A DNA stretch of 49,930 nt from Betaproteobacteria bacterium. GTDB taxonomy: Bacteria > Pseudomonadota > Gammaproteobacteria > Burkholderiales > Eutrophovitaceae. Shown one piece after another: positions 1 to 49,930 of the stretch. Where the stretch lies: positions 3,092,809 through 3,142,738 of the forward strand of contig CP070775.1 in NCBI GenBank assembly GCA_020346185.1, read 5' to 3'. Both the position numbers and the translations under genes were made by a program. Numbering within the stretch: position 1 is the stretch's first letter; each line of letters begins with the position of its first letter. The notes below the pieces were generated by a model that did not search any database, was not told the origin of the DNA, and saw only the letters and a program-made list of their open reading frames with translations.

Positions 1-219
1 CTTCGTCGAGGCTCTGCACGCCTCCAGGGGTCGCATCCCCGCAAGCGGGGCCCCTGCTCTTCCCTTCCGTCGTGCCCCCACAAGAAGACTCGCGACCTTT
101 CCCCGAATGAATACGCACCGCGTAGACTCTGTTACATCTTCTTCGTCGAGGCTCTGCACGCCTCCAGGGGTCGCATCCCCGCAAGCGGGGCCCCTGCTCT
201 TCCCTTCCGTCGTGCCCCC
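1..219. repeat. Two identical 79-bp structured direct repeats (1-79 and 141-219) separated by 61 bp; REP-like
   Basis: cttcgtcgag...cgtgccccc is identical at 1 and 141. It contains hairpins GAGGC-n7-GCCTC and CCCCGC-AA-GCGGGG, the latter enclosed by AGGGG/CCCCT. The first copy may extend beyond the window edge. Confidence 0.9.
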
Positions 220-281
220 TCACTCCTCACGCCTAACCCCTCACCGCTTTCTCGTCACTGGCCACTGGTCGCTGGCTCTCG
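218..281. repeat. Degenerate heptamer tandem repeats
   Basis: cctcact-cctcacg-cctaacc-cctcacc (218-245), then gtcactg-gccactg-gtcgctg-gctctcg (254-281). Confidence 0.7.
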
Positions 282-482
282 CGCCGCCAACATTTCGGCC
301 ACCTCGCTCAGTTCAAGGTCCGGCCTGCGCCGGCAAAGATCATCAACAGCGTCCCGGCCGTATTGCTCGTACAACTCGTTCAACTTGTTGTCCCTCTGCC
401 ACAGCTGCTGCGTTCCCAGCAACTCGTCGAGTTCGGCATGCAGCGGCGTGTGGTTGTCAAACTCACCTGTCCATTGGGTCAT
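255..482 (-). CDS. Small acidic hypothetical protein (75 aa), paralog of 12025-12216
   Basis: Strong RBS (caggaggtaacg-ATG) before ATG 482; ELY..Y...L....P.LE pattern and upstream promoter shared with the ORF at 12025. Confidence 0.75.
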   Translation of the reverse strand: MTQWTGEFDNHTPLHAELDELLGTQQLWQRDNKLNELYEQYGRDAVDDLCRRRPDLELSEVAEMLAAREPATSGQ

Positions 483-515
483 CGTTACCTCCTGTGAGGT
501 CATTTAGACAGGTGC

Positions 516-568
516 AGTATGAGAATCCAGCATGGACACGCTGTACCGAGTGCGCCGGTCATTTGACC
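516..568 (-). promoter_or_regulatory. Putative promoter/operator of the small-protein family (GGTCA-AA-TGACC palindrome, GGTACAGCG, CATACT -10-like box)
   Basis: Aligns with 11937-11990 with near-identical spacing to the start codon. Confidence 0.6.
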
Positions 569-722
569 CATGGCGTCAAACAAAGTCGCCCAGAGCGCAA
601 ATCGCCAGATAAAAGATGTGTAAACGGCGGGAGAACGGAAACCGGTGCTGACGCAGCCGGCGTTGAATCCAAGTCGTCTGACGGCCACGGCCCACGCCGT
701 GGCCGTCAGAACGCAGGCGATA

Positions 723-1586
723 TCAGGTGACGAACACCGGATCGCCCACGCGGATCGGGGCGCCGGTCGCTATCATTCCGTAGACGCCGACATTCTGGTC
801 GGCATCCCGAATGACGGTCCGAAGAATCGTTTTGTCAATCTTGAGCTGCGGCTGGGCGCGAGTCGTCGCACCGCATCGCGGTGTCGCCCCGGCACAATCG
901 ATCGTCGCATCTCCGATCTTGATCTGCTTTCCGACCCACTCCTGTTCGAGAAGCCCGTCAGCACCGGCGTCGGTCTCGATAAGAATGTTTGGTCGAAAGC
1001 GACGGCGATCCCAGTCGGCCTGTGAATTCTTGCTTTTCAAATACGCCAGTGTCGCAGTGGTGACAACGTGGATCGGTGTTACCAGGAAGAACGTCCCGGG
1101 AAAGGACACGTAGTCAACCAGCGGCGGCGGCAGCTGACTGAAATCGGGGAGCGGTTCTCCAGGCTCGCGATCGAAAGTGGCTTTGAGCTCCTCCAGCCAG
1201 GTATGGTCATCCAGCTTGTGGCGCTTGTAGAAGTCAACATCGGACTCAGGACGCAGCGCCTCCAGAGTCGATGGATGGCCAACCAGTGTCGACAACTTCT
1301 CATGGATCTCCGCACGTTCGCTGCCAAGTTCCAGCCCGTCAGGGAAGGTAACGTCCACATTGCTCACCGGATCTGTCGACGGCTCGCCTCGGACACGCGC
1401 GGAACACAGCAGCAACTCGGGACGAAACTTGCAGCTTTGAATTTCTTTTCTCGCGGTGTCGCGCAGCGCCCAGATACGGTCACCGCTCAATCCCTTCTCG
1501 GTCAGCGCACATGACTCAAGGGGTTCCCCGGCCATCCCTTTAACAGGGTAGCGCCAGATTTCCTTGATTGTCCCAACTTGCGACAT
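723..1586 (-). CDS. MOSC domain-containing protein (mARC/YcbX-like, N-terminal beta-barrel)
   Basis: IWRYPVKGM, GDRIWAL, RRFRPNILI, TPRC (Moco-ligating Cys), IRVGD motifs. Confidence 0.92.
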   Translation of the reverse strand: MSQVGTIKEIWRYPVKGMAGEPLESCALTEKGLSGDRIWALRDTARKEIQSCKFRPELLLCSARVRGEPSTDPVSNVDVTFPDGLELGSERAEIHEKLSTLVGHPSTLEALRPESDVDFYKRHKLDDHTWLEELKATFDREPGEPLPDFSQLPPPLVDYVSFPGTFFLVTPIHVVTTATLAYLKSKNSQADWDRRRFRPNILIETDAGADGLLEQEWVGKQIKIGDATIDCAGATPRCGATTRAQPQLKIDKTILRTVIRDADQNVGVYGMIATGAPIRVGDPVFVT

Positions 1587-1897
1587 TAGTTTTTCTCCTC
1601 CTTTTCGTTTGAACTGATGCCCCTCGTACGCCTATCAACAAGATGATGGGCCATCACGTGGTCGCCGCTTACTATGGAAATCCTTTGCCACCGGCACCAT
1701 GAAATGCGGACTTTGCGGTCCGCACCTTTCTCTGTCAAGGCAGCACAGCGAAGCACCTGTTCTGGTTGCGTGGGCCTCGCGGACTGCATGGTACACTGCC
1801 CCCCGCACACCCCGAGCGGTGCCTATGAAAGCGCTGCAACCACGCAACCACCGTTGCACACCAAACAATAACTGCCTGTCAGGGAAGAAGAAACAAA

Positions 1898-3214
1898 GTG
1901 GCTGCAATCATCAAGCAAGGCAAGAAGATTGACGACGCAGAGCCATCGACCGACGCGCCGATCGCAAGTACAGGGCGACGTCATTTCCTGAAAGCATCGT
2001 CGGCTGTTGCCGGCACTGCACTTTTAGGAGGAGTCGTCGGGTGTGGAGAAACGGCGGAAGCCGGACCGATTCATGTCGCCAGCATGTTCGACGTAACCGG
2101 TGGTCTGAGCATTTACGGCGAACCCGAAATGAACGTTTCCCGTATGGCGATCGAACATATCAACGAATCCGGCGGCGTGCTCGGCCGTCAGGTAAAGCTG
2201 CACGAGTACGACACGCAGTCGAAGATCGAGCTTTATTCACGTTACGCTCAGGAAATCAGCGCCAACGACGACATCTCGATTGTCGTGGGCTGCATTACCG
2301 GTGCATCGCGTGAGGCTGCCCGGCCGATTCTGACCAAGAACAACAAGCTGCTGTTCTTCCCGAGTGTTGACGAAGGCGGTGAATGCGACAAGTACTGCTT
2401 CATGCAAGGTGCTGATTGCCTTCAGATGGAAACGCCGCTGGTTGATTGGGCCATCAAGAACGCAGGCAACAAGTTCTATGTAGTCGCGGCCGACTACGTA
2501 TATGGCCACGTTGCAACGGCATGGACCAAGAAACTGGTGGCCGATGCCGGCGGATCCGTCGTCGGGGTGGAATTCATTCCGCTTGATGTGTCCGATTTCG
2601 GAGCGACGATTCGCCGCATCCAGACGGCACAGCCGACGGTCATCATGAGCAACCTGGTAGGCGGAAACCACATGGCGTTCTACCGCCAGTTCGCCGCTGC
2701 CGGCCTTAACCAGAAGATACGGATCGTCTCGCCGTCGTTCGGATTGGGCAACGAACAGCAGGTACTTGCGCCGGAAGAAACCAAGGGCATCGTTGTTGCG
2801 TACTCTTATTTTGAGACGCTCGACAATCCCGAGAACAAAGCCTTCGTCGCGGCTTATCGTGAAAAGCATCCCGATGCCGGACCGCTGATGGATCTCCCGG
2901 CACAGGTGTGGAATGGCTGGTATCAATGGAAGGCGGCTGTTGAGAAGGCCGGCTCAACGGAAATCGATACAGTCGTCGCCGCGATGGAATCCGGAATGCC
3001 GTTCAATGGCCCAAGCGGAAAAGTCGTGATGGATGCGACCTCACATCGCAACATTCAGGACATCAATCTCGCGAGAGTGAACAGCAAACGAGAGTTCGAG
3101 ATCCTCGACACCCAAAGTCAGGTACGCCCGGCGACAACAGTCCCTGGGTCCGAGTCGTGCGATTTGGTCGGCAAGGACAAGAACTCGCACCGGATGATTC
3201 TGCCGAACACCTGA
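1898..3214 (+). CDS. Urea/short-chain amide ABC transporter substrate-binding protein (UrtA/AmiC-like), Tat signal
   Basis: TGRRHFLK twin-arginine motif followed by a possible lipobox (VVGC); INESGGVLGRQV, SREAARP, ADYVYG motifs; start codon uncertain. Confidence 0.85.
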   Translation: MAAIIKQGKKIDDAEPSTDAPIASTGRRHFLKASSAVAGTALLGGVVGCGETAEAGPIHVASMFDVTGGLSIYGEPEMNVSRMAIEHINESGGVLGRQVKLHEYDTQSKIELYSRYAQEISANDDISIVVGCITGASREAARPILTKNNKLLFFPSVDEGGECDKYCFMQGADCLQMETPLVDWAIKNAGNKFYVVAADYVYGHVATAWTKKLVADAGGSVVGVEFIPLDVSDFGATIRRIQTAQPTVIMSNLVGGNHMAFYRQFAAAGLNQKIRIVSPSFGLGNEQQVLAPEETKGIVVAYSYFETLDNPENKAFVAAYREKHPDAGPLMDLPAQVWNGWYQWKAAVEKAGSTEIDTVVAAMESGMPFNGPSGKVVMDATSHRNIQDINLARVNSKREFEILDTQSQVRPATTVPGSESCDLVGKDKNSHRMILPNT

Positions 3215-3241
3215 CCAACACCGATTCGTCGGGAACTCGCC

Positions 3242-4108
3242 ATGGACGAGATCGTCGTCATCGGCCTATCGGTCCTGACGAGCGTTGCGATCCTGTTGTT
3301 GACGTCGCTCGGTCTTGCCGTGGTTTTCGGGCTGATGCGCATCGTCAACATGGCGCATGGCGAATTCCTGATGATCGGAGCCTTCACGACGACCGTCGCA
3401 GTCCGGTCACTCGAACTGCCGATATGGCTGGCAATTCTGTGTGCCCCGATCGTATGTGGATTCGTTGGTGCGCTGGTGGAACTTGCATTCATTCGACCGC
3501 TTTATGGCCGGCGCTTGGTCGACACACTCTTGGCAACGTTTGCTCTCAGCCTGATTCTTTATCAGGTCGCCATCAACATTTTTGGCACCGCGCCGCCCGG
3601 AATTGGCACCCCGTCTGGCTGGATTGAAATTGGCCGCTACACGGTTTCGTATTACTCGCTTTTTCTGCCGGTAGCGGCACTCGTCATTACTGCCTTGCTT
3701 TACGTGTTGTTCAAGTTCACCCGATACGGATTGCTTGCGCGCGCGGCCGCGCATAATCCTGATATGGCGAGCGTGCTCGGCGTCGAAGTGCGACGCGTCA
3801 ATCTCGTTACGTTCGCGTTGGGCTGCGCGCTGGCAGGGCTCGGCGGTGGACTGCTGTCGCCCATGGTGGCCGTCAGTCCCGGTGTCGGCCAGACCTACAT
3901 CGGCCAGGCATTCATGACCGTGATCACCGGTGGGCCGGCTTTCCTGCTCGGAACGCTGTCTGCCTCGGTACTGCTTGGCGGCATCTCGAACATTGTTTCG
4001 CAGTTGTTCACGACCCTCTGGGGTCTGACAGCATTGCTGGTCACAGCCATCGTGCTGGTGCGGCTTCTCCCGAACGGGATATCGGGAAGCTGGTCGCGGC
4101 AACTCTGA
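3242..4108 (+). CDS. Branched-chain/urea ABC transporter permease (UrtB/LivH-like)
   Basis: GLAVVFGLMRIVNMAHGEFLMIG and TRYGLLARA motifs. Confidence 0.92.
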   Translation: MDEIVVIGLSVLTSVAILLLTSLGLAVVFGLMRIVNMAHGEFLMIGAFTTTVAVRSLELPIWLAILCAPIVCGFVGALVELAFIRPLYGRRLVDTLLATFALSLILYQVAINIFGTAPPGIGTPSGWIEIGRYTVSYYSLFLPVAALVITALLYVLFKFTRYGLLARAAAHNPDMASVLGVEVRRVNLVTFALGCALAGLGGGLLSPMVAVSPGVGQTYIGQAFMTVITGGPAFLLGTLSASVLLGGISNIVSQLFTTLWGLTALLVTAIVLVRLLPNGISGSWSRQL

Positions 4109-4150
4109 AATGGCGCGACGCGTAATCCGCGCACCCCGCGTCCTGTGGCG

Positions 4151-5986
4151 ATGACTGCATCAACCTGGACGACGACGCTCGGTCGCTGGACGCGGGTTGC
4201 CGTGCGACGCGGCTTTCTTTGGCCGACCATCGCCGTAGTCGCCGTACTCTTGCTCTCACCGCTTCTGTCGACGTCAACCGAACTTAAGTGGACCTTATGG
4301 CTGGCCTTCGGCATTCTGGCTCTGAGTCTGACGCTTGTCTGGGGTATCTCCGGGATATTCAGTTTCGGACAGAATGCCTTCTTCGGCATTGGCGGTTACA
4401 CCTTTGCCGTGGCAGCGTTCAACATCTATCCGGCCACGGGTGAAACACTCTCTGCGTTGCTGATTGCTGCCTGCGTCGCAGCGTTGTTCACGGCCCTCCT
4501 CGGGTACGTCACCTTCTATGGCCGGGTCGGCGATGTTTACCTGGCTATTGTCACCCTCGCTGTCACGCTGATTCTCTACACCGTCATGTCGAGCACCGCC
4601 GGCCCTGAATATCGGATCGGCAAGGCATATCTTGGTGGTTTCAACGGCATGCCTTCTGTTCCGGGCATTGCGTTCGGCACAGGTGAGTTGGGTTACGGCG
4701 GGCTGTTTGCCTTTGCCGTGTGCCTCGCAGGCGCTCTGTATATCTTTGCGCGTTTCTTGCTGACCGGGCAGTACGGACAGATACTGGCCGGGATCAGGGA
4801 AAACGAGATGCGGATGGAATTGCTGGGCTACAACGTCAGATTCCACAAGCTGGGCATTTTTTTGGTAGGCGGAGCCATAGCCGGAATTGGAGGCGGTTTG
4901 TTTACCGCCTGGGGCACTTTCATCAATCCATCGGTCTTTAGCCTGCAGCAGGCCGCGCTGGTGGTGATCTGGGTCATGGTTGGCGGACGCGGTTCCTTGG
5001 TGGGAGCGTTTGTCGGCGTCGCAGTAGTACAGTGGATCTCGGATCAGGCAGACAAGATAGTCGCCCAACAAACGCCGCTGATCCTTGGAATCATGCTACT
5101 GGCGATGGTACTCGCTTTTCCGGGCGGCATCGTGCCAGCCATTACCCGGTGGCTTGATCGCACATGGAACAGCAGCAAGCGCAAACTGGACACAATCGAC
5201 GTAGCGCCCACTCCAACGCCGCGCACCGATACAAAACCGGAAAGCGAAAACGAGGGCACGCCGTTGCCGAGTGGACACATCATGGCGCACCATCTGGGAA
5301 AACGCTTCGGCGGATCGGTCGCCCTCGACGATGTCACGCTCGAATTCGGGCAACACAATATTCATGCGATCGTCGGACCCAACGGCGCCGGCAAGAGCAC
5401 ACTGTTCGGGCTGATTTCCGGCCAGCATAAGGTCACCAAGGGGGACGTCGAACTCAACGGCCTGGACGTGACTCGCATGCCGACCCACCAGCGCGCACGG
5501 CACGGACTCGGCATCAAGCTTCAGGTGCCGAGCATTTTCCTGGGACTGAGTGTGCAACAGAACATCGCGCTTGCCCTGAACGCGCCGCGCAAGTACAAAC
5601 GCACACGCCCGCCGGCAACAACAGTGTTCGCCATGATCGGATTGCTGGAGAAAAAGCACGAAGCTGCATCGAACCTTTCGCATGGCGAGCAGCAGTGGCT
5701 CGAGATCGGAATGCTCATTGCTCAAAACCCGTCGGTGATGCTATTCGACGAACCCGCCGCCGGGATGACGCAGGAAGAGCGCAAACGCACTGTCGAGCTG
5801 ATAAAGAAGTTGTCGATCCACCATACCGTAATCGTTGTCGAACATGATATGGCCTTTGTTCGCGCGCTCGGCGCGCCGGTGGTTATGCTCTATCGCGGCA
5901 ACGTCTTCCGCCATGGCAGCTTCGACGAGCTGAGTAACGACAACGACGTCAGAAACATCTACCTCGGTAGAAAACGCGGTGCTTAA
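4151..5986 (+). CDS. Fused ABC permease + ATP-binding protein (UrtC-UrtD / LivM-LivG-like)
   Basis: N-terminal SFGQNAFFGIGGY and IRENEMRMELLGY; C-terminal GPNGAGKST, LSHGEQQWLEIG, DEPAAG, VEHD. Confidence 0.92.
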   Translation: MTASTWTTTLGRWTRVAVRRGFLWPTIAVVAVLLLSPLLSTSTELKWTLWLAFGILALSLTLVWGISGIFSFGQNAFFGIGGYTFAVAAFNIYPATGETLSALLIAACVAALFTALLGYVTFYGRVGDVYLAIVTLAVTLILYTVMSSTAGPEYRIGKAYLGGFNGMPSVPGIAFGTGELGYGGLFAFAVCLAGALYIFARFLLTGQYGQILAGIRENEMRMELLGYNVRFHKLGIFLVGGAIAGIGGGLFTAWGTFINPSVFSLQQAALVVIWVMVGGRGSLVGAFVGVAVVQWISDQADKIVAQQTPLILGIMLLAMVLAFPGGIVPAITRWLDRTWNSSKRKLDTIDVAPTPTPRTDTKPESENEGTPLPSGHIMAHHLGKRFGGSVALDDVTLEFGQHNIHAIVGPNGAGKSTLFGLISGQHKVTKGDVELNGLDVTRMPTHQRARHGLGIKLQVPSIFLGLSVQQNIALALNAPRKYKRTRPPATTVFAMIGLLEKKHEAASNLSHGEQQWLEIGMLIAQNPSVMLFDEPAAGMTQEERKRTVELIKKLSIHHTVIVVEHDMAFVRALGAPVVMLYRGNVFRHGSFDELSNDNDVRNIYLGRKRGA

Positions 5987-6713
5987 CGTTACCGATCTGT
6001 TTGCCGGCTACGGGGAAAGCACGGTCATTACCGGTCTCGAGCTTGAGCTGGATACAGGTCAAATCGTTACGATTCTTGGTCGCAACGGCATTGGCAAAAC
6101 CACGCTGGTCAAAACGCTTGCCGGTATGATCAATGCTCAGCGCGGTCGAATAGCTTTTGAAGGCCAGGACATCACCAACGCCTCGCCGCCCCGCCGCGCG
6201 CGACTGGGCATAGGCTACGTACCGCAGGGCCGGGAGATCTTTGCCAAGCTGACCGTCCGGGAGAATCTATTGGTGGGCGTTCACGCGAGGCGTTTGCCGG
6301 TTTCCTTGGTCGACGAAACGCTCGAGTACTTTCCCACGCTGCGACCGAAACTCAAGGACCTGGGTGGCAGTTTGAGCGGCGGGCAACAACAGCTTCTTGC
6401 GTTGGCCCGCGCGCTGGCGGTCCAGCCGAAGCTGCTTTTGCTCGACGAGCCTTCAGAAGGCATTCAGCCTTCCTCGCTCGACGATATCTACCAGCTTCTG
6501 ATGCGCGCAAAGCAGCGCAGCGGATTGTCGATCCTGTTGGTAGAACAAAACCTCGATTTCGCAGGAGCGCTGGCCGATCGGGCGTTCGTCATGGACCACG
6601 GACGAATTGCGCGAGAGGTCGACCACACCAAGCTGCTGAGCAATGCCGACCTCGAACACGAGTATCTCGGCGCGGACGACGACGTTACGCTTTCCGATCC
6701 TTTTGGCCGGTGA
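5979..6713 (+). CDS. ABC transporter ATP-binding protein (UrtE/LivF-like)
   Basis: GRNGIGKTT, YVPQGREIF, LSGGQQQ, LDEPSEGIQPS; overlaps the upstream stop. Confidence 0.93.
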   Translation: MLNVTDLFAGYGESTVITGLELELDTGQIVTILGRNGIGKTTLVKTLAGMINAQRGRIAFEGQDITNASPPRRARLGIGYVPQGREIFAKLTVRENLLVGVHARRLPVSLVDETLEYFPTLRPKLKDLGGSLSGGQQQLLALARALAVQPKLLLLDEPSEGIQPSSLDDIYQLLMRAKQRSGLSILLVEQNLDFAGALADRAFVMDHGRIAREVDHTKLLSNADLEHEYLGADDDVTLSDPFGR

Positions 6714-6730
6714 ATCGGCAGCGACCTCCC

Positions 6731-7165
6731 TTAGTTGCCTACCGCTTCCTTACCCTCGCCACCGATACGCGTCGCAAAGTAACCGATCACCAAACCGACA
6801 ATAGCGCCCTCGAGCGTGAACCAGAACGGCGATGCAAGCACGCCATTTGCGCCAAAGAACGCGATCATCAGCTCTTCCATCACGTCGTAGGCAAAGAACG
6901 TCAGCACAAAATTCATCCACGCCCCCACCATTGGCGCGCGAAACCACCACGGCAGCGGCATCTTGAGTACCGGGTGGTAGGTAAACACCCCGAACACGCC
7001 GATGATCGCGCCCACGGTCGTATACCAAAGCAGGATTCCCCATGCCGTCAACCATCCCGTTTCGGGATATAACGCGACAATAAACACAAAACCGGCCAGC
7101 CCAAACGCCAGGCCGATCGCCTTGCCTACAGCCACGCGCACCATTAACGAAGGTTTCTCAGACAT
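6731..7165 (-). CDS. Small integral membrane hypothetical protein
   Basis: 144 aa with about 4 hydrophobic segments; RBS-like aagggg upstream. Confidence 0.75.
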   Translation of the reverse strand: MSEKPSLMVRVAVGKAIGLAFGLAGFVFIVALYPETGWLTAWGILLWYTTVGAIIGVFGVFTYHPVLKMPLPWWFRAPMVGAWMNFVLTFFAYDVMEELMIAFFGANGVLASPFWFTLEGAIVGLVIGYFATRIGGEGKEAVGN

Positions 7166-7278
7166 GCGACACCCCTTTCAGAAATCCAGCATTTCTCGGC
7201 AAACAAATACAACGCCTAAATCACAGCTCGCGACGATACGTCTGGCGCGCATCCTCGGCGCTACTGATCAAAGCACAG

Positions 7279-7734
7279 TCACTCTGGCCGTTTCGCGAGA
7301 ATGTGCACGATCGACATCGTCAGGACAGTCTCATCACGCTGATTCACCATGCGATAACCCATGCGCAAGATGCCGCGATCCGGCTTCGAGCCCGACGGGC
7401 GTATTTCCAGGACCTCGGCTTCGGTATAGATGGTATCGCCAGGCCTTACCGGCGCCGTCCAACGCAACTCGTCGACGCCTGGCGAGCCCATACTGCATGC
7501 CTTGAACAAACCTTCCTGCAGAAACATGCGCCAGCCGATCCCAAAGGTGTGCTGACCACTGGCGATCAGACCACCGTAGGCAGACTTCGCCGCCGCTTCT
7601 GCGTCAATGTGGAATGGTTGCGGATCATAGGCCAACGCGTAGTTGATGATGTCAGTCTCGGTCATGGTCGCCCCTCGCGAGCGGAATCGTTCGCCGACCT
7701 CGAAGTCATCAAAGTAACGGTCCATTGGCTTCAC
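7279..7734 (-). CDS. MaoC family dehydratase
   Basis: YFDDFEVG, YDPQPFHID, GGLIASG, LRWTAPVRPGD. Confidence 0.92.
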   Translation of the reverse strand: MKPMDRYFDDFEVGERFRSRGATMTETDIINYALAYDPQPFHIDAEAAAKSAYGGLIASGQHTFGIGWRMFLQEGLFKACSMGSPGVDELRWTAPVRPGDTIYTEAEVLEIRPSGSKPDRGILRMGYRMVNQRDETVLTMSIVHILAKRPE

Positions 7735-7793
7735 ACGTCCAGTTCCAATATGCGCGTGTGTATTTTACGCTCCTGCCGCGACCCGCTCAGACG

Positions 7794-8774
7794 CTAGGCG
7801 AATACGTTCTTGTTGACGACGTGATCCATGTTTGGCTTTCCGTCCAGCACATCAAGCATATTTTGCACGGTCGCCACAGCCATGCGATCGAAAGCCTCTA
7901 CCGTCAATCCTGCGATGTGAGGGGCCGTAACGACGTTCGGCAACTTGAACAAAGGATTGGCCGGCTGCGGCGGTTCCTGATCAAACACGTCCAGTCCCGC
8001 CCCCGCGATGGTGCCTTCGGTCAGTGCTGAGTGCAGCGCGGATTCGTCAATGATGCCGCCGCGCGCGGTGTTGATAAGGTATGCCGATGACTTCATGCAC
8101 GCGATGTGTGCGTCATCGAACATACCCTCGGTTTCACTGTTTCTGGGGCAATGGATCGTGACAAAGTCGGCGTGGCCAAGCGCCGCATCGAGTCCGTCGA
8201 CACGAGTACAACCTGTTGTAGTAATGTCAGCAGCGGCGACGTAAGGGTCGTAGACCAACACCGTCATGCCAAGTGCCAGGCACGTCAACGCAATCCGCGA
8301 TCCGATGCGGCCGAATCCCACAACTAACAGCGTCTTGCCGGAAAGATCGACCGGCATCTCGCTTAACCGCTCCGCCCAGCGATTCTCGCGCACCATCAAA
8401 TCAAACACTTTGCCGCGTTTGGCAAGTGCCAACATGAAGAACAACGCCTGCTCCGCTACCGAGGACGAGTTGGCGGTGCCCGATACCATTAGCGGTATCT
8501 TGTGCCTCGCCAGGGCCGCCACATCGACAGTGTCATAACCCACTCCGATGCGCGCGACAACGCGCAGGTTCGGGGCAGCTTGCAGCTCTGCATCGCCGAA
8601 CGGCGTCAGTCCGAGCGCCACGCCGTGGGCATCGCAAAGCAAGGCATGAAATTGCGCGGTCGGAATATTGCCCTCAAAGGCGATCGCTTCGACACCGGCG
8701 CGTGCGTTGGCTACGTCCCAACCGGCACCTGCCATAGTCGAAGGGAGCAAGAGTTTCATTTTCTTATTGCACAT
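7794..8774 (-). CDS. D-isomer-specific 2-hydroxyacid dehydrogenase (SerA-like)
   Basis: RIGVGYDTVD, GFGRIG, INTARG, AGLDVF, PHIAG. Confidence 0.92.
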   Translation of the reverse strand: MCNKKMKLLLPSTMAGAGWDVANARAGVEAIAFEGNIPTAQFHALLCDAHGVALGLTPFGDAELQAAPNLRVVARIGVGYDTVDVAALARHKIPLMVSGTANSSSVAEQALFFMLALAKRGKVFDLMVRENRWAERLSEMPVDLSGKTLLVVGFGRIGSRIALTCLALGMTVLVYDPYVAAADITTTGCTRVDGLDAALGHADFVTIHCPRNSETEGMFDDAHIACMKSSAYLINTARGGIIDESALHSALTEGTIAGAGLDVFDQEPPQPANPLFKLPNVVTAPHIAGLTVEAFDRMAVATVQNMLDVLDGKPNMDHVVNKNVFA

Positions 8775-9214
8775 GGTCGCATGATCCCCGAAGTTGAGTT
8801 TTCGCTTCTAACGCCACCGAGCAACACGACGTTCCATAACAATTCGCACTAACCCGACAAGTGCGCGCCGACCCTACCGCATTATTCTATGCAAGGTAGC
8901 AATAGGGATCCGCTTTTGCGGGGAATGCAGCCTCCTCCGGCGATTGATGATAACGAGTGGGCGTCGCGAGCTCGAAAGAAAGCTACCAGCCTAACGAACT
9001 TCCATGCCAGTAATTTCCAGCAGTTTTGCTTATCAGTCGGTCGAGTGACGGCGTGTCACGGATCCCAATCCGCAAGAGATATCGGGTTGACCTCGAATAC
9101 AGCCTGCGCGGCTACGACTCGCGCGGAGGACGACTGGACGTGCTGCTCCGATACAAAAAGGTGGCCACAGCAGCCGGCACTGTCATGTCATTGTGCACAG
9201 GTCGCTCGCTTAGG

Positions 9215-11560
9215 CTATCGGGGGATCAAGGTCTGCCGCGTTTCAGCGGCTTCGACAATGTCGTCCCACTCCCAGAGTTGGGGAATGGTCTGAACATCGG
9301 CCCACATTCGCGCTTGATCGGCAAAATGCAAACTCCCGGGATGACCGGAGCTGCCTAGCGGAACGATCCAACGCGAGCGCCGCCAATCCGATGGATCGTG
9401 AATATAGCGATTGACAGACATCAGTGTCTGCACAAATCGATCGACCATCGAGTAGCCGCCTGCCTGTGGAGTATCGCCGTCGCCATCCGCCGGAATCTCC
9501 GGCGGATCGAGAAGATGCGCATGCTCCGGGAATATCCGGGACAGCGGGTGTCGCGGTCGGGTATGGTGAATCGCACCCCAGGTCCAGTCTTGCATGTCCC
9601 CGCCCAATCGATTCCGCAACTCGGAAACGGCGCTAGCAATCGCCCGTTCAATCAAGTCCGGCCAGTTTTGACCCGGATCGAGGCGGCCGCCATCGTTCGC
9701 CGCCATCGCGGCGACAGCCTCGGCATAAAGTTGATTGGCATGCGTTGCCGCGCCCCGTCCAATGCCGGTCGGCGCACCGAGGGCTTCCTCGGACATTGGT
9801 CCTAATTCCGCTTTGATGACCTCTTCATACAAGTAGCTGCGTGCCGTGCCATAGATCGCCGCGGCGGCAGACGTACGATCCATTCTGCCATTCCACTGCA
9901 GCAGGATGTCACACGCCCTCGCCAGTTGCGGTTCGGATGAGTCCAGCTCCTTCAGGCGGTCAATAAGCACGCGTGCCGGCAGCGACACCCGGTCCGCGTG
10001 GATGGCCGCCATATCTGAAACTGTTGCGCTCCCGGACAGGTTCTGAAGCCGCGCCGTAATCCGCCGGGCGCGGAAGTCCGGGGCGAAAAAGGTGTTGATG
10101 TAGTAGGGATAGTCAGCGCCCGTGGGAGCGTTGTTGCAGGTCACGACAAAACCGGCCTCGGGATTGCGTGCGTGTGGCAGTTCCTCGAAGGGGATCTGAC
10201 CATCCCATTCATGTTCACCGGTCCATCCCGGTACCGCAGACCATGCATTCGCCATTGTACGTAGCGGGATCCGCCCTCGGTAGCGATAACCGAACTCGCC
10301 GTGCACATCCGCGTAGACAAAATTGTTGACCGGCTCCGTCCACTCGCGCAACGATTCTTCCACTTCGTCGGCGGTTGTGGCGACAAGAAGCTCGTGAATG
10401 GTGTTGACCCAGGCAGTAGCGCTGTTCGTCCCGGTATGGGAAAAGGCAATGCCGTGGCCTGCCGCCGGATCGCCCGCGATGATCGGCCCGTGCCGGGTTC
10501 GCACCACCTTCAAGTGCTCCACTTCACCCTCGTGCACTTCCAGTTCTTCGTCAGACACCTCAGCGGGCAGCCACGTGTCCTGGTACGAATATTCAAGGCG
10601 ACAACTTTCAGTGCGAAAGCGCTCGACGTACAAATCCTGGTAGTCCGCAACACCGTGGGTCATGCCCCATGCCACGTATGCCGTGTGACTAAAATGCGGC
10701 GCACCCGGTAGACCGGGCAGCGCGTAACCACTGACCCGAAATGCCGGGCAGTTCATATGCACCTGGTAATAAACGTTGGGTGTATCCAGAGCGCGATGCG
10801 AGTCGCCGGCAAGCAGCGGCTTGCCTGATTCCGTTCTGGCACCGGAAAGCACCCACGCGTTACTGCCAAAATCCGTCTCGCTCAGCCAGTTGAATTCCGC
10901 TGCGGCCTTTGCCAACGCATCCAGGCAATCGAGGGGCGGGCCCCGGTACGTGTCTCCCGGAGGCACCGCAACCAGACCATCTTCCGGATAGCCGCGAAAC
11001 AGCGCTGCGGCGCGTTCAGGCCCCAGCGTCAGTGCGAGCCTGGCCCGCCACAGTTTCATCTCGTAGGTGCCCATGAACATGTTGCGGATTTTGTAGACGG
11101 CCAGGCAGTGCCATGACTCCCACGGCTGCGGTGTGGTCTCGAGGATTCGATACTCGATCGGCAGCGTCTGGGTCGTTGCAATGAATGCGTTCACACCCGC
11201 TGCGTAGGCATCCAGCATTGCCTGCGCGGCCGTGCTGGACACCGCGTAGTCCGCGCGCGCCGCCCGCGCAAGCGCGAACGGTCGCATCAACCGGTCTTCG
11301 CTCAGGCCCACCGTTCCCACCAACTTCGACCAACAGCCCAGTGCCCGCTGACGATCGCAATCCATTTGCCAAAGGCGGTCCTGAGCAGTCACGAAGCCTT
11401 GCGCAAAAAACACATCATGTTCCGTCGTTGCGCGAACGTGGGGAACACCCCAACGGTCCCGGATCACGTCCACGGGAGCCTCCAGACCCTCGACCGGCAC
11501 TGCCGACGTGACATCGGGAAGCGCAGCTTGAAGGTCAGCTAACGTGATCGAAGTAGGCAT
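9215..11560 (-). CDS. Penicillin acylase family (S45) Ntn hydrolase
   Basis: RDRWGVPH, AQDRLWQMD, GSNAW (catalytic Ser), HGPII, GSSGHPGS. Start set at MPTSITL because the longer ORF extension lacks family features. No signal peptide. Confidence 0.92.
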   Translation of the reverse strand: MPTSITLADLQAALPDVTSAVPVEGLEAPVDVIRDRWGVPHVRATTEHDVFFAQGFVTAQDRLWQMDCDRQRALGCWSKLVGTVGLSEDRLMRPFALARAARADYAVSSTAAQAMLDAYAAGVNAFIATTQTLPIEYRILETTPQPWESWHCLAVYKIRNMFMGTYEMKLWRARLALTLGPERAAALFRGYPEDGLVAVPPGDTYRGPPLDCLDALAKAAAEFNWLSETDFGSNAWVLSGARTESGKPLLAGDSHRALDTPNVYYQVHMNCPAFRVSGYALPGLPGAPHFSHTAYVAWGMTHGVADYQDLYVERFRTESCRLEYSYQDTWLPAEVSDEELEVHEGEVEHLKVVRTRHGPIIAGDPAAGHGIAFSHTGTNSATAWVNTIHELLVATTADEVEESLREWTEPVNNFVYADVHGEFGYRYRGRIPLRTMANAWSAVPGWTGEHEWDGQIPFEELPHARNPEAGFVVTCNNAPTGADYPYYINTFFAPDFRARRITARLQNLSGSATVSDMAAIHADRVSLPARVLIDRLKELDSSEPQLARACDILLQWNGRMDRTSAAAAIYGTARSYLYEEVIKAELGPMSEEALGAPTGIGRGAATHANQLYAEAVAAMAANDGGRLDPGQNWPDLIERAIASAVSELRNRLGGDMQDWTWGAIHHTRPRHPLSRIFPEHAHLLDPPEIPADGDGDTPQAGGYSMVDRFVQTLMSVNRYIHDPSDWRRSRWIVPLGSSGHPGSLHFADQARMWADVQTIPQLWEWDDIVEAAETRQTLIPR

Positions 11561-11936
11561 GCGGGCGCCGATATCGCAAGCATCAATGTTTTCATTTGTC
11601 GTTCTTAATGACCAAGTGATTTCCAAAGTTATGTTGTCACATGGAACACTGAGGTAGCCGAAGTATCGGACAACTTCCGTCCAGGACTGCGAGAGACGTT
11701 TGCCCGGCACGTTACCACTATTCATCGAGCATAGCAGAACGCAAACCACTTCCTTCGACGTTAACGGCTCGCGCCGGCACTGGCGCACTTGATGCCAAAG
11801 AAGAGCGCACGTTAGCACGCGATCCTCGTTTCGCATTCACGATGCTTGCATCTCCTCGCGCATAGCAGCTCAGCGCTCGACCTCCGGATTGTCTTTTCAT
11901 ACAAATATTTCCGGGCAAAAGCGGATTGTCGCGATC

Positions 11937-11990
11937 GGTCAAACAACCGGCGGCTCAGGTACAGCGCGCGACAAGCCACAAATCCATACT
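11937..11990 (+). promoter_or_regulatory. Putative promoter of the small-protein family
   Basis: ggtcaaacaaccggcg..ggtacagcg..catact, homologous to 516-568 (-). Confidence 0.6.
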
Positions 11991-12024
11991 TCAGCCATTG
12001 AGAGGACAACAACAGGAGAGGAAC

Positions 12025-12216
12025 ATGACTCGCAAAGTGGCTGAAGCCCGACCTCAAACGCCGACGACAATGGATGGAGACATGCCGGCAATCCGTTTGC
12101 CGACGCAAACATATCGTCAACGACAAGTCGATGAACTTTACGATCTATATGACCTGGTAATGATCGAACGTTTGCTTAAGGGCCACCCTAGCCTGGAAGA
12201 ACTCATTGGCTCTTGA
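12025..12216 (+). CDS. Small hypothetical protein (63 aa), paralog of 255-482
   Basis: RBS caggagaggaac-ATG; followed by a terminator; RQRQVDELYDLY...HPSLEEL motif. Confidence 0.75.
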   Translation: MTRKVAEARPQTPTTMDGDMPAIRLPTQTYRQRQVDELYDLYDLVMIERLLKGHPSLEELIGS

Positions 12217-12225
12217 GTGCGAGCG

Positions 12226-12265
12226 CCCCGGGCGGCTTCCCTCCTTGGTCGCCCGGGGATCTTTT
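12226..12265 (+). terminator. Intrinsic terminator with CU-rich (CCUCC) loop
   Basis: ccccgggcggc-ttccctccttg-gtcgcccgggg-atctttt. Confidence 0.8.
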
Positions 12266-12288
12266 CTGCTGCCCGCCCCGTCAAGTGC

Positions 12289-12556
12289 AGTCACTAGCAC
12301 GGCCTGCTCGTACAAAAAGACAAGAGCCTGACGCAATACTGCAAAGTGAACGTACAACTCGAGGCAGAAGATCGGTGCAACACAAGGTGCAAGACCAGAG
12401 CAGAAGTTCGCACTGGCAACCAGTGAGAACTTCCAGACTCAGGCAACAAACGCGTCACGTTTTTGAGCACTACGATGTATGTCACTTTTCCGTGATTCAA
12501 ACTCGCATTCATGCGTCATTTCTACCCGTAAAGACTCATTGACTCTCAAATATTTT
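12289..12556 (+). pseudogene. Degenerate tandem copy of the small-protein gene unit
   Basis: Remnant promoter (cggc..gctcgtaca..aatact); translation QTRHVFEHYDVCHFSVI aligns to RQRQVDELYDLYDLVMI; 3' end actcattgactct matches actcattggctct; no clean start and an apparent frameshift. Confidence 0.6.
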
Positions 12557-12600
12557 GCCCTGGGTGACCTTCCTCCCTGGGTCCCCCGGGGTTTCTTTTT
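12557..12600 (+). terminator. Second intrinsic terminator with CCUCC loop, homologous to 12226-12265
   Basis: gccctgggtgacc-ttcctccctg-ggtcccccggggt-ttcttttt. Confidence 0.75.
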
Positions 12601-12763
12601 GAGCATTACCATCGAGGGCAACGCAACTGCACGCAACTTGCCGACCAGCACGGCAGCCACAAATCGCGAAACGCGAATGATTATCCGGATACTCAGCGGG
12701 CTGGCCGCATCTGTTACTTACATTACTCCTTGCGCCGCACATGCAATTAAAAATGCATTGCAG

Positions 12764-12785
12764 GACGTCGCTATACAACGACGAG
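12764..12785 (+). promoter_or_regulatory. Candidate enhancer/operator box GACGTCGC-N8-GACGAG (copy 1)
   Basis: The same motif occurs at 29027-29048, 74 vs 75 nt before the sigma54 -24 GG; it contains CGTC-N10-GACG dyad symmetry. Confidence 0.6.
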
Positions 12786-12835
12786 TTCGTTTCATCGCAT
12801 GTCATTACGTTCCTGTTTACAAAATACAAACGATA

Positions 12836-12852
12836 GGGGCACATGACTTGCT
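12836..12852 (+). promoter_or_regulatory. Sigma54 (-24/-12) promoter
   Basis: GGGGCAC-ATGAC-TTGCT with GG-N10-GC spacing; position is conserved relative to the riboswitch. Confidence 0.7.
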
Positions 12853-12922
12853 GAAGGCAAGGGGACACACTTCATAACGTAAAGCTGCGATGTCTGCGAC
12901 GATTACGATGTGGTGTGTCGAC

Positions 12923-13012
12923 GCCTGAAAAGGGCAAGCCAGTTCAAAAGGCTGGCAGGTAAAGCCTCTTGCCTAAATTCCGAAAACGGACATGGCAGCG
13001 GGGCCGCCAGGC
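12923..13012 (+). ncRNA. Variant c-di-GMP-I (GEMM) riboswitch
   Basis: gcctg-aaaaGGGCAAGCC...AAAGCCTCTTGCCTAA...ATGGCAGCGGGGCCGC-caggc follows the GEMM-I layout, but the P2 loop is CAAAA and GACGCAAAG is replaced by CAGGTAAAG. Confidence 0.7.
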
Positions 13013-13212
13013 AAACTCATCGTGCGACACGCGACCAGGTGCCGCCACGGTGAGAACGGCGGGCCCATGGTCGGGAGACCTGGTCAGAGTTGCAGCTATC
13101 GCACGAGCAGCTGTTCGCCGTCGTACTGCCTTCGCCTTTGCACCTGGTTCATCGCCCTTTCTCAGGAACAATGAGTCTCACTCAAATAGCTCAAGAAGAG
13201 GAGAACCTGAAA

Positions 13213-13566
13213 ATGAAAAAACGCATCACTTGGATCGTTTCGTTGCTTGCCCTTGCAGCAGTCCACTCTGCAATTGCAGCGCCTCCACACGGAAAGGCAA
13301 ACATCCTGCACTGCGGCTGCGTTCTCGACGCAGCAAGTGGAGATCCGGCCATGGCGTTCGTCAACGTGAATACCAGCAGCAAGGCGAAAGGCCACGCCCG
13401 GCACGGCGAAAGCAGCATCGACTCGTGCTATGACGGCGTTGACAGCTTCGTTGACTTTCAGCGAACTGCCGACGATTGCCAGATCGATGGCGCAGAGCTC
13501 GCCGGTCTTGCCCAATGCTCTTCAGAGCAAGCCGGTAACCCCTGTGGAGAACAAGTACTCGAGTAA
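13213..13566 (+). CDS. Secreted Cys/His-rich hypothetical protein (117 aa)
   Basis: RBS gaggagaa; Sec signal MKKRITW...AIA; 6 Cys; ILHCGC...GHARHGE motif. Confidence 0.85.
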   Translation: MKKRITWIVSLLALAAVHSAIAAPPHGKANILHCGCVLDAASGDPAMAFVNVNTSSKAKGHARHGESSIDSCYDGVDSFVDFQRTADDCQIDGAELAGLAQCSSEQAGNPCGEQVLE

Positions 13567-13587
13567 CCATCGGTACGGGACAACCGA

Positions 13588-13618
13588 AAATCGGGCACCC
13601 CACAAGGTGCCCGATTTG
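13588..13618 (+). terminator. Intrinsic terminator
   Basis: aaatcgggcacc-ccacaa-ggtgcccgattt. Confidence 0.8.
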
Positions 13619-13786
13619 ATACCAGGTTGAAGAACACGCAATGGGGTCGATTCGTCATGACCTTTCCCAACCGGCTTGACGATGATTGTGCGCACAGTCC
13701 GGTTCACGCTTAACACCTCATAAGCGTTTTTTAATGGCCGGTAAGTCGGTATGCTTGGTGTTTTCCAGCATTTTGAAAGCGGAAAA

Positions 13787-14608
13787 ATGAGCACCGATTT
13801 TTCCTACGACCCGGTTACTGCCGTGGACGAGGTCACCGCCACCGGCGACACGGCTGAGATGTTCGCCGATATACGACAGGCTATGGGCATCCCGCTGATC
13901 ACATCGATCTGGCGTGGGCTCGCCGGTATGGGTGATAGCCTGCCCACGGTGTGGAGAGCAGCAAAACCGATTTACCTGAGTGGACACACCGAGCCGGCAC
14001 TTGCACGCATCGTCGAACGAGCATGTCTGCCGATACCGGAACCGCTGGCACCGTCGGAACTCACGCGCGCCGGCATTGGCCATGGCGGCCCAAACGCGAT
14101 TCGCACCATCATCGATGCCTACAATCGATCCAACGGCATGAATCTGGTAGCACTCGCAGGGTTGATTTCATCGGAGAAAGGCAAGCGAGGAGACGCCGGC
14201 AGGCGCACGATGCCATCATGGGGAGCGTTTCCAGCGCTCAAGTCGAAACAAGAACTCGACAACGACACGTGGCACCTGATTCGTCAGGTCAACGCATTCG
14301 GCGCACCGGGCATCGATGCCCATGTCGCCACCCTTTGGCGCCATCTTGGTCACTGGCCGAATCTGCTTTCGCTGATCTACGGCGCCTTCGCGCCGAAACA
14401 TGCCGACGGATCGATCAGCGCCGCAGCAAAACGGATGGTTGAGCTAACGCACCAGGAAGCGGTACATCTTGCGGCCTGGCGCCGCGAAGACGTTGAGCTT
14501 TCCGAACAGGCTCACAAAACCATTACCGACTATGTCAGCGAGCCGGCGCTGGTAGCGCGTATGGTCACGATCGGCCATGCGCTGGCGCGATGGCTGCCGC
14601 GCCAGTAG
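13787..14608 (+). CDS. Hypothetical helical protein, DehI/AhpD-like two-repeat fold
   Basis: E..ATG..A..FADIR..MGIP....IWR.LA in the N-half, echoed by VATLWRHLGHWP in the C-half; family assignment tentative. Confidence 0.6.
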   Translation: MSTDFSYDPVTAVDEVTATGDTAEMFADIRQAMGIPLITSIWRGLAGMGDSLPTVWRAAKPIYLSGHTEPALARIVERACLPIPEPLAPSELTRAGIGHGGPNAIRTIIDAYNRSNGMNLVALAGLISSEKGKRGDAGRRTMPSWGAFPALKSKQELDNDTWHLIRQVNAFGAPGIDAHVATLWRHLGHWPNLLSLIYGAFAPKHADGSISAAAKRMVELTHQEAVHLAAWRREDVELSEQAHKTITDYVSEPALVARMVTIGHALARWLPRQ

Positions 14609-14703
14609 GAGTTCTTGGTTACCTCAACCGATTGCAGCTGAACGCCGGTGCGCACCGAGGCTAATGACTCCATCTCTTACACTCAGCCTGCACCAACTGG
14701 TCA

Positions 14704-15666
14704 CTAACTGACTTCGTTACGCACCAGCGCCGCTCGCACAAAATCCCGCTCCGTCACGATGCCAACGAGCAGTCCTTCGCGTACGACCAACATGCACCCC
14801 GTGTCCGCAGCGAGCATCTGTTTCATTGCTTGCTTCACGTCGAGATCCGGCGCAGCAGTAGCGAACGAAGTGATCATGATGTCGCGCACTGCGAGAGGCC
14901 CTTCGCTGCGTCGCCCGTGCTAGTGGAGTACTTCCCTTGCAGTTAGAAGACCGACCACTTTGCCCTGCATATCTTCGACCGGGACGTGACGGATGTGCTG
15001 CCACGTGTGCACAGGCTCATTGAGCTGTTGTTTTTCCAGCATCATGCGTACTGCTGCCGAACAATGTTCGACGCGCTCATCTTCCGAAACCATCGCAAGG
15101 TTTTGCAGCAACCAACGTGCGCCTGTCCGGTCAGACTGCACGCGTTGTTCGATAACCCCAATGTACCGCTCCACGTCTTTGCCGGCAACGCCGAGCTGGA
15201 CCAGACCTTCCCTTGCTGCCGGGATCAGCTCCTGCATCAGCAAATCGCGAGCGACGACGTGGCGTCCGTCCAACCACTGAAATCGCCCGTGCAAGCCGCG
15301 CCTTGCAGCCGAGAGCAGGTTGTTCTTTGCGTCCGTGAAGAACACTCTTTCACTGACATCGCCATATTGATCGTCGAGGCGAACCATCAACCCGTAGAAC
15401 AACGCCGCGTTGGCGACTTCGTCTAGCACGGTCGGGCCACCAGGCAAGACGCGGTTCTCAATGCGAAGGTGAGGTTTACCATCGGTAACCCAATAGCAGG
15501 TTCGATTCCATCTCCAAACCGTTCCGTTGTGAAGAGCGAGCGCCGCCAGTTCGGGTACTTCACCGCGCTCGATCATCAACTCGAGCGCTTCGATATCACT
15601 GAGGATGACCTGGGCGAACCCCCGTGCTTCTATCGCATTTGCCCTCATTACACGATGTCTGCCCAA
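14704..15666 (-). pseudogene. Remnant of a glutamate--cysteine-ligase-family/CBS-domain fusion gene
   Basis: LHNGTVWRWNR..KPHLRIENRVLPGGPT motif; N-terminus missing; in-frame TAG at 14920-14922 separates the CBS part (VGIVTERDFV); apparent internal deletion after PVHTW. Confidence 0.75.
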
Positions 15667-15832
15667 AGTAGAACCAGCGATTAGCGATTGAGAGATCTCG
15701 ACTGAATCAGAACCAATTATGCGTCAGATAGCACATCTTGCACCTGCCCGAACATGGGCATTTGCGACTCGGCCACGTTGGCACGGACCACTGTCACTAT
15801 AATTTCGACTGGCCATCCGAAGGATCGTTTCA

Positions 15833-17368
15833 ATGACCCGCGTGGCAATTGCAGCAAGCTCCGAGATTTCCGCCCAGGCTGGAGCGGAACTCGCCGACGC
15901 GGGGGGAAACGCCGTCGACGCAGTACTCGGTGCCGCACTCGTTTCGATGTGTACAGACATCGGTATCGTCAGCCCGGCAGGCGGAGCGCTGATCGCAATC
16001 TGGCCACCGACCGGCGACCCAGTCGTCATCGATGGTTGCCCGGAGATGCCGGGCCGCGGCGAGGACCCCGAACGATTCGGCGATGCTTCCTGGGAGGTTG
16101 TCTTCGACTATGGCGGTAAGGCTCGCCAGCGTGTTGGCTTCGGTTCGGTTGCAACGCCTGGCGCCTTCGCGGCAATGGGCGTCGCGTCCGAACAATTCGG
16201 CAGTTTGCCATGGTCACACGTGCTGCAGCCGGCTATTCGCTGGGCTGAACGGGGGTTCCCTTTGCGCGGCGGTGCCGCCGAGTATCTGAGTTACACGCAT
16301 GAGGCCATCTTCAGTTGGTCGCCAGACAGTTATCGCCTGTTGCACCACAGCGATGGCCGCCCACTCGCAGAAGGCGACAAGGTCTTGATCCCCGAACTGG
16401 CCGACAGTCTCATGCAAATCGCGTCGGATGGCGTCGACGCGTTCTACAGCGGAGAGCTTGGTCAGCGTATTGCCGCCGGCATCCAGGCTGAAGGCGGCCT
16501 GCTCAATCAGGCGGACCTGGATGCGTATCGCGCCGCACTGCATGAGCCGATCACACTCGATTTGGACGACTGGCGCATCGCAACCTGTCCGCCACCTTCT
16601 ATCGGCGGTCCGTGTCTGGCAGCGATGCTCCTCCTCCTAAGAAAATGCCCCGAGCATGAACTCAATACAGCCGCGATTCACTGGCTCGTCCACACTCAAC
16701 AAGCAGTTTTGAATTACCGTGCACAGAAACTCGACGCCGCCGGCGATGAATTGGCGGACGAAGTCGAACGTCTGCTGCAGATCGCCAAACTAGGTGAGTC
16801 ATCCAAATTGTTGTCGGCCCCGTCGACAATTCACGTCTCAGCTGTCGACAGCAACGGACGGGCGTGCTCGCTGACGGCCTCGGCCGGTTACGGCTCGGGT
16901 GCAATGGTCCCGGGCACCGGGATCTGGCTCAACAACTCGCTGGGTGAAGTCGACTTGCACCCAAAGGGGCTCAGCGGCATCGCGGCGGGGACGCGACTGC
17001 TATCAAACATGGCACCTACGGTCGCGCGCAGCAAGGACGGGACCTTGATTGCGATTGGCTCACCCGGCGCCTCCCGCATCACGACCGCCCTTGCTCAATC
17101 TATTTGGCATCACGTCCACTTCGGCAATTCACTCCACGCCGCCATCGAGCATCCGCGCCTTCACGTAGAGATCGGCGCCGAAGAGCCGGCGATTTCATAC
17201 GAGCGCGGCTTGCCGGTCACGCCCGGTAATGGCTTCGAACTGCGCGAGTTCGATCGCCTGAGTATGTACTTCGGTGGCGTGCAGGCCGTGCGTTGGAGCC
17301 CGTCAGAAGCTTTCACCGCCGTCGCCGATAGCCGCCGATCGGGCCACGTGGCCTACGGCGGAGAATAG
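15833..17368 (+). CDS. Gamma-glutamyltransferase family protein
   Basis: GGNAVDA, VATPG, STIHVSAVD (nucleophile Thr), NNSLGE, SNMAPT, GSPG, ADSRRSG. Confidence 0.9.
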   Translation: MTRVAIAASSEISAQAGAELADAGGNAVDAVLGAALVSMCTDIGIVSPAGGALIAIWPPTGDPVVIDGCPEMPGRGEDPERFGDASWEVVFDYGGKARQRVGFGSVATPGAFAAMGVASEQFGSLPWSHVLQPAIRWAERGFPLRGGAAEYLSYTHEAIFSWSPDSYRLLHHSDGRPLAEGDKVLIPELADSLMQIASDGVDAFYSGELGQRIAAGIQAEGGLLNQADLDAYRAALHEPITLDLDDWRIATCPPPSIGGPCLAAMLLLLRKCPEHELNTAAIHWLVHTQQAVLNYRAQKLDAAGDELADEVERLLQIAKLGESSKLLSAPSTIHVSAVDSNGRACSLTASAGYGSGAMVPGTGIWLNNSLGEVDLHPKGLSGIAAGTRLLSNMAPTVARSKDGTLIAIGSPGASRITTALAQSIWHHVHFGNSLHAAIEHPRLHVEIGAEEPAISYERGLPVTPGNGFELREFDRLSMYFGGVQAVRWSPSEAFTAVADSRRSGHVAYGGE

Positions 17369-17411
17369 TCCTAACAGCTCCGCCGATTGTTCTTCGTTAG
17401 CGAATTCTCTT

Positions 17412-17927
17412 TCACTGCCGCGCCTCTCCTTTGATTTCTTCCATATACCTAGACATCTTTGCGGCATCGAAGTAAACGTGGTGGGAGGTGCGCTTGGCTT
17501 CGTCGTTGAAAGTCACAAAGGCCGCCATATCCATCTCGATAGTCTTGCCCAATGCACGATGGGTGGCCACCCAGGTGAACTGCAGCGCCATGCTGTCGCC
17601 CTGCACCACCCCGTTTTTGTAGACGACTTTTGCTTTCCATGTCTTCAGCACACTATTGAAGAATGCAGTGATCTCGTCGATTCCTCGTTGAGTTCCTGTG
17701 GGCGAAACGCGTACGGCGTCGTCCGCGTACATGCCAAGATACAGCGAGAGGTCACCGATCTCGTTGCCATGGTTGTAATAGTCTCTTTGCGTGAACAGAA
17801 GCTCTCGTGTCCGGTCTTCCCGCTCCCCGGCGGCACTGTTTTCAATGACCGCGATGTTGCAGACAATGGCAACAACAAGCGCGACAGCAAAACCTTGCGC
17901 GGAAGATGTACTGGGCCGGTAGCTCAT
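17412..17927 (-). CDS. NTF2/SnoaL-like protein with N-terminal signal or TM segment
   Basis: YADDAV..G..GIDEI..FF pattern; C-terminal HVYFD. Confidence 0.7.
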   Translation of the reverse strand: MSYRPSTSSAQGFAVALVVAIVCNIAVIENSAAGEREDRTRELLFTQRDYYNHGNEIGDLSLYLGMYADDAVRVSPTGTQRGIDEITAFFNSVLKTWKAKVVYKNGVVQGDSMALQFTWVATHRALGKTIEMDMAAFVTFNDEAKRTSHHVYFDAAKMSRYMEEIKGEARQ

Positions 17928-17962
17928 GCGTGCCTCCTCTAGGGACTATCTCTACAAATCGA

Positions 17963-18835
17963 TTATCGAGGCATGGCATTCAACTGCCACTGCACTAACA
18001 CTGCGTTCGGATCGATCAGTGAATCGACAATCGCGAAATGGTCCAGACCGTCGGGGGCGAACAGTTGGTGCGGGTACCCCAGTTTGCTCCACTTGGCAGC
18101 CATCGCTTCTGATTGACGGTGGTACTCGTCGGATTCGTCTTTGCCGACAATCAGCAGCAACGGCGCCTCGATCGGGTACTCCAAAAGTGCCGGCGAGTTG
18201 CGCCTGGCCATCTCCGGATCCATACCCAACTTCTCATTGAGGTAGGAAAGTTGTATTGGCTCGAGTTCGAACAAACCCGATATTGCGCAGACGCCTTTAA
18301 CAAGATCTCGCGGTAATCCGGCTTCAAAATCCGGCCAATTGGTGCCCAGCAACATGGCCGCAAGGTGGCCGCCGGCCGAATGCCCGGTCACATAAATACG
18401 ATCCGGATCACCCCCGAAATCCTTTGCGTTGCGCCATAACCAAGCCAGAGCGGCGCGGTTTTGCCGCACGATTTCGTCCATGCTCCCGTGCGGCGCAAGA
18501 ACGTAATTGTTCACGACGGTGGTAATGCCGTGCGAAACCATCCCCTCGGCCACATAGGAACAATCGCTTTTGTCCAGCGAGTACCAGTAGCCACCATGGA
18601 TAAACACGTAGATCGGTGCCCCAGAAATCGCTGCTGGAAAGATATCCAGCCTCTCCGTCGCCTGCTGACCGAATGCCACGTCCAGCCGGCAGTTCAGTTT
18701 TTCCCGTGTGCCCTTGCTCCAGTCAGCCCATGCCGCAAACCGATCGATATAATCCGGAAAGCGCTGGCGATTGTTGTATTGAGCGTTGAGTCCGGCCTGG
18801 TCGTAGTCTTGCCAGACTGTTGCCGAAGAACTCAT
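17963..18835 (-). CDS. Alpha/beta hydrolase, arylformamidase (kynurenine formamidase)-like
   Basis: HGGYW, GHSAGG, SGLFEL, DHF. Confidence 0.9.
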   Translation of the reverse strand: MSSSATVWQDYDQAGLNAQYNNRQRFPDYIDRFAAWADWSKGTREKLNCRLDVAFGQQATERLDIFPAAISGAPIYVFIHGGYWYSLDKSDCSYVAEGMVSHGITTVVNNYVLAPHGSMDEIVRQNRAALAWLWRNAKDFGGDPDRIYVTGHSAGGHLAAMLLGTNWPDFEAGLPRDLVKGVCAISGLFELEPIQLSYLNEKLGMDPEMARRNSPALLEYPIEAPLLLIVGKDESDEYHRQSEAMAAKWSKLGYPHQLFAPDGLDHFAIVDSLIDPNAVLVQWQLNAMPR

Positions 18836-19314
18836 TTAACCGCTGCTCTGGTCCGTTCCTGGATACGCGCTTTCTGGCCCGGCGTGGGCATTTCAGATCC
18901 GTCTTGGCGGACAGTTCTGTAAACCGCGGGGCTGGTCAGCTCCAGCAATTCGAGGTCTTCCGAGTATTCCCGCAATTCGTGCAGAGTGTTTCCGGGTATG
19001 GTGACCGTATCGCCCTGCTCATAGCGAAACTCGCCATGGTCGGCGTAGTAAAAGCTGACCCAGCCTTTGAGCACCATGGCGAACTGCAGGTTGACGAGAT
19101 GCCGGTGCAAGCCATTGTGCCCACCGTGCAGATGCTTGGCCTTGATGATATGAGCGTGAAAATCACCATGGGTCGCATCGGCCAGGCCGAGGTCCCGATA
19201 AACGAACTCCTCTCGCAGGCCATCGGTCTCGTATTCCGCGCCTGTGGAGCGGCTTACGACAAATCGATACTCCTGAGAGCCTTTCGCGGGGCCGGGGTTG
19301 AGAGTATTACTCAT
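18832..19314 (-). CDS. Cupin domain-containing protein
   Basis: GLR..F.YRDLG, HRH..LQF..VLKGW, GD...IP...HE; RBS ggagg; ATGA overlap with the hydrolase. Confidence 0.85.
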   Translation of the reverse strand: MSNTLNPGPAKGSQEYRFVVSRSTGAEYETDGLREEFVYRDLGLADATHGDFHAHIIKAKHLHGGHNGLHRHLVNLQFAMVLKGWVSFYYADHGEFRYEQGDTVTIPGNTLHELREYSEDLELLELTSPAVYRTVRQDGSEMPTPGQKARIQERTRAAVK

Positions 19315-19708
19315 GGGATCCTCCGTTTTCATCAGCGTCGGTATCGGCCGGCCGTGAACCCGGCACCAGCATTCGGCGCCGCCCTTCCAGCAAGCCGGCA
19401 TGGAACAAAATACCTGTTCTCGCCGGACGAATTCGCAATATTGCCGAGCAACCATGCCATATCAGATACGAGGCGAGGCACAGCGCTCAATTTACTCCCG
19501 ATCACAGCTTCATGCCAGAGTCACAGATCACAACAGGTAAGGAATCGCTTGACAACCCGTGTTCGACCAGCACGTTGACGGAGATCAATGCTCGGCACCA
19601 AGCGATCGATATGCTAGCTAGGGTGCGTCAGTAGTCTTGCTGATCAGGCGACGCAGGGCAATGGACGGGTGTCAAACGCTGCCAAGTTTGATAACGGCCG
19701 GGGACACA

Positions 19709-21544
19709 ATGCAAACCACAGACGTCATTAGCAGCAACGAAGCCGGCGACCTCCCGGGGCTGCTACGCTGCCGCGCCGCGCGCGCGCCGCAGGCGGTCGC
19801 TTATCGCCAATTCGAAGAATCCACCAATTCATGGCGAGCCTACACATGGAAAGAGATCCAGCAGGAGATCGGCCGATGGCGCACAGCTCTGAACGCAGAG
19901 GGGCTCGAACGCGGCAATCGCGTTGCAGTGATGCTCAAGAATTCCGTGCAGTGGGTGTTGTTCGAACAAGCCGCTCTTTCCCTCGGGCTGGTTGTCGTAC
20001 CTCTTTATAGCAGGGATGCCGCAGGCAACGCCGCCTTTATCCTGGGCAATTCCGGAAGTCAGTTGGTCCTGCTCGGCGACAGCCAACAATGGCAGAAGAT
20101 CGTTCAGCATCGGGAATTGTTCCCCGATCTCGCGACCGTCATCACGCTCGATCGTGCACCCGAAGCCGAACGCGAGTTGGACGTTCGTTACGTCGAAGAC
20201 TGGCTGCCAGACAAAATGTCGGTGCAGCCAGTACATAATGCTCCTGATGATCTCGCCACAATTTGCTACACCTCCGGAACAACCGGTCGGCCAAAAGGCG
20301 TCATGCTGTCTCACCGGAACATTCTCTCCAATGCAGAGGCAATTGTCAGCACAGTTCCGGCATACCGCGAAGACGTGTTTCTCTCTTTCCTGCCGCTTTC
20401 TCACATGCTCGAGCGTACAGGGGGTTATTACTATCCGATGTTGTGTGGAAGCGAGGTGGTTTTCGCGCGTTCCGTTGAGACGGTCGGCGAAGATCTCCAG
20501 CAGATACGCCCGACCGTGCTGATTTCGGTGCCGCGCATGTTCGAGCGGGCTTACGCTCGTATCGAATTCGCCCTGGCAAAGAAAGGCAAGCTCGCACAGC
20601 GTTTATTCAAACTTGCTGAGAAAGTGGGTTGGAATCGCTTTGAGCGACTGCAAGGTCGCAGAGACAAACTCGATTTGGGCCAGCGAATTCTGTGGCCGAT
20701 ACTGCGAATCATGGTAGTAAACAAGATTCTCAGCCAGCTTGGTGGTCGTTTGCGCATGACCATCAGTGGTGGCGGACGCCTCGATGAGCAAATTGCAAAG
20801 TGTTTTCTCGGCTTTGGCCTGCCACTGTTGCAGGGATACGGGCTGACCGAGTCATCCCCCTGCGTCAGCAGCAACGTGGAAGAAGACAATTTGCCAGATT
20901 CTGTCGGCCGGGCATTGCCTGGGGTGAAAGTGCGGCTGGGTGAAAACAACGAGCTACTGGTCGGCGGTCCCGGCGTCATGCTTGGTTATTGGCAACGCCC
21001 CGACGCTACCGCAAATACCTTCGATGCGGAGGGCTGGCTGCGCACCGGAGACATTGCTGAATTCGTTGAAGGACGGATCTTTATCCGCGGACGGATCAAG
21101 GACATCCTTGTTACCTCGACCGGAGAGAAAGTGCCAAGGGCCGACCTTGAATCGGCGATAAGTCGGGACCCGCTGTTCGAACAAGTCGTCGTTGTCGGCG
21201 AGGCCAAACCATACCTCACCGCACTGATCGTCGTGCAAGGCGAAGCCTGGAAGCAGTTTGCTTCAGAACTAGGCCTCGACGCCGAATCCCCGACCACTCT
21301 TGCTTCCATTGAGGCAAAGAAAGCTGTCCTCAAACGGGTCGCAACCCTCCTTAAAGAGTTTCCCTCCTACGCCCGGGTGCGCGACACCTACCTGACCCTC
21401 GAGCCATGGACCGTCGACAATGGTCTGATGACGGCAACGCAAAAACTCAGGCACGCAAAAATCCTGGAGCATTTCGAAGACGTTATAGAAACACTCTATG
21501 CAGGGCATGAGCGACGACCAAAGGCCAAAAGGGAAAACATATAA
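19709..21544 (+). CDS. Long-chain fatty acid--CoA ligase (AMP-dependent synthetase)
   Basis: YTSGTTGRPKG, SFLPLSH, QGYGLTE, RTGD. Confidence 0.93.
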   Translation: MQTTDVISSNEAGDLPGLLRCRAARAPQAVAYRQFEESTNSWRAYTWKEIQQEIGRWRTALNAEGLERGNRVAVMLKNSVQWVLFEQAALSLGLVVVPLYSRDAAGNAAFILGNSGSQLVLLGDSQQWQKIVQHRELFPDLATVITLDRAPEAERELDVRYVEDWLPDKMSVQPVHNAPDDLATICYTSGTTGRPKGVMLSHRNILSNAEAIVSTVPAYREDVFLSFLPLSHMLERTGGYYYPMLCGSEVVFARSVETVGEDLQQIRPTVLISVPRMFERAYARIEFALAKKGKLAQRLFKLAEKVGWNRFERLQGRRDKLDLGQRILWPILRIMVVNKILSQLGGRLRMTISGGGRLDEQIAKCFLGFGLPLLQGYGLTESSPCVSSNVEEDNLPDSVGRALPGVKVRLGENNELLVGGPGVMLGYWQRPDATANTFDAEGWLRTGDIAEFVEGRIFIRGRIKDILVTSTGEKVPRADLESAISRDPLFEQVVVVGEAKPYLTALIVVQGEAWKQFASELGLDAESPTTLASIEAKKAVLKRVATLLKEFPSYARVRDTYLTLEPWTVDNGLMTATQKLRHAKILEHFEDVIETLYAGHERRPKAKRENI

Positions 21545-21683
21545 GACAGGGGCGCGTTGTCGAGGCATTGACATTGGACTGCTTGTGCAATAGCCGCGCT
21601 TGCCCGCCCATCTTGACTCGCGCTATGGCGTCTACCAGCGCATCGAACTAAACTGCGTCATCACGCCTGCTTGAATCACGAAA

Positions 21684-22496
21684 ATGCCAAAGACCATTCG
21701 GACCGAGCTGGGTTATCTGGTCCCGTCAAAGGAAAGGCCCGTCTATTTCGCCTCGCAAGCCGGGGCAGAGGCACAGCTCGATATCGCGGCCAGGATCGTC
21801 CCGCGCGCCGTGACCATTGGGGATGCCCGCGAGAAAGCTCCTCCGCCAACGTTGGATAAAGAAGGCTTTGCTCTGGCGGATCATGTCAGTGCCGTAACGG
21901 ACTTCTATGACGACGCCCAGATCCGCGACATTTACGAAGCCGAAGTCGCCGCACTGGTTAAAGAGATCACCGGCGCCTCACGAGTTGTGGTGTTCGACAA
22001 CACCCGCCGCTCGGATGCAAAGACGATTCGCGGCAAACGCAACACGCGCGAGCCCTCTTCGGTCGTTCACAACGACTACACCGATGCCTCCGCCCAAAAA
22101 CGGCTGCACAACATTCTGCCAGACGAAGCAGACGACCGATTACAGCACCGTTTCGCCATCGTCAACGTCTGGCGTTCGATTGGCGGGCCCGCACTGACAA
22201 CACCGCTGGCGCTGTGTGATGCGAGCAGCGTTTGTGAGACCGACCTGGTCCCCACCGAACGCCGGGCAAAAGACCGGATCGGTGAGCTGCAACTGGTCAC
22301 CTTCAATCCCGACCATCGCTGGTTCTGGTTCTCGGGCTTAACCAGATCAGAAGCGGCGCTCATCAAGACTTTTGACTCCGCTCTTGACGGGCGCGCGAGA
22401 CGCTCGATTCACACGGCCTTCAAAAATCCGGACGCTCCCGCGAACGCTGCCCCGCGCGAAAGTATAGAAACGCGAACCTTCGCGTTCTTCAATTAG
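21684..22496 (+). CDS. CmcJ/NvfI (AsaB-like) family oxidoreductase
   Basis: LDKEGF, HNDYT, NVWR, PLALCDA, HTAF, RESIETR. Confidence 0.88.
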   Translation: MPKTIRTELGYLVPSKERPVYFASQAGAEAQLDIAARIVPRAVTIGDAREKAPPPTLDKEGFALADHVSAVTDFYDDAQIRDIYEAEVAALVKEITGASRVVVFDNTRRSDAKTIRGKRNTREPSSVVHNDYTDASAQKRLHNILPDEADDRLQHRFAIVNVWRSIGGPALTTPLALCDASSVCETDLVPTERRAKDRIGELQLVTFNPDHRWFWFSGLTRSEAALIKTFDSALDGRARRSIHTAFKNPDAPANAAPRESIETRTFAFFN

Positions 22497-22554
22497 GACC
22501 CGGGTTGATTCATTGAATCGCAAATTTCGAACGCTTCCCTGACCCCTGGCACTC

Positions 22555-23280
22555 ATGGAATCTCACATGGCTGACACCACCCCTCCAGAATCTCCCGACT
22601 CCCTCCTTGAAAAAGTAGAGGGTGCCGAGCGACTTTTCCTGTCGGGCCGACGCAGCCGGGAGGCGGATCTCGTCAGCGCGGTGACGGTGTTCCTCGAGTT
22701 TCTGCGTGGATTCGAAAGTTTCGATTTTGAACAGTCCTGCGTAACGGTGTTCGGATCTGCACGCTTCGGCGAGGACCACGAATACTACAAACTGGCCCGA
22801 GACATGGGCCGCGAGCTTGCCAAGATGGGATACGCCGTGATGACCGGCGGCGGGCCCGGATTGATGGAGGCGGCAAATCGCGGCGCCAAGGAGGCGAGCG
22901 GGCTGAGTCTCGGTTGTAATATCCAGCTACCGAGCGAACAGAAACCAAATCCGTATCTGGATAAGTTCATCAAATTCGAACATTTTTTTGTTCGCAAGGT
23001 GATGCTGGTCAAGTATTCCACGGCGTTCGTGGTTATGCCAGGCGGTTTCGGCACCCTGGACGAGGCCTTCGAGGTCGCCACTTTGATACAGACAGGAAAG
23101 CTTGACCGTTTTCCGATTGTCGGGTTGGGCGGCGACTTCTGGACTCAGCTTCGCAAATTCGCGCGTGAGACAATGCTGACAAAAGGCGTCATCAGCGAAG
23201 ACGACATCGCTTTCATCCATCCCACCGAGAGCGTCGAGGAAGCCCTGCAGTTCATTCCACCTCCGCCACAGCGCCAATAG
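22555..23280 (+). CDS. LOG family (TIGR00730) nucleotide phosphoribohydrolase
   Basis: VFGSAR, TGGGPGLMEAANRGA, FFVRK, PGGFGTLDE. Confidence 0.93.
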   Translation: MESHMADTTPPESPDSLLEKVEGAERLFLSGRRSREADLVSAVTVFLEFLRGFESFDFEQSCVTVFGSARFGEDHEYYKLARDMGRELAKMGYAVMTGGGPGLMEAANRGAKEASGLSLGCNIQLPSEQKPNPYLDKFIKFEHFFVRKVMLVKYSTAFVVMPGGFGTLDEAFEVATLIQTGKLDRFPIVGLGGDFWTQLRKFARETMLTKGVISEDDIAFIHPTESVEEALQFIPPPPQRQ

Positions 23281-23517
23281 TTCTTGGTCCATCACGCACA
23301 ACGTTCTCGTCACTGAACTCTGCCGTCACCCTGAGATAGATCGATCTACCGGCTCACCCTCTGCACTTGCCTTGTTTTGAGGGGCCTGCACACTCTTATC
23401 CAGATTGCGAATACTCAACGACCTACCATGGCCCGACCCGCAAGCAGGTACAGTCTGCCGTAGCCTGGAGCAAGCGGCAGTGATAACCTGAACGCTCAGA
23501 GAAACCGGAGGACACGC

Positions 23518-24318
23518 ATGGCACTGTACGCAGCGCAATTCGTAGGATCGATCCCCGAAAACTACGACCAGTGGCTGGTACCCCACCTGTTTGACGGTTA
23601 CGCTGACGACCTGGCCCACCGTGTGTTGGCCCTGCAGCCCAGAACAGTGTTGGAACTGGCAGCGGGCACCGGGATCCTTAGCCGAAAACTACGCGACATT
23701 CTCGCCAGCGGCAGTGATCTTGTTGCCTCGGACCTGAATGCCCCTATGCTGGATATCGCAAGATCAAAGTTTCAGCCGGGCGAATCGGTACGGTTCGACG
23801 AGGTGGATGCAACCGACCTGCGTTTTGGTGACGCGAGTTTTGATGCCGTTGTTTGCCAGTTTGGCGTCATGTTCTTTCCTGACAAAGCGCGTTCCTACAG
23901 CGAGGTCCACCGTGTCCTCAAACCAGGCGGCAGTTATTTGTTCAACGTCTGGGATTCATGGGAGCAAAACCCTTTCGCACAGATTGCGCACGGAATCGTA
24001 GAAGCAACTTTTCCAGATGACCCACCCGGGTTCTACAAAGTGCCGTTCGGCTACCACGACACCGGTGAGATCAGGAAGGCCGTTGCCAGTGCAGGTTTCT
24101 CCGAAGTGACGGTAGAACATTTACCAATGACCTCCACGATACCTTCGGCGGCGAACTTCGCGAAAGGCCTGGTGTTTGGAAATCCACTTCACGATGAAAT
24201 CGTTGCGCGGGGTGGAAATCCGGAGGAAGTATGTGCAGGAGTTGAACAGGCCATCGAAAGAAATGTCGGAACGGATCTGTCACTGCAGGCGTTAATCGTC
24301 CACGCGTACAAATACTGA
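23518..24318 (+). CDS. Class I SAM-dependent methyltransferase
   Basis: VLELAAGTG, FDAVVCQFGVMFFPD, RVLKPGG; RBS ggagg. Confidence 0.92.
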   Translation: MALYAAQFVGSIPENYDQWLVPHLFDGYADDLAHRVLALQPRTVLELAAGTGILSRKLRDILASGSDLVASDLNAPMLDIARSKFQPGESVRFDEVDATDLRFGDASFDAVVCQFGVMFFPDKARSYSEVHRVLKPGGSYLFNVWDSWEQNPFAQIAHGIVEATFPDDPPGFYKVPFGYHDTGEIRKAVASAGFSEVTVEHLPMTSTIPSAANFAKGLVFGNPLHDEIVARGGNPEEVCAGVEQAIERNVGTDLSLQALIVHAYKY

Positions 24319-25197
24319 TCAATCCAGCTTCTGCTTCTGAATCGTGTTTCAAGAAAGCCGACGTAACACACTTTTCCCGTAATGAGAAGCCAGGTGCTGC
24401 CCGACTTGGCAGCGACTGCCTTGCTGACCTTGAACAGATCTTGATGCGGATCAAAGAGCCTGCGCTTTGATTGGCCTGGTCGGAGAATTCGTTTTCTGAA
24501 GAACTCACTCACGGGTATCGTAGAACAACGTTATTCGATCGCTGCGTTGTCGCTTGCTACGACACTCGCATCCGTCGTCCGGGCAAACGCATCTGAACTG
24601 GCCGAAGACAAAGAATTCCATACTTCAAATGCAAACTCTGTCACGGCGCCATACAGCAAGAAGAGGTAAGTTCTGGCGCGCTGTTTTGATCACCTCAGCA
24701 CGTTCAGCTGGCAGCGCAGGTATCCGTCACCGCAAACACAAGGGATTTCGTTTCCCAGCCGATTCCCGCCTTTGGTACGCGATTTTATTCAGGGTCGACG
24801 GGCGAGCGCATCGCCTTCGCCCCGCCCTTCGGACCTAACCTGCACGGCGTCGTTGGGCGCCCGGCAGTAACGGTCGAAGGGTTTACCTAACCCAATACCA
24901 TGCTGAAAACCCTTAAGGGAATGGAATGGTCCGAAGCAGCGCCCAATGTCGCATCACCGCCCCTAGGCATGGGTGCCGGGTCTATACATTACTATGAGCA
25001 AAAAGGCCCGGAAATTCGGCGCAAGATCATTCTCCGCGCCAAGGCGACGCCATGTTCATCCAGGGTCCTGATTCTGACGACGCTTAGCGATATTGGCCGT
25101 ACCCGGATGCAAGCCGCGATCGTTTTGACCTTTCGCAAAAACCTGATCGATTGCTGCTGGCTTATACTGTCCCCACATCGCCAGCAGGAAATCGGTT

Positions 25198-26304
25198 GTG
25201 CGCTGCCCATTCTTTTTTCTTGTCATTTTGTTGTTATCCGCGTGTAGTGCGGACAAAACCGCCAACGCTCGCCTTCCCTTCGCTACGACAGAGATCACCT
25301 CGTTTAATCAGCCTTGGGCCATGAGTTTTCTGCCCGACGGGCGGCTGCTGGTCACCGAGAAGGAGGGTCACTTGTACATCGTGACCCAGGATGGCACCAA
25401 GTCGAAGCCTTTGCGCGGCGTTCCGGATGTTGTTTACGGCGGCCAGGGTGGGTTGGGTGATGTCGTACCGCATCCTGACTTCGCCTCGAACCGTTTCGTC
25501 TACACTAGTTTCGTTGAGGCCGGTACGGGCGGTGTCAGAGGTGCTGTCGTCGCGCGGGCGAAGCTCCAGCTGAATCATGACGGCGGAAGACTGGAAGATC
25601 TCGAGATCATCTGGCGAGCGGTTCCGAAAGTGTCGGGTGGCTATCACTTTGGTCACCGCATCGCCTTCTCGCCAGACGGCTTTCTGTTCATATCATCGGG
25701 CGAGCGCAACAAGTTCAACCCGTCGCAGAACATGAAACAGAACCTCGGCAAGATCGTGCGCTTACATGATGATGGTTCTGTACCCGCCGATAACCCGTTT
25801 GCAAATTATGGTGGTGTGGCGGCGCAGATCTGGTCACTGGGCCACCGAAATCCTCTGGGACTCGCTTTCGACGAAAAGAGCCGCCTGTGGAATGTCGAGA
25901 TGGGGCCTCAGGGTGGCGACGAACTGAACCTCGTTATTCGCGGCGCCAATTACGGATATCCGATCGTCTCAAATGGTGATCACTACGGCGGCCGGGAAAT
26001 TCCCGATCACGAAACGCGACCCGAATTTGAACCACCCAAAGTCTGGTGGACACCCGTGATTTCACCCGCTGATCTGATGTTCTACTCGGGGGCGCTGTTT
26101 CCGGAATGGAAGGGAAACGCGTTCATCGCGGGCTTGTCCGCAGCGGCCTTGATACGAGTAAAAATTGAAGGTGATACTGCGGCCGAGGCGGAACGTTTCA
26201 AAATGAACGCACGAATACGTGCGGCCAGACAGGGGCCGGGCGACGCGATTTGGGTACTGGAGGATGGGCGTGGCGGGCGGCTGCTCAAACTAACGCCTGA
26301 TTGA
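25198..26304 (+). CDS. PQQ-dependent sugar dehydrogenase (GSDH/YliI-like), lipoprotein
   Basis: LSAC lipobox; PWAMSFLPDG, GQGGL, GHRNPLG, GPQGGDELN, NYGYP. Confidence 0.92.
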   Translation: MRCPFFFLVILLLSACSADKTANARLPFATTEITSFNQPWAMSFLPDGRLLVTEKEGHLYIVTQDGTKSKPLRGVPDVVYGGQGGLGDVVPHPDFASNRFVYTSFVEAGTGGVRGAVVARAKLQLNHDGGRLEDLEIIWRAVPKVSGGYHFGHRIAFSPDGFLFISSGERNKFNPSQNMKQNLGKIVRLHDDGSVPADNPFANYGGVAAQIWSLGHRNPLGLAFDEKSRLWNVEMGPQGGDELNLVIRGANYGYPIVSNGDHYGGREIPDHETRPEFEPPKVWWTPVISPADLMFYSGALFPEWKGNAFIAGLSAAALIRVKIEGDTAAEAERFKMNARIRAARQGPGDAIWVLEDGRGGRLLKLTPD

Positions 26305-26497
26305 TTCTAAGCGGCGCGAACCGAGCCAGGCTCACGTTCGTGCTGTTAGGCGCAGAACGCGAGACCCGACTCCAAGCCTGTGCAAGACGTAAACCATCCG
26401 CGATACGCCGCTTAGATACATCGTCAGGCCTTGTACCCTGGAATTTCGCAGTTCGTCTCGCAGGACTCGTCCATTCAGTTAATCGATCGCGTTGCCC

Positions 26498-27202
26498 CTA
26501 TGACAGTAGCCAACCGCCATCGACATCGACGGTCGTTCCAGTCACAAAGTCGTTCTGAATCACAAACAAAATTGCTTGCGCCACTTCATCAGCAGTGCCT
26601 GCCCGAGGGATGATGTTTCCAGCCGTTGTCTTCGCATAGAAAGCGTTACGTTCCTCGCCTTCAAGAGCAACCATCGGCGTGTCTATCACGCCTGGCGAGA
26701 CAACATTGATTCGTTTTGGCGCAAGTTCTCGCGTGATGGCTCGCACCAGCGCCTCAACGGCACCGCCTACGGAGCCGATCGCGACCTGCCCCGGCCGGGT
26801 CTTGCGCGCCGGTGCGCCGCTGACCAAAACGATAGCGCCGTCGTCGGGTAAATGCTCAGCGCCGTAGCGAACGACATTCGCATAACCCCAAAGCTTGTCA
26901 AAGGACCCCTTGTAGCCATCCATGTCCATTTCGAGAAACGGGCCAACTGCGCGCGCACCGCCGGTCGCAGCGCTCACCAGAATGTCATAGGGCGCGCATT
27001 CTTTGAGTACCGACTGCACGGCATCGCGGTCGAGCACATCGCATCTCTTCAGAGTGATACCCGCCGGCAAATCAACCGTGCTATCGGGGTTGCGGCTAAT
27101 TGCGATCACTCTTGCACCCAATGCGACGAGTTGCCTTGCGGCAGCGAGGCCAATGCCGGAGGTCCCGCCAAAAATCACTGCTTTCTTTCCCGCTACGTCC
27201 AT
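26498..27202 (-). CDS. SDR family oxidoreductase (atypical)
   Basis: GGTSGIG, RINVVSPG, VTG...VDGG; lacks YxxxK. Confidence 0.88.
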   Translation of the reverse strand: MDVAGKKAVIFGGTSGIGLAAARQLVALGARVIAISRNPDSTVDLPAGITLKRCDVLDRDAVQSVLKECAPYDILVSAATGGARAVGPFLEMDMDGYKGSFDKLWGYANVVRYGAEHLPDDGAIVLVSGAPARKTRPGQVAIGSVGGAVEALVRAITRELAPKRINVVSPGVIDTPMVALEGEERNAFYAKTTAGNIIPRAGTADEVAQAILFVIQNDFVTGTTVDVDGGWLLS

Positions 27203-28003
27203 CTTTAATCGTCCTCCTCTTGACTTGTTAGATACTCGTTAATCGTTCTTTTTCGACACGCGGTCAACGCCGTACGCAGCGAGAGCACACTATGCCATTG
27301 TTCCCCCTTCAGCAACATATACAACTTAAGTGACTGTCTTTACTGCGCAGTCATTCAGGGAAACCTGGTTACCACCTCTTGAGTACCTGTCTTCCCGCTT
27401 GGTAGGCCACGGGCTGGAATTAATGATTTACCAGTTGATCGGGCGTTCACGCGGCTTGTTGACAGGATTGCGACAGCGGATCACCGAGGCGGTGAGGCGA
27501 CCGAGACCTTGAATGGCGAGGCATTCCCGGCAGTTAGCGCAATCTGGGTCAAAAGCTACACTGCCTAGAATGGGAGCAGCCTAGCATTTTTCCAAAAATT
27601 TAGTGCGCTGCCCCGATTTACAACCACGCCATCCTATATTGCCAGCAACAAATCACTCGGATCGCTCTTGTGCTCAGCATTGCCATCAGCGTTTTATAGC
27701 GAGACCAGATAATAGAAAAGCAGTGCGGACCGCACCTTGATATCCGCGAATAGCTCGTCGGCGCGATCAAAATACTTCATACGCTCGCGTTCAGAAGAAA
27801 CCAACATGGCCGCACAATGTACATATTTTGTACAATCGAATATTCACTTTACATTATCATGCATAAATCATGTAGAAATATAGAAAAATATATTGGCATT
27901 TTGTACACATCTATATATCCTTTGTGGCAACATTAGAAAGCGACAAAGTCTTAGTTTCAAAGTATCAGCCACATATCTTTCAATTCACATCAAGGAACTC
28001 ATT

Positions 28004-28438
28004 ATGATCTCGCGTTCACTACTCGCCTTCCTCGGGCTACTTCTCTCCTCGGCTGCTGCTGCCGCCCCCAACTGGACCATCCTTGCCGGCGACATTGCCA
28101 ACAGCACGTACCTCGACAAAGCGTCAGTGGCCAAGCATGGCGATTTCATGCGGGCGGACGTACTACGAAATTACGACGAGGTGATTACGCTCGGTAACGA
28201 TCCAGTTACAGGGGCCGACATGTATCCCCACCGCTCGGTCAAAGTCACGTACCACGTCGACTGTGGGAGCGGCATGGTTGCCATGACTAGCTGGAAGATG
28301 TTCGAAGGCAGTCTTGGAAACGGAGAAGTGGTGTGGGCAGACAAACTTTGGGGCAAACCCAATCTCACTTCTGCCAATGACGCTGAAACGCGCGACGTTT
28401 TGCGCTCGACGTGCGCTACCAAGAGCGTTTCGCGCTAA
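28004..28438 (+). CDS. Secreted protein, surface-adhesin protein E-like
   Basis: Signal peptide; W.....YLD..SV...S......VDC...C pattern; RBS aagga. Confidence 0.7.
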   Translation: MISRSLLAFLGLLLSSAAAAAPNWTILAGDIANSTYLDKASVAKHGDFMRADVLRNYDEVITLGNDPVTGADMYPHRSVKVTYHVDCGSGMVAMTSWKMFEGSLGNGEVVWADKLWGKPNLTSANDAETRDVLRSTCATKSVSR

Positions 28439-29026
28439 ACAGGTTTTGACCGACACCGTACGGGTTGATGAAACCCCGCTGGTTTTGAAGAGCGGCGTGG
28501 TAGGGCCGGCTGATGGGGCATGTCGGGAAACAAGCCCCCCTTTTTCTGTGAGCAGACCACGAAGCAGGCAATCGGCAGCCGGTTGTGAAAAGCGACCGAT
28601 TCGCTCATCGAGCTTCCCTGGCAGATACATTTGCTGTCCAGAATCACGGGAGGCCCTCTAAATCTTCGCGTTGATAGATCGTGACATGTGGTTGCTGGCT
28701 CTAATGGCTCGAGGCCGACGACGTCACGATAATGCGGCTGAGGAGGTCATCCAAACTAGACGACAAAAACAGGTCGGGCACTCAACAGATTACCACGGCT
28801 GTTGGTGTCAGCATGTTTTTCTTTCGACTCCAAAAGCACATTAGCCATCGGCAGCTTGCACTGTCTCGCTACCTATCTGACAAGTGCTGGTCAGCACTGG
28901 ACAGGCTCAAATACACCTGATACGGCCCTTGACATTAACTGCGACATCTTGAGATTCAACAGTCGCTGACTGGACGACAAGCGCAGAGGAAATACGCACA
29001 CCCCACACCGAGTCCTGCAGCAAGTT

Positions 29027-29048
29027 GACGTCGCCGAGAGGAGACGAG
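29027..29048 (+). promoter_or_regulatory. Candidate enhancer/operator box GACGTCGC-N8-GACGAG (copy 2)
   Basis: Matches 12764-12785 in sequence and in distance to the sigma54 site. Confidence 0.6.
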
Positions 29049-29099
29049 CGCCGTGGCAGTCGATCTCGTAAGCAGTTCTTTTCTTTCGACAAGCATCTA

Positions 29100-29116
29100 C
29101 TGGCATGGCACTTGCC
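29100..29116 (+). promoter_or_regulatory. Sigma54 (-24/-12) promoter
   Basis: CTGGCAT-GGCAC-TTGCC, GG-N10-GC. Confidence 0.8.
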
Positions 29117-29187
29117 ATATGCCAACGCAGTGCGCCTGTTGCGCTACCGCAGTCGATGCGGATAAGACTAAGACAATGGGCAACTCA

Positions 29188-29275
29188 GCCTGAAAAGGGC
29201 AACTCATCCGAAAGGGTGCGACGCAAAGTCAATGGCCTAACTCCGCTCGCGGACATGGCGGCATGGCTACCAGGC
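29188..29275 (+). ncRNA. c-di-GMP-I (GEMM) riboswitch
   Basis: gcctg-aaaaGGGCAACTCATCC-GAAA-GGGTGCGACGCAAAG...GGCCTAA...ATGGCGGC..GGCTAC-caggc: GNRA loop, GACGCAAAG junction, receptor and P1 all present. Confidence 0.92.
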
Positions 29276-29793
29276 AAGCACGTGGAGTCGTGTGCCCAGC
29301 GCATCGGCTAAAGTAGCAATCGCGCTCGCGTTGCGCGGCAGTCGGGGTCCAATGTGACCCGATTGCACCGACTGACGCGATCGTGCCTGTGGCAACCACG
29401 TAAGCCTTCCTGAGCGTCCCCCCTCTCGCTGAGAACTGACGCAGCCTCCCTTTGGGGAGGCCGACTGACTGCTGATGGAGGGGGAGAGACTTTTGATTTA
29501 CCGCCACGACATGCACCCTCCTTGGCAAGGGGAGTTGCTCATGCAGATCGCCCCGGTCGCCAACTGGTCGCCCGCCGCGCCCTGTTTCGCCAGTCGCCAA
29601 GAGGGTTTTGCTCCCTTCAAAGATGTTCCTGAGTTGCTGCCACCCTGATGAGATGACCCGCGAATGCCCTCTCGCAACAATCGAGGGGCCATTGCATTGG
29701 CAACTCAGAAGAATCATTCGGGTCATCCTGCCGCTGCGCTGGATAGCGGCGATGAAAAACGTGATATCGATCATTACCTAGAGGAGAATCATC

Positions 29794-30543
29794 ATGAGAC
29801 GAGTATTTATGGTTGCGGCCCTCACAGCTATGTTCACAGTCAGTGGGGCAATGGCGCAGAACACGAACAACGGCAATGGCGCAAAAGTCGGCAAGCAGGG
29901 ATTTCTGCTCAACGTCATCGCGTTCGAGAACTGTCCTCAGGGCGAGTTCCTCGACTCGCATCGCCATCAGATCGCCGTTAAAGCAAACCACCAAGGGAAC
30001 GCCACAAACAAGTCGGAAAAGACGAACAAGATCTTTCTGCGCTCCGGCGAAGACTTTTGGGTCCAGGATGGCAATGCGTGCGACAAAGGCGGCGCGCAAT
30101 TCGAGCTTCCCATCACCGATGCCAACTGTTCGAACTGCGGCGACGTCACATCGGAATCAGACCCGGAACCGACCTTCACGGAGTACGAAGTTCGAGCGCG
30201 CATGGTCGGTCAACCCGGTGGCAAGGTCACTGTTACCAGCTGCACCGAAATGTTGGTCGAGGATGAGAACGGCGGAGATCCGACACTCGAATCGTTCTGC
30301 TCGGTCGGCGAAAACAACGTCTGGGTCGGAGAACGCAAGGTCGGCAGCGGCAAGACGCAGAACAAATGGGACAATGTCAGCACTGAATTACTGACAGTCT
30401 GCATCGACACCACTGGTGATGGCAGCTGCGACCAACGCATCGGTCTATTCGATTCGAGTGGCAAAGATTACTGGTGGAACTGGGATACCGAAAAACGCCC
30501 TCACGTCCAGCTCGTGTTTTTCCCTGCCTCGGGCGCCGAGTAA
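29794..30543 (+). CDS. Secreted Cys-rich hypothetical protein (249 aa)
   Basis: RBS gaggagaa; Sec signal ending AMA; 8 Cys; DTTGDG Ca-binding-like loop; C-terminal QLVFFP strand. Confidence 0.88.
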   Translation: MRRVFMVAALTAMFTVSGAMAQNTNNGNGAKVGKQGFLLNVIAFENCPQGEFLDSHRHQIAVKANHQGNATNKSEKTNKIFLRSGEDFWVQDGNACDKGGAQFELPITDANCSNCGDVTSESDPEPTFTEYEVRARMVGQPGGKVTVTSCTEMLVEDENGGDPTLESFCSVGENNVWVGERKVGSGKTQNKWDNVSTELLTVCIDTTGDGSCDQRIGLFDSSGKDYWWNWDTEKRPHVQLVFFPASGAE

Positions 30544-30586
30544 GAAACACGTCTGCGCGGCTGGCCGCCGCTCGTAGCAGTCATAG

Positions 30587-30618
30587 GCAAAGCCCTTGCG
30601 AGTTCGCAAGGGCTTTGC
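30587..30618 (+). terminator. Strong hairpin / probable terminator
   Basis: gcaaagcccttgcga-gt-tcgcaagggctttgc. Confidence 0.7.
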
Positions 30619-31222
30619 GCCTGGCGCGCACCGACTGCATCTCGAAAACGATGCCGCTCACCGGCGCAGTCGAATCCAGAACCGGGTTTGTCGAAGCGAC
30701 GAACCGGTCATCAATCTACCCAAAGGCGAACTGCGCTCCCCAAAACAAACAGACCGGCGGGAGCCTCGAGCACATCTGCATCGAAGTCGCGGAACGCTCT
30801 ACCGAGAACATGATCGACTCGATCGTGAACGACCCTGAGCTGGCAAAGGCCTCACGCGGTGGCAGCCGTGCGGCAGAGCGCCTGACGCAGAGCAATCACA
30901 CAATTTCCGGTTTCTGGCCTGTCGCCCTTCTCGTTACTTCACTTCGAACAGACGTATTGAAAACAAATCCGCAACGCCAATACAAGTTACTCATTCGACA
31001 TCGAACTACGCTACGCGATTGCCCGGTTTGAAGTTGCTGGAGATCGCAAAAGTTTCCTCGGTCCGAAACTTGTGAGGATCAAGATCGGCTTCCAAACCAA
31101 TGTACAGACAGGATCGCGCTGGACCAACTCCGCTGGTCAGTCACTCGTGATTGCCCTCCCTGCATCCACCCATCGCATCGAGACGAGCACAGCGGATGAA
31201 GGGAAGGACTGCCCCACTGAAT

Positions 31223-32125
31223 CTAGACGGCCGTCGATTCCACATGGTCGACATGATCCGGCTGTTGCCTGGCAGCAATCAAGCACCCGATGACGATCAG
31301 GGCCGTCCCCGTCAAAGTAGTTACGGTGACCTCCTCCGCAAAGACCAGCCAACCGAACAGGGCCGCCCAGACGAAGGCCGTGTACTCTGCCGCGATCAGC
31401 ATCCTGCTCTGCGCCCGCGCGTACGCCCATGACATCAACAGCATGGAAATAATACCCAGCACCCCGGCAAAAAACAGGTCAGGCAGCAAATCGTAATCAG
31501 GAATAACCGCCAACGCCGGCGCAAACAACAGGTACGCGCAAAGCACCGTAGCGCTCTGGAAGAAGGCGATTTCTATGGGCTCGGCAACGAGCGCCTGCTG
31601 CCGTTGCAGGATCAGGTTGTAGGCGTAGAGCATCGCCGAGAGCAAGATGGCACCGATCCCCTTGCCGACGTCATCGTCGTAAACTCCGCCCAGTTTGCCC
31701 GCGACAACGACCAGTGCCCCGGCAAAACCGAGTAACGATGCAAAGATCGCCCTGCCAACAATTCTTTCCGACAACATCGCCGCTGCAAGATACAGTGCAA
31801 TGAGCGGCGCGACAAAGGACAATCCGATCGCCTCTGCCATCGGCAGATAAGTCAGGCCGTAGAAGAACAGGAACGCCATCATTGACATAATGATCCCACG
31901 CCGGACATGCAGTCGGAGAATCGATCGGTCGGGCCAGCGTTTCCGCCGCCAGACGAACAGGCTCGCCGCAATTACCAGGGCGAACACTGTACGCCAAAGC
32001 ATCGCATTGTAGGCACCCAACGCAATCGCCAGCGCTTTCATCACAGCATCCATCATCGAATAGCTGGCGATACCGAGCATGGCGACTGTAAAGGGTAGGG
32101 CCGTAACACGAGCGGGCCAGATCAT
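31223..32125 (-). CDS. DMT (EamA) family transporter
   Basis: About 10 TM segments; LPMAEA..F.APL, EYTAFVWA..FGW..F.E; start supported by the register of the paralogous remnant at 37182. Confidence 0.88.
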   Translation of the reverse strand: MIWPARVTALPFTVAMLGIASYSMMDAVMKALAIALGAYNAMLWRTVFALVIAASLFVWRRKRWPDRSILRLHVRRGIIMSMMAFLFFYGLTYLPMAEAIGLSFVAPLIALYLAAAMLSERIVGRAIFASLLGFAGALVVVAGKLGGVYDDDVGKGIGAILLSAMLYAYNLILQRQQALVAEPIEIAFFQSATVLCAYLLFAPALAVIPDYDLLPDLFFAGVLGIISMLLMSWAYARAQSRMLIAAEYTAFVWAALFGWLVFAEEVTVTTLTGTALIVIGCLIAARQQPDHVDHVESTAV

Positions 32126-32642
32126 GGCGTGACAAATTCTCGACTGGGTTGGTCGTGTGTTTCGCAAGCGCTCGGCGGGCAACGAAACGATGGCAGGTCC
32201 TGACAGACAACAAACGTCGACCCTGGAAACGGAACGAACTATCCGGCGTCGCGCAAAGCTGGCATATTGCTCCCCTGCAGAATCTCCCCGGTCTGACGAA
32301 CGAAATACCTAAGATTTCCGAACAGGTCGAGGTAACGTTTATCTAGCGTTTATATCAGGAAGTTCGACTACGCGCCTCGCTATTTTGCTGCTAAGAGCCC
32401 CGTTGCAACAAGGCGTGCGCAGGCCGGCACGCCCAACCCGCCGCTTCCCGGTCCCATGCCGTCCGATTTTGACGTGATTTACCGAGTGCAAATAATAATA
32501 GTTGACCGCAACCGGACCGGATAATCAGACCCTGCCGTGCGGCGCCGCGCACAAATAATGAATTGGGGTCTTGAAAAAATTTTTCGTCTTTGTTAAAACT
32601 TCGCGCTCGCTGACGTTCGTCCCGCGAACTGAGACAATTCCG

Positions 32643-33383
32643 ATGATAGAAATCGAAGGCCTGACAAAGCGTTACGGCCGGCACACGGTCGTTGATGACC
32701 TGACCTTTCACTGTAGCTCGGGAGAGGTGCTTGGCTTCCTCGGCCCCAACGGAGCCGGTAAATCCACGACCATGAAAATGGTTACCGGCTTCGTGGCACC
32801 GAGCGCCGGCACCGCCAGCGTTTGCGGTCACGACATCCGGTCCGACACCCTTGCCGCACAACGCCGTATCGGCTATCTGCCGGAAGGCGCGCCGCTATAC
32901 CCGGAAATGACACCCGGGAGTTTTCTCGACTTCATCGCAGACATAAGGCAGTTGTCTGGTAACGCCCGTCGCCAACGGCTCGAAGAGGTCACCGAGTTGT
33001 TGCACCTCGGCCCGGTTCTAAACCAGGCCACCGAAACACTGTCAAAAGGCTTCAAGCGCCGCGTCGGTCTGGCGCAGGCAATCCTGCATGACCCCGACGT
33101 GCTGATCCTCGATGAACCGACGGACGGGCTGGACCCGAATCAGAAACACGAAGTCCGCGAATTGATCCGCTCCATGTCGGAACAGAAACTGATCATCATC
33201 TCGACACATATCCTCGAGGAGGTCGACGCGGTGTGCACTCGCGCGATCATCATCGCCGAAGGGCGCCTGCTCGTTGACGATACCCCGAAAGCCCTGGCCG
33301 TACAGGCCGATGGCAATCTCGACGAGGTTTTCCGGCGCATCACCCAACCCGGTGCAAACTCCGAGGAGGTCAACAACACATGA
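32643..33383 (+). CDS. ABC transporter ATP-binding protein (GldA-like)
   Basis: GPNGAGKSTT, IGYLPEGAPLY, LSKGFKRRVGLAQA, DEPTDGLDPNQ. Confidence 0.93.
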   Translation: MIEIEGLTKRYGRHTVVDDLTFHCSSGEVLGFLGPNGAGKSTTMKMVTGFVAPSAGTASVCGHDIRSDTLAAQRRIGYLPEGAPLYPEMTPGSFLDFIADIRQLSGNARRQRLEEVTELLHLGPVLNQATETLSKGFKRRVGLAQAILHDPDVLILDEPTDGLDPNQKHEVRELIRSMSEQKLIIISTHILEEVDAVCTRAIIIAEGRLLVDDTPKALAVQADGNLDEVFRRITQPGANSEEVNNT

Positions 33384-34114
33384 ACATGATCAAAGCAGTA
33401 TTCCGGCGCGAGTTGCAAAGCTATTTCGCTACGCCGGTTGCATACGTGTTTATCGTGATCTTCCTCATGTTGATCGGGGCGTTCACATTTTACCTGGGCG
33501 GGTTCTATGAGCGCGGCCAGGCGGACCTGCGCGCCTTCTTCAACTATCACCCCTGGCTATACCTGTTCCTGGTTCCGGCCATCACCATGCGGCTGTGGGC
33601 CGAAGAACGCAAATCCGGCACGATCGAGCTACTAATGACGTTGCCAGTAACACCCTGGCAGGCAGTGCTGGGCAAGTTTCTGGCGTCCTGGGCGTTCGCC
33701 GGTGTTGCACTTTCACTGACATTTCCGATCTGGATAACGGTCAACTACCTGGGTGATCCGGATAATGGCGCGATTGTCGCAGCGTACATCGGCAGCTTTC
33801 TGATGGCCGGCGGATTCCTCGCGATCGGCTCTTGCCTGTCCGCGTTTACACGCAACCAGGTAATTGCCTTCGTCATCACCGCGGTGGTGTGTTTCGGTTT
33901 CCTGCTGTCAGGTTTTCCGCTGGTGCTCGATTTGTTCTCTGGCTGGGCGCCCCAGATCATCGTCGACGGCATCGCGTCACTCAGTTTCCTCATCCATTTC
34001 GAGGATATTTCTCGCGGTGTCATCGACTTTCGTGACTTCATCTATTTCGCGCTCGTCATCGGTGCATTTCTGTACGCCAATACGATCGCACTGAGTTGGA
34101 AGCAGGCGGACTGA
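33380..34114 (+). CDS. ABC-2 permease (GldF-like)
   Basis: RELQSYF.TP.AY, PAITMRLWAEERKSGTIELL.TLP. Confidence 0.92.
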   Translation: MNMIKAVFRRELQSYFATPVAYVFIVIFLMLIGAFTFYLGGFYERGQADLRAFFNYHPWLYLFLVPAITMRLWAEERKSGTIELLMTLPVTPWQAVLGKFLASWAFAGVALSLTFPIWITVNYLGDPDNGAIVAAYIGSFLMAGGFLAIGSCLSAFTRNQVIAFVITAVVCFGFLLSGFPLVLDLFSGWAPQIIVDGIASLSFLIHFEDISRGVIDFRDFIYFALVIGAFLYANTIALSWKQAD

Positions 34115-34116
34115 AG

Positions 34117-36006
34117 ATGAGTACCCGTGCGCAAACCCGTTTCGGCGCGTCTAGCCTGTTGTTGCTCGCCATCGCTTTTGTCGTCGCGGTTATCGTTTCG
34201 GATCACCTCTTCAAGGGCCTTCGCATCGATCTGACCGAGAACAGACTCTACACCTTGTCCGACGGAACAAAGGCGGTCGTCAGAAGAATCGACGAGCCGA
34301 TCACGCTGTATTTCTTCTTTTCCGACCAGGCCACACGAAGCGCGCCCTCGATCCGCGACTATGCCACACGCGTGCGTGAAATGCTCGAAGAGTTTGCCGT
34401 CGCGAGTCGCGGCAAGCTGCACCTGCGGATAGTCGACCCCCTTCCGTTCTCCGAAGAAGAGGATCAGGCCGCGCAATTCGGACTGCAGAGTGTGCGGTTT
34501 GCTGCGACGTCGGCGCCTATCTACATGGGACTGGCTGGCACCAACAGCGTCGGCGACGAAGAGATTATCCCGGTCTTCTATCCCGACAAGGAGACCTCCC
34601 TCGAATACGACATCGCAAAACTCGTTAGCACACTTGCAGAACCAGAGCGCAACGCTGTAGGTTTGATTTCCGGCGTACCGATGGCCGGACAATTCGATCC
34701 ACGCACGAGGGGTATGCGACCGCCGTGGGTTGTCTATCAACAAGTCAGTCAAGTATTCGAGATCCGGGAACTCGGCACGTCAGTTGACGTGATTCCCGAC
34801 GATATCGGCGTTCTGTGGATCGTGCAGCCGAAAGATCTTTCCGAATCGACACAGTATGCAATCGACCAGTTCGTCATGCGCGGCGGCAAGGCATTGGTGT
34901 TTGTTGATCCAATGGCCGTGATTGACACGGCCGTGCCCGCCGGCATGCCGCAAGGCATGCCACCAATCGGCCAGTCTTCCGATTTGCCAACCCTGTTCAA
35001 GGGATGGGGAATCGGGTTCGACGCGCAGGAAGTGGTCACCGACGCCCGCCTCGCGCTGCAAATCAACGCTGGTCCGGGAAATCCTCCGGTACGCCATTAC
35101 GGAATTCTTGGAATCACACGCAATCTGTTGAACGCCGGCGACGCTGTCACGGCCGAACTGGGCAGCCTGAATACCGCCATGGCCGGTCATTTGCGCGCAC
35201 TGGAGAACAGCAAAGCATCACTCAAGCCGTTGTTCTCTTCGAGTCCGGCATCCATGACAATGCCGGCTTCCCGCTTTGCGATGCTGCCCGATCCGACCGC
35301 CTTGCAGCAGGGATTTACCCCCGGCGGGGAGGAGTTGGTCATCGCCGCCCGCATCGACGGCAAGTTAGCCAGCGCCTTTGCTGACGGCAAACCTGAAACA
35401 GCGCCGGAAACAAAAGGCGATGGTGAGTCGGTGGAGCACCTGGCGGAGTCAGCAAGCCCGACAAACCTGATCGTCGTCGCGGATGTCGACATGCTCAGTG
35501 ACCAGATGTGGGTTCAGGTTCAGAATTTCTTCGGTCAAACAATTGCCGACCCGTTCGCCAGCAATGGCGCATTTGTTGTCAACGCACTTGAAAACCTGGC
35601 TGGCAGCTCGGATCTGATCTCCATTCGCAGCCGCGGCAGCTATTCGCGGCCGTTTACCAAAGTCCAGGAGTTGCGCGTCGACGCCGAAGCACGCTTTCTG
35701 CAGACTCAGCAGCGCCTGGAACGGGAACTCGCCGAAACCGAGCGTCGCCTTGGCGAACTTCAGTCGGCAAGGGAAGACACTGGAAGCCTGCTATTGACCG
35801 ATGAGCAGCAAGCCGAGATCGATCGATTCATCGATCAGCGTGCTTCAATCCGCAAGGAATTGCGCGCTGTTCAACGCGGCCTCGACAAGGACATCGAGGA
35901 CCTCGGCACCATCCTAAAGGTCATCAATATCGGACTTGTGCCTCTGCTGCTAACGGTTGGAACCTTGATTGTGATCTGGCGGCGTCGCCAGACGGATGAC
36001 GCATGA
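34117..36006 (+). CDS. GldG family ABC auxiliary protein
   Basis: RIDLTENRLYTLS..T, IDQFVMRGGK, ADVDML, LISIRSR, C-terminal coiled coil + TM. Confidence 0.9.
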   Translation: MSTRAQTRFGASSLLLLAIAFVVAVIVSDHLFKGLRIDLTENRLYTLSDGTKAVVRRIDEPITLYFFFSDQATRSAPSIRDYATRVREMLEEFAVASRGKLHLRIVDPLPFSEEEDQAAQFGLQSVRFAATSAPIYMGLAGTNSVGDEEIIPVFYPDKETSLEYDIAKLVSTLAEPERNAVGLISGVPMAGQFDPRTRGMRPPWVVYQQVSQVFEIRELGTSVDVIPDDIGVLWIVQPKDLSESTQYAIDQFVMRGGKALVFVDPMAVIDTAVPAGMPQGMPPIGQSSDLPTLFKGWGIGFDAQEVVTDARLALQINAGPGNPPVRHYGILGITRNLLNAGDAVTAELGSLNTAMAGHLRALENSKASLKPLFSSSPASMTMPASRFAMLPDPTALQQGFTPGGEELVIAARIDGKLASAFADGKPETAPETKGDGESVEHLAESASPTNLIVVADVDMLSDQMWVQVQNFFGQTIADPFASNGAFVVNALENLAGSSDLISIRSRGSYSRPFTKVQELRVDAEARFLQTQQRLERELAETERRLGELQSAREDTGSLLLTDEQQAEIDRFIDQRASIRKELRAVQRGLDKDIEDLGTILKVINIGLVPLLLTVGTLIVIWRRRQTDDA

Positions 36007-37001
36007 CTCGAAGGACCACCCACGTTCTTGCCGCGGTAACGCTCGCCCTTGTATTGTTGTTGGTGGCGCTGAAAGTTGGCGAGCGCGGCGAAGATTTGTC
36101 TCCGAGCGGGCGTCTGTTGCTGCCCGAATTCGAAGCGGTGGCCAACGACGCCTACAGCGTCGTCATATACAGTCCGAACAACGAAGCAGGCGTGGCTATT
36201 CAACGCAAAGAAAACAAATGGGTGGTCAACAGTCACAACGACCACCCGGCCGATATCAGCAAACTCGGACGGCTGATCATGCAATTGGCCGAGACACAAA
36301 TACTCGAAGAAAAGACTTCCAATGCCGAACACTACGGCAAGCTGGGTGTTGGTGATCCGGCAGACGGCGGCAAGGGCATAAAAGTGACTGTCGAGGGAGA
36401 GGATTTCTCCTACGCCGTCATCCTTGGAAACAAGGCACAGGGCAGCTACCGCTACGCCCGAAATGCCCAAGACGCGACGAGCTATCTGGTCGATCAGAAC
36501 TTCGATATGCCGAAGGACGTGGCCGGCTGGCTTGCGCCCGACATTGTCGATATCGGTTCCGATCAGATCAAGAAAGTCGTCATTTCACACTCCGATGGCG
36601 AGACGATTACGATCGAAAAGGCGGACCAGGAACAAACCGACTTCGAGGTTTCGGTTATTCCCAAGGGTCGCGAACTCAGCTACTCGACGATCGCAAACGA
36701 GATCACCGGTGCGCTCGCGAAACTCGAACTGAAAGACGTGCGCCCTCTCGCCGATGCGCGCGCTGCAACCATGGTCACCTACGAGACTTGGGAAGGCCTC
36801 AAGTTAACCGCTCAAGTCTCGATCGACGACGAAGCGTCCTGGGTTGTATTTTCAGCGGAGGCTGCGGCTGAAGATACCGGCGTCGGCGCTCAGGTTGCTG
36901 AAATCAACGACCGAGTGTCCGGATGGCAGTACCGGCTCACCGATTACAAGAAAAACCTGCTGACGCGCCGCTGGGCTGACATTCTGAAGCCATCGGAGTG
37001 A
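36003..37001 (+). CDS. DUF4340 domain-containing protein
   Basis: N-terminal TM, PAD...L, KT...Y.KLG pattern; typical position after GldG. Confidence 0.8.
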   Translation: MTRRTTHVLAAVTLALVLLLVALKVGERGEDLSPSGRLLLPEFEAVANDAYSVVIYSPNNEAGVAIQRKENKWVVNSHNDHPADISKLGRLIMQLAETQILEEKTSNAEHYGKLGVGDPADGGKGIKVTVEGEDFSYAVILGNKAQGSYRYARNAQDATSYLVDQNFDMPKDVAGWLAPDIVDIGSDQIKKVVISHSDGETITIEKADQEQTDFEVSVIPKGRELSYSTIANEITGALAKLELKDVRPLADARAATMVTYETWEGLKLTAQVSIDDEASWVVFSAEAAAEDTGVGAQVAEINDRVSGWQYRLTDYKKNLLTRRWADILKPSE

Positions 37002-37068
37002 ATCCGACACGAAGTAGACACCCTCTCGGCGAGGGCCTTATTCGCATGTGGTATTTTCTTTGAGAGTC

Positions 37069-37182
37069 AGGCTAGCAACGCAATCGCCAGCCCCCTCATC
37101 AGTGCATCCATCGCGGGATAGTTCGCGATAGCTAGATGGCGATTGTGAAGGGGACGGCCGTAATGCGAAGAAACCGGCTCAT
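37069..37182 (-). pseudogene. Frameshifted 5' remnant of a DMT gene paralogous to 31223-32125
   Basis: DNA aligns with 32011-32128; MSRFLRITAVPFTIA/LAIANYPAMDALMRGLAIAL vs MIWPARVTALPFTVAMLGIASYSMMDAVMKALAIAL. Confidence 0.85.
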
Positions 37183-37436
37183 GGCATCCAAACCACTCCT
37201 CTGCACTGACCCTGTTTAACGAAAGCGGGCGCTGGGCCGAGTTGATGTCCTTTCCTTGAATTGCAGCTTCGCAGCCACCGCAGAATATGGTGGCAATCTT
37301 TCGATGTCCCGTTTTCCCGATTGATGTTTTCTTGTGTCTCTGGATGCGTTGTCATAGGTTGCCGTGTCGGTCCGCAAAGACGCTGCCGATGTACACCGCA
37401 TCGCGACGATTCGTTCACACCTGGCCTCGATTCGCC

Positions 37437-38816
37437 CTACGATTGCAGCGCGCTGCGCACCACCTCGATCACCGCCTCGATATCGTCTTGCGTCGTGCGC
37501 CAGTTTAGTACTGGCACCCGCATGACGCGCCGACCCTTGTAGTCAGCACCACCGAACCACGTGACGCCACTGTTCTGGATTCGTTCGATCACCTCGTTGG
37601 TGCGACGATCGTCATCGCCGTCAGCAGCGATGAAACGCACGATCCCCTGATTGATCACGGGGGCAGTGACGATCTCAACTCCCTCGAGTTCGCCAATGCC
37701 CTCGACAAGGCGCTGAGCGTATTCGCAGCAACGGTCGACCAATTGCGCCAGGCCATGCCGTCCAAGCGAGCGCAGCGCCGCGTACACTGGAAGACCGCGA
37801 CCACGGCGCGACCATTCGGGCCCCCAGTCGACCTGGTGACGAACGCCCTCGCCCGCCGTAAAGTAGCTCGCGCGAACCGTCATTGCCTGTTTGTGGGCCT
37901 GCGGATGCGCGGTAAAAACAAAACCGGTATCAAAAGGCAAGTTCAGCCACTTGTGGCCATCCGTTGCCCACGAGTCCATCAGCGAACAACCGTCCATTAG
38001 ATGCTGGTATTTCTCGCTCGCGGCGATCCAAAGACCGAGTGCGCCATCGACATGCACCCACAAGTTCTCTGCCTTGGCGAGTTCGTGAGCATGATGAAAA
38101 TCGTCGAAAGCACCGGTGCGGAATTCGCCTGCCTGCAGAACAAGAATCGCCGGCGAGTCGTCGAGACTTCGGGCGACGTGATCCAGATCGAGCCGCCCGT
38201 CGCCGTGACACGGATGTGTCTTTATCGCATCTGTGCCCAGCCCAAGAAAACGCGCCGCGCGTGCGACCGACTCATGGCAAAGCTCACCAGTGTGGATCGT
38301 CATTCTCGGCGCGTCCGAAAGCCCACGTGCTTCGACGTCGTGACCACGATCTTCGAGCAGCTTGTGTCTCGCTGCCGCTAACGCGACCAGGTGAGCCGAT
38401 TGGCAACCCGTTACGAATGCGAACGATGCATCTTGCGGCAACCGCAGCACATCCTTGAGCCATGCGCCGGCGACTTCCTCCATGACGGCCAGAGCCGGGC
38501 TCGATGAGTAGATCGAGGACACCTGGTCCCACACCGACGTGAGCCAATCAGCAGCGATCGCTGCAGGCAATCCACCACCGATGGCCCAGGCAAAGAAGCG
38601 TGGGCTCCCGGTCCCGAAGAGCCCACCTTCAACATCGGCCGCCAGCTCATCGATGACCCGGGCCGCCGGGATACCGTCGTTGCCAAGGTCTTTGCTGAGT
38701 CGCTTGCGAAGCTCTTCTACACTGGCGGTAGCTGGAATTTGACGTGTGTCCAGACCATCAAGGTAAGTCAGCGCATGACCGAGCGCGCACCGAAGGGCCG
38801 CATATTCGTCAGACAT
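37437..38816 (-). CDS. PLP-dependent (group II) amino-acid decarboxylase
   Basis: WVHVDGALG, DSWATDGHKWLN (PLP Lys), PEWSRR. Confidence 0.92.
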   Translation of the reverse strand: MSDEYAALRCALGHALTYLDGLDTRQIPATASVEELRKRLSKDLGNDGIPAARVIDELAADVEGGLFGTGSPRFFAWAIGGGLPAAIAADWLTSVWDQVSSIYSSSPALAVMEEVAGAWLKDVLRLPQDASFAFVTGCQSAHLVALAAARHKLLEDRGHDVEARGLSDAPRMTIHTGELCHESVARAARFLGLGTDAIKTHPCHGDGRLDLDHVARSLDDSPAILVLQAGEFRTGAFDDFHHAHELAKAENLWVHVDGALGLWIAASEKYQHLMDGCSLMDSWATDGHKWLNLPFDTGFVFTAHPQAHKQAMTVRASYFTAGEGVRHQVDWGPEWSRRGRGLPVYAALRSLGRHGLAQLVDRCCEYAQRLVEGIGELEGVEIVTAPVINQGIVRFIAADGDDDRRTNEVIERIQNSGVTWFGGADYKGRRVMRVPVLNWRTTQDDIEAVIEVVRSALQS

Positions 38817-39190
38817 GATCTCGTTGATTATTCTGCATGATCGGGCGAAAGTCTGTCGAGTGAGCAGGTCGTTTCTTGAGCGCCGATCGCCGACGCGATA
38901 ATGATAATGGTCCGGCGCGGATTCCTTTTATACTGAGCTGAAAAATCCGTCCCCATTAATCTGGAAATAACTACCAAGGCATGCATGTAGTTTGGTCAAG
39001 CAAATCAATCTTCTTGGCTGTTCATGTCGAGGTCAAGTACTTGCGACACGATCATCTCTGGCCATAGCTTGTTGACAAAGATCCCGTGAAATATCGTGTC
39101 GCCACTTACCTTGCCCGCCGGGACTGAAGCGCTGGTCGAGATTCCCGGTCTGTTTCGCTCGCCGCAGGGAAAACAGTCAATGCCGTGCAC

Positions 39191-40189
39191 TCATCCGCGT
39201 TTGCGATCCAGGTTCTGGGCTATAAGGCATAGAATCTCGAACATCATCTGGGCGCCGTTCAGCGCCGTTGTGCCCATGGGATCGAACGGCGGGGAAACCT
39301 CGACCACGTCGCCAGCAACGATATCGAGACCGGCCAGGCCTCTGAGCATCTGCTGCGCTTCGTAAGTATTGAAACCGCCAACCTCCGGTGTTCCCGTGCC
39401 CGGCGCGAAGACCGGATCGAGCCCATCGACATCGAAGCTCACGTACACCGGTCCACCTCCCGCTACCTCTCGTGCCTTTTTTATCACGCCTGAAATTCCC
39501 ATCGCGTAGAGTTCTTCGATGTGCACGACCGTCATGCCCGATTCGTAGCTAAATCCCCACAATGGCTCGGCCGGCCCACGTATGCCTATTTGTATGGTTC
39601 GCTGCGGATCGAGCGCCTTCTCCTCGACTGCCACCCGGAACGGTCCACCGTGATGATGTTTGTGACCAAACAGTTCCGGTCCGGTGTCACAGTGAGCGTC
39701 GAAATGCACAAGGCCAAGCGGGCACCCATGCTTGCGCGCCAGCGCTTTCAGGATCGGCAGAGTGATCGAATGGTCGCCCCCCGCGCTGATCGGCATGACC
39801 GCCGCCGCCATCACCCTGTCGTAATGCGACTCGATGTCGGCGATTGCATTATCTAGCTGGTAGACACCTTCGATAGGCACGTCGCCAAGATCGGCGACTT
39901 TGGCCAGATCATAGGGACGCACCCCGCTTTGATGGTTGACCATGCCCATGAGAGTGGATTGTTCACGTAGTTGCCGGGGGCCGTGCCGTGCTCCCGGGCG
40001 GTTTGTCACGCCACCATCAAAAGGTACCCCGATCAGGCCGATATCAATCTCAGACCATGCTGTTTCCTTCTCGCACAATGGCTGCCGCATGAAAGTTGCG
40101 ACGCCGGAGTAACGAGGCCGGTAATTCTCACCCCATGCCTGGCGGCGCTCGTCGGGAACCCCAGAAGGAACATTGTCAGAGTCGGTCAT
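39191..40189 (-). CDS. speB: Agmatinase / ureohydrolase family protein
   Basis: RPGARHGP, GGDHS, HFDAHCD, SFDVDGLDP..APGTGTPE; exact substrate uncertain. Confidence 0.88.
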   Translation of the reverse strand: MTDSDNVPSGVPDERRQAWGENYRPRYSGVATFMRQPLCEKETAWSEIDIGLIGVPFDGGVTNRPGARHGPRQLREQSTLMGMVNHQSGVRPYDLAKVADLGDVPIEGVYQLDNAIADIESHYDRVMAAAVMPISAGGDHSITLPILKALARKHGCPLGLVHFDAHCDTGPELFGHKHHHGGPFRVAVEEKALDPQRTIQIGIRGPAEPLWGFSYESGMTVVHIEELYAMGISGVIKKAREVAGGGPVYVSFDVDGLDPVFAPGTGTPEVGGFNTYEAQQMLRGLAGLDIVAGDVVEVSPPFDPMGTTALNGAQMMFEILCLIAQNLDRKRG

Positions 40190-40391
40190 GGTCGCGTGTC
40201 CTCGGTCAATGAAAACGGCTGCTTCGCGGCGATGCAGACAGCCTGGGCCTGTCGATCCTGACCCGAGAAGAGTTTCGCTTTATCTGCCACCCCACTCCAA
40301 CATTGGAATAGCCTGGCGTTGGCGGCGCCAATCCGCTCCAAGTAGCGACATAACGCCTCGGTAATTCGCGCGTCAAGTAATCCTACTTTCC

Positions 40392-41795
40392 CTAGAAAAC
40401 CACAAAGTGGGCAAACGCCGCGATAATCGGCAGGGCAATAACTGTGCGTAGCACAAACAATATGATCAAGTGATGGAAGCGCAATGGGATTTCGCACTTG
40501 ATTAGCAAAATACCTATTTCCGACATATAAATCAGCTGAGTCACCGAAATCACGCCGACTACGAAGCGAGTAATTTCTGAATCGAGATTCGCCGCCAGGA
40601 GCGCGGGGAGAAACATATCCAGGAAACCCGAAACCATTGCCGCTGCTGCAGCGGACGGTTCCGGAATTGCAAGCAATTCAAGGAGAGGAACAAACGGCAC
40701 CGCCAACCATGTAAGCAATGGTGTGAACTCGGCAAGCATTAACCCCGCTCCGCCGATCACAATGACGGCGGGTAGAAGGCCAAACCAGATATCCAATATG
40801 TGTCCAAGAGAAACTCGCATTTGGGTACCAAGCGGAGCGGCGTACCGCGCTCGTCGTGCCCCCAGAAATACTGCTTCCTTGAATAGACTTGAATGACCGG
40901 TTGCTTTTGTCTCCCGATCCGGATGAAACGTGTCGTACGGTTTGTCTGCGAACAAAGAAAGTGGTGGAATGCGCGGGGTGATAATCGCCAATCCGACACC
41001 AACAATCGCCACAACGAAATAAAAATAAATAAAGTGGCTACCCATACCAACGGTTTTCGCTACCACTAGCGTGAAAGGTAGCGACACGACTGAGAAGTTT
41101 GTCGCTATAACCGCTGCTTCCCGGCGCGTGTAATGGCCCGAGATGTATTGATCAATTGTTATCAAGACACCAATGGCCGCAGCCGACATCCATGACGCCA
41201 GCGCATCTATTGCAGAGCGCCCCGGCAAAGTAAATAAGCGCCGGAAGGATCGCTTCAGAAACGTGCCAAGGAATTCCATCAGACCATATTCTGTCAAGAA
41301 CGGCATAAGGAAGCCTGCGAACAGAAATATGAACACGATATTTACAGCAAGGCCATTAACCACCGTCCCGCCAGTATCCGCGTGCCAAAACATTTCAGGA
41401 CCGAATTGGAAGACGGTCATCGTACACATTACGAGCCCAATGACACGGACTACAGCCCACAAGGGCGTCACTAGAAAAAGCCTCAGGAGAATAGGATATT
41501 GCGTTAGCTTTTCGCGACCGATCATGAAAGCCACACCAGTTCCGAGCGCACTCAAACAGAGCAATCCGAGAACTATCCATGGCATCCCCTTGCCAAAAAA
41601 ATCACGTGTATGGTCGGCCAGAAAACCAATCAGGATCTGCCACGTGCCGTCTACAGTGAAGGGTATAAGGAATGCAAGAATGCCAAAAGATGATGCGAAT
41701 ATGAACTTACGGATTGAAGCCACACTGGGCGGCGGCCCACCCTCATCCGTTACTATCTGCGCATCCCCTCCGAGATCATGACGCGAATCACTCAT
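40392..41795 (-). CDS. YjiH family membrane transporter (nucleoside recognition gate domains)
   Basis: YGLMEF.G, LFTLPGRSAIDALASW, YTRREAAVIATNFS, GFLDMFLP, QLIYMSE.G. Confidence 0.88.
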   Translation of the reverse strand: MSDSRHDLGGDAQIVTDEGGPPPSVASIRKFIFASSFGILAFLIPFTVDGTWQILIGFLADHTRDFFGKGMPWIVLGLLCLSALGTGVAFMIGREKLTQYPILLRLFLVTPLWAVVRVIGLVMCTMTVFQFGPEMFWHADTGGTVVNGLAVNIVFIFLFAGFLMPFLTEYGLMEFLGTFLKRSFRRLFTLPGRSAIDALASWMSAAAIGVLITIDQYISGHYTRREAAVIATNFSVVSLPFTLVVAKTVGMGSHFIYFYFVVAIVGVGLAIITPRIPPLSLFADKPYDTFHPDRETKATGHSSLFKEAVFLGARRARYAAPLGTQMRVSLGHILDIWFGLLPAVIVIGGAGLMLAEFTPLLTWLAVPFVPLLELLAIPEPSAAAAAMVSGFLDMFLPALLAANLDSEITRFVVGVISVTQLIYMSEIGILLIKCEIPLRFHHLIILFVLRTVIALPIIAAFAHFVVF

Positions 41796-42363
41796 ATGAT
41801 GTTCTTTTTGGCAGACGATCCAGAACTCGTATTCTCGTTTATCCCGTTAAATTAGTGAAGCTCGCTCTTGCCCGAAAACTACGGACACATAACTTGGACA
41901 AGCCAATGAGCGGCACGGTGGGCGGCCACCGTGCGAGATCGAGTCAAGAATATGATGTCGTAATGTAGGCTTGGCCGCACCTTCAGAGCCCTAACCCTAG
42001 TTAGACGCCGATCGGCTTTGATTATTGGCGAGGCCTTTCCGGGAACCGCGACTGCCACCGTCTCGCCGATCAACACCAGTTCACAAGCGCAATCAGTCAC
42101 TTTGTGGTGCGCCTTCATCTCGCTGCAACCCAGAATCGCAACACTGGTCGCATTTGTATCCACGGATATCGAACAAGAAAAAGCGAGCGATTCTAAAACC
42201 GCGCTGTCGAGTCACGCAGCACCCATCCGCTCCGAAGACATGCAGGCATTCGGTGGTGTACTGGGTAAATGAATTTAGCGCCCGAGGCGCAATCAGCGAT
42301 TTATGTCGGATCCGGAAAAGTGTTTAAATCTTGGTTTGATCAAGAATCCGTGTACCTCGCAAC

Positions 42364-43980
42364 TTGAAACGATCCGACGAAACCGATCGCAAGGCCACTG
42401 TCGGCAAAAGAGCGGCGGAGTTTCTCGTCGACTCGAGTGATTTGCTCGACACGGTGAAACGAACCGTCGAGCAGCATTACCGCGTCGTGGCTGAACCGAA
42501 CTCCGATCACGCGATGCATTATCTCGACACTTTTGATTGGCGCCTTTACAGGTCGAGCTGGATACTTTACGCGACGCACAACAAGTCAGGCCAAAAACTC
42601 GTACTGGAGACTCGCGAGGGCGGCATGTTGCAAAGCATCGTGGTTGCGGAATTGCCTTTGTTCGCGCAGGATCTGCCCGCCGGTCGGCTCCATGAAGCAA
42701 TCGGAGACCTAATTGAGCCCCGCCGGTTGCTTGCGCACGCGCACATGAGAGTTGGCGAACAGACTCTGCGCGTCTTGAATGCCGATGAGAAAACCGTGGT
42801 CAGGTTGGTACTCCAGACGCGCGCCTTGCGTACATCTGCCAGGGAAAACACCGACACACTCCTGCCGGCCGTTGTACGGGTGGTTCCGGTCAAAGGCTAC
42901 GTTGAAGAGCATCACATGCTCTCGGCGTTTCTGGAGAACGAGTTTGGGCTATCGGCTGTCCCGCAGTGCGCGTTTGTTAGCGCCATGCAATCGGCCGGTT
43001 TGACCCCGGGCGGTTACAAATCCAAGGTGACCATTTCACTGCGACCGCAGATGCGCGCTGATGACGCAGTGCGCGCAATCCACCAATCGCTGCTGGACAT
43101 CATTCTTGCTAACGCGGACGGGGTTCGCCACAATCTCGATCCCGAATTTCTGCACGACTTCCGCGTAGCGATCCGCGCCACGCGTTCCGCGCTCAGACAG
43201 ATCAAAGGCGTGTTCCCCGACAACGAGGCCAAGCACTTCTCGAATGAGTTCAAGTGGCTGGGCGCGGCTACCGGTTCAGTACGCGATCTGGACGTCTTTC
43301 TGCTCAAGATGGAAGCATTCCGGGCAGAATTACCGACAGACATGCGCAACGATCTCGGGCCACTGGAAAAGTACCTCCATGTCCATCACGACAAGGAGCA
43401 TCACCACCTCGTAGACACGCTCGACTCCCGACGCTACCGAGCGCTGATGGATGACTGGTCTACGTTCCTCGGTAATCCTGCGCCGGTAGAAACCGGCACT
43501 TGCCACGGCGCGGCGCAACCGGTCGTCGAACTGGCGTCCGATCGGATCTGGCGCACCTACCGGCGGGTCTGGAGGCGAGCACGAAAGATCGACGAGGAAA
43601 CGCCAGCGGAAGCGCTGCATGCACTGCGCATCGAGTGCAAGAAACTGCGCTACCTGCTTGAATTTTTCAGCTCACTCTACCCGCGCGACGAGATGCGCGC
43701 ACTGATACAACCACTTAAGCAACTGCAGACTACCCTTGGCAATTTCAATGATCGAGAAGTCCAGCAGCTCAATCTGCGGCGCATTGCCAATGAGATGTAT
43801 CAAGAGCGCCTGGCATCAGCGGACAGCTTGCTGGCGATGGGTCGACTGATGGACCACTTGCAACAAGAACAGCTCGAAGAGCTTAAACGTATTCACACGC
43901 GGTTCGCTACCTTTTCGCAGCCGGATAACCGCGAACAATACCGCCGCACGTTCAAAAGATCCGTCGAGGAAGCACATTGA
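42364..43980 (+). CDS. CHAD domain-containing protein (N-terminal CYTH-like region)
   Basis: YLDTFDWRL; DPEFLHDFRVAIR, RDLDV, LHALRIECKKLRYLLEFF, LQ..LG.FND; start uncertain. Confidence 0.9.
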   Translation: MKRSDETDRKATVGKRAAEFLVDSSDLLDTVKRTVEQHYRVVAEPNSDHAMHYLDTFDWRLYRSSWILYATHNKSGQKLVLETREGGMLQSIVVAELPLFAQDLPAGRLHEAIGDLIEPRRLLAHAHMRVGEQTLRVLNADEKTVVRLVLQTRALRTSARENTDTLLPAVVRVVPVKGYVEEHHMLSAFLENEFGLSAVPQCAFVSAMQSAGLTPGGYKSKVTISLRPQMRADDAVRAIHQSLLDIILANADGVRHNLDPEFLHDFRVAIRATRSALRQIKGVFPDNEAKHFSNEFKWLGAATGSVRDLDVFLLKMEAFRAELPTDMRNDLGPLEKYLHVHHDKEHHHLVDTLDSRRYRALMDDWSTFLGNPAPVETGTCHGAAQPVVELASDRIWRTYRRVWRRARKIDEETPAEALHALRIECKKLRYLLEFFSSLYPRDEMRALIQPLKQLQTTLGNFNDREVQQLNLRRIANEMYQERLASADSLLAMGRLMDHLQQEQLEELKRIHTRFATFSQPDNREQYRRTFKRSVEEAH

Positions 43981-44777
43981 GAGTCCTCGCCGCATACAAC
44001 ATCAAGGGCGGTACCGGCAAAACGGCCACCGCGGTCAACCTGGCATATCTGTCGGCCTATTACGGAGCGAGAACGCTCGTCTGGGACCTGGACCCCCAGG
44101 GCGCCGCGACGTTCTACTTCCGGATGCCGGAGCGACGCGGCGGCGGCAAGCGGCATATTCGCGGCAAGCAGGACCTCGACTCTCTGATCCGAGGCACCGA
44201 TTTCGAGATGCTCGATCTGCTGCGCGCCTCGTTTGCCTATCGTAATCTGGACCAGACTCTTGCCGAGACCAGGAAACCTCTCGAACGTTTCGCCAAGCTG
44301 ATACGGCCTCTTACTAAGGACTACGACTACCTGATTTTCGACTGCCCGCCAGGGATCAATCTGGTTTCGGAGAGCATATTCTTCGCCTCCGAGGCGCTGC
44401 TCGTACCGACCATCCCCACGACCTTGTCGGTACGTTGTCTCGATCTGCTTACCGAGCATCTTGAAAGGAACGGACCACAATCGCTACGCGTGCTTCCTTT
44501 CTTCTCCATGGTCGACTTGCGCAAGTCGCTGCACAAGACCATTTGCAATGCCGCACCGGGCAAAGGTGTGCGCTTTCTGAAGACACGCATCCCTTACGCC
44601 AGCGTGGTCGAGCAAATGGGCGTGCGCCGGGCACCGGTTTCCGTCTTCGCGGCCCGCAGCGCCGTCGATTACGCCTACCGCGCCCTCTGGGACGAGATCC
44701 AGATCGAACTCGATGCGCCGGCGGCGACGCGCGCAGGACAAGATTTACAGCGCCAGACTCAGGCGCCCGGATCGTAG
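43977..44777 (+). CDS. ParA/MinD family ATPase
   Basis: Deviant Walker A KGGTGKT, DLDPQG, DCPP; overlaps the CHAD stop. Confidence 0.9.
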   Translation: MRVLAAYNIKGGTGKTATAVNLAYLSAYYGARTLVWDLDPQGAATFYFRMPERRGGGKRHIRGKQDLDSLIRGTDFEMLDLLRASFAYRNLDQTLAETRKPLERFAKLIRPLTKDYDYLIFDCPPGINLVSESIFFASEALLVPTIPTTLSVRCLDLLTEHLERNGPQSLRVLPFFSMVDLRKSLHKTICNAAPGKGVRFLKTRIPYASVVEQMGVRRAPVSVFAARSAVDYAYRALWDEIQIELDAPAATRAGQDLQRQTQAPGS

Positions 44778-45147
44778 AGCGCAGGCTTGAAAAGCCTTAA
44801 TGGCCCGCCCCTCGATCACGTCAAACAAACGTAGGGTCAGGTCTTTAGTTTATAGTCGCCACCTTGTTTCATCTCTCAACTGCTCCAGATTGGACCACCG
44901 CAACGAATTCATACGAAGTGTGACACCGCAACATGCGGCCTAACCACAACAACTAGTGGTGGAATGGGCACATATAAGTACGCATACATGCTGCAAGAAA
45001 CATTGCGTGCTTACAGGGCCATTATCGAAACCGAAATGATGCGTCCAAGGGCTGAAAAAGCCGCTTTTCGGAACGACAATCAATAGTTGCCAGAGACTTA
45101 CCGTGGCCTGACCAAATCGTTGCCAGCTCATCACGCGCCACTCGAAG

Positions 45148-45777
45148 TCAACGATACAAGCTAACGCGTAAAACCAGCAGTTCTGCCGTAAAATTGCGCC
45201 CGATCGCGACAAGCCCCATGCGGGTGAGATTTTTCGTATCCAGCGAAGGCTCGAGACGGTGCGGCACGAACGCCTCGAATGGCAGATCAACCGTTTCCCA
45301 CGCCGGGCCGGCGTAAAAATGCACCCGGTAAGATTGCCACGGCCGTACCGCATCGGGCGTTCGCAGGTGCAGCGAATACTGCTGTGAGTTGCCGCGCACC
45401 ACCAGACGGATGCCGGTGTAAGCGGACGCGTCGATACGTTGTCCGGGCAACGCCAGGTCGATCGCCGCCTGAATAAATCCGCCATCGTTGTCGAGGCGCA
45501 CGACACCGCTCAGGCGCAGGCAGGACTTGCCTTCCGCCCGATCGTACTCAAGCGAGGCCTGCGAAACGCCGCCCATCACCCGATCGCTGACGGCCCGCCA
45601 TTGCGTACCCAGCTTTGATACGAAATCTTCTCGTGAAAAGTCGTCAATCAGCATCGTGTTGGTTTCCGCCCGCGCACCGATCGCCGTCGCCATCAGAAGC
45701 GCGGCCAGTAACCGTTTCAAAAACAGCGCTGCAACACCAAGCGACGAAGCATCGGGTTGCACGAAACTACGTCTCAT
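45148..45777 (-). CDS. CIA30 family protein
   Basis: W..VSDRVMGGVS, L.G.V.L.N.GGF, RPWQSYR. Confidence 0.88.
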   Translation of the reverse strand: MRRSFVQPDASSLGVAALFLKRLLAALLMATAIGARAETNTMLIDDFSREDFVSKLGTQWRAVSDRVMGGVSQASLEYDRAEGKSCLRLSGVVRLDNDGGFIQAAIDLALPGQRIDASAYTGIRLVVRGNSQQYSLHLRTPDAVRPWQSYRVHFYAGPAWETVDLPFEAFVPHRLEPSLDTKNLTRMGLVAIGRNFTAELLVLRVSLYR

Positions 45778-45936
45778 TCTTTTACCACGCTCGAGCTCGC
45801 GCAGAGGATGCGCGGCGCAGCCTCGACGCTGCTGTCGCACATGCAAACACACTAGCCAGCTCAACGCCGACGAGCAACACGTCGGCGCAACGACGCTGGC
45901 CGCCGCGCTAGCCGGCAACCGGAACCCGGCAGACAG

Positions 45937-46785
45937 TCAATAGTTGTAAAAGCCTTTCCGCGTCTTGCGGCCGAGATAGCCAGCCTCGACCATCTCCACC
46001 AGCAAGGGCGCGGGACGGTACTTCGGGTCCTTGAACCCCTCGAACAGGACCTGCATCACAGCCAACTGAACGTCGAGGCCGATCAGATCGCACAACGCCA
46101 GCGGCCCGATCGGGTGGTTGCAGCCCAGCCGCATCGCGTCGTCGATCTCCTGCGCGGTCGCCAAACCCTCGCCTAGCGCGAAGATCGCTTCATTGATCAT
46201 CGGGCACAACATGCGATTGACGACGAACCCGGGCGAATTGCGCACTTGAACCGGGCTCTTGCCCACCGCCTTGGCAATCGCCTCGACCGACTCATAGGTT
46301 TCATCCGAAGTCTGCAACCCCCGGATCAGTTCGACTAACTGCATTACCGGTACCGGGTTGAAGAAGTGCATGCCGACGACCCGCTCCGCACGCTTCGTCG
46401 CCGCCGCCAGCTTGGTAATCGAGATCGATGAGGTATTGGATGCGATGATGGCATCGGCTTTCGCGGCCGCGTCGAGCTTGCCGAAAAGCTCCAGCTTCAG
46501 CGCCAGATTCTCGGTGGCGGCCTCCAGGATCAGATCACTGCTGCCGATTGCACCCAGATCGGTCGAAGTCGTAATGCGCCCCAAGGCAGCGTTCTTGTTG
46601 TCCTCGGACATCTTCTCCTTCTTGACCAGTCGCTCCAGGCTCCCCGTGATGGTTTGCATGGCACGGTCAAGTTGCGATTGGGTGACATCGGTAAGCGTGA
46701 CGGAAAGGCCTGCCACCGCACTCACTTGTGCAATGCCATTTCCCATGGTGCCCGCGCCGACGACGCCAATGGATCCAATCTGCAT
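45937..46785 (-). CDS. hbd: 3-hydroxybutyryl-CoA dehydrogenase
   Basis: [36 protein letters not shown]. Confidence 0.92.
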
Positions 46786-47107
46786 TTCATCCTCCCTCGA
46801 AAGAATATTGAAAAACAGTGGATTTTAACCGGCACAAACAATGACGAGAGTATTATGAACCGACAGAGGCAGCGCCTGCGTCTCCGCCAAACACGACTGC
46901 CCTCTTTACCGCGACTTCCGTCTGCACCCTTTACTGTTTCGCAGGCCTCTCGTGTCTTGCTCGTCACTTCGCCGATACCGTAGACAGCGAGTGGTTTGCC
47001 GCCGGCTGGTAACGTTTCAATTCGTCGGGTTATAGTAGTTTGATCCTGACTTGCCGACCTAGCACCCACCACCTTCACTGCGTGCGCCGAGTGAAAGACC
47101 TTAAGGG

Positions 47108-47927
47108 GTGACCAGTGGAACAATCCATGAAGCACAATCGTTCGCTGAGGGTGAGTTCGTGGCGAGTCGCAGCCGTGTTCCTGCCAGGTCGTCTGGTCGG
47201 GTTCCATTCATCCTGGGAACCGGTCCGCTTCCACAGCTGCTGAGCTATCACCAATTCGCTGATTCCCGCCTCCTGCTCGGCATTCCGCATGGCGGGGATG
47301 TCTTGACGAACCTCGCTTTCATCATTGTTGGCGCCCGGGGCCCGTGGTTCCTGCCACAACCAAATCAAAAGACCCGTACCTTCTTGGATGAGCGCGAGCG
47401 AGTGCTGTTCCAGTGGTTCTTTGCCGGCGTGCTCCTCACTGGGTTCGTCTCGGGGTGGTATCACCTTGCGCCAGACAATGACAGCCTCCTCTGGGACCAG
47501 ATTCCCATGGCAATCGGTTTCATGAGTGTCGTCGCCATCATGCTCGCGGAACGCGTGAAAACGTCCCTCGGCTTTACCCTGCTGGTCCCGCTGGTAGTCA
47601 TTGCGGTTGCAACAGTTTTCTGGCGGATCTAGACGAAGCATGCCGGGAACCGAGATCTACGTCCCTACCTGTTTGTTCAGTTCTACACGATGATCACAAT
47701 CGTCTTGATGTTGCTTTTGCTGCCCACGCCCTACGAGAACAGCCATTACTATTGGGGACTGTTTGTTTTCTATGCAGCGGCCAAGGTTGTAGAGTTCCTC
47801 GACCACGAGATATTGCAACTGACACCGGGGTGTGGCGAGCGGTCACAATCTCAAGCAGCTGTTCGCGGCGGGCGGGGCCGCATGCATCCTGCGAATGCTC
47901 TGGCTGCGGTGCCTTCGATTGACCTAA
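47108..47927 (+). pseudogene. Alkaline ceramidase-like (CREST) membrane protein pseudogene
   Basis: YHQFAD.R, S..YHLAPD...L.WD..PM, DLRPY..VQ, AK..E..D; in-frame TAG at 47630 and a frameshift before SGHNLKQ; start uncertain. Confidence 0.75.
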
Positions 47928-48090
47928 TAACATGCAGTGCCGCGCTGCGGTACAGTGGGACCACCGAAAAGCAAGCATAGCGTTTTGGTGAGCCGAGCCC
48001 GGCGCGTGACGCAAAGATGCACGTGCTACTCCCCCGTTGTGTGGTTTTTGCGGTGGCCGCACCGAAAACAGACTGAATAGAGGAAACAAA

Positions 48091-48525
48091 ATGGCGAAAA
48101 TCGAGAGAACGATTGCGATCAATGCCCCGGTGGAGCAGGTATTTACTTACATCGCCGAGCCGAACTCGATGCTGGAATATCTGCCGGAAATGATGGAGGT
48201 AAGGGAAGTGAACCTCACCGAACAAGGTGTTGGGTCCCGCTATCGGTGGACCTACAAGTTAGCCGGCATACGCTTTGAGGGTGAAAGCGTCGTTACTGAG
48301 TTCGTTCCCAACCGGCGCAGAGTATCCGAAACCAAACGGGGCATCGTCAGCACCTGGACCTGGGACCTCGAACCGAGTGAAAGCGGAACGAAGCTTACCC
48401 TAATCGTGAAATACGCAATCCCCGTCCCTGCGCTCGGCAAGCTGGGCGAAGCGTTCATGCTTAGGAAGCAAGAGGCGATGGCAGATGTGGTCATGACAAG
48501 AATCAAGGCGAGAATGGAAAGCTGA
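48091..48525 (+). CDS. SRPBCC (START-like) family protein
   Basis: I.INAPVEQVF.Y, GVGSRY, VTEF.PN, GTKLT; RBS gagga. Confidence 0.88.
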   Translation: MAKIERTIAINAPVEQVFTYIAEPNSMLEYLPEMMEVREVNLTEQGVGSRYRWTYKLAGIRFEGESVVTEFVPNRRRVSETKRGIVSTWTWDLEPSESGTKLTLIVKYAIPVPALGKLGEAFMLRKQEAMADVVMTRIKARMES

Positions 48526-48709
48526 GTTCCGTACGCCAGCTCGAGTCATACCGGCGATAAAAATAACCGACGGGTCGTTGCGCTTATCGCTCATTTCAGA
48601 AATTCCGATGCGGGTTCCAGTACGCAGTCTGTCCATCTGCAAAATCCCCGCTCGATAGCGCCAGCGGCGATCGACTACCGAACCCGTGCACTATTCAAAC
48701 GTCCACCTT

Positions 48710-49930
48710 TTAAACAAGCACGACTTCTCGGGGCCAGGGATGATTCCGGCAGTGCTGCCACAGGTTGTCGATGTGGCTCAGCGAGAAAAGGCTTTGAACG
48801 CGATGGACCCAGATGGCCCCGGTTTCGGTAATGGTCCAGCCCGCTGCGTCGCTTCTTGCCAAACCCGCAGCACGCAGGCCGGTCAACAGCAATCCGAAAT
48901 CGCGCTTAAGACTGCGGCCAAACAGCGCCTGATAGCGGCTGGCCTCGATATGCGTGCCGTAAATTGCCCAATATAGCCAGTGAGCCCGCCGCAGCCGCTC
49001 CCCCGCTTGCATAACTAATGCCGGGTGCACAACCATGCTGCCGGCATACTCAGGAACTGAAAACGTATTGAACCAGAACACGCCGCCGACCTTCGATCCC
49101 GCCCCTGCCCCAAATCCGACGTAGTCCTCGTGAGTCACAGTGGAATAGGGCGAAAGACCAGTTCGTGTAAAACTCCATACTGACGTGCGCTGCAAGCCGG
49201 CCGCACGGCAAACCCGCGACACCGCCTTCAACGCACGCAGCCGCTCGCGCTCCCCTGAGTCTTGCACCCGGCCATTGCGTCCAAACGAACTGTGAGCGAA
49301 GTGAAACAGGGGATAGGCCGAGACTTGGTCGGCACCGAGCGCGAGGCAGCGTTCGGCGTCCGTTGCCGAGTCTTCTGCGCGTTGTCCCGGCATCCCGATA
49401 ATCAAGTTCACGTCCACGCAGCTGAAGGCAACGGAACGCGCGGCCCGAATGGCCTCGAGGGCACTCTGCGGATCATATCGACGCGCGAGCTTTCGTAACA
49501 AGTCATCTCGCAAGCTCTCGACGCCGAGACTGATTCTATTCACCCCCGCTTCGCGAAGACGCGCGAGCAATGCGGACGATGCGTCGGCCGGGTGTACCTC
49601 AACCCCAATCTCAGCTGCGAAGGCCAACTTCGAGCGCACCATCGTCACGACCTGTTCGATCAGTTTCGGTGTTTGACTTGGTGTACCACCGCCGAAATAC
49701 AGAGTCCTGATCGTTGGCACACCGGGACGCCTTAAATATCCGGCCACTTCCCGCTCCAGCGCCCTTCCGTATGCGTTCACAAGATCGCTGCGCATCAGTA
49801 CGCGGTTATACGGGCAGTGAGGACATAATTGTTTGCAAAACGGTAAGTGGACATACAGATTAGAACTGACCCCGTGCGGAAAGTCCGTCTGCGCAGACGG
49901 TGCCCGAAACACCAGCGGCCAAGCGTTCGG
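48710..49930 (-). CDS. HemN-like radical SAM protein (probably 5'-truncated by the window edge)
   Basis: LYVHLPFCKQLCPHCPY (CxxxCxxC), YFGGGTPS, NRISLGVES, YVGFGAGA; frame stays open to the window end. Confidence 0.9.
   Translation of the reverse strand, partial: PNAWPLVFRAPSAQTDFPHGVSSNLYVHLPFCKQLCPHCPYNRVLMRSDLVNAYGRALEREVAGYLRRPGVPTIRTLYFGGGTPSQTPKLIEQVVTMVRSKLAFAAEIGVEVHPADASSALLARLREAGVNRISLGVESLRDDLLRKLARRYDPQSALEAIRAARSVAFSCVDVNLIIGMPGQRAEDSATDAERCLALGADQVSAYPLFHFAHSSFGRNGRVQDSGERERLRALKAVSRVCRAAGLQRTSVWSFTRTGLSPYSTVTHEDYVGFGAGAGSKVGGVFWFNTFSVPEYAGSMVVHPALVMQAGERLRRAHWLYWAIYGTHIEASRYQALFGRSLKRDFGLLLTGLRAAGLARSDAAGWTITETGAIWVHRVQSLFSLSHIDNLWQHCRNHPWPREVVLV

Follow-up and report, generated by a model that had tools for sequence, protein, structure and literature searches.

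Two short open reading frames (ORFs), here called A and B, lie on opposite strands of a 49,930-nucleotide stretch of a Betaproteobacteria bacterium genome. This whole stretch is referred to as the window, and all positions are counted from its first nucleotide. The DNA upstream of the two ORFs is alike, which raises the question of whether A and B belong to one small-protein family and what kind of regulator would read the promoter that they share. An earlier note, made from the sequence alone, had proposed an unannotated, co-regulated family of small acidic proteins with a palindromic operator. Both ORFs were found at the positions and on the strands given there. The features are listed in Table 1.

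Table 1. Features of the A and B units in the window.
Feature	Position	Strand	Description
ORF A, A-type family member, 75 aa	255..482	-	8.7 kDa, pI 4.4, three predicted helices
A 5' leader (putative)	483..515	-	GGAGG as the complement of 488-492, 7 nt upstream of the ATG
A promoter module	516..581	-	-10 CATACT at 516-521; proximal repeat ...CGGTACAGC at 540-560; distal repeat TTTGACGCCATGGGTCAA... at 561-581; match of the module model at 512-580
B promoter module	11924..11994	+	distal repeat ATTGTCGCGATCGGTCAA; proximal repeat ACCGGCGGCTCAGGTACAGC; -10 CATACT at 11985-11990
ORF B, B-type family member, 63 aa	12025..12216	+	pI 5.2
B intrinsic terminator	12226..12265	+	12-bp G+C stem, conserved C/U-rich loop UUCCCUCCU, T run
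Decayed tandem copy of the B unit	12262..12610	+	proximal-repeat remnant; -10 AATACT at 12335-12340; ORF remnant; terminator hairpin at 12557-12592 with T run

The A protein has 17 near-full-length relatives with 61 to 89% identity, and its dN/dS against two orthologues is 0.16. The AF2 model of A has a mean pLDDT of 69.6 and places helices at residues 15 to 41, 43 to 52, and 58 to 67. Foldseek returned no PDB match to this model at E ≤ 0.001, and the 20 matches at E ≤ 10 are all unspecific three-helix pieces. The wide VIA comparison found none of 48,161 chains at Z ≥ 5 (best Z 4.4), and the ESM Atlas gave no usable match.

The B protein is predicted to have a variable, low-confidence N-terminal segment of 29 residues, a long helix (residues 30 to 52, with an AF2 pLDDT of about 90 across residues 31 to 50), and a short helix (residues 55 to 61). 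In B-type proteins the N-terminal half shows little conservation (dN 0.53). For the C-terminal half, B2 gives a dN of 0.076 with dS saturated, and judged by its substitutions this half is under strong constraint as protein. The dN/dS values are 0.06 to 0.17, and the substitution pattern indicates that A and B are real genes under purifying selection.

The gapless 28-residue alignment of A and B with nine identities, given in the earlier note, was reproduced. BLASTP extends it to 19 identities in 60 positions, with an E value of 2e-4 that holds for a single comparison. In whole-genome tblastn the same match has an E value of 3.6 to 5.4, and seven unrelated matches outscore it for each query, so the protein match alone is not significant. 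The homology is rescued by the comparison of the A and B profiles (hhalign probability 92%, E 6.8e-7, 57 colinear columns) and by bridging relatives in three genomes (G006, G002, and G004), which have an A-like start, MN(H/R)W(T/K).E.D, and a B-like end. By these alignments A and B are distant paralogues in one small-protein family.

Family members are 58 to 75 aa long and read as cytoplasmic, helical proteins. The proposal of an unannotated family holds, as the relatives are listed as "hypothetical protein" and scans of the family against Pfam and NCBIfam returned nothing significant. Acidity is not a family trait: the pI ranges from 4.4 to 9.8 over 15 members, of which only A and the B protein of this genome are acidic. 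Nothing supports a toxin-like role, which had also been suggested; a role as regulator or adaptor, likewise suggested, is a conjecture. Both genes are monocistronic: each has a promoter to itself, B has a terminator as well, and they stand alone without a conserved partner gene. The neighboring genes vary between genomes. In a type II toxin-antitoxin system two small genes lie side by side in a single operon, and neither A nor B is arranged in this way.

A search with the family profile against 1.84 billion representative sequences gave 24 matches at E ≤ 1e-3, of which 20 are proteins of 37 to 119 aa. The other four (620 to 1155 aa) were dropped; the two inspected were a tandem-repeat protein and one that reads as an ankyrin-like repeat protein. 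Of 401 genomes from the order, the B-type profile matched four, all in this genus, and a search of genome and metagenome contigs with the B-type alignment gave zero loci. The A alignment matched two genome loci and three metagenome loci. Two of the latter (L028 and L029) were dropped; they lie inside longer ORFs that read as thioredoxin/DsbA-like and share only the common word LLGTQQLW. One further A-profile match, in genome G003 (L004, E 5.5e-4), was judged to be chance because it falls inside another reading frame and is without the module. The relatives come from metagenome-assembled genomes labeled Betaproteobacteria/Burkholderiales, and in these sequence searches the family and its promoter module were confined to a single genus of uncultured bacteria from sediment. 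The family was previously undescribed; here it is delimited, its two subtypes are linked, the selection on it is measured, and its cis-regulatory module and regulon are described.

The decayed third unit beside B, placed by the earlier note at 12289 to 12600, is real, and its limits are now wider (Table 1). It aligns with the B gene and terminator at z = 10.6, a score reached by none of 300 shuffles. The ORF remnant has lost its start codon and contains one stop and one frameshift, while AATACTGCA and the terminator hairpin are retained. Both the module model and the family profile are below threshold at this unit.

The DNA upstream of A and B does align, with z = 13.5 against dinucleotide-shuffled controls, and none of the 500 shuffles reaches the score. 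The B module corresponds to G000:3104732-3104802 in genome coordinates (window 11924-11994). Of the spacings reported earlier, the 47 nt (A) and 48 nt (B) between GGT and the -10 hexamer stand, whereas the 34 and 35 nt given from CATACT to ATG become 33 and 34 nt from the end of the hexamer, or 39 and 40 nt from its start. Among ten modules the -10 lies 37 to 41 nt from the start codon in all, and GGT lies 48 nt from the -10 in nine and 47 nt in one; the modules are related sequences, and counts across them are not independent.

B and the third unit are indeed tandem duplicates, one of them decayed, and promoter similarity could be read as a mere leftover of recent duplication in front of non-functional ORFs. 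This reading is extremely improbable. The A and B proteins are only about 25 to 30% identical while their upstream DNA aligns as above, and orthologous modules persist even where the genomes compared are saturated at synonymous sites. The module also precedes non-homologous genes, and the dN/dS values given above speak against non-functional ORFs.

In the module a 21-bp unit (GnCGC-N4-GGTCA/GGTAC) occurs twice as a direct repeat; the proximal copy would end over the -35 position, and nATACT follows. Self-identity at a lag of 21 is 0.48, versus 0.14 to 0.33 at all remaining lags between 5 and 29. The two halves of the consensus agree at 12 of 21 positions (7 to 13 in single modules), and among 200,000 random genomic windows the probability of at least 12 of 21 is 0.005. 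Invariant and near-invariant columns group as TTGnCGC / GGTnAA in one repeat and CnGGCG / GGTnnAGC in the other. In its sequence the module thus has two direct repeats with two boxes in each, the layout of AraC/XylS-type sites. The araI1-araI2 register is 21 bp.

The nATACT hexamer matches TATAAT at four of six positions. If it is taken as the -10 with a 17-bp spacer, the last 4 nt of GGTACAGC would fall within the -35 hexamer. No sigma-70 consensus promoter (at least 9 of 12 positions) was found in 1 to 760 or 11800 to 12700. Sigma-54, sigma-28, sigma-32, and ECF-type readings were rejected for misfit in spacing, judged by eye against consensus sequences. An RNA structure of the module was also rejected, as ACCG-N7-CGGT would form a stem of merely 3 to 4 bp. 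We infer transcription from the module.

The earlier note had proposed a GGTCA-N2-TGACC operator; on such a model a dimeric repressor or activator would sit on it in the classical manner. This inverted repeat is perfect in two of nine modules and matches at 4/5 positions in three, 3/5 in three, and 2/5 in one; since it is perfect in only two, direct repeats fit better than the palindrome. The perfect copies are those of A and C in this genome, the latter extended to 7-2-7, and GGTCAA is among the most conserved blocks of the module. Its right arm is nevertheless poorly conserved, with 2 to 3 of 5 matches in four of the nine modules, including that of B. It also lies about 45 to 60 nt upstream of the -10, an unusual position for a repressor, and conservation reaches 20 nt to both sides of it with a 21-bp period. 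A dimeric regulator on this palindrome is improbable.

Exactly three modules were found in the genome with nhmmer (E 1e-17 to 7e-15), and the next best match has an E value of 0.5. Among 29 genomes of the taxonomic family the module is present in seven, all of this genus. The third module of this genome would drive C, an unrelated secreted protein of a 151-aa type, and in one relative a module lies upstream of a lipoprotein gene. The module is therefore not private to the small-protein family. Co-regulation, as proposed earlier, is the natural inference for the family members, since they carry one conserved promoter module.

Two genes of the AraC/XylS family are associated with modules. AraC-1 is divergent from C at a distance of about 120 bp in this genome and in G007; C and its neighboring regulator are present in only two of the eight genomes of the genus. 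AraC-2 is a paralogue of AraC-1 (52%) and is followed by an orphan small gene, D, in all five genomes that have it. The promoter of D has a diverged copy of the module, which the module model found in four of the five AraC-2 loci (E 2.8e-6, 0.002, 0.012, and 0.24). D itself was rejected as a family member because hhalign gives it a probability of 0.1% against the A/B family. Both candidate activators have the domains PF12625 and HTH_18 and resemble QhpR, GliR, and VirS-type AraC proteins only below the family cut-offs. The shared module probably answers to an AraC-type activator, and AraC-1 and AraC-2 are somewhat favored as that activator.

The adjacency of the AraC genes could also be coincidental, with the module read by another factor such as a LysR-type tetramer (on TTGnC-N7-GnCAA and ACCG-N7-CGGT) or a non-adjacent, lineage-specific regulator. 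The dyad TTGnC-N7-GnCAA scores 4 to 5 of 5 in seven of nine modules, and a scan of 21 ORFs at five loci showed no regulator gene adjacent to A or B. Genome G002, which is 99% complete, has a strong module and a B2 gene but AraC matches of only 27% identity, and G001 has no match to the AraC paralogues at E ≤ 1e-20 though the module is present. Either another factor reads the module in these two genomes or the AraC assignment is wrong. Against a different reader stand the two independent adjacencies of a paralogue and a module (AraC-1 with C and AraC-2 with D) and the direct symmetry at lag 21, which is the strongest signal; no candidate gene of another regulator family was identified. Such a reader is rather unlikely.

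The B-type units have the G+C-rich hairpin and T run of an intrinsic terminator. The free energy of the hairpin is −28.3 kcal/mol for B and −27.2 kcal/mol for the third unit. In the B-type terminators the stem covaries, with double changes in 3 of 11 pairs, while the C/U-rich loop is kept in five of five copies. This pattern, together with the poor conservation of the N-terminal half of the B-type proteins, would suit units that act as RNAs besides or instead of coding, with the loop UUCCCUCC as the anti-Shine-Dalgarno seed of a small RNA derived from the 3' end. The C-terminal half is strongly constrained as protein, however, and the A-type gene is without such a terminator (fold of 190 to 257 on the minus strand, z = 0.06). 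No Rfam family falls inside the units; the sole match at E ≤ 0.1 in 1 to 13000 is a riboswitch at 12923. An RNA function is very unlikely.

A small lineage-specific regulon of orphan genes, run by an AraC-type activator, is the likely explanation. Each family gene would form its own transcription unit of module, short leader with a Shine-Dalgarno sequence, and ORF, to which the B-type adds the conserved terminator. The activator would bind as two tandem subunits on the 21-bp repeats of a promoter that lacks a -35. The proximal repeat would run into the place of the -35, with the nATACT -10 at the fixed distance of 47 or 48 nt. In this genome the regulon would include A, B, and C, and a relative would add the lipoprotein.

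By analogy with the ANR proteins, the family proteins might bind a protein partner through their conserved amphipathic helix and possibly feed back on the activator, although this is doubtful. It is less likely still that the two proteins represent a novel class of AraC/XylS anti-activators or co-factors, analogous to ANR proteins and unrelated to them in sequence. If they did, activator-induced A and B would bind the activator by the amphipathic helix and would modulate or silence a small regulon whose products are exported orphan proteins. The paralogues (A-type, B-type, and pseudogene) would turn over fast, and the 3' hairpin of the B-type might contribute a layer of control by RNA.

Annotation tends to miss small proteins, and clues to their function are rare. 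For this orphan family there are a clearly delimited cis-regulatory module, a regulon of three to four genes, and two candidate regulators; therefore, a function could be assigned by a few reporter and interaction assays carried out in a heterologous host, although the organism has not been cultured. Should A and B feed back on AraC-type activators, control of AraC/XylS regulators by small proteins would extend beyond enteric pathogens by way of a fold family of different origin. Otherwise, the system is a clear case of a lineage-specific regulon but not an unusual one.

The family resembles other lineage-specific orphan small proteins in that its relatives carry no Pfam domain and no name beyond "hypothetical protein". 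As described in the excerpted source, ANR proteins (for example, Aar of enteroaggregative E. coli) are smaller than 10 kDa with three predicted helices and conserved A, E, A, W, A, W, R positions; their stand-alone genes are induced by an AraC-family activator, and the proteins bind back to that activator, blocking its dimerization and DNA binding (PMC4983702). A is comparable in its size, its three predicted helices, and its place behind a probable AraC-type promoter. B-type proteins differ in that a long helix and a short one are predicted for them, and the host is an uncultured environmental lineage rather than an enteric pathogen. No relation to ANR proteins was seen in the Pfam and NCBIfam scans, libraries that may hold no ANR model.

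In the excerpted account of XylS (PMC5481539), the protein binds two direct repeats of 15 bp, and each repeat contains a box A and a box B, the latter being GGTA. Box B is similar to the GGTCA/GGTAC of the module. Within the same account, box A of XylS is TGCA whereas the module has GnCGC, and the boxes are 6 nt apart in XylS and 4 nt apart here. A and B also differ from AraC/XylS-controlled genes in adjoining no regulator, and the module is a predicted site. As far as the XylS/Pm and AraC/araI promoters are described in the excerpts, the module is like them in its pair of tandem direct repeats and in the two short boxes of each repeat, which are spaced by about one turn of the helix. As there, the proximal repeat would reach the -35, with a recognizable -10 and no consensus -35 seen in the sequence. 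As at AraC/XylS promoters, a gene of this regulator family adjoins the C and D targets.

ORFs A and B, which encode paralogous small proteins, are genuine genes. The contig that carries the window is single, 3.6 Mb long and 57% G+C, and the named relatives among the protein matches are MAGs labelled Betaproteobacteria or Burkholderiales. The dN/dS of A is 0.16 against two orthologues. For the B-type gene of relatives (B2), the pair from genomes G006 and G002 of the same genus has a dN of 0.076 with dS saturated in the C-terminal half, while the N-terminal half is far less constrained (dN 0.53).

Coordinates of the features described (window positions unless a genome or locus is named; G000, genome of the window; G001 to G007, genomes of the same genus; L-numbers, individual loci)
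Feature	Position	Strand	Remarks
ORF A	255-482	-	75 aa; GGAGG 7 nt 5' of ATG
ORF B	12025-12216	+	63 aa
Unit 3	12262-12610	+	decayed tandem duplicate of B
B-type terminator hairpins	12226-12258; 12557-12592; L012:590-630; L021:1433-1478 (-); L015:1200-1246 (-)		
Module of C	G000:243211-243280		third genomic copy; 5' of C gene
New R1 place	G004		B2 gene; E 5.8e-11
New R1 place	G007		gene for 249-aa lipoprotein; E 9.2e-5
New R1 place	G004		promoter of D; E 3.9e-4
New R1 place	G001		133-aa orphan ORF; E 1.4e-3
AraC-1	G000:242069-243187		PF12625 + HTH_18
AraC-2	G000:2643038-2644033		52% identical to AraC-1
AraC-2 + D pair	G000:C1:2643038-2644522; L034-L036, L038, L039		outside window
79-bp repeat	1-79; 141-219		identical copies, 140 bp apart
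79-bp repeat, elsewhere	G000:C1:625785-625863; 155094-155128		94% identical copy; 35-bp fragment
Inverted repeat	674-712		CTGACGGCCACGG...CCGTGGCCGTCAG
ORF next to inverted repeat	723-1586	-	
ORF divergent from B	9215-11836	-	873 aa
c-di-GMP-I riboswitch aptamer	12923-13011	+	RF01051
ORF downstream of riboswitch	13090-13566	+	contains MKKRITWIVSLLALAAVHSAIA

The gapless alignment of A and B in the earlier note (28 residues, 9 identities) is correct, and BLASTP gives 19/60 identities with an E value of 2e-4 for this single-pair comparison. In tblastn of the whole genome the two ORFs do find each other (E 5.4 and 3.6), but seven unrelated matches outscore the reciprocal match for each query, so the pairwise similarity alone proves nothing. 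The relationship is settled by the relatives of each ORF, a profile match and bridging forms. A has 19 database matches, 17 of which are 74-82 aa long with 61-89% identity; B has three, itself included, and more relatives were recovered from genomes of the same genus. Compared with hhalign, the A and B profiles match end to end over 57 columns (probability 92%, E 6.8e-7). The bridging relatives in G006, G002 and G004 combine an A-like N-terminus, MN(H/R)W(T/K).E.D (MTQWTGEFD in A), with a B-like C-terminus, ..ALYGLHNYVVLD.LLKRHLHLD.

Among 1.84 billion representative proteins, a profile built from the two subtypes matched 24 at E<=1e-3, 20 of them 37-119 aa in length. The conserved core is RQRQxDELYDLYDxVMIExLLKRHPxL, and many N-termini read M-x-R/H-W-T/N-x-E-x-D. 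The remaining four matches are long and were rejected; the two inspected are repeat proteins. In a 94-aa database protein (P0009), a PAS-like N-terminal part (PF13188, PF00989) is followed by a stretch 98% identical to the C-terminal 59 residues of A; as its contig measures only 697 bp, this may be a true fusion or a chimera created in assembly. Further homologues exist within the genus, but none was found outside it among the genomes searched: the A profile matches 3 of 61 related genomes, and in a sample of 401 genomes of the order the B-type profile matches 4, all within one of 167 genera. The description of the family as acidic does not hold generally, the computed pI ranging from 4.4 to 9.8 over 15 members.

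The AF2 model of A has three helices (residues 15-41, 43-52 and 58-67) with a mean pLDDT of 69.6. That of B is of low confidence over residues 1-29, followed by a confident long helix (30-52) and a short one (55-61). Structure prediction, proposed in the earlier note, yielded helical models but no fold match. Foldseek with the model of A returned zero matches at E<=0.001, the VIA structure search had no Z above 4.4, and the ESM Atlas search gave no lead. Pfam and NCBIfam scans of the family were also without a match.

B is followed by a decayed tandem duplicate, unit 3. The third unit seen earlier is borne out: its alignment with the B gene and terminator has z = 10.6, with none of 300 shuffles as high. 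What remains in unit 3 is AATACTGCA, the terminator hairpin and a remnant of the leader. It has lost the homologous start codon, and a stop and a frameshift lie near the end of the reading frame. The module model and the family profile both score below threshold in it. The B-type genes of four genomes, like unit 3, end in a G+C hairpin of 11-12 bp that is absent at A. Its stem covaries, with double changes in 3 of 11 pairs, and its C/U-rich loop of 9-12 nt is conserved as UUCCCUCC(C)UU. The loop could pair with Shine-Dalgarno sequences and might serve a 3'-derived RNA as an anti-Shine-Dalgarno seed.

Several other features flank these genes. The G+C-rich 79-bp repeat lies directly downstream of A; the sequence directly before the window is N, and further copies may be hidden there. 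Between the A module and the end of the neighboring ORF is a long perfect inverted repeat that looks like the terminator of that ORF. The 873-aa ORF has its listed start about 90 nt from the B module and presumably, judged by eye, resembles penicillin/AHL acylases. The riboswitch aptamer matches the full-length model (41.7 bits, with the gathering score at 35; E 9.9e-7) and is upstream of an ORF with a signal-peptide-like N-terminus.

The DNA upstream of A and B is shared, and this claim holds against shuffled controls (z = 13.5, 0/500 as high). The shared sequence, termed the module, consists of two 21-bp direct repeats and an nATACT -10 element. A motif search followed by an nhmmer profile of the genome found exactly three modules, with E values of 1e-17 to 7e-15 (all three are in the training set of the profile) and the next match at 0.5. 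The third precedes the gene of a secreted protein, C. An alignment of ten copies, drawn from a metagenome contig and five genomes, has the invariant or near-invariant blocks aTTGnCGC-N4-GGTcAA-N4-CcGGCGc-N4-GGTaCAGC-N19/20-nATACTGCA. The distance from GGT to the -10 is near-rigid (48 nt in nine modules, 47 nt in one), and the start codon follows 37-41 nt after the -10. A second ATG at position 503 falls within the leader of A and is not kept as ATG in other modules. Modules are kept between genomes with saturated synonymous sites and also before non-homologous genes, which argues that the similarity is selected and not a leftover of duplication.

The GGTCA-N2-TGACC operator of the earlier note is probably the wrong model. 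This palindrome is perfect in only two of nine modules (4/5 in three, 3/5 in three and 2/5 in one), and the one outstanding period is 21 nt. Self-identity at lag 21 is 0.48 versus 0.14-0.33 at all other lags from 5 to 29. Single modules have 7-13 of 21 self-matching positions; the probability of at least 12 was 0.005 in 200,000 random windows of the genome. A second dyad, TTGnC-N7-GnCAA, is present at 4-5/5 in seven of nine modules. No sigma-70 consensus promoter (at least 9/12) was found at the modules in window 1-760 and 11800-12700, and, taking nATACT as the -10, the position of a -35 hexamer would coincide in part with the end of the proximal repeat.

The scan was extended to 29 genomes of the family with R1, a model of the module built on sequence alone. 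It matched in seven, all of this genus (G000 and six of the seven others), and in none of the 21 genomes of six other genera. There are 13 places in total, 10 with E<=6e-11, of which nine are training rows of the model. C, whose G007 orthologue is 151 aa, is unrelated to A and B; Pfam gave no match for it, and each of its 12 relatives is a hypothetical protein. The predicted targets of the module are small cytoplasmic and exported proteins, none of a known family. The proposed co-regulated family is real, undescribed and served by a shared module, but the predicted regulon reaches beyond it, taking in C and the lipoprotein.

Two paralogous AraC/XylS-family regulators are candidates for reading the module. 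AraC-1 (370-374 aa) is divergent from C across a gap of about 120 bp in G000 and G007; in NCBIfam, the models QhpR and GliR come nearest to it, both with scores short of the cut-off. AraC-2 is present in five of eight genomes of the genus (G000, G003, G004, G006 and G007), followed in all five by D, an orphan gene of 84-88 aa with the protein pattern MDY.I....GE...S.EAHVLARAYRAAWR.... D is unrelated to the A/B family, and the two of five D proteins scanned have no Pfam match. D carries a diverged module copy: the model matches at four of five D promoters (E 2.8e-6, 0.002, 0.012 and 0.24), colinear over 44-68 of 72 positions, with nothing in the G003 locus. Chiefly because two paralogous regulators each adjoin a promoter of this class, the balance tips slightly toward this AraC subfamily as the predicted reader of the module. 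Its distribution argues the other way. AraC-1 and C occur in just two of eight genomes of the genus; G002, 99% complete, has a strong module and a B2 gene with AraC matches only 27% identical; and G001, with a weak module (E 1.4e-3), has no AraC match at E<=1e-20. No regulator gene was found beside A or B among 21 ORFs scanned at five loci.

A and B are short, helical and cytoplasmic; an N-terminal tag and a single amphipathic helix are conserved in them, and their genes stand alone in neighborhoods that vary between genomes. From these properties we infer that binding to a partner protein would be their mode of action; of the toxin-like role suggested earlier there is no sign. Judged from sequence, the system is probably a regulon specific to this lineage, in which unfamiliar proteins are placed under regulation of a familiar type. 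Its chief value is that it can be tested cleanly.

The tandem-repeat architecture of the module is also that of AraC at araI. As outlined for XylS at Pm, there are two 15-bp direct repeats, with box A TGCA and box B GGTA (PMC5481539). Like that outline of Pm, the module has two tandem two-box repeats, which would end at the -35 position, and no consensus -35 of its own (PMC5481539). ANR proteins, as summarized in PMC4983702, are smaller than 10 kDa with three predicted helices; an AraC-family regulator switches them on, and they in turn bind that regulator. No sequence relation to A and B was found, and ANR proteins as so summarized would be their nearest working analogy, by analogy only (PMC4983702).

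Follow-up and report, generated by a model that had tools for sequence, protein, structure and literature searches.

Two genes in the window analysed here, a 49,930-nt stretch of DNA, raise the question of why unrelated proteins, P1 and P2, should stand behind nearly the same upstream parts, and what those parts would respond to. The first-pass annotation had described these parts in the same order and at nearly equal spacing at the two loci, and all of them are present at the coordinates listed below. The box lies 74 and 75 nt before the promoter GG at loci 1 and 2, respectively, and the promoter GC lies 72 and 73 nt before the aptamer. As read from the sequence, each locus is a putative activator site, a sigma-54 promoter, and a c-di-GMP-sensing RNA ahead of a gene for a small, predicted secreted protein. 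This three-part control unit is also kept in related uncultured bacteria. The parts are as follows.

12764..12785, + strand: predicted upstream activator site of locus 1, box GACGTCGC-TATACAAC-GACGAG
12766-12783, + strand: locus 1 core dyad CGTC-N10-GACG, centre 64 nt from the GG
12812..12818, + strand: locus 1 T-rich CCTGTTT in the dyad-promoter interval (GG-anchored alignment)
12837..12852, + strand: locus 1 sigma-54 -24/-12 promoter GGGCACATGACTTGCT, GG at 12838-39 and GC at 12850-51, 10/11 consensus positions
near 12863: predicted transcription start of locus 1
12863..12921, + strand: locus 1 5' leader stem-loop GACACAC...GTGTGTC, in the interval from predicted start to aptamer (by reading the sequence alone)
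12923..13011, + strand: locus 1 c-di-GMP-I (GEMM-I) aptamer of the "class B" type, RF01051 at 41.7 bits, ends GCCTGAAAAGGGCAA...CCAGGCAA
13012..13197, + strand: locus 1 structured expression platform (RNAalifold, terminator scan)
13198..13205, + strand: locus 1 Shine-Dalgarno (SD) GAGGAGAA (sequence)
13213..13566, + strand: P1 open reading frame, 117 aa, signal-peptide-like N terminus (22 aa, AIA|A), 6 Cys
13590..13615, + strand: P1 3' hairpin followed by TTTGA, a weak U-tract (sequence)
29027..29048, + strand: predicted upstream activator site of locus 2, box GACGTCGC-CGAGAGGA-GACGAG
29029-29046, + strand: locus 2 core dyad CGTC-N10-GACG, centre 65 nt from the GG
29074..29087, + strand: locus 2 T-rich AGTTCTTTTCTTTC, in the same alignment columns as the locus 1 CCTGTTT
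29101..29116, + strand: locus 2 sigma-54 -24/-12 promoter TGGCATGGCACTTGCC, 9/11 consensus positions
near 29127: predicted transcription start of locus 2
29188..29274, + strand: locus 2 c-di-GMP-I (GEMM-I) aptamer of the "class B" type, RF01051 at 66.8 bits
29275..29780, + strand: locus 2 structured leader, about 505 nt (terminator scan, Rfam, repeat check)
29781..29788, + strand: locus 2 SD GAGGAGAA (sequence)
29794..30543, + strand: P2 open reading frame, 249 aa, signal-peptide-like N terminus (21 aa, AMA|Q), 8 Cys
30587..30618, + strand: P2 3' hairpin without a U-tract (sequence)

Neither 3' hairpin was called by the terminator scan.

An Rfam cmscan of the window matched the c-di-GMP-I family at locus 2 (E 5e-11) and at locus 1 (E 7e-5). 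Both matches exceed the RF01051 gathering score of 35, which bears out the GEMM-type aptamers proposed earlier, and no other family in the window rose above its gathering score. The genome has a third c-di-GMP-I riboswitch, located before pilin-like genes, that lacks both the box and a well-formed GG-N10-GC. Therefore, the module is not general to all GEMM elements of the genome, and the idea that c-di-GMP-I matches share the box and the sigma-54 site holds for loci 1 and 2 but not for the third riboswitch.

Counting both strands, the 3,608,118-bp genome contains the full 22-nt box pattern twice, at loci 1 and 2. The shorter GACGTCGC-N8-GACG has three copies, and the third is likewise upstream of a sigma-54 promoter. 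Among related loci the conserved form is YGTC-N10-GACR, 63 to 65 nt from the GG. Of 12 distinct cassettes taken from genomes and metagenomes, 11 contain GTC-N10-GAC, in every case centred 63 to 65 nt from the GG, although these are related, non-independent sequences and the counts overstate the support. In 2,000 shuffles, a mean of 0.01 dyads per set fell in the 63- to 65-nt window, with at most one locus scoring. The N10 spacers are just 48% identical among cassettes. The P2 orthologue in G003 (L028) does not keep the dyad in its strict form, and its promoter is weaker (7/11). Across the genome, dyads within 200 nt of relaxed sigma-54-like sites were barely enriched (20 of 963, with about 13 expected), so the case for the dyad rests on position and conservation. 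The first-pass annotation had tied its reading to the presence of the box in orthologous loci; what is kept there is a position-fixed dyad, whereas the literal GACGTCGC-N8-GACGAG is peculiar to this genome. In a GG-anchored alignment of the 12 cassettes, a T-rich ttgTTT occupies fixed columns between dyad and promoter, and a similar element is found in promoters downstream of the glrR-like gene described below. We suggest that it is a candidate IHF-type DNA-bending site.

The third copy of GACGTCGC-N8-GACG is directly downstream of a response-regulator gene (REC, sigma-54 AAA+, HTH_8) at C1:~1013900-1015270. The operon encodes a histidine kinase, a 203-aa protein, and this regulator. The best NCBIfam match of the regulator is GlrR at 616 bits (runner-up, 420), which is below the GlrR equivalog cut-off of 763. 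The kinase and the 203-aa protein had no match to the GlrK or QseG models, and a search for GlmY did not find it. The dyad and TGGCATCATCATTGCT are retained downstream of glrR-like orthologues in all three loci reaching that far. The dyad also precedes three further conserved sigma-54 promoters of the genus: that of a YcgR-like PilZN-PilZ gene (TGTC-N10-GACA, 63 to 64 nt from the GG in 5/5 loci), that of a small membrane protein gene (85 to 86 nt in 7/7 loci), and that of the gene after the glrR-like one (75 nt). The offsets are about one helical turn apart. The predicted dyad/sigma-54 regulon is thus wider than the riboswitch genes and includes the YcgR-like PilZ, small membrane protein, and post-activator genes. 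The GlrR/QseF-like regulator is most likely the activator that reads the dyad; YGTC-N10-GACR matches the published GlrR consensus TGTCN10GACA (PMC3045617).

The terminator scan found no intrinsic terminator in either leader. The locus 1 platform holds two segments complementary to the strands of aptamer helix P1, CCTGGTT and CCCTTTCTCAGG; it matched no other Rfam family, and its sequence is unique in the genome. The locus 2 leader exceeds that of the G003 orthologue by about 280 nt, and no terminator, known RNA family, or repeat was found in it. In one subgroup of P1-protein sequences, 5/5 keep an anti-SD:SD helix of 8 bp (UCCUUCUG/CAGAAGGA), which adjoins a CUGG complementary to the 3' strand of helix P1. 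With helix P1 enforced, the SD paired with a CU-rich anti-SD over at least 5 nt in eight of nine modelled leaders. Thermodynamic models gave SD accessibilities of 0.45 with helix P1 enforced and 0.40 with it free at locus 1, and of 0.66 and 0.57 at locus 2. This is no clear difference between the states, so the direction of the switch is a guess; tentatively, high c-di-GMP would turn the P1 and P2 genes off.

Both proteins have the signal-peptide-like N termini and even Cys counts noted earlier, and both are presumably secreted. The six Cys of P1 are invariant in its family. Each of the eight Cys of P2 is shared by at least 90% of the 26 homologues in its alignment, and four are invariant. The two proteins were said to be unrelated, and hhalign agrees: profile-profile alignment paired the signal peptides alone, with a probability of 4.9%. 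Some P1-family members are wholly without the cassette.

We think it probable that each locus carries a two-layer cassette, in which initiation at a sigma-54 promoter depends on a GlrR/QseF-like activator, c-di-GMP acts on the leader, and the unit was copied onto the P2 gene. We infer that both inputs operate at these genes. In the first layer, sigma-54 RNA polymerase would sit on the -24/-12 element, and opening would require an enhancer-binding activator on the dyad, centred 64 to 65 nt upstream of the GG (about -88). The T-rich element would probably assist through DNA bending. This layer would report whatever signal the operon's histidine kinase senses. In the second layer, the nascent leader would fold into the aptamer and, after it, a long structured platform that has no terminator. 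Ligand would lock helix P1 (GCCUG/CAGGC), freeing downstream segments that are complementary to the P1 strands and that overlap or adjoin the anti-SD. Ribosome access would then change, most likely as translational control. The output would be two unrelated, small, disulfide-rich secreted proteins.

Each layer has alternatives. The claimed GG-N10-GC motifs are there at both loci, and it is very improbable that they are not working promoters and that the leaders come from unrecognised sigma-70-type promoters or upstream read-through. The predicted locus 1 start falls inside an RNA-library contig (X17, depth 2.5; 12655-12889), which could reflect read-through transcription or contaminating DNA. 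A sigma-70-like site was not found in 12600-13700 or 28900-30700, in what was a simple consensus scan. However, a site with at least 9/11 consensus positions lies 62 to 86 nt before the aptamer, at a fixed distance from dyad and aptamer, in 10 of the 12 diverged class-B cassettes (genome density of such sites, 963 in 7.2 Mb). In one P1 lineage (L050/L051), the -24 GG is replaced by AG. The genome has rpoN and four full enhancer-binding activators, two of them without a specific assignment. We regard it as unlikely that the dyad is read by one of the three besides the GlrR-like protein (NtrC, a response regulator of AtoC/ZraR type, and an NtrC-family protein of 496 aa) or by a dimer that is not an activator. 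The sub-cut-off GlrR score leaves room for this, as does G001, which has the dyad before two membrane-protein genes yet no GlrR-like match at E<=1e-100 (the genome is 89% complete). Against it, the dyad directly follows the GlrR-like gene in four genomes and fits the published GlrR consensus, and its 64/75/86-nt phasing to sigma-54 promoters suits an activator and not a repressor.

The two-layer reading could also apply to one locus alone. The locus 1 aptamer is a weak, divergent family member, with AAAA for the GAAA tetraloop and CAGGU for the conserved GACGC; all its orthologues retain the consensus at both places, and relatives score 66 to 85 bits. It is possible, if doubtful, that this aptamer is decaying and no longer senses c-di-GMP, which would leave P1 under sigma-54 only. 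However, it still passes the gathering score and retains an intact helix P1, both hairpins, and the unpaired G that precedes the paired GC, and the platform resembles those of orthologues in length and motifs. As to origin, separate assembly at each gene, with functional constraint setting the shared spacing, seems decidedly unlikely. The loci share no blastn-detectable similarity beyond the motifs and the aptamer, their pairwise alignment is patchy, and aptamers of about 88 nt hold little phylogenetic signal. But the aptamers before P2 in the genus are 72 to 93% identical to P1-type aptamers and 56 to 61% identical to those before P2 homologues in other Gammaproteobacteria, where the aptamer is present and the sigma-54 site is absent. 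The P2 aptamer is thus nearer the P1 type than its own homologues' aptamers, so the module looks transplanted, in keeping with the portability first proposed for it. Helix P1, the flanks, and the box and aptamer offsets are also identical, and the presence of P2 in just two of the eight genomes of the genus fits a recent arrival that acquired a local cassette. The cassette appears to be a heritable unit of the genus that was copied onto the P2 gene.

Parts of this two-layer arrangement have counterparts elsewhere. Vibrio cholerae Vc1/gbpA is a GEMM-I-led exported-protein gene with a second, transcription-level input, cAMP-CRP (PMC4545359), and GEMM-led genes are duplicated among the GEMM-regulated outer-surface proteins of Geobacter (PMC2996986). 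All share an RF01051 aptamer in the 5' leader of an exported-protein gene. Here, in contrast, the input to transcription would be a sigma-54 promoter whose activator dyad has a fixed position, the long leaders run for about 200 and 505 nt past the aptamer and contain no terminator, and the output proteins fall outside any described family. The GlrK/GlrR (QseE/QseF)-sigma-54-glmY/glmZ system of Enterobacteriaceae has the same regulator architecture, with GlrR the best family match, the same operon order of kinase, small protein, and regulator, and a TGTC-N10-GACA site that precedes a sigma-54 promoter, with a probable bending site separating the two (PMC3045617). There is one dyad per promoter here and three sites at Escherichia coli glmY (PMC3045617). 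The targets there are the sRNAs GlmY/GlmZ, whereas here they would be riboswitch-led mRNAs, a PilZ-protein gene, and membrane-protein genes. The host is a Burkholderiales-type bacterium and not an enterobacterium, and its regulator is under the equivalog cut-off.

FleQ or VpsR-type sigma-54 activators bind c-di-GMP, a protein-level coupling on genes of the motile-sessile switch. Both arrangements join an enhancer-binding protein to c-di-GMP signalling, but there the activator protein itself is the target of the nucleotide, whereas here c-di-GMP would act on RNA from an activator-dependent promoter. The two inputs would therefore be physically separate and modular.

The first-pass annotation had described two loci of the window, 12764-13618 (locus 1, encoding the predicted secreted protein P1) and 29027-30618 (locus 2, encoding P2), as paralogous cassettes in which an upstream box, a sigma-54 promoter, a c-di-GMP-I (GEMM-I) aptamer and a structured leader precede a secreted-protein gene. 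On reading the sequence, we found all of the listed parts at both loci, in the same order and at the following coordinates:

12764-12785, plus strand: locus 1 box, GACGTCGC-N8-GACGAG, by sequence reading
12837-12852, plus strand: locus 1 sigma-54 element, GGGCACATGACTTGCT, 10 of 11 consensus positions
12923-13011, plus strand: locus 1 c-di-GMP-I aptamer (RF01051, 41.7 bits)
13198-13205, plus strand: locus 1 Shine-Dalgarno (SD) sequence, GAGGAGAA
13213-13566, plus strand: locus 1 open reading frame (P1, 117 aa)
13590-13615, plus strand: locus 1 3' hairpin
29027-29048, plus strand: locus 2 box
29101-29116, plus strand: locus 2 sigma-54 element, TGGCATGGCACTTGCC, 9 of 11 consensus positions
29188-29274, plus strand: locus 2 c-di-GMP-I aptamer (RF01051, 66.8 bits)
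29781-29788, plus strand: locus 2 SD sequence, GAGGAGAA
29794-30543, plus strand: locus 2 open reading frame (P2, 249 aa)
30587-30618, plus strand: locus 2 3' hairpin

The annotated spacings were also correct. The box lies 74 and 75 nt from the -24 GG, and the -12 GC lies 72 and 73 nt from the aptamer, at loci 1 and 2, respectively. An Rfam cmscan search returned exactly two matches at or above the gathering score in the whole window, and these were the c-di-GMP-I aptamers of the two loci, at 66.8 and 41.7 bits against a gathering score of 35. A comparison of P1 with P2 agreed with the earlier statement that the two proteins are unrelated.

The genome (G000) is one contig (C1) of 3,608,118 bp with 57% G+C. 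Counting both strands, it has two copies of the full 22-nt box pattern, both in the window, and three of the shorter pattern GACGTCGC-N8-GACG. The sigma-54 element at both loci has the form GG-N10-GC with TGGCAC-N5-TTGCW-like flanks, and 21 sites in the genome match the strict sigma-54 pattern. No sigma-70-like site was found in either locus region, where shuffled sequences give a mean of 0.5. The genome encodes sigma-54 (rpoN; one Sigma54_DBD match) and four full enhancer-binding activators (Sigma54_activat proteins).

The locus 2 aptamer has the GAAA loop and the helix P1, GCCUG/CAGGC (distinct from the protein P1). The locus 1 aptamer keeps both hairpins and helix P1, with AAAA replacing the GAAA tetraloop and CAGGU replacing GACGC. 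Among the relatives, helix P1 carries one G-C to A-U change (locus L049) and one U-G wobble (L023). Both window aptamers keep the unpaired G that precedes the paired GC, the base that separates c-di-GMP-selective from cGAMP-selective GEMM-I RNAs. The aptamers of two other loci, L059 (about 854-941) and L035 (2270-2355), have an A in place of this G, at Rfam model position 11; this is presumably the change that gives Geobacter GEMM-Ib riboswitches their preference for 3'3'-cGAMP.

Matches to the c-di-GMP-I model were present in 16 of the 41 related genomes searched, G000 counted. Within the genus, the aptamers fall into two sequence classes: class A stands before type IV pilin-like genes, and class B (GCCTGAAA.GGGCAA...CCAGGC) stands before P1 or P2 genes only. 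The third riboswitch of G000 (G000:C1:1138544-1138632, 75.5 bits) belongs to class A and is followed by a run of type IV pilin/pseudopilin-like genes. It has neither the box nor a proper GG-N10-GC. The proposal that box and sigma-54 site are common to all riboswitches of this genome therefore holds for loci 1 and 2 and fails for the third, which excludes the module as a property of every GEMM element in G000. Upstream of the third riboswitch is a block, TGCCG.TCGTCGGCA ... GACCG ... CTTGCGG ... TGGCAC, that is kept in nine class A loci of the genus; in most of these nine, the -12 GC either stands at N9 or is absent, so that sigma-54 may or may not drive them.

P1 genes are present in four of the eight genomes of the genus and P2 genes in two, and all six of these genes are preceded by a class B aptamer and a GG-N10-GC element. 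We also scanned metagenomes for P1 relatives and obtained 15 loci, and 10 of the 14 searched had the aptamer; L058 was excluded because it came without upstream DNA. L052 and L061 (which have identical upstream sequences), L060 and L062 lack all three of aptamer, sigma-54-like site and dyad, and L062 was rejected as not being a real P1 gene. Merging identical sequences gave 12 distinct cassettes, which are relatives, so that counts among them are not independent. The box is kept at orthologous loci as a position-fixed dyad, YGTC-N10-GACR: GTC-N10-GAC is found within 200 nt upstream of the GG in 11 of the 12 cassettes, and in all 11 it lies at 63 to 65 nt. In 2000 shuffles, the 63-65-nt window gave a mean of 0.01 per set and a maximum of one scoring locus. 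The N10 spacers of the dyad are just 48% identical across cassettes, which argues that selection, and not recent ancestry alone, maintains the dyad arms.

The sigma-54 element (GG-N10-GC) is conserved in 10 of the 12 cassettes. One exception is L028, the P2 orthologue of a related genome (G003), where the sequence reads GTC-N7-GAC-N4-GAC and the promoter agrees with the consensus at 7 of 11 positions. The other is the pair L050/L051, nearly identical metagenome contigs in which the -24 GG of a promoter that is conserved in other respects is changed to AG, with dyad and aptamer intact; judged from the sequence, this promoter may be dead or altered. Between dyad and promoter, a T-rich element (CTGTTT or TTGTTTT) occupies fixed columns. 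It is a possible bending site, as suggested by the need for IHF at glmY (PMC3045617). L051 also carries a group II intron catalytic-domain match (1935-2010, minus strand, 53.8 bits) downstream of its P1 gene.

P2 homologues are common, with 131 at E<=1e-3, and we compared their upstream regions. A c-di-GMP-I aptamer preceded the gene at all five proteobacterial loci taken from genome contigs and at none of four loci from Bryobacteraceae, Actinomycetota or Nitrosopumilaceae. Loci L037 to L040, from Bryobacteraceae, Actinomycetota and Nitrosopumilaceae (archaeal) MAGs, encode distant P2 relatives (32-37% identity) without a riboswitch, so this protein family extends well beyond the cassette. Where P2 homologues from other genera have an aptamer, it is class A-like, and the sigma-54 element is absent. 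A sigma-54 part common to these homologues was rejected, as L034 to L036 have no good site; L033 has just one 9/11 sigma-54-like site, 144 nt upstream, with no dyad. The genus P2 aptamers are 72-93% identical to the P1-type aptamers; with those that precede P2 homologues in other genera, the identity is just 56-61%. P1 is rare: of 301 genomes sampled across the order, three have it, and all three belong to this genus. The simplest reading of these comparisons is that, in this lineage, P2 received a copy of the P1-type cassette. No similarity between the two window loci is detectable outside the motifs, and such a copy would therefore be old or small. Taken together, the results support and sharpen the original reading, as a predicted dyad/sigma-54/GEMM-I unit that is conserved and appears to have been transferred to a second secreted-protein gene unrelated to the first. 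Two P2 homologue loci of a gammaproteobacterial MAG have divergent, back-to-back c-di-GMP riboswitches in the intergenic region, at 1847-1924 (minus) and 2183-2268 (plus) of L034 and at 1929-2006 (minus) and 2270-2355 (plus) of L035; one of these matches the GGC variant RF03167.

A candidate for the activator came from the third GACGTCGC-N8-GACG site, which is on the minus strand at C1:1013830 and precedes TGGCACTATAGTTGCT by 84 nt. It lies directly downstream of an operon that encodes the following proteins:

Kinase: HAMP-HisKA-HATPase, 499 aa, without a specific family match
Middle protein: 203 aa, no family match
Response regulator: 449 aa, with REC, Sigma54_activat and HTH_8 domains

This is a GlrR/QseF-type architecture, with a regulator of REC, sigma-54 AAA+ and HTH_8 domains in a kinase/small protein/regulator operon. 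The top NCBIfam match of the regulator is GlrR (NF011695), at 616 bits, which misses the equivalog cut-off of 763 bits; NtrC is second, at 420 bits. The remaining three activators of G000 are one bona fide NtrC and two NtrC-family regulators without specific assignment, and none of the 20 largest open reading frames scanned in the window is an activator gene. The published GlrR consensus is TGTCN10GACA (PMC3045617), and as a dyad the box reads CGTC-N10-GACG. As in the GlrR/QseF regulon, predicted sites of the TGTC-N10-GACA type upstream of sigma-54 promoters are conserved in the genus. In contrast, the GlrR/QseF regulon controls the sRNA genes glmY/glmZ, of which glmY is the classical GlrR target, and GlmY (RF00128) was not found in G000 in a search whose E. 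coli control was positive.

Further dyads, each with a sigma-54 promoter at a place conserved in the genus, point to a wider set of targets. The promoter that follows the GlrR-like gene has a dyad and TGGCATCATCATTGCT, with 75 nt from dyad center to GG, in G000 and in all three orthologous loci that are long enough; a fourth is cut at its contig end. The regulator itself has an orthologue in 4 of 5 genomes searched, the exception being G001. A YcgR-like gene has a perfect TGTC-N10-GACA 63 to 64 nt from a conserved sigma-54 element, CGGCAYATCAMTTGCA, at 5 of 5 loci (L066 and L068-L071; in G000, L066 at G000:C1:3445531, minus strand); one genome, G005, has no YcgR-like homologue. The protein matches PilZN at 61.8 bits and PilZ at 19.6 bits, the latter below the cut-off. 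YcgR is of the c-di-GMP receptor type, and through this dyad the putative activator is also connected with the reading of c-di-GMP. A third gene, for a membrane protein of about 122 to 129 aa with no Pfam family, has CGTC-N10-GACG 85 to 86 nt from a conserved sigma-54 element, TGGCACGGCNGTTGC, at 7 of 7 loci in six genomes (G000:C1:148621, L067, and L075-L080, with two paralogues in G001). From about 64 to 75 to 86 nt, the dyad offsets rise in steps of one helical turn, as predicted for an activator site that must lie on one face of the helix.

Across the whole of G000, a dyad lies within 200 nt of 20 of 963 relaxed sigma-54-like sites, versus about 13 expected. This bulk enrichment is weak, and the case for a regulon therefore rests on position and conservation. 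Among these, one match with the 64-nt spacing, at C1:2033200, falls within a kinase gene and was set aside as a probable chance occurrence. We conclude that the cassette is probably served by the GlrR/QseF-like regulator, and that it is a member of a small predicted regulon that includes a PilZ receptor.

To see how the leaders might act, we examined their predicted structures. A terminator scan found no intrinsic terminator in either leader, and two "terminator-like" calls at locus 1 were discarded, one being the dyad itself and the other a minus-strand site within the aptamer. Other Rfam families gave sub-threshold chance matches only. In one subgroup of the P1 leaders (five sequences), RNAalifold predicted helix P1, a multi-hairpin domain and an 8-bp UCCUUCUG/CAGAAGGA helix that buries the SD sequence. 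This last helix is identical in four sequences, and the fifth keeps the pairing through a one-sided change. The CUGG after it complements the helix P1 3' strand. The consensus of the subgroup with locus 1 differs, as both strands of helix P1 pair there with downstream CCUGGU and CCUU..UCAGG. In L050, CUCCUGGUU is complementary both to the SD region AACCAGGAG and to the helix P1 3' strand. With helix P1 enforced, the SD sequence pairs over at least 5 nt with a CU-rich anti-SD in 8 of the 9 leaders modeled, locus 1 being the weak exception. These models suggest that translation may be controlled by competition between helix P1 and the anti-SD, with the ligand-bound state as OFF. Computed SD accessibility is nearly equal in the helix P1-enforced and free states, and constrained folding was therefore rejected as a guide to the ON/OFF direction; the odds on the suggested direction are about even. 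The locus 2 leader (29275-29780) is about 280 nt longer than that of L028. The extra sequence folds into several self-contained C-rich/G-rich hairpins and contains no family-matching open reading frame and no known RNA; a repeat or insertion was rejected as its source, as no further copy is present in G000.

In the proposed mechanism, the two-component signal would act at initiation, and c-di-GMP would act on the leader RNA. If both layers work, the cassette would be a compact natural two-input gate. The predicted parts are all of known kinds, and it is their combination and portability that is new. The promoter described ahead of a riboswitch is usually constitutive or of the sigma-70 type. 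In published full text, for which our coverage is incomplete, we found no account of an activator-dependent sigma-54 promoter that drives a c-di-GMP riboswitch; in the available parts of PMC3627812 and PMC2996986, riboswitch and sigma-54 terms co-occur incidentally. The most far-reaching reading is a mobile dyad/sigma-54/class B cassette that was grafted onto unrelated genes, displaced an older P2 riboswitch and joins an envelope-type two-component system (GlrKR/QseEF-like) with c-di-GMP in a two-input logic gate. We put it forward tentatively, as possible and somewhat doubtful in its entirety. If true, no sigma-54-riboswitch gate would have been described before it, and a regulatory module would have been transplanted in bacteria, a clean example of such a module moving from gene to gene. 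The same activator would also drive a YcgR-like c-di-GMP receptor, and one regulon would thus set both the c-di-GMP reader and the gated outputs. The analysis provides several handles: a candidate activator that can be named, a defined site of 16 bp in strict helical phase, two aptamers that differ in quality, and a small regulon with a PilZ receptor.

Part of locus 1 is present in 20 public runs from sediment, seawater, soil and biofilm, six of which are RNA libraries. RNA contigs from four runs in two studies span 13074-13332, 13385-13573, 13406-13636 and 13494-13633, and also 12600-12734 and 12655-12889, the latter across the predicted locus 1 start. These are assembled contigs that give neither starts nor strand, may include DNA carry-over and carry no meaning where a stretch is uncovered. 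They are a weak hint that the P1 gene is transcribed, and they neither favor nor disfavor the promoter assignment.

P1 and P2 both have signal-peptide-like N termini by sequence reading, which were modeled as helices. The six cysteines of P1 are invariant across 27 sequences; each of the eight in P2 is kept by 90% or more of 26 sequences, and four are invariant. Neither protein matched Pfam or NCBIfam at threshold, and a Teneurin EGF identity for P1 was rejected as sub-threshold (17 bits versus a cut-off of 65). The P1 model is all-beta and confident (pLDDT 83.4), and none of the 83 matches listed by Foldseek against the PDB reached E<=0.001. The P2 model is poor (pLDDT 46.1) and unfit for structure search, and a sequence search found no PDB relative. 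The ESM Atlas gave nothing usable for either protein. Both families occur in sediment and seawater metagenomes, and an extracellular or matrix role is plausible. The analysis flags two conserved, disulfide-rich families of predicted secreted proteins linked to c-di-GMP. A further surface protein adjoins the cassette about 600 nt upstream of the locus 2 box, an Adhesin_E-family protein of 181 aa (PF16747, E 7e-13) encoded at 27893-28438 on the plus strand.
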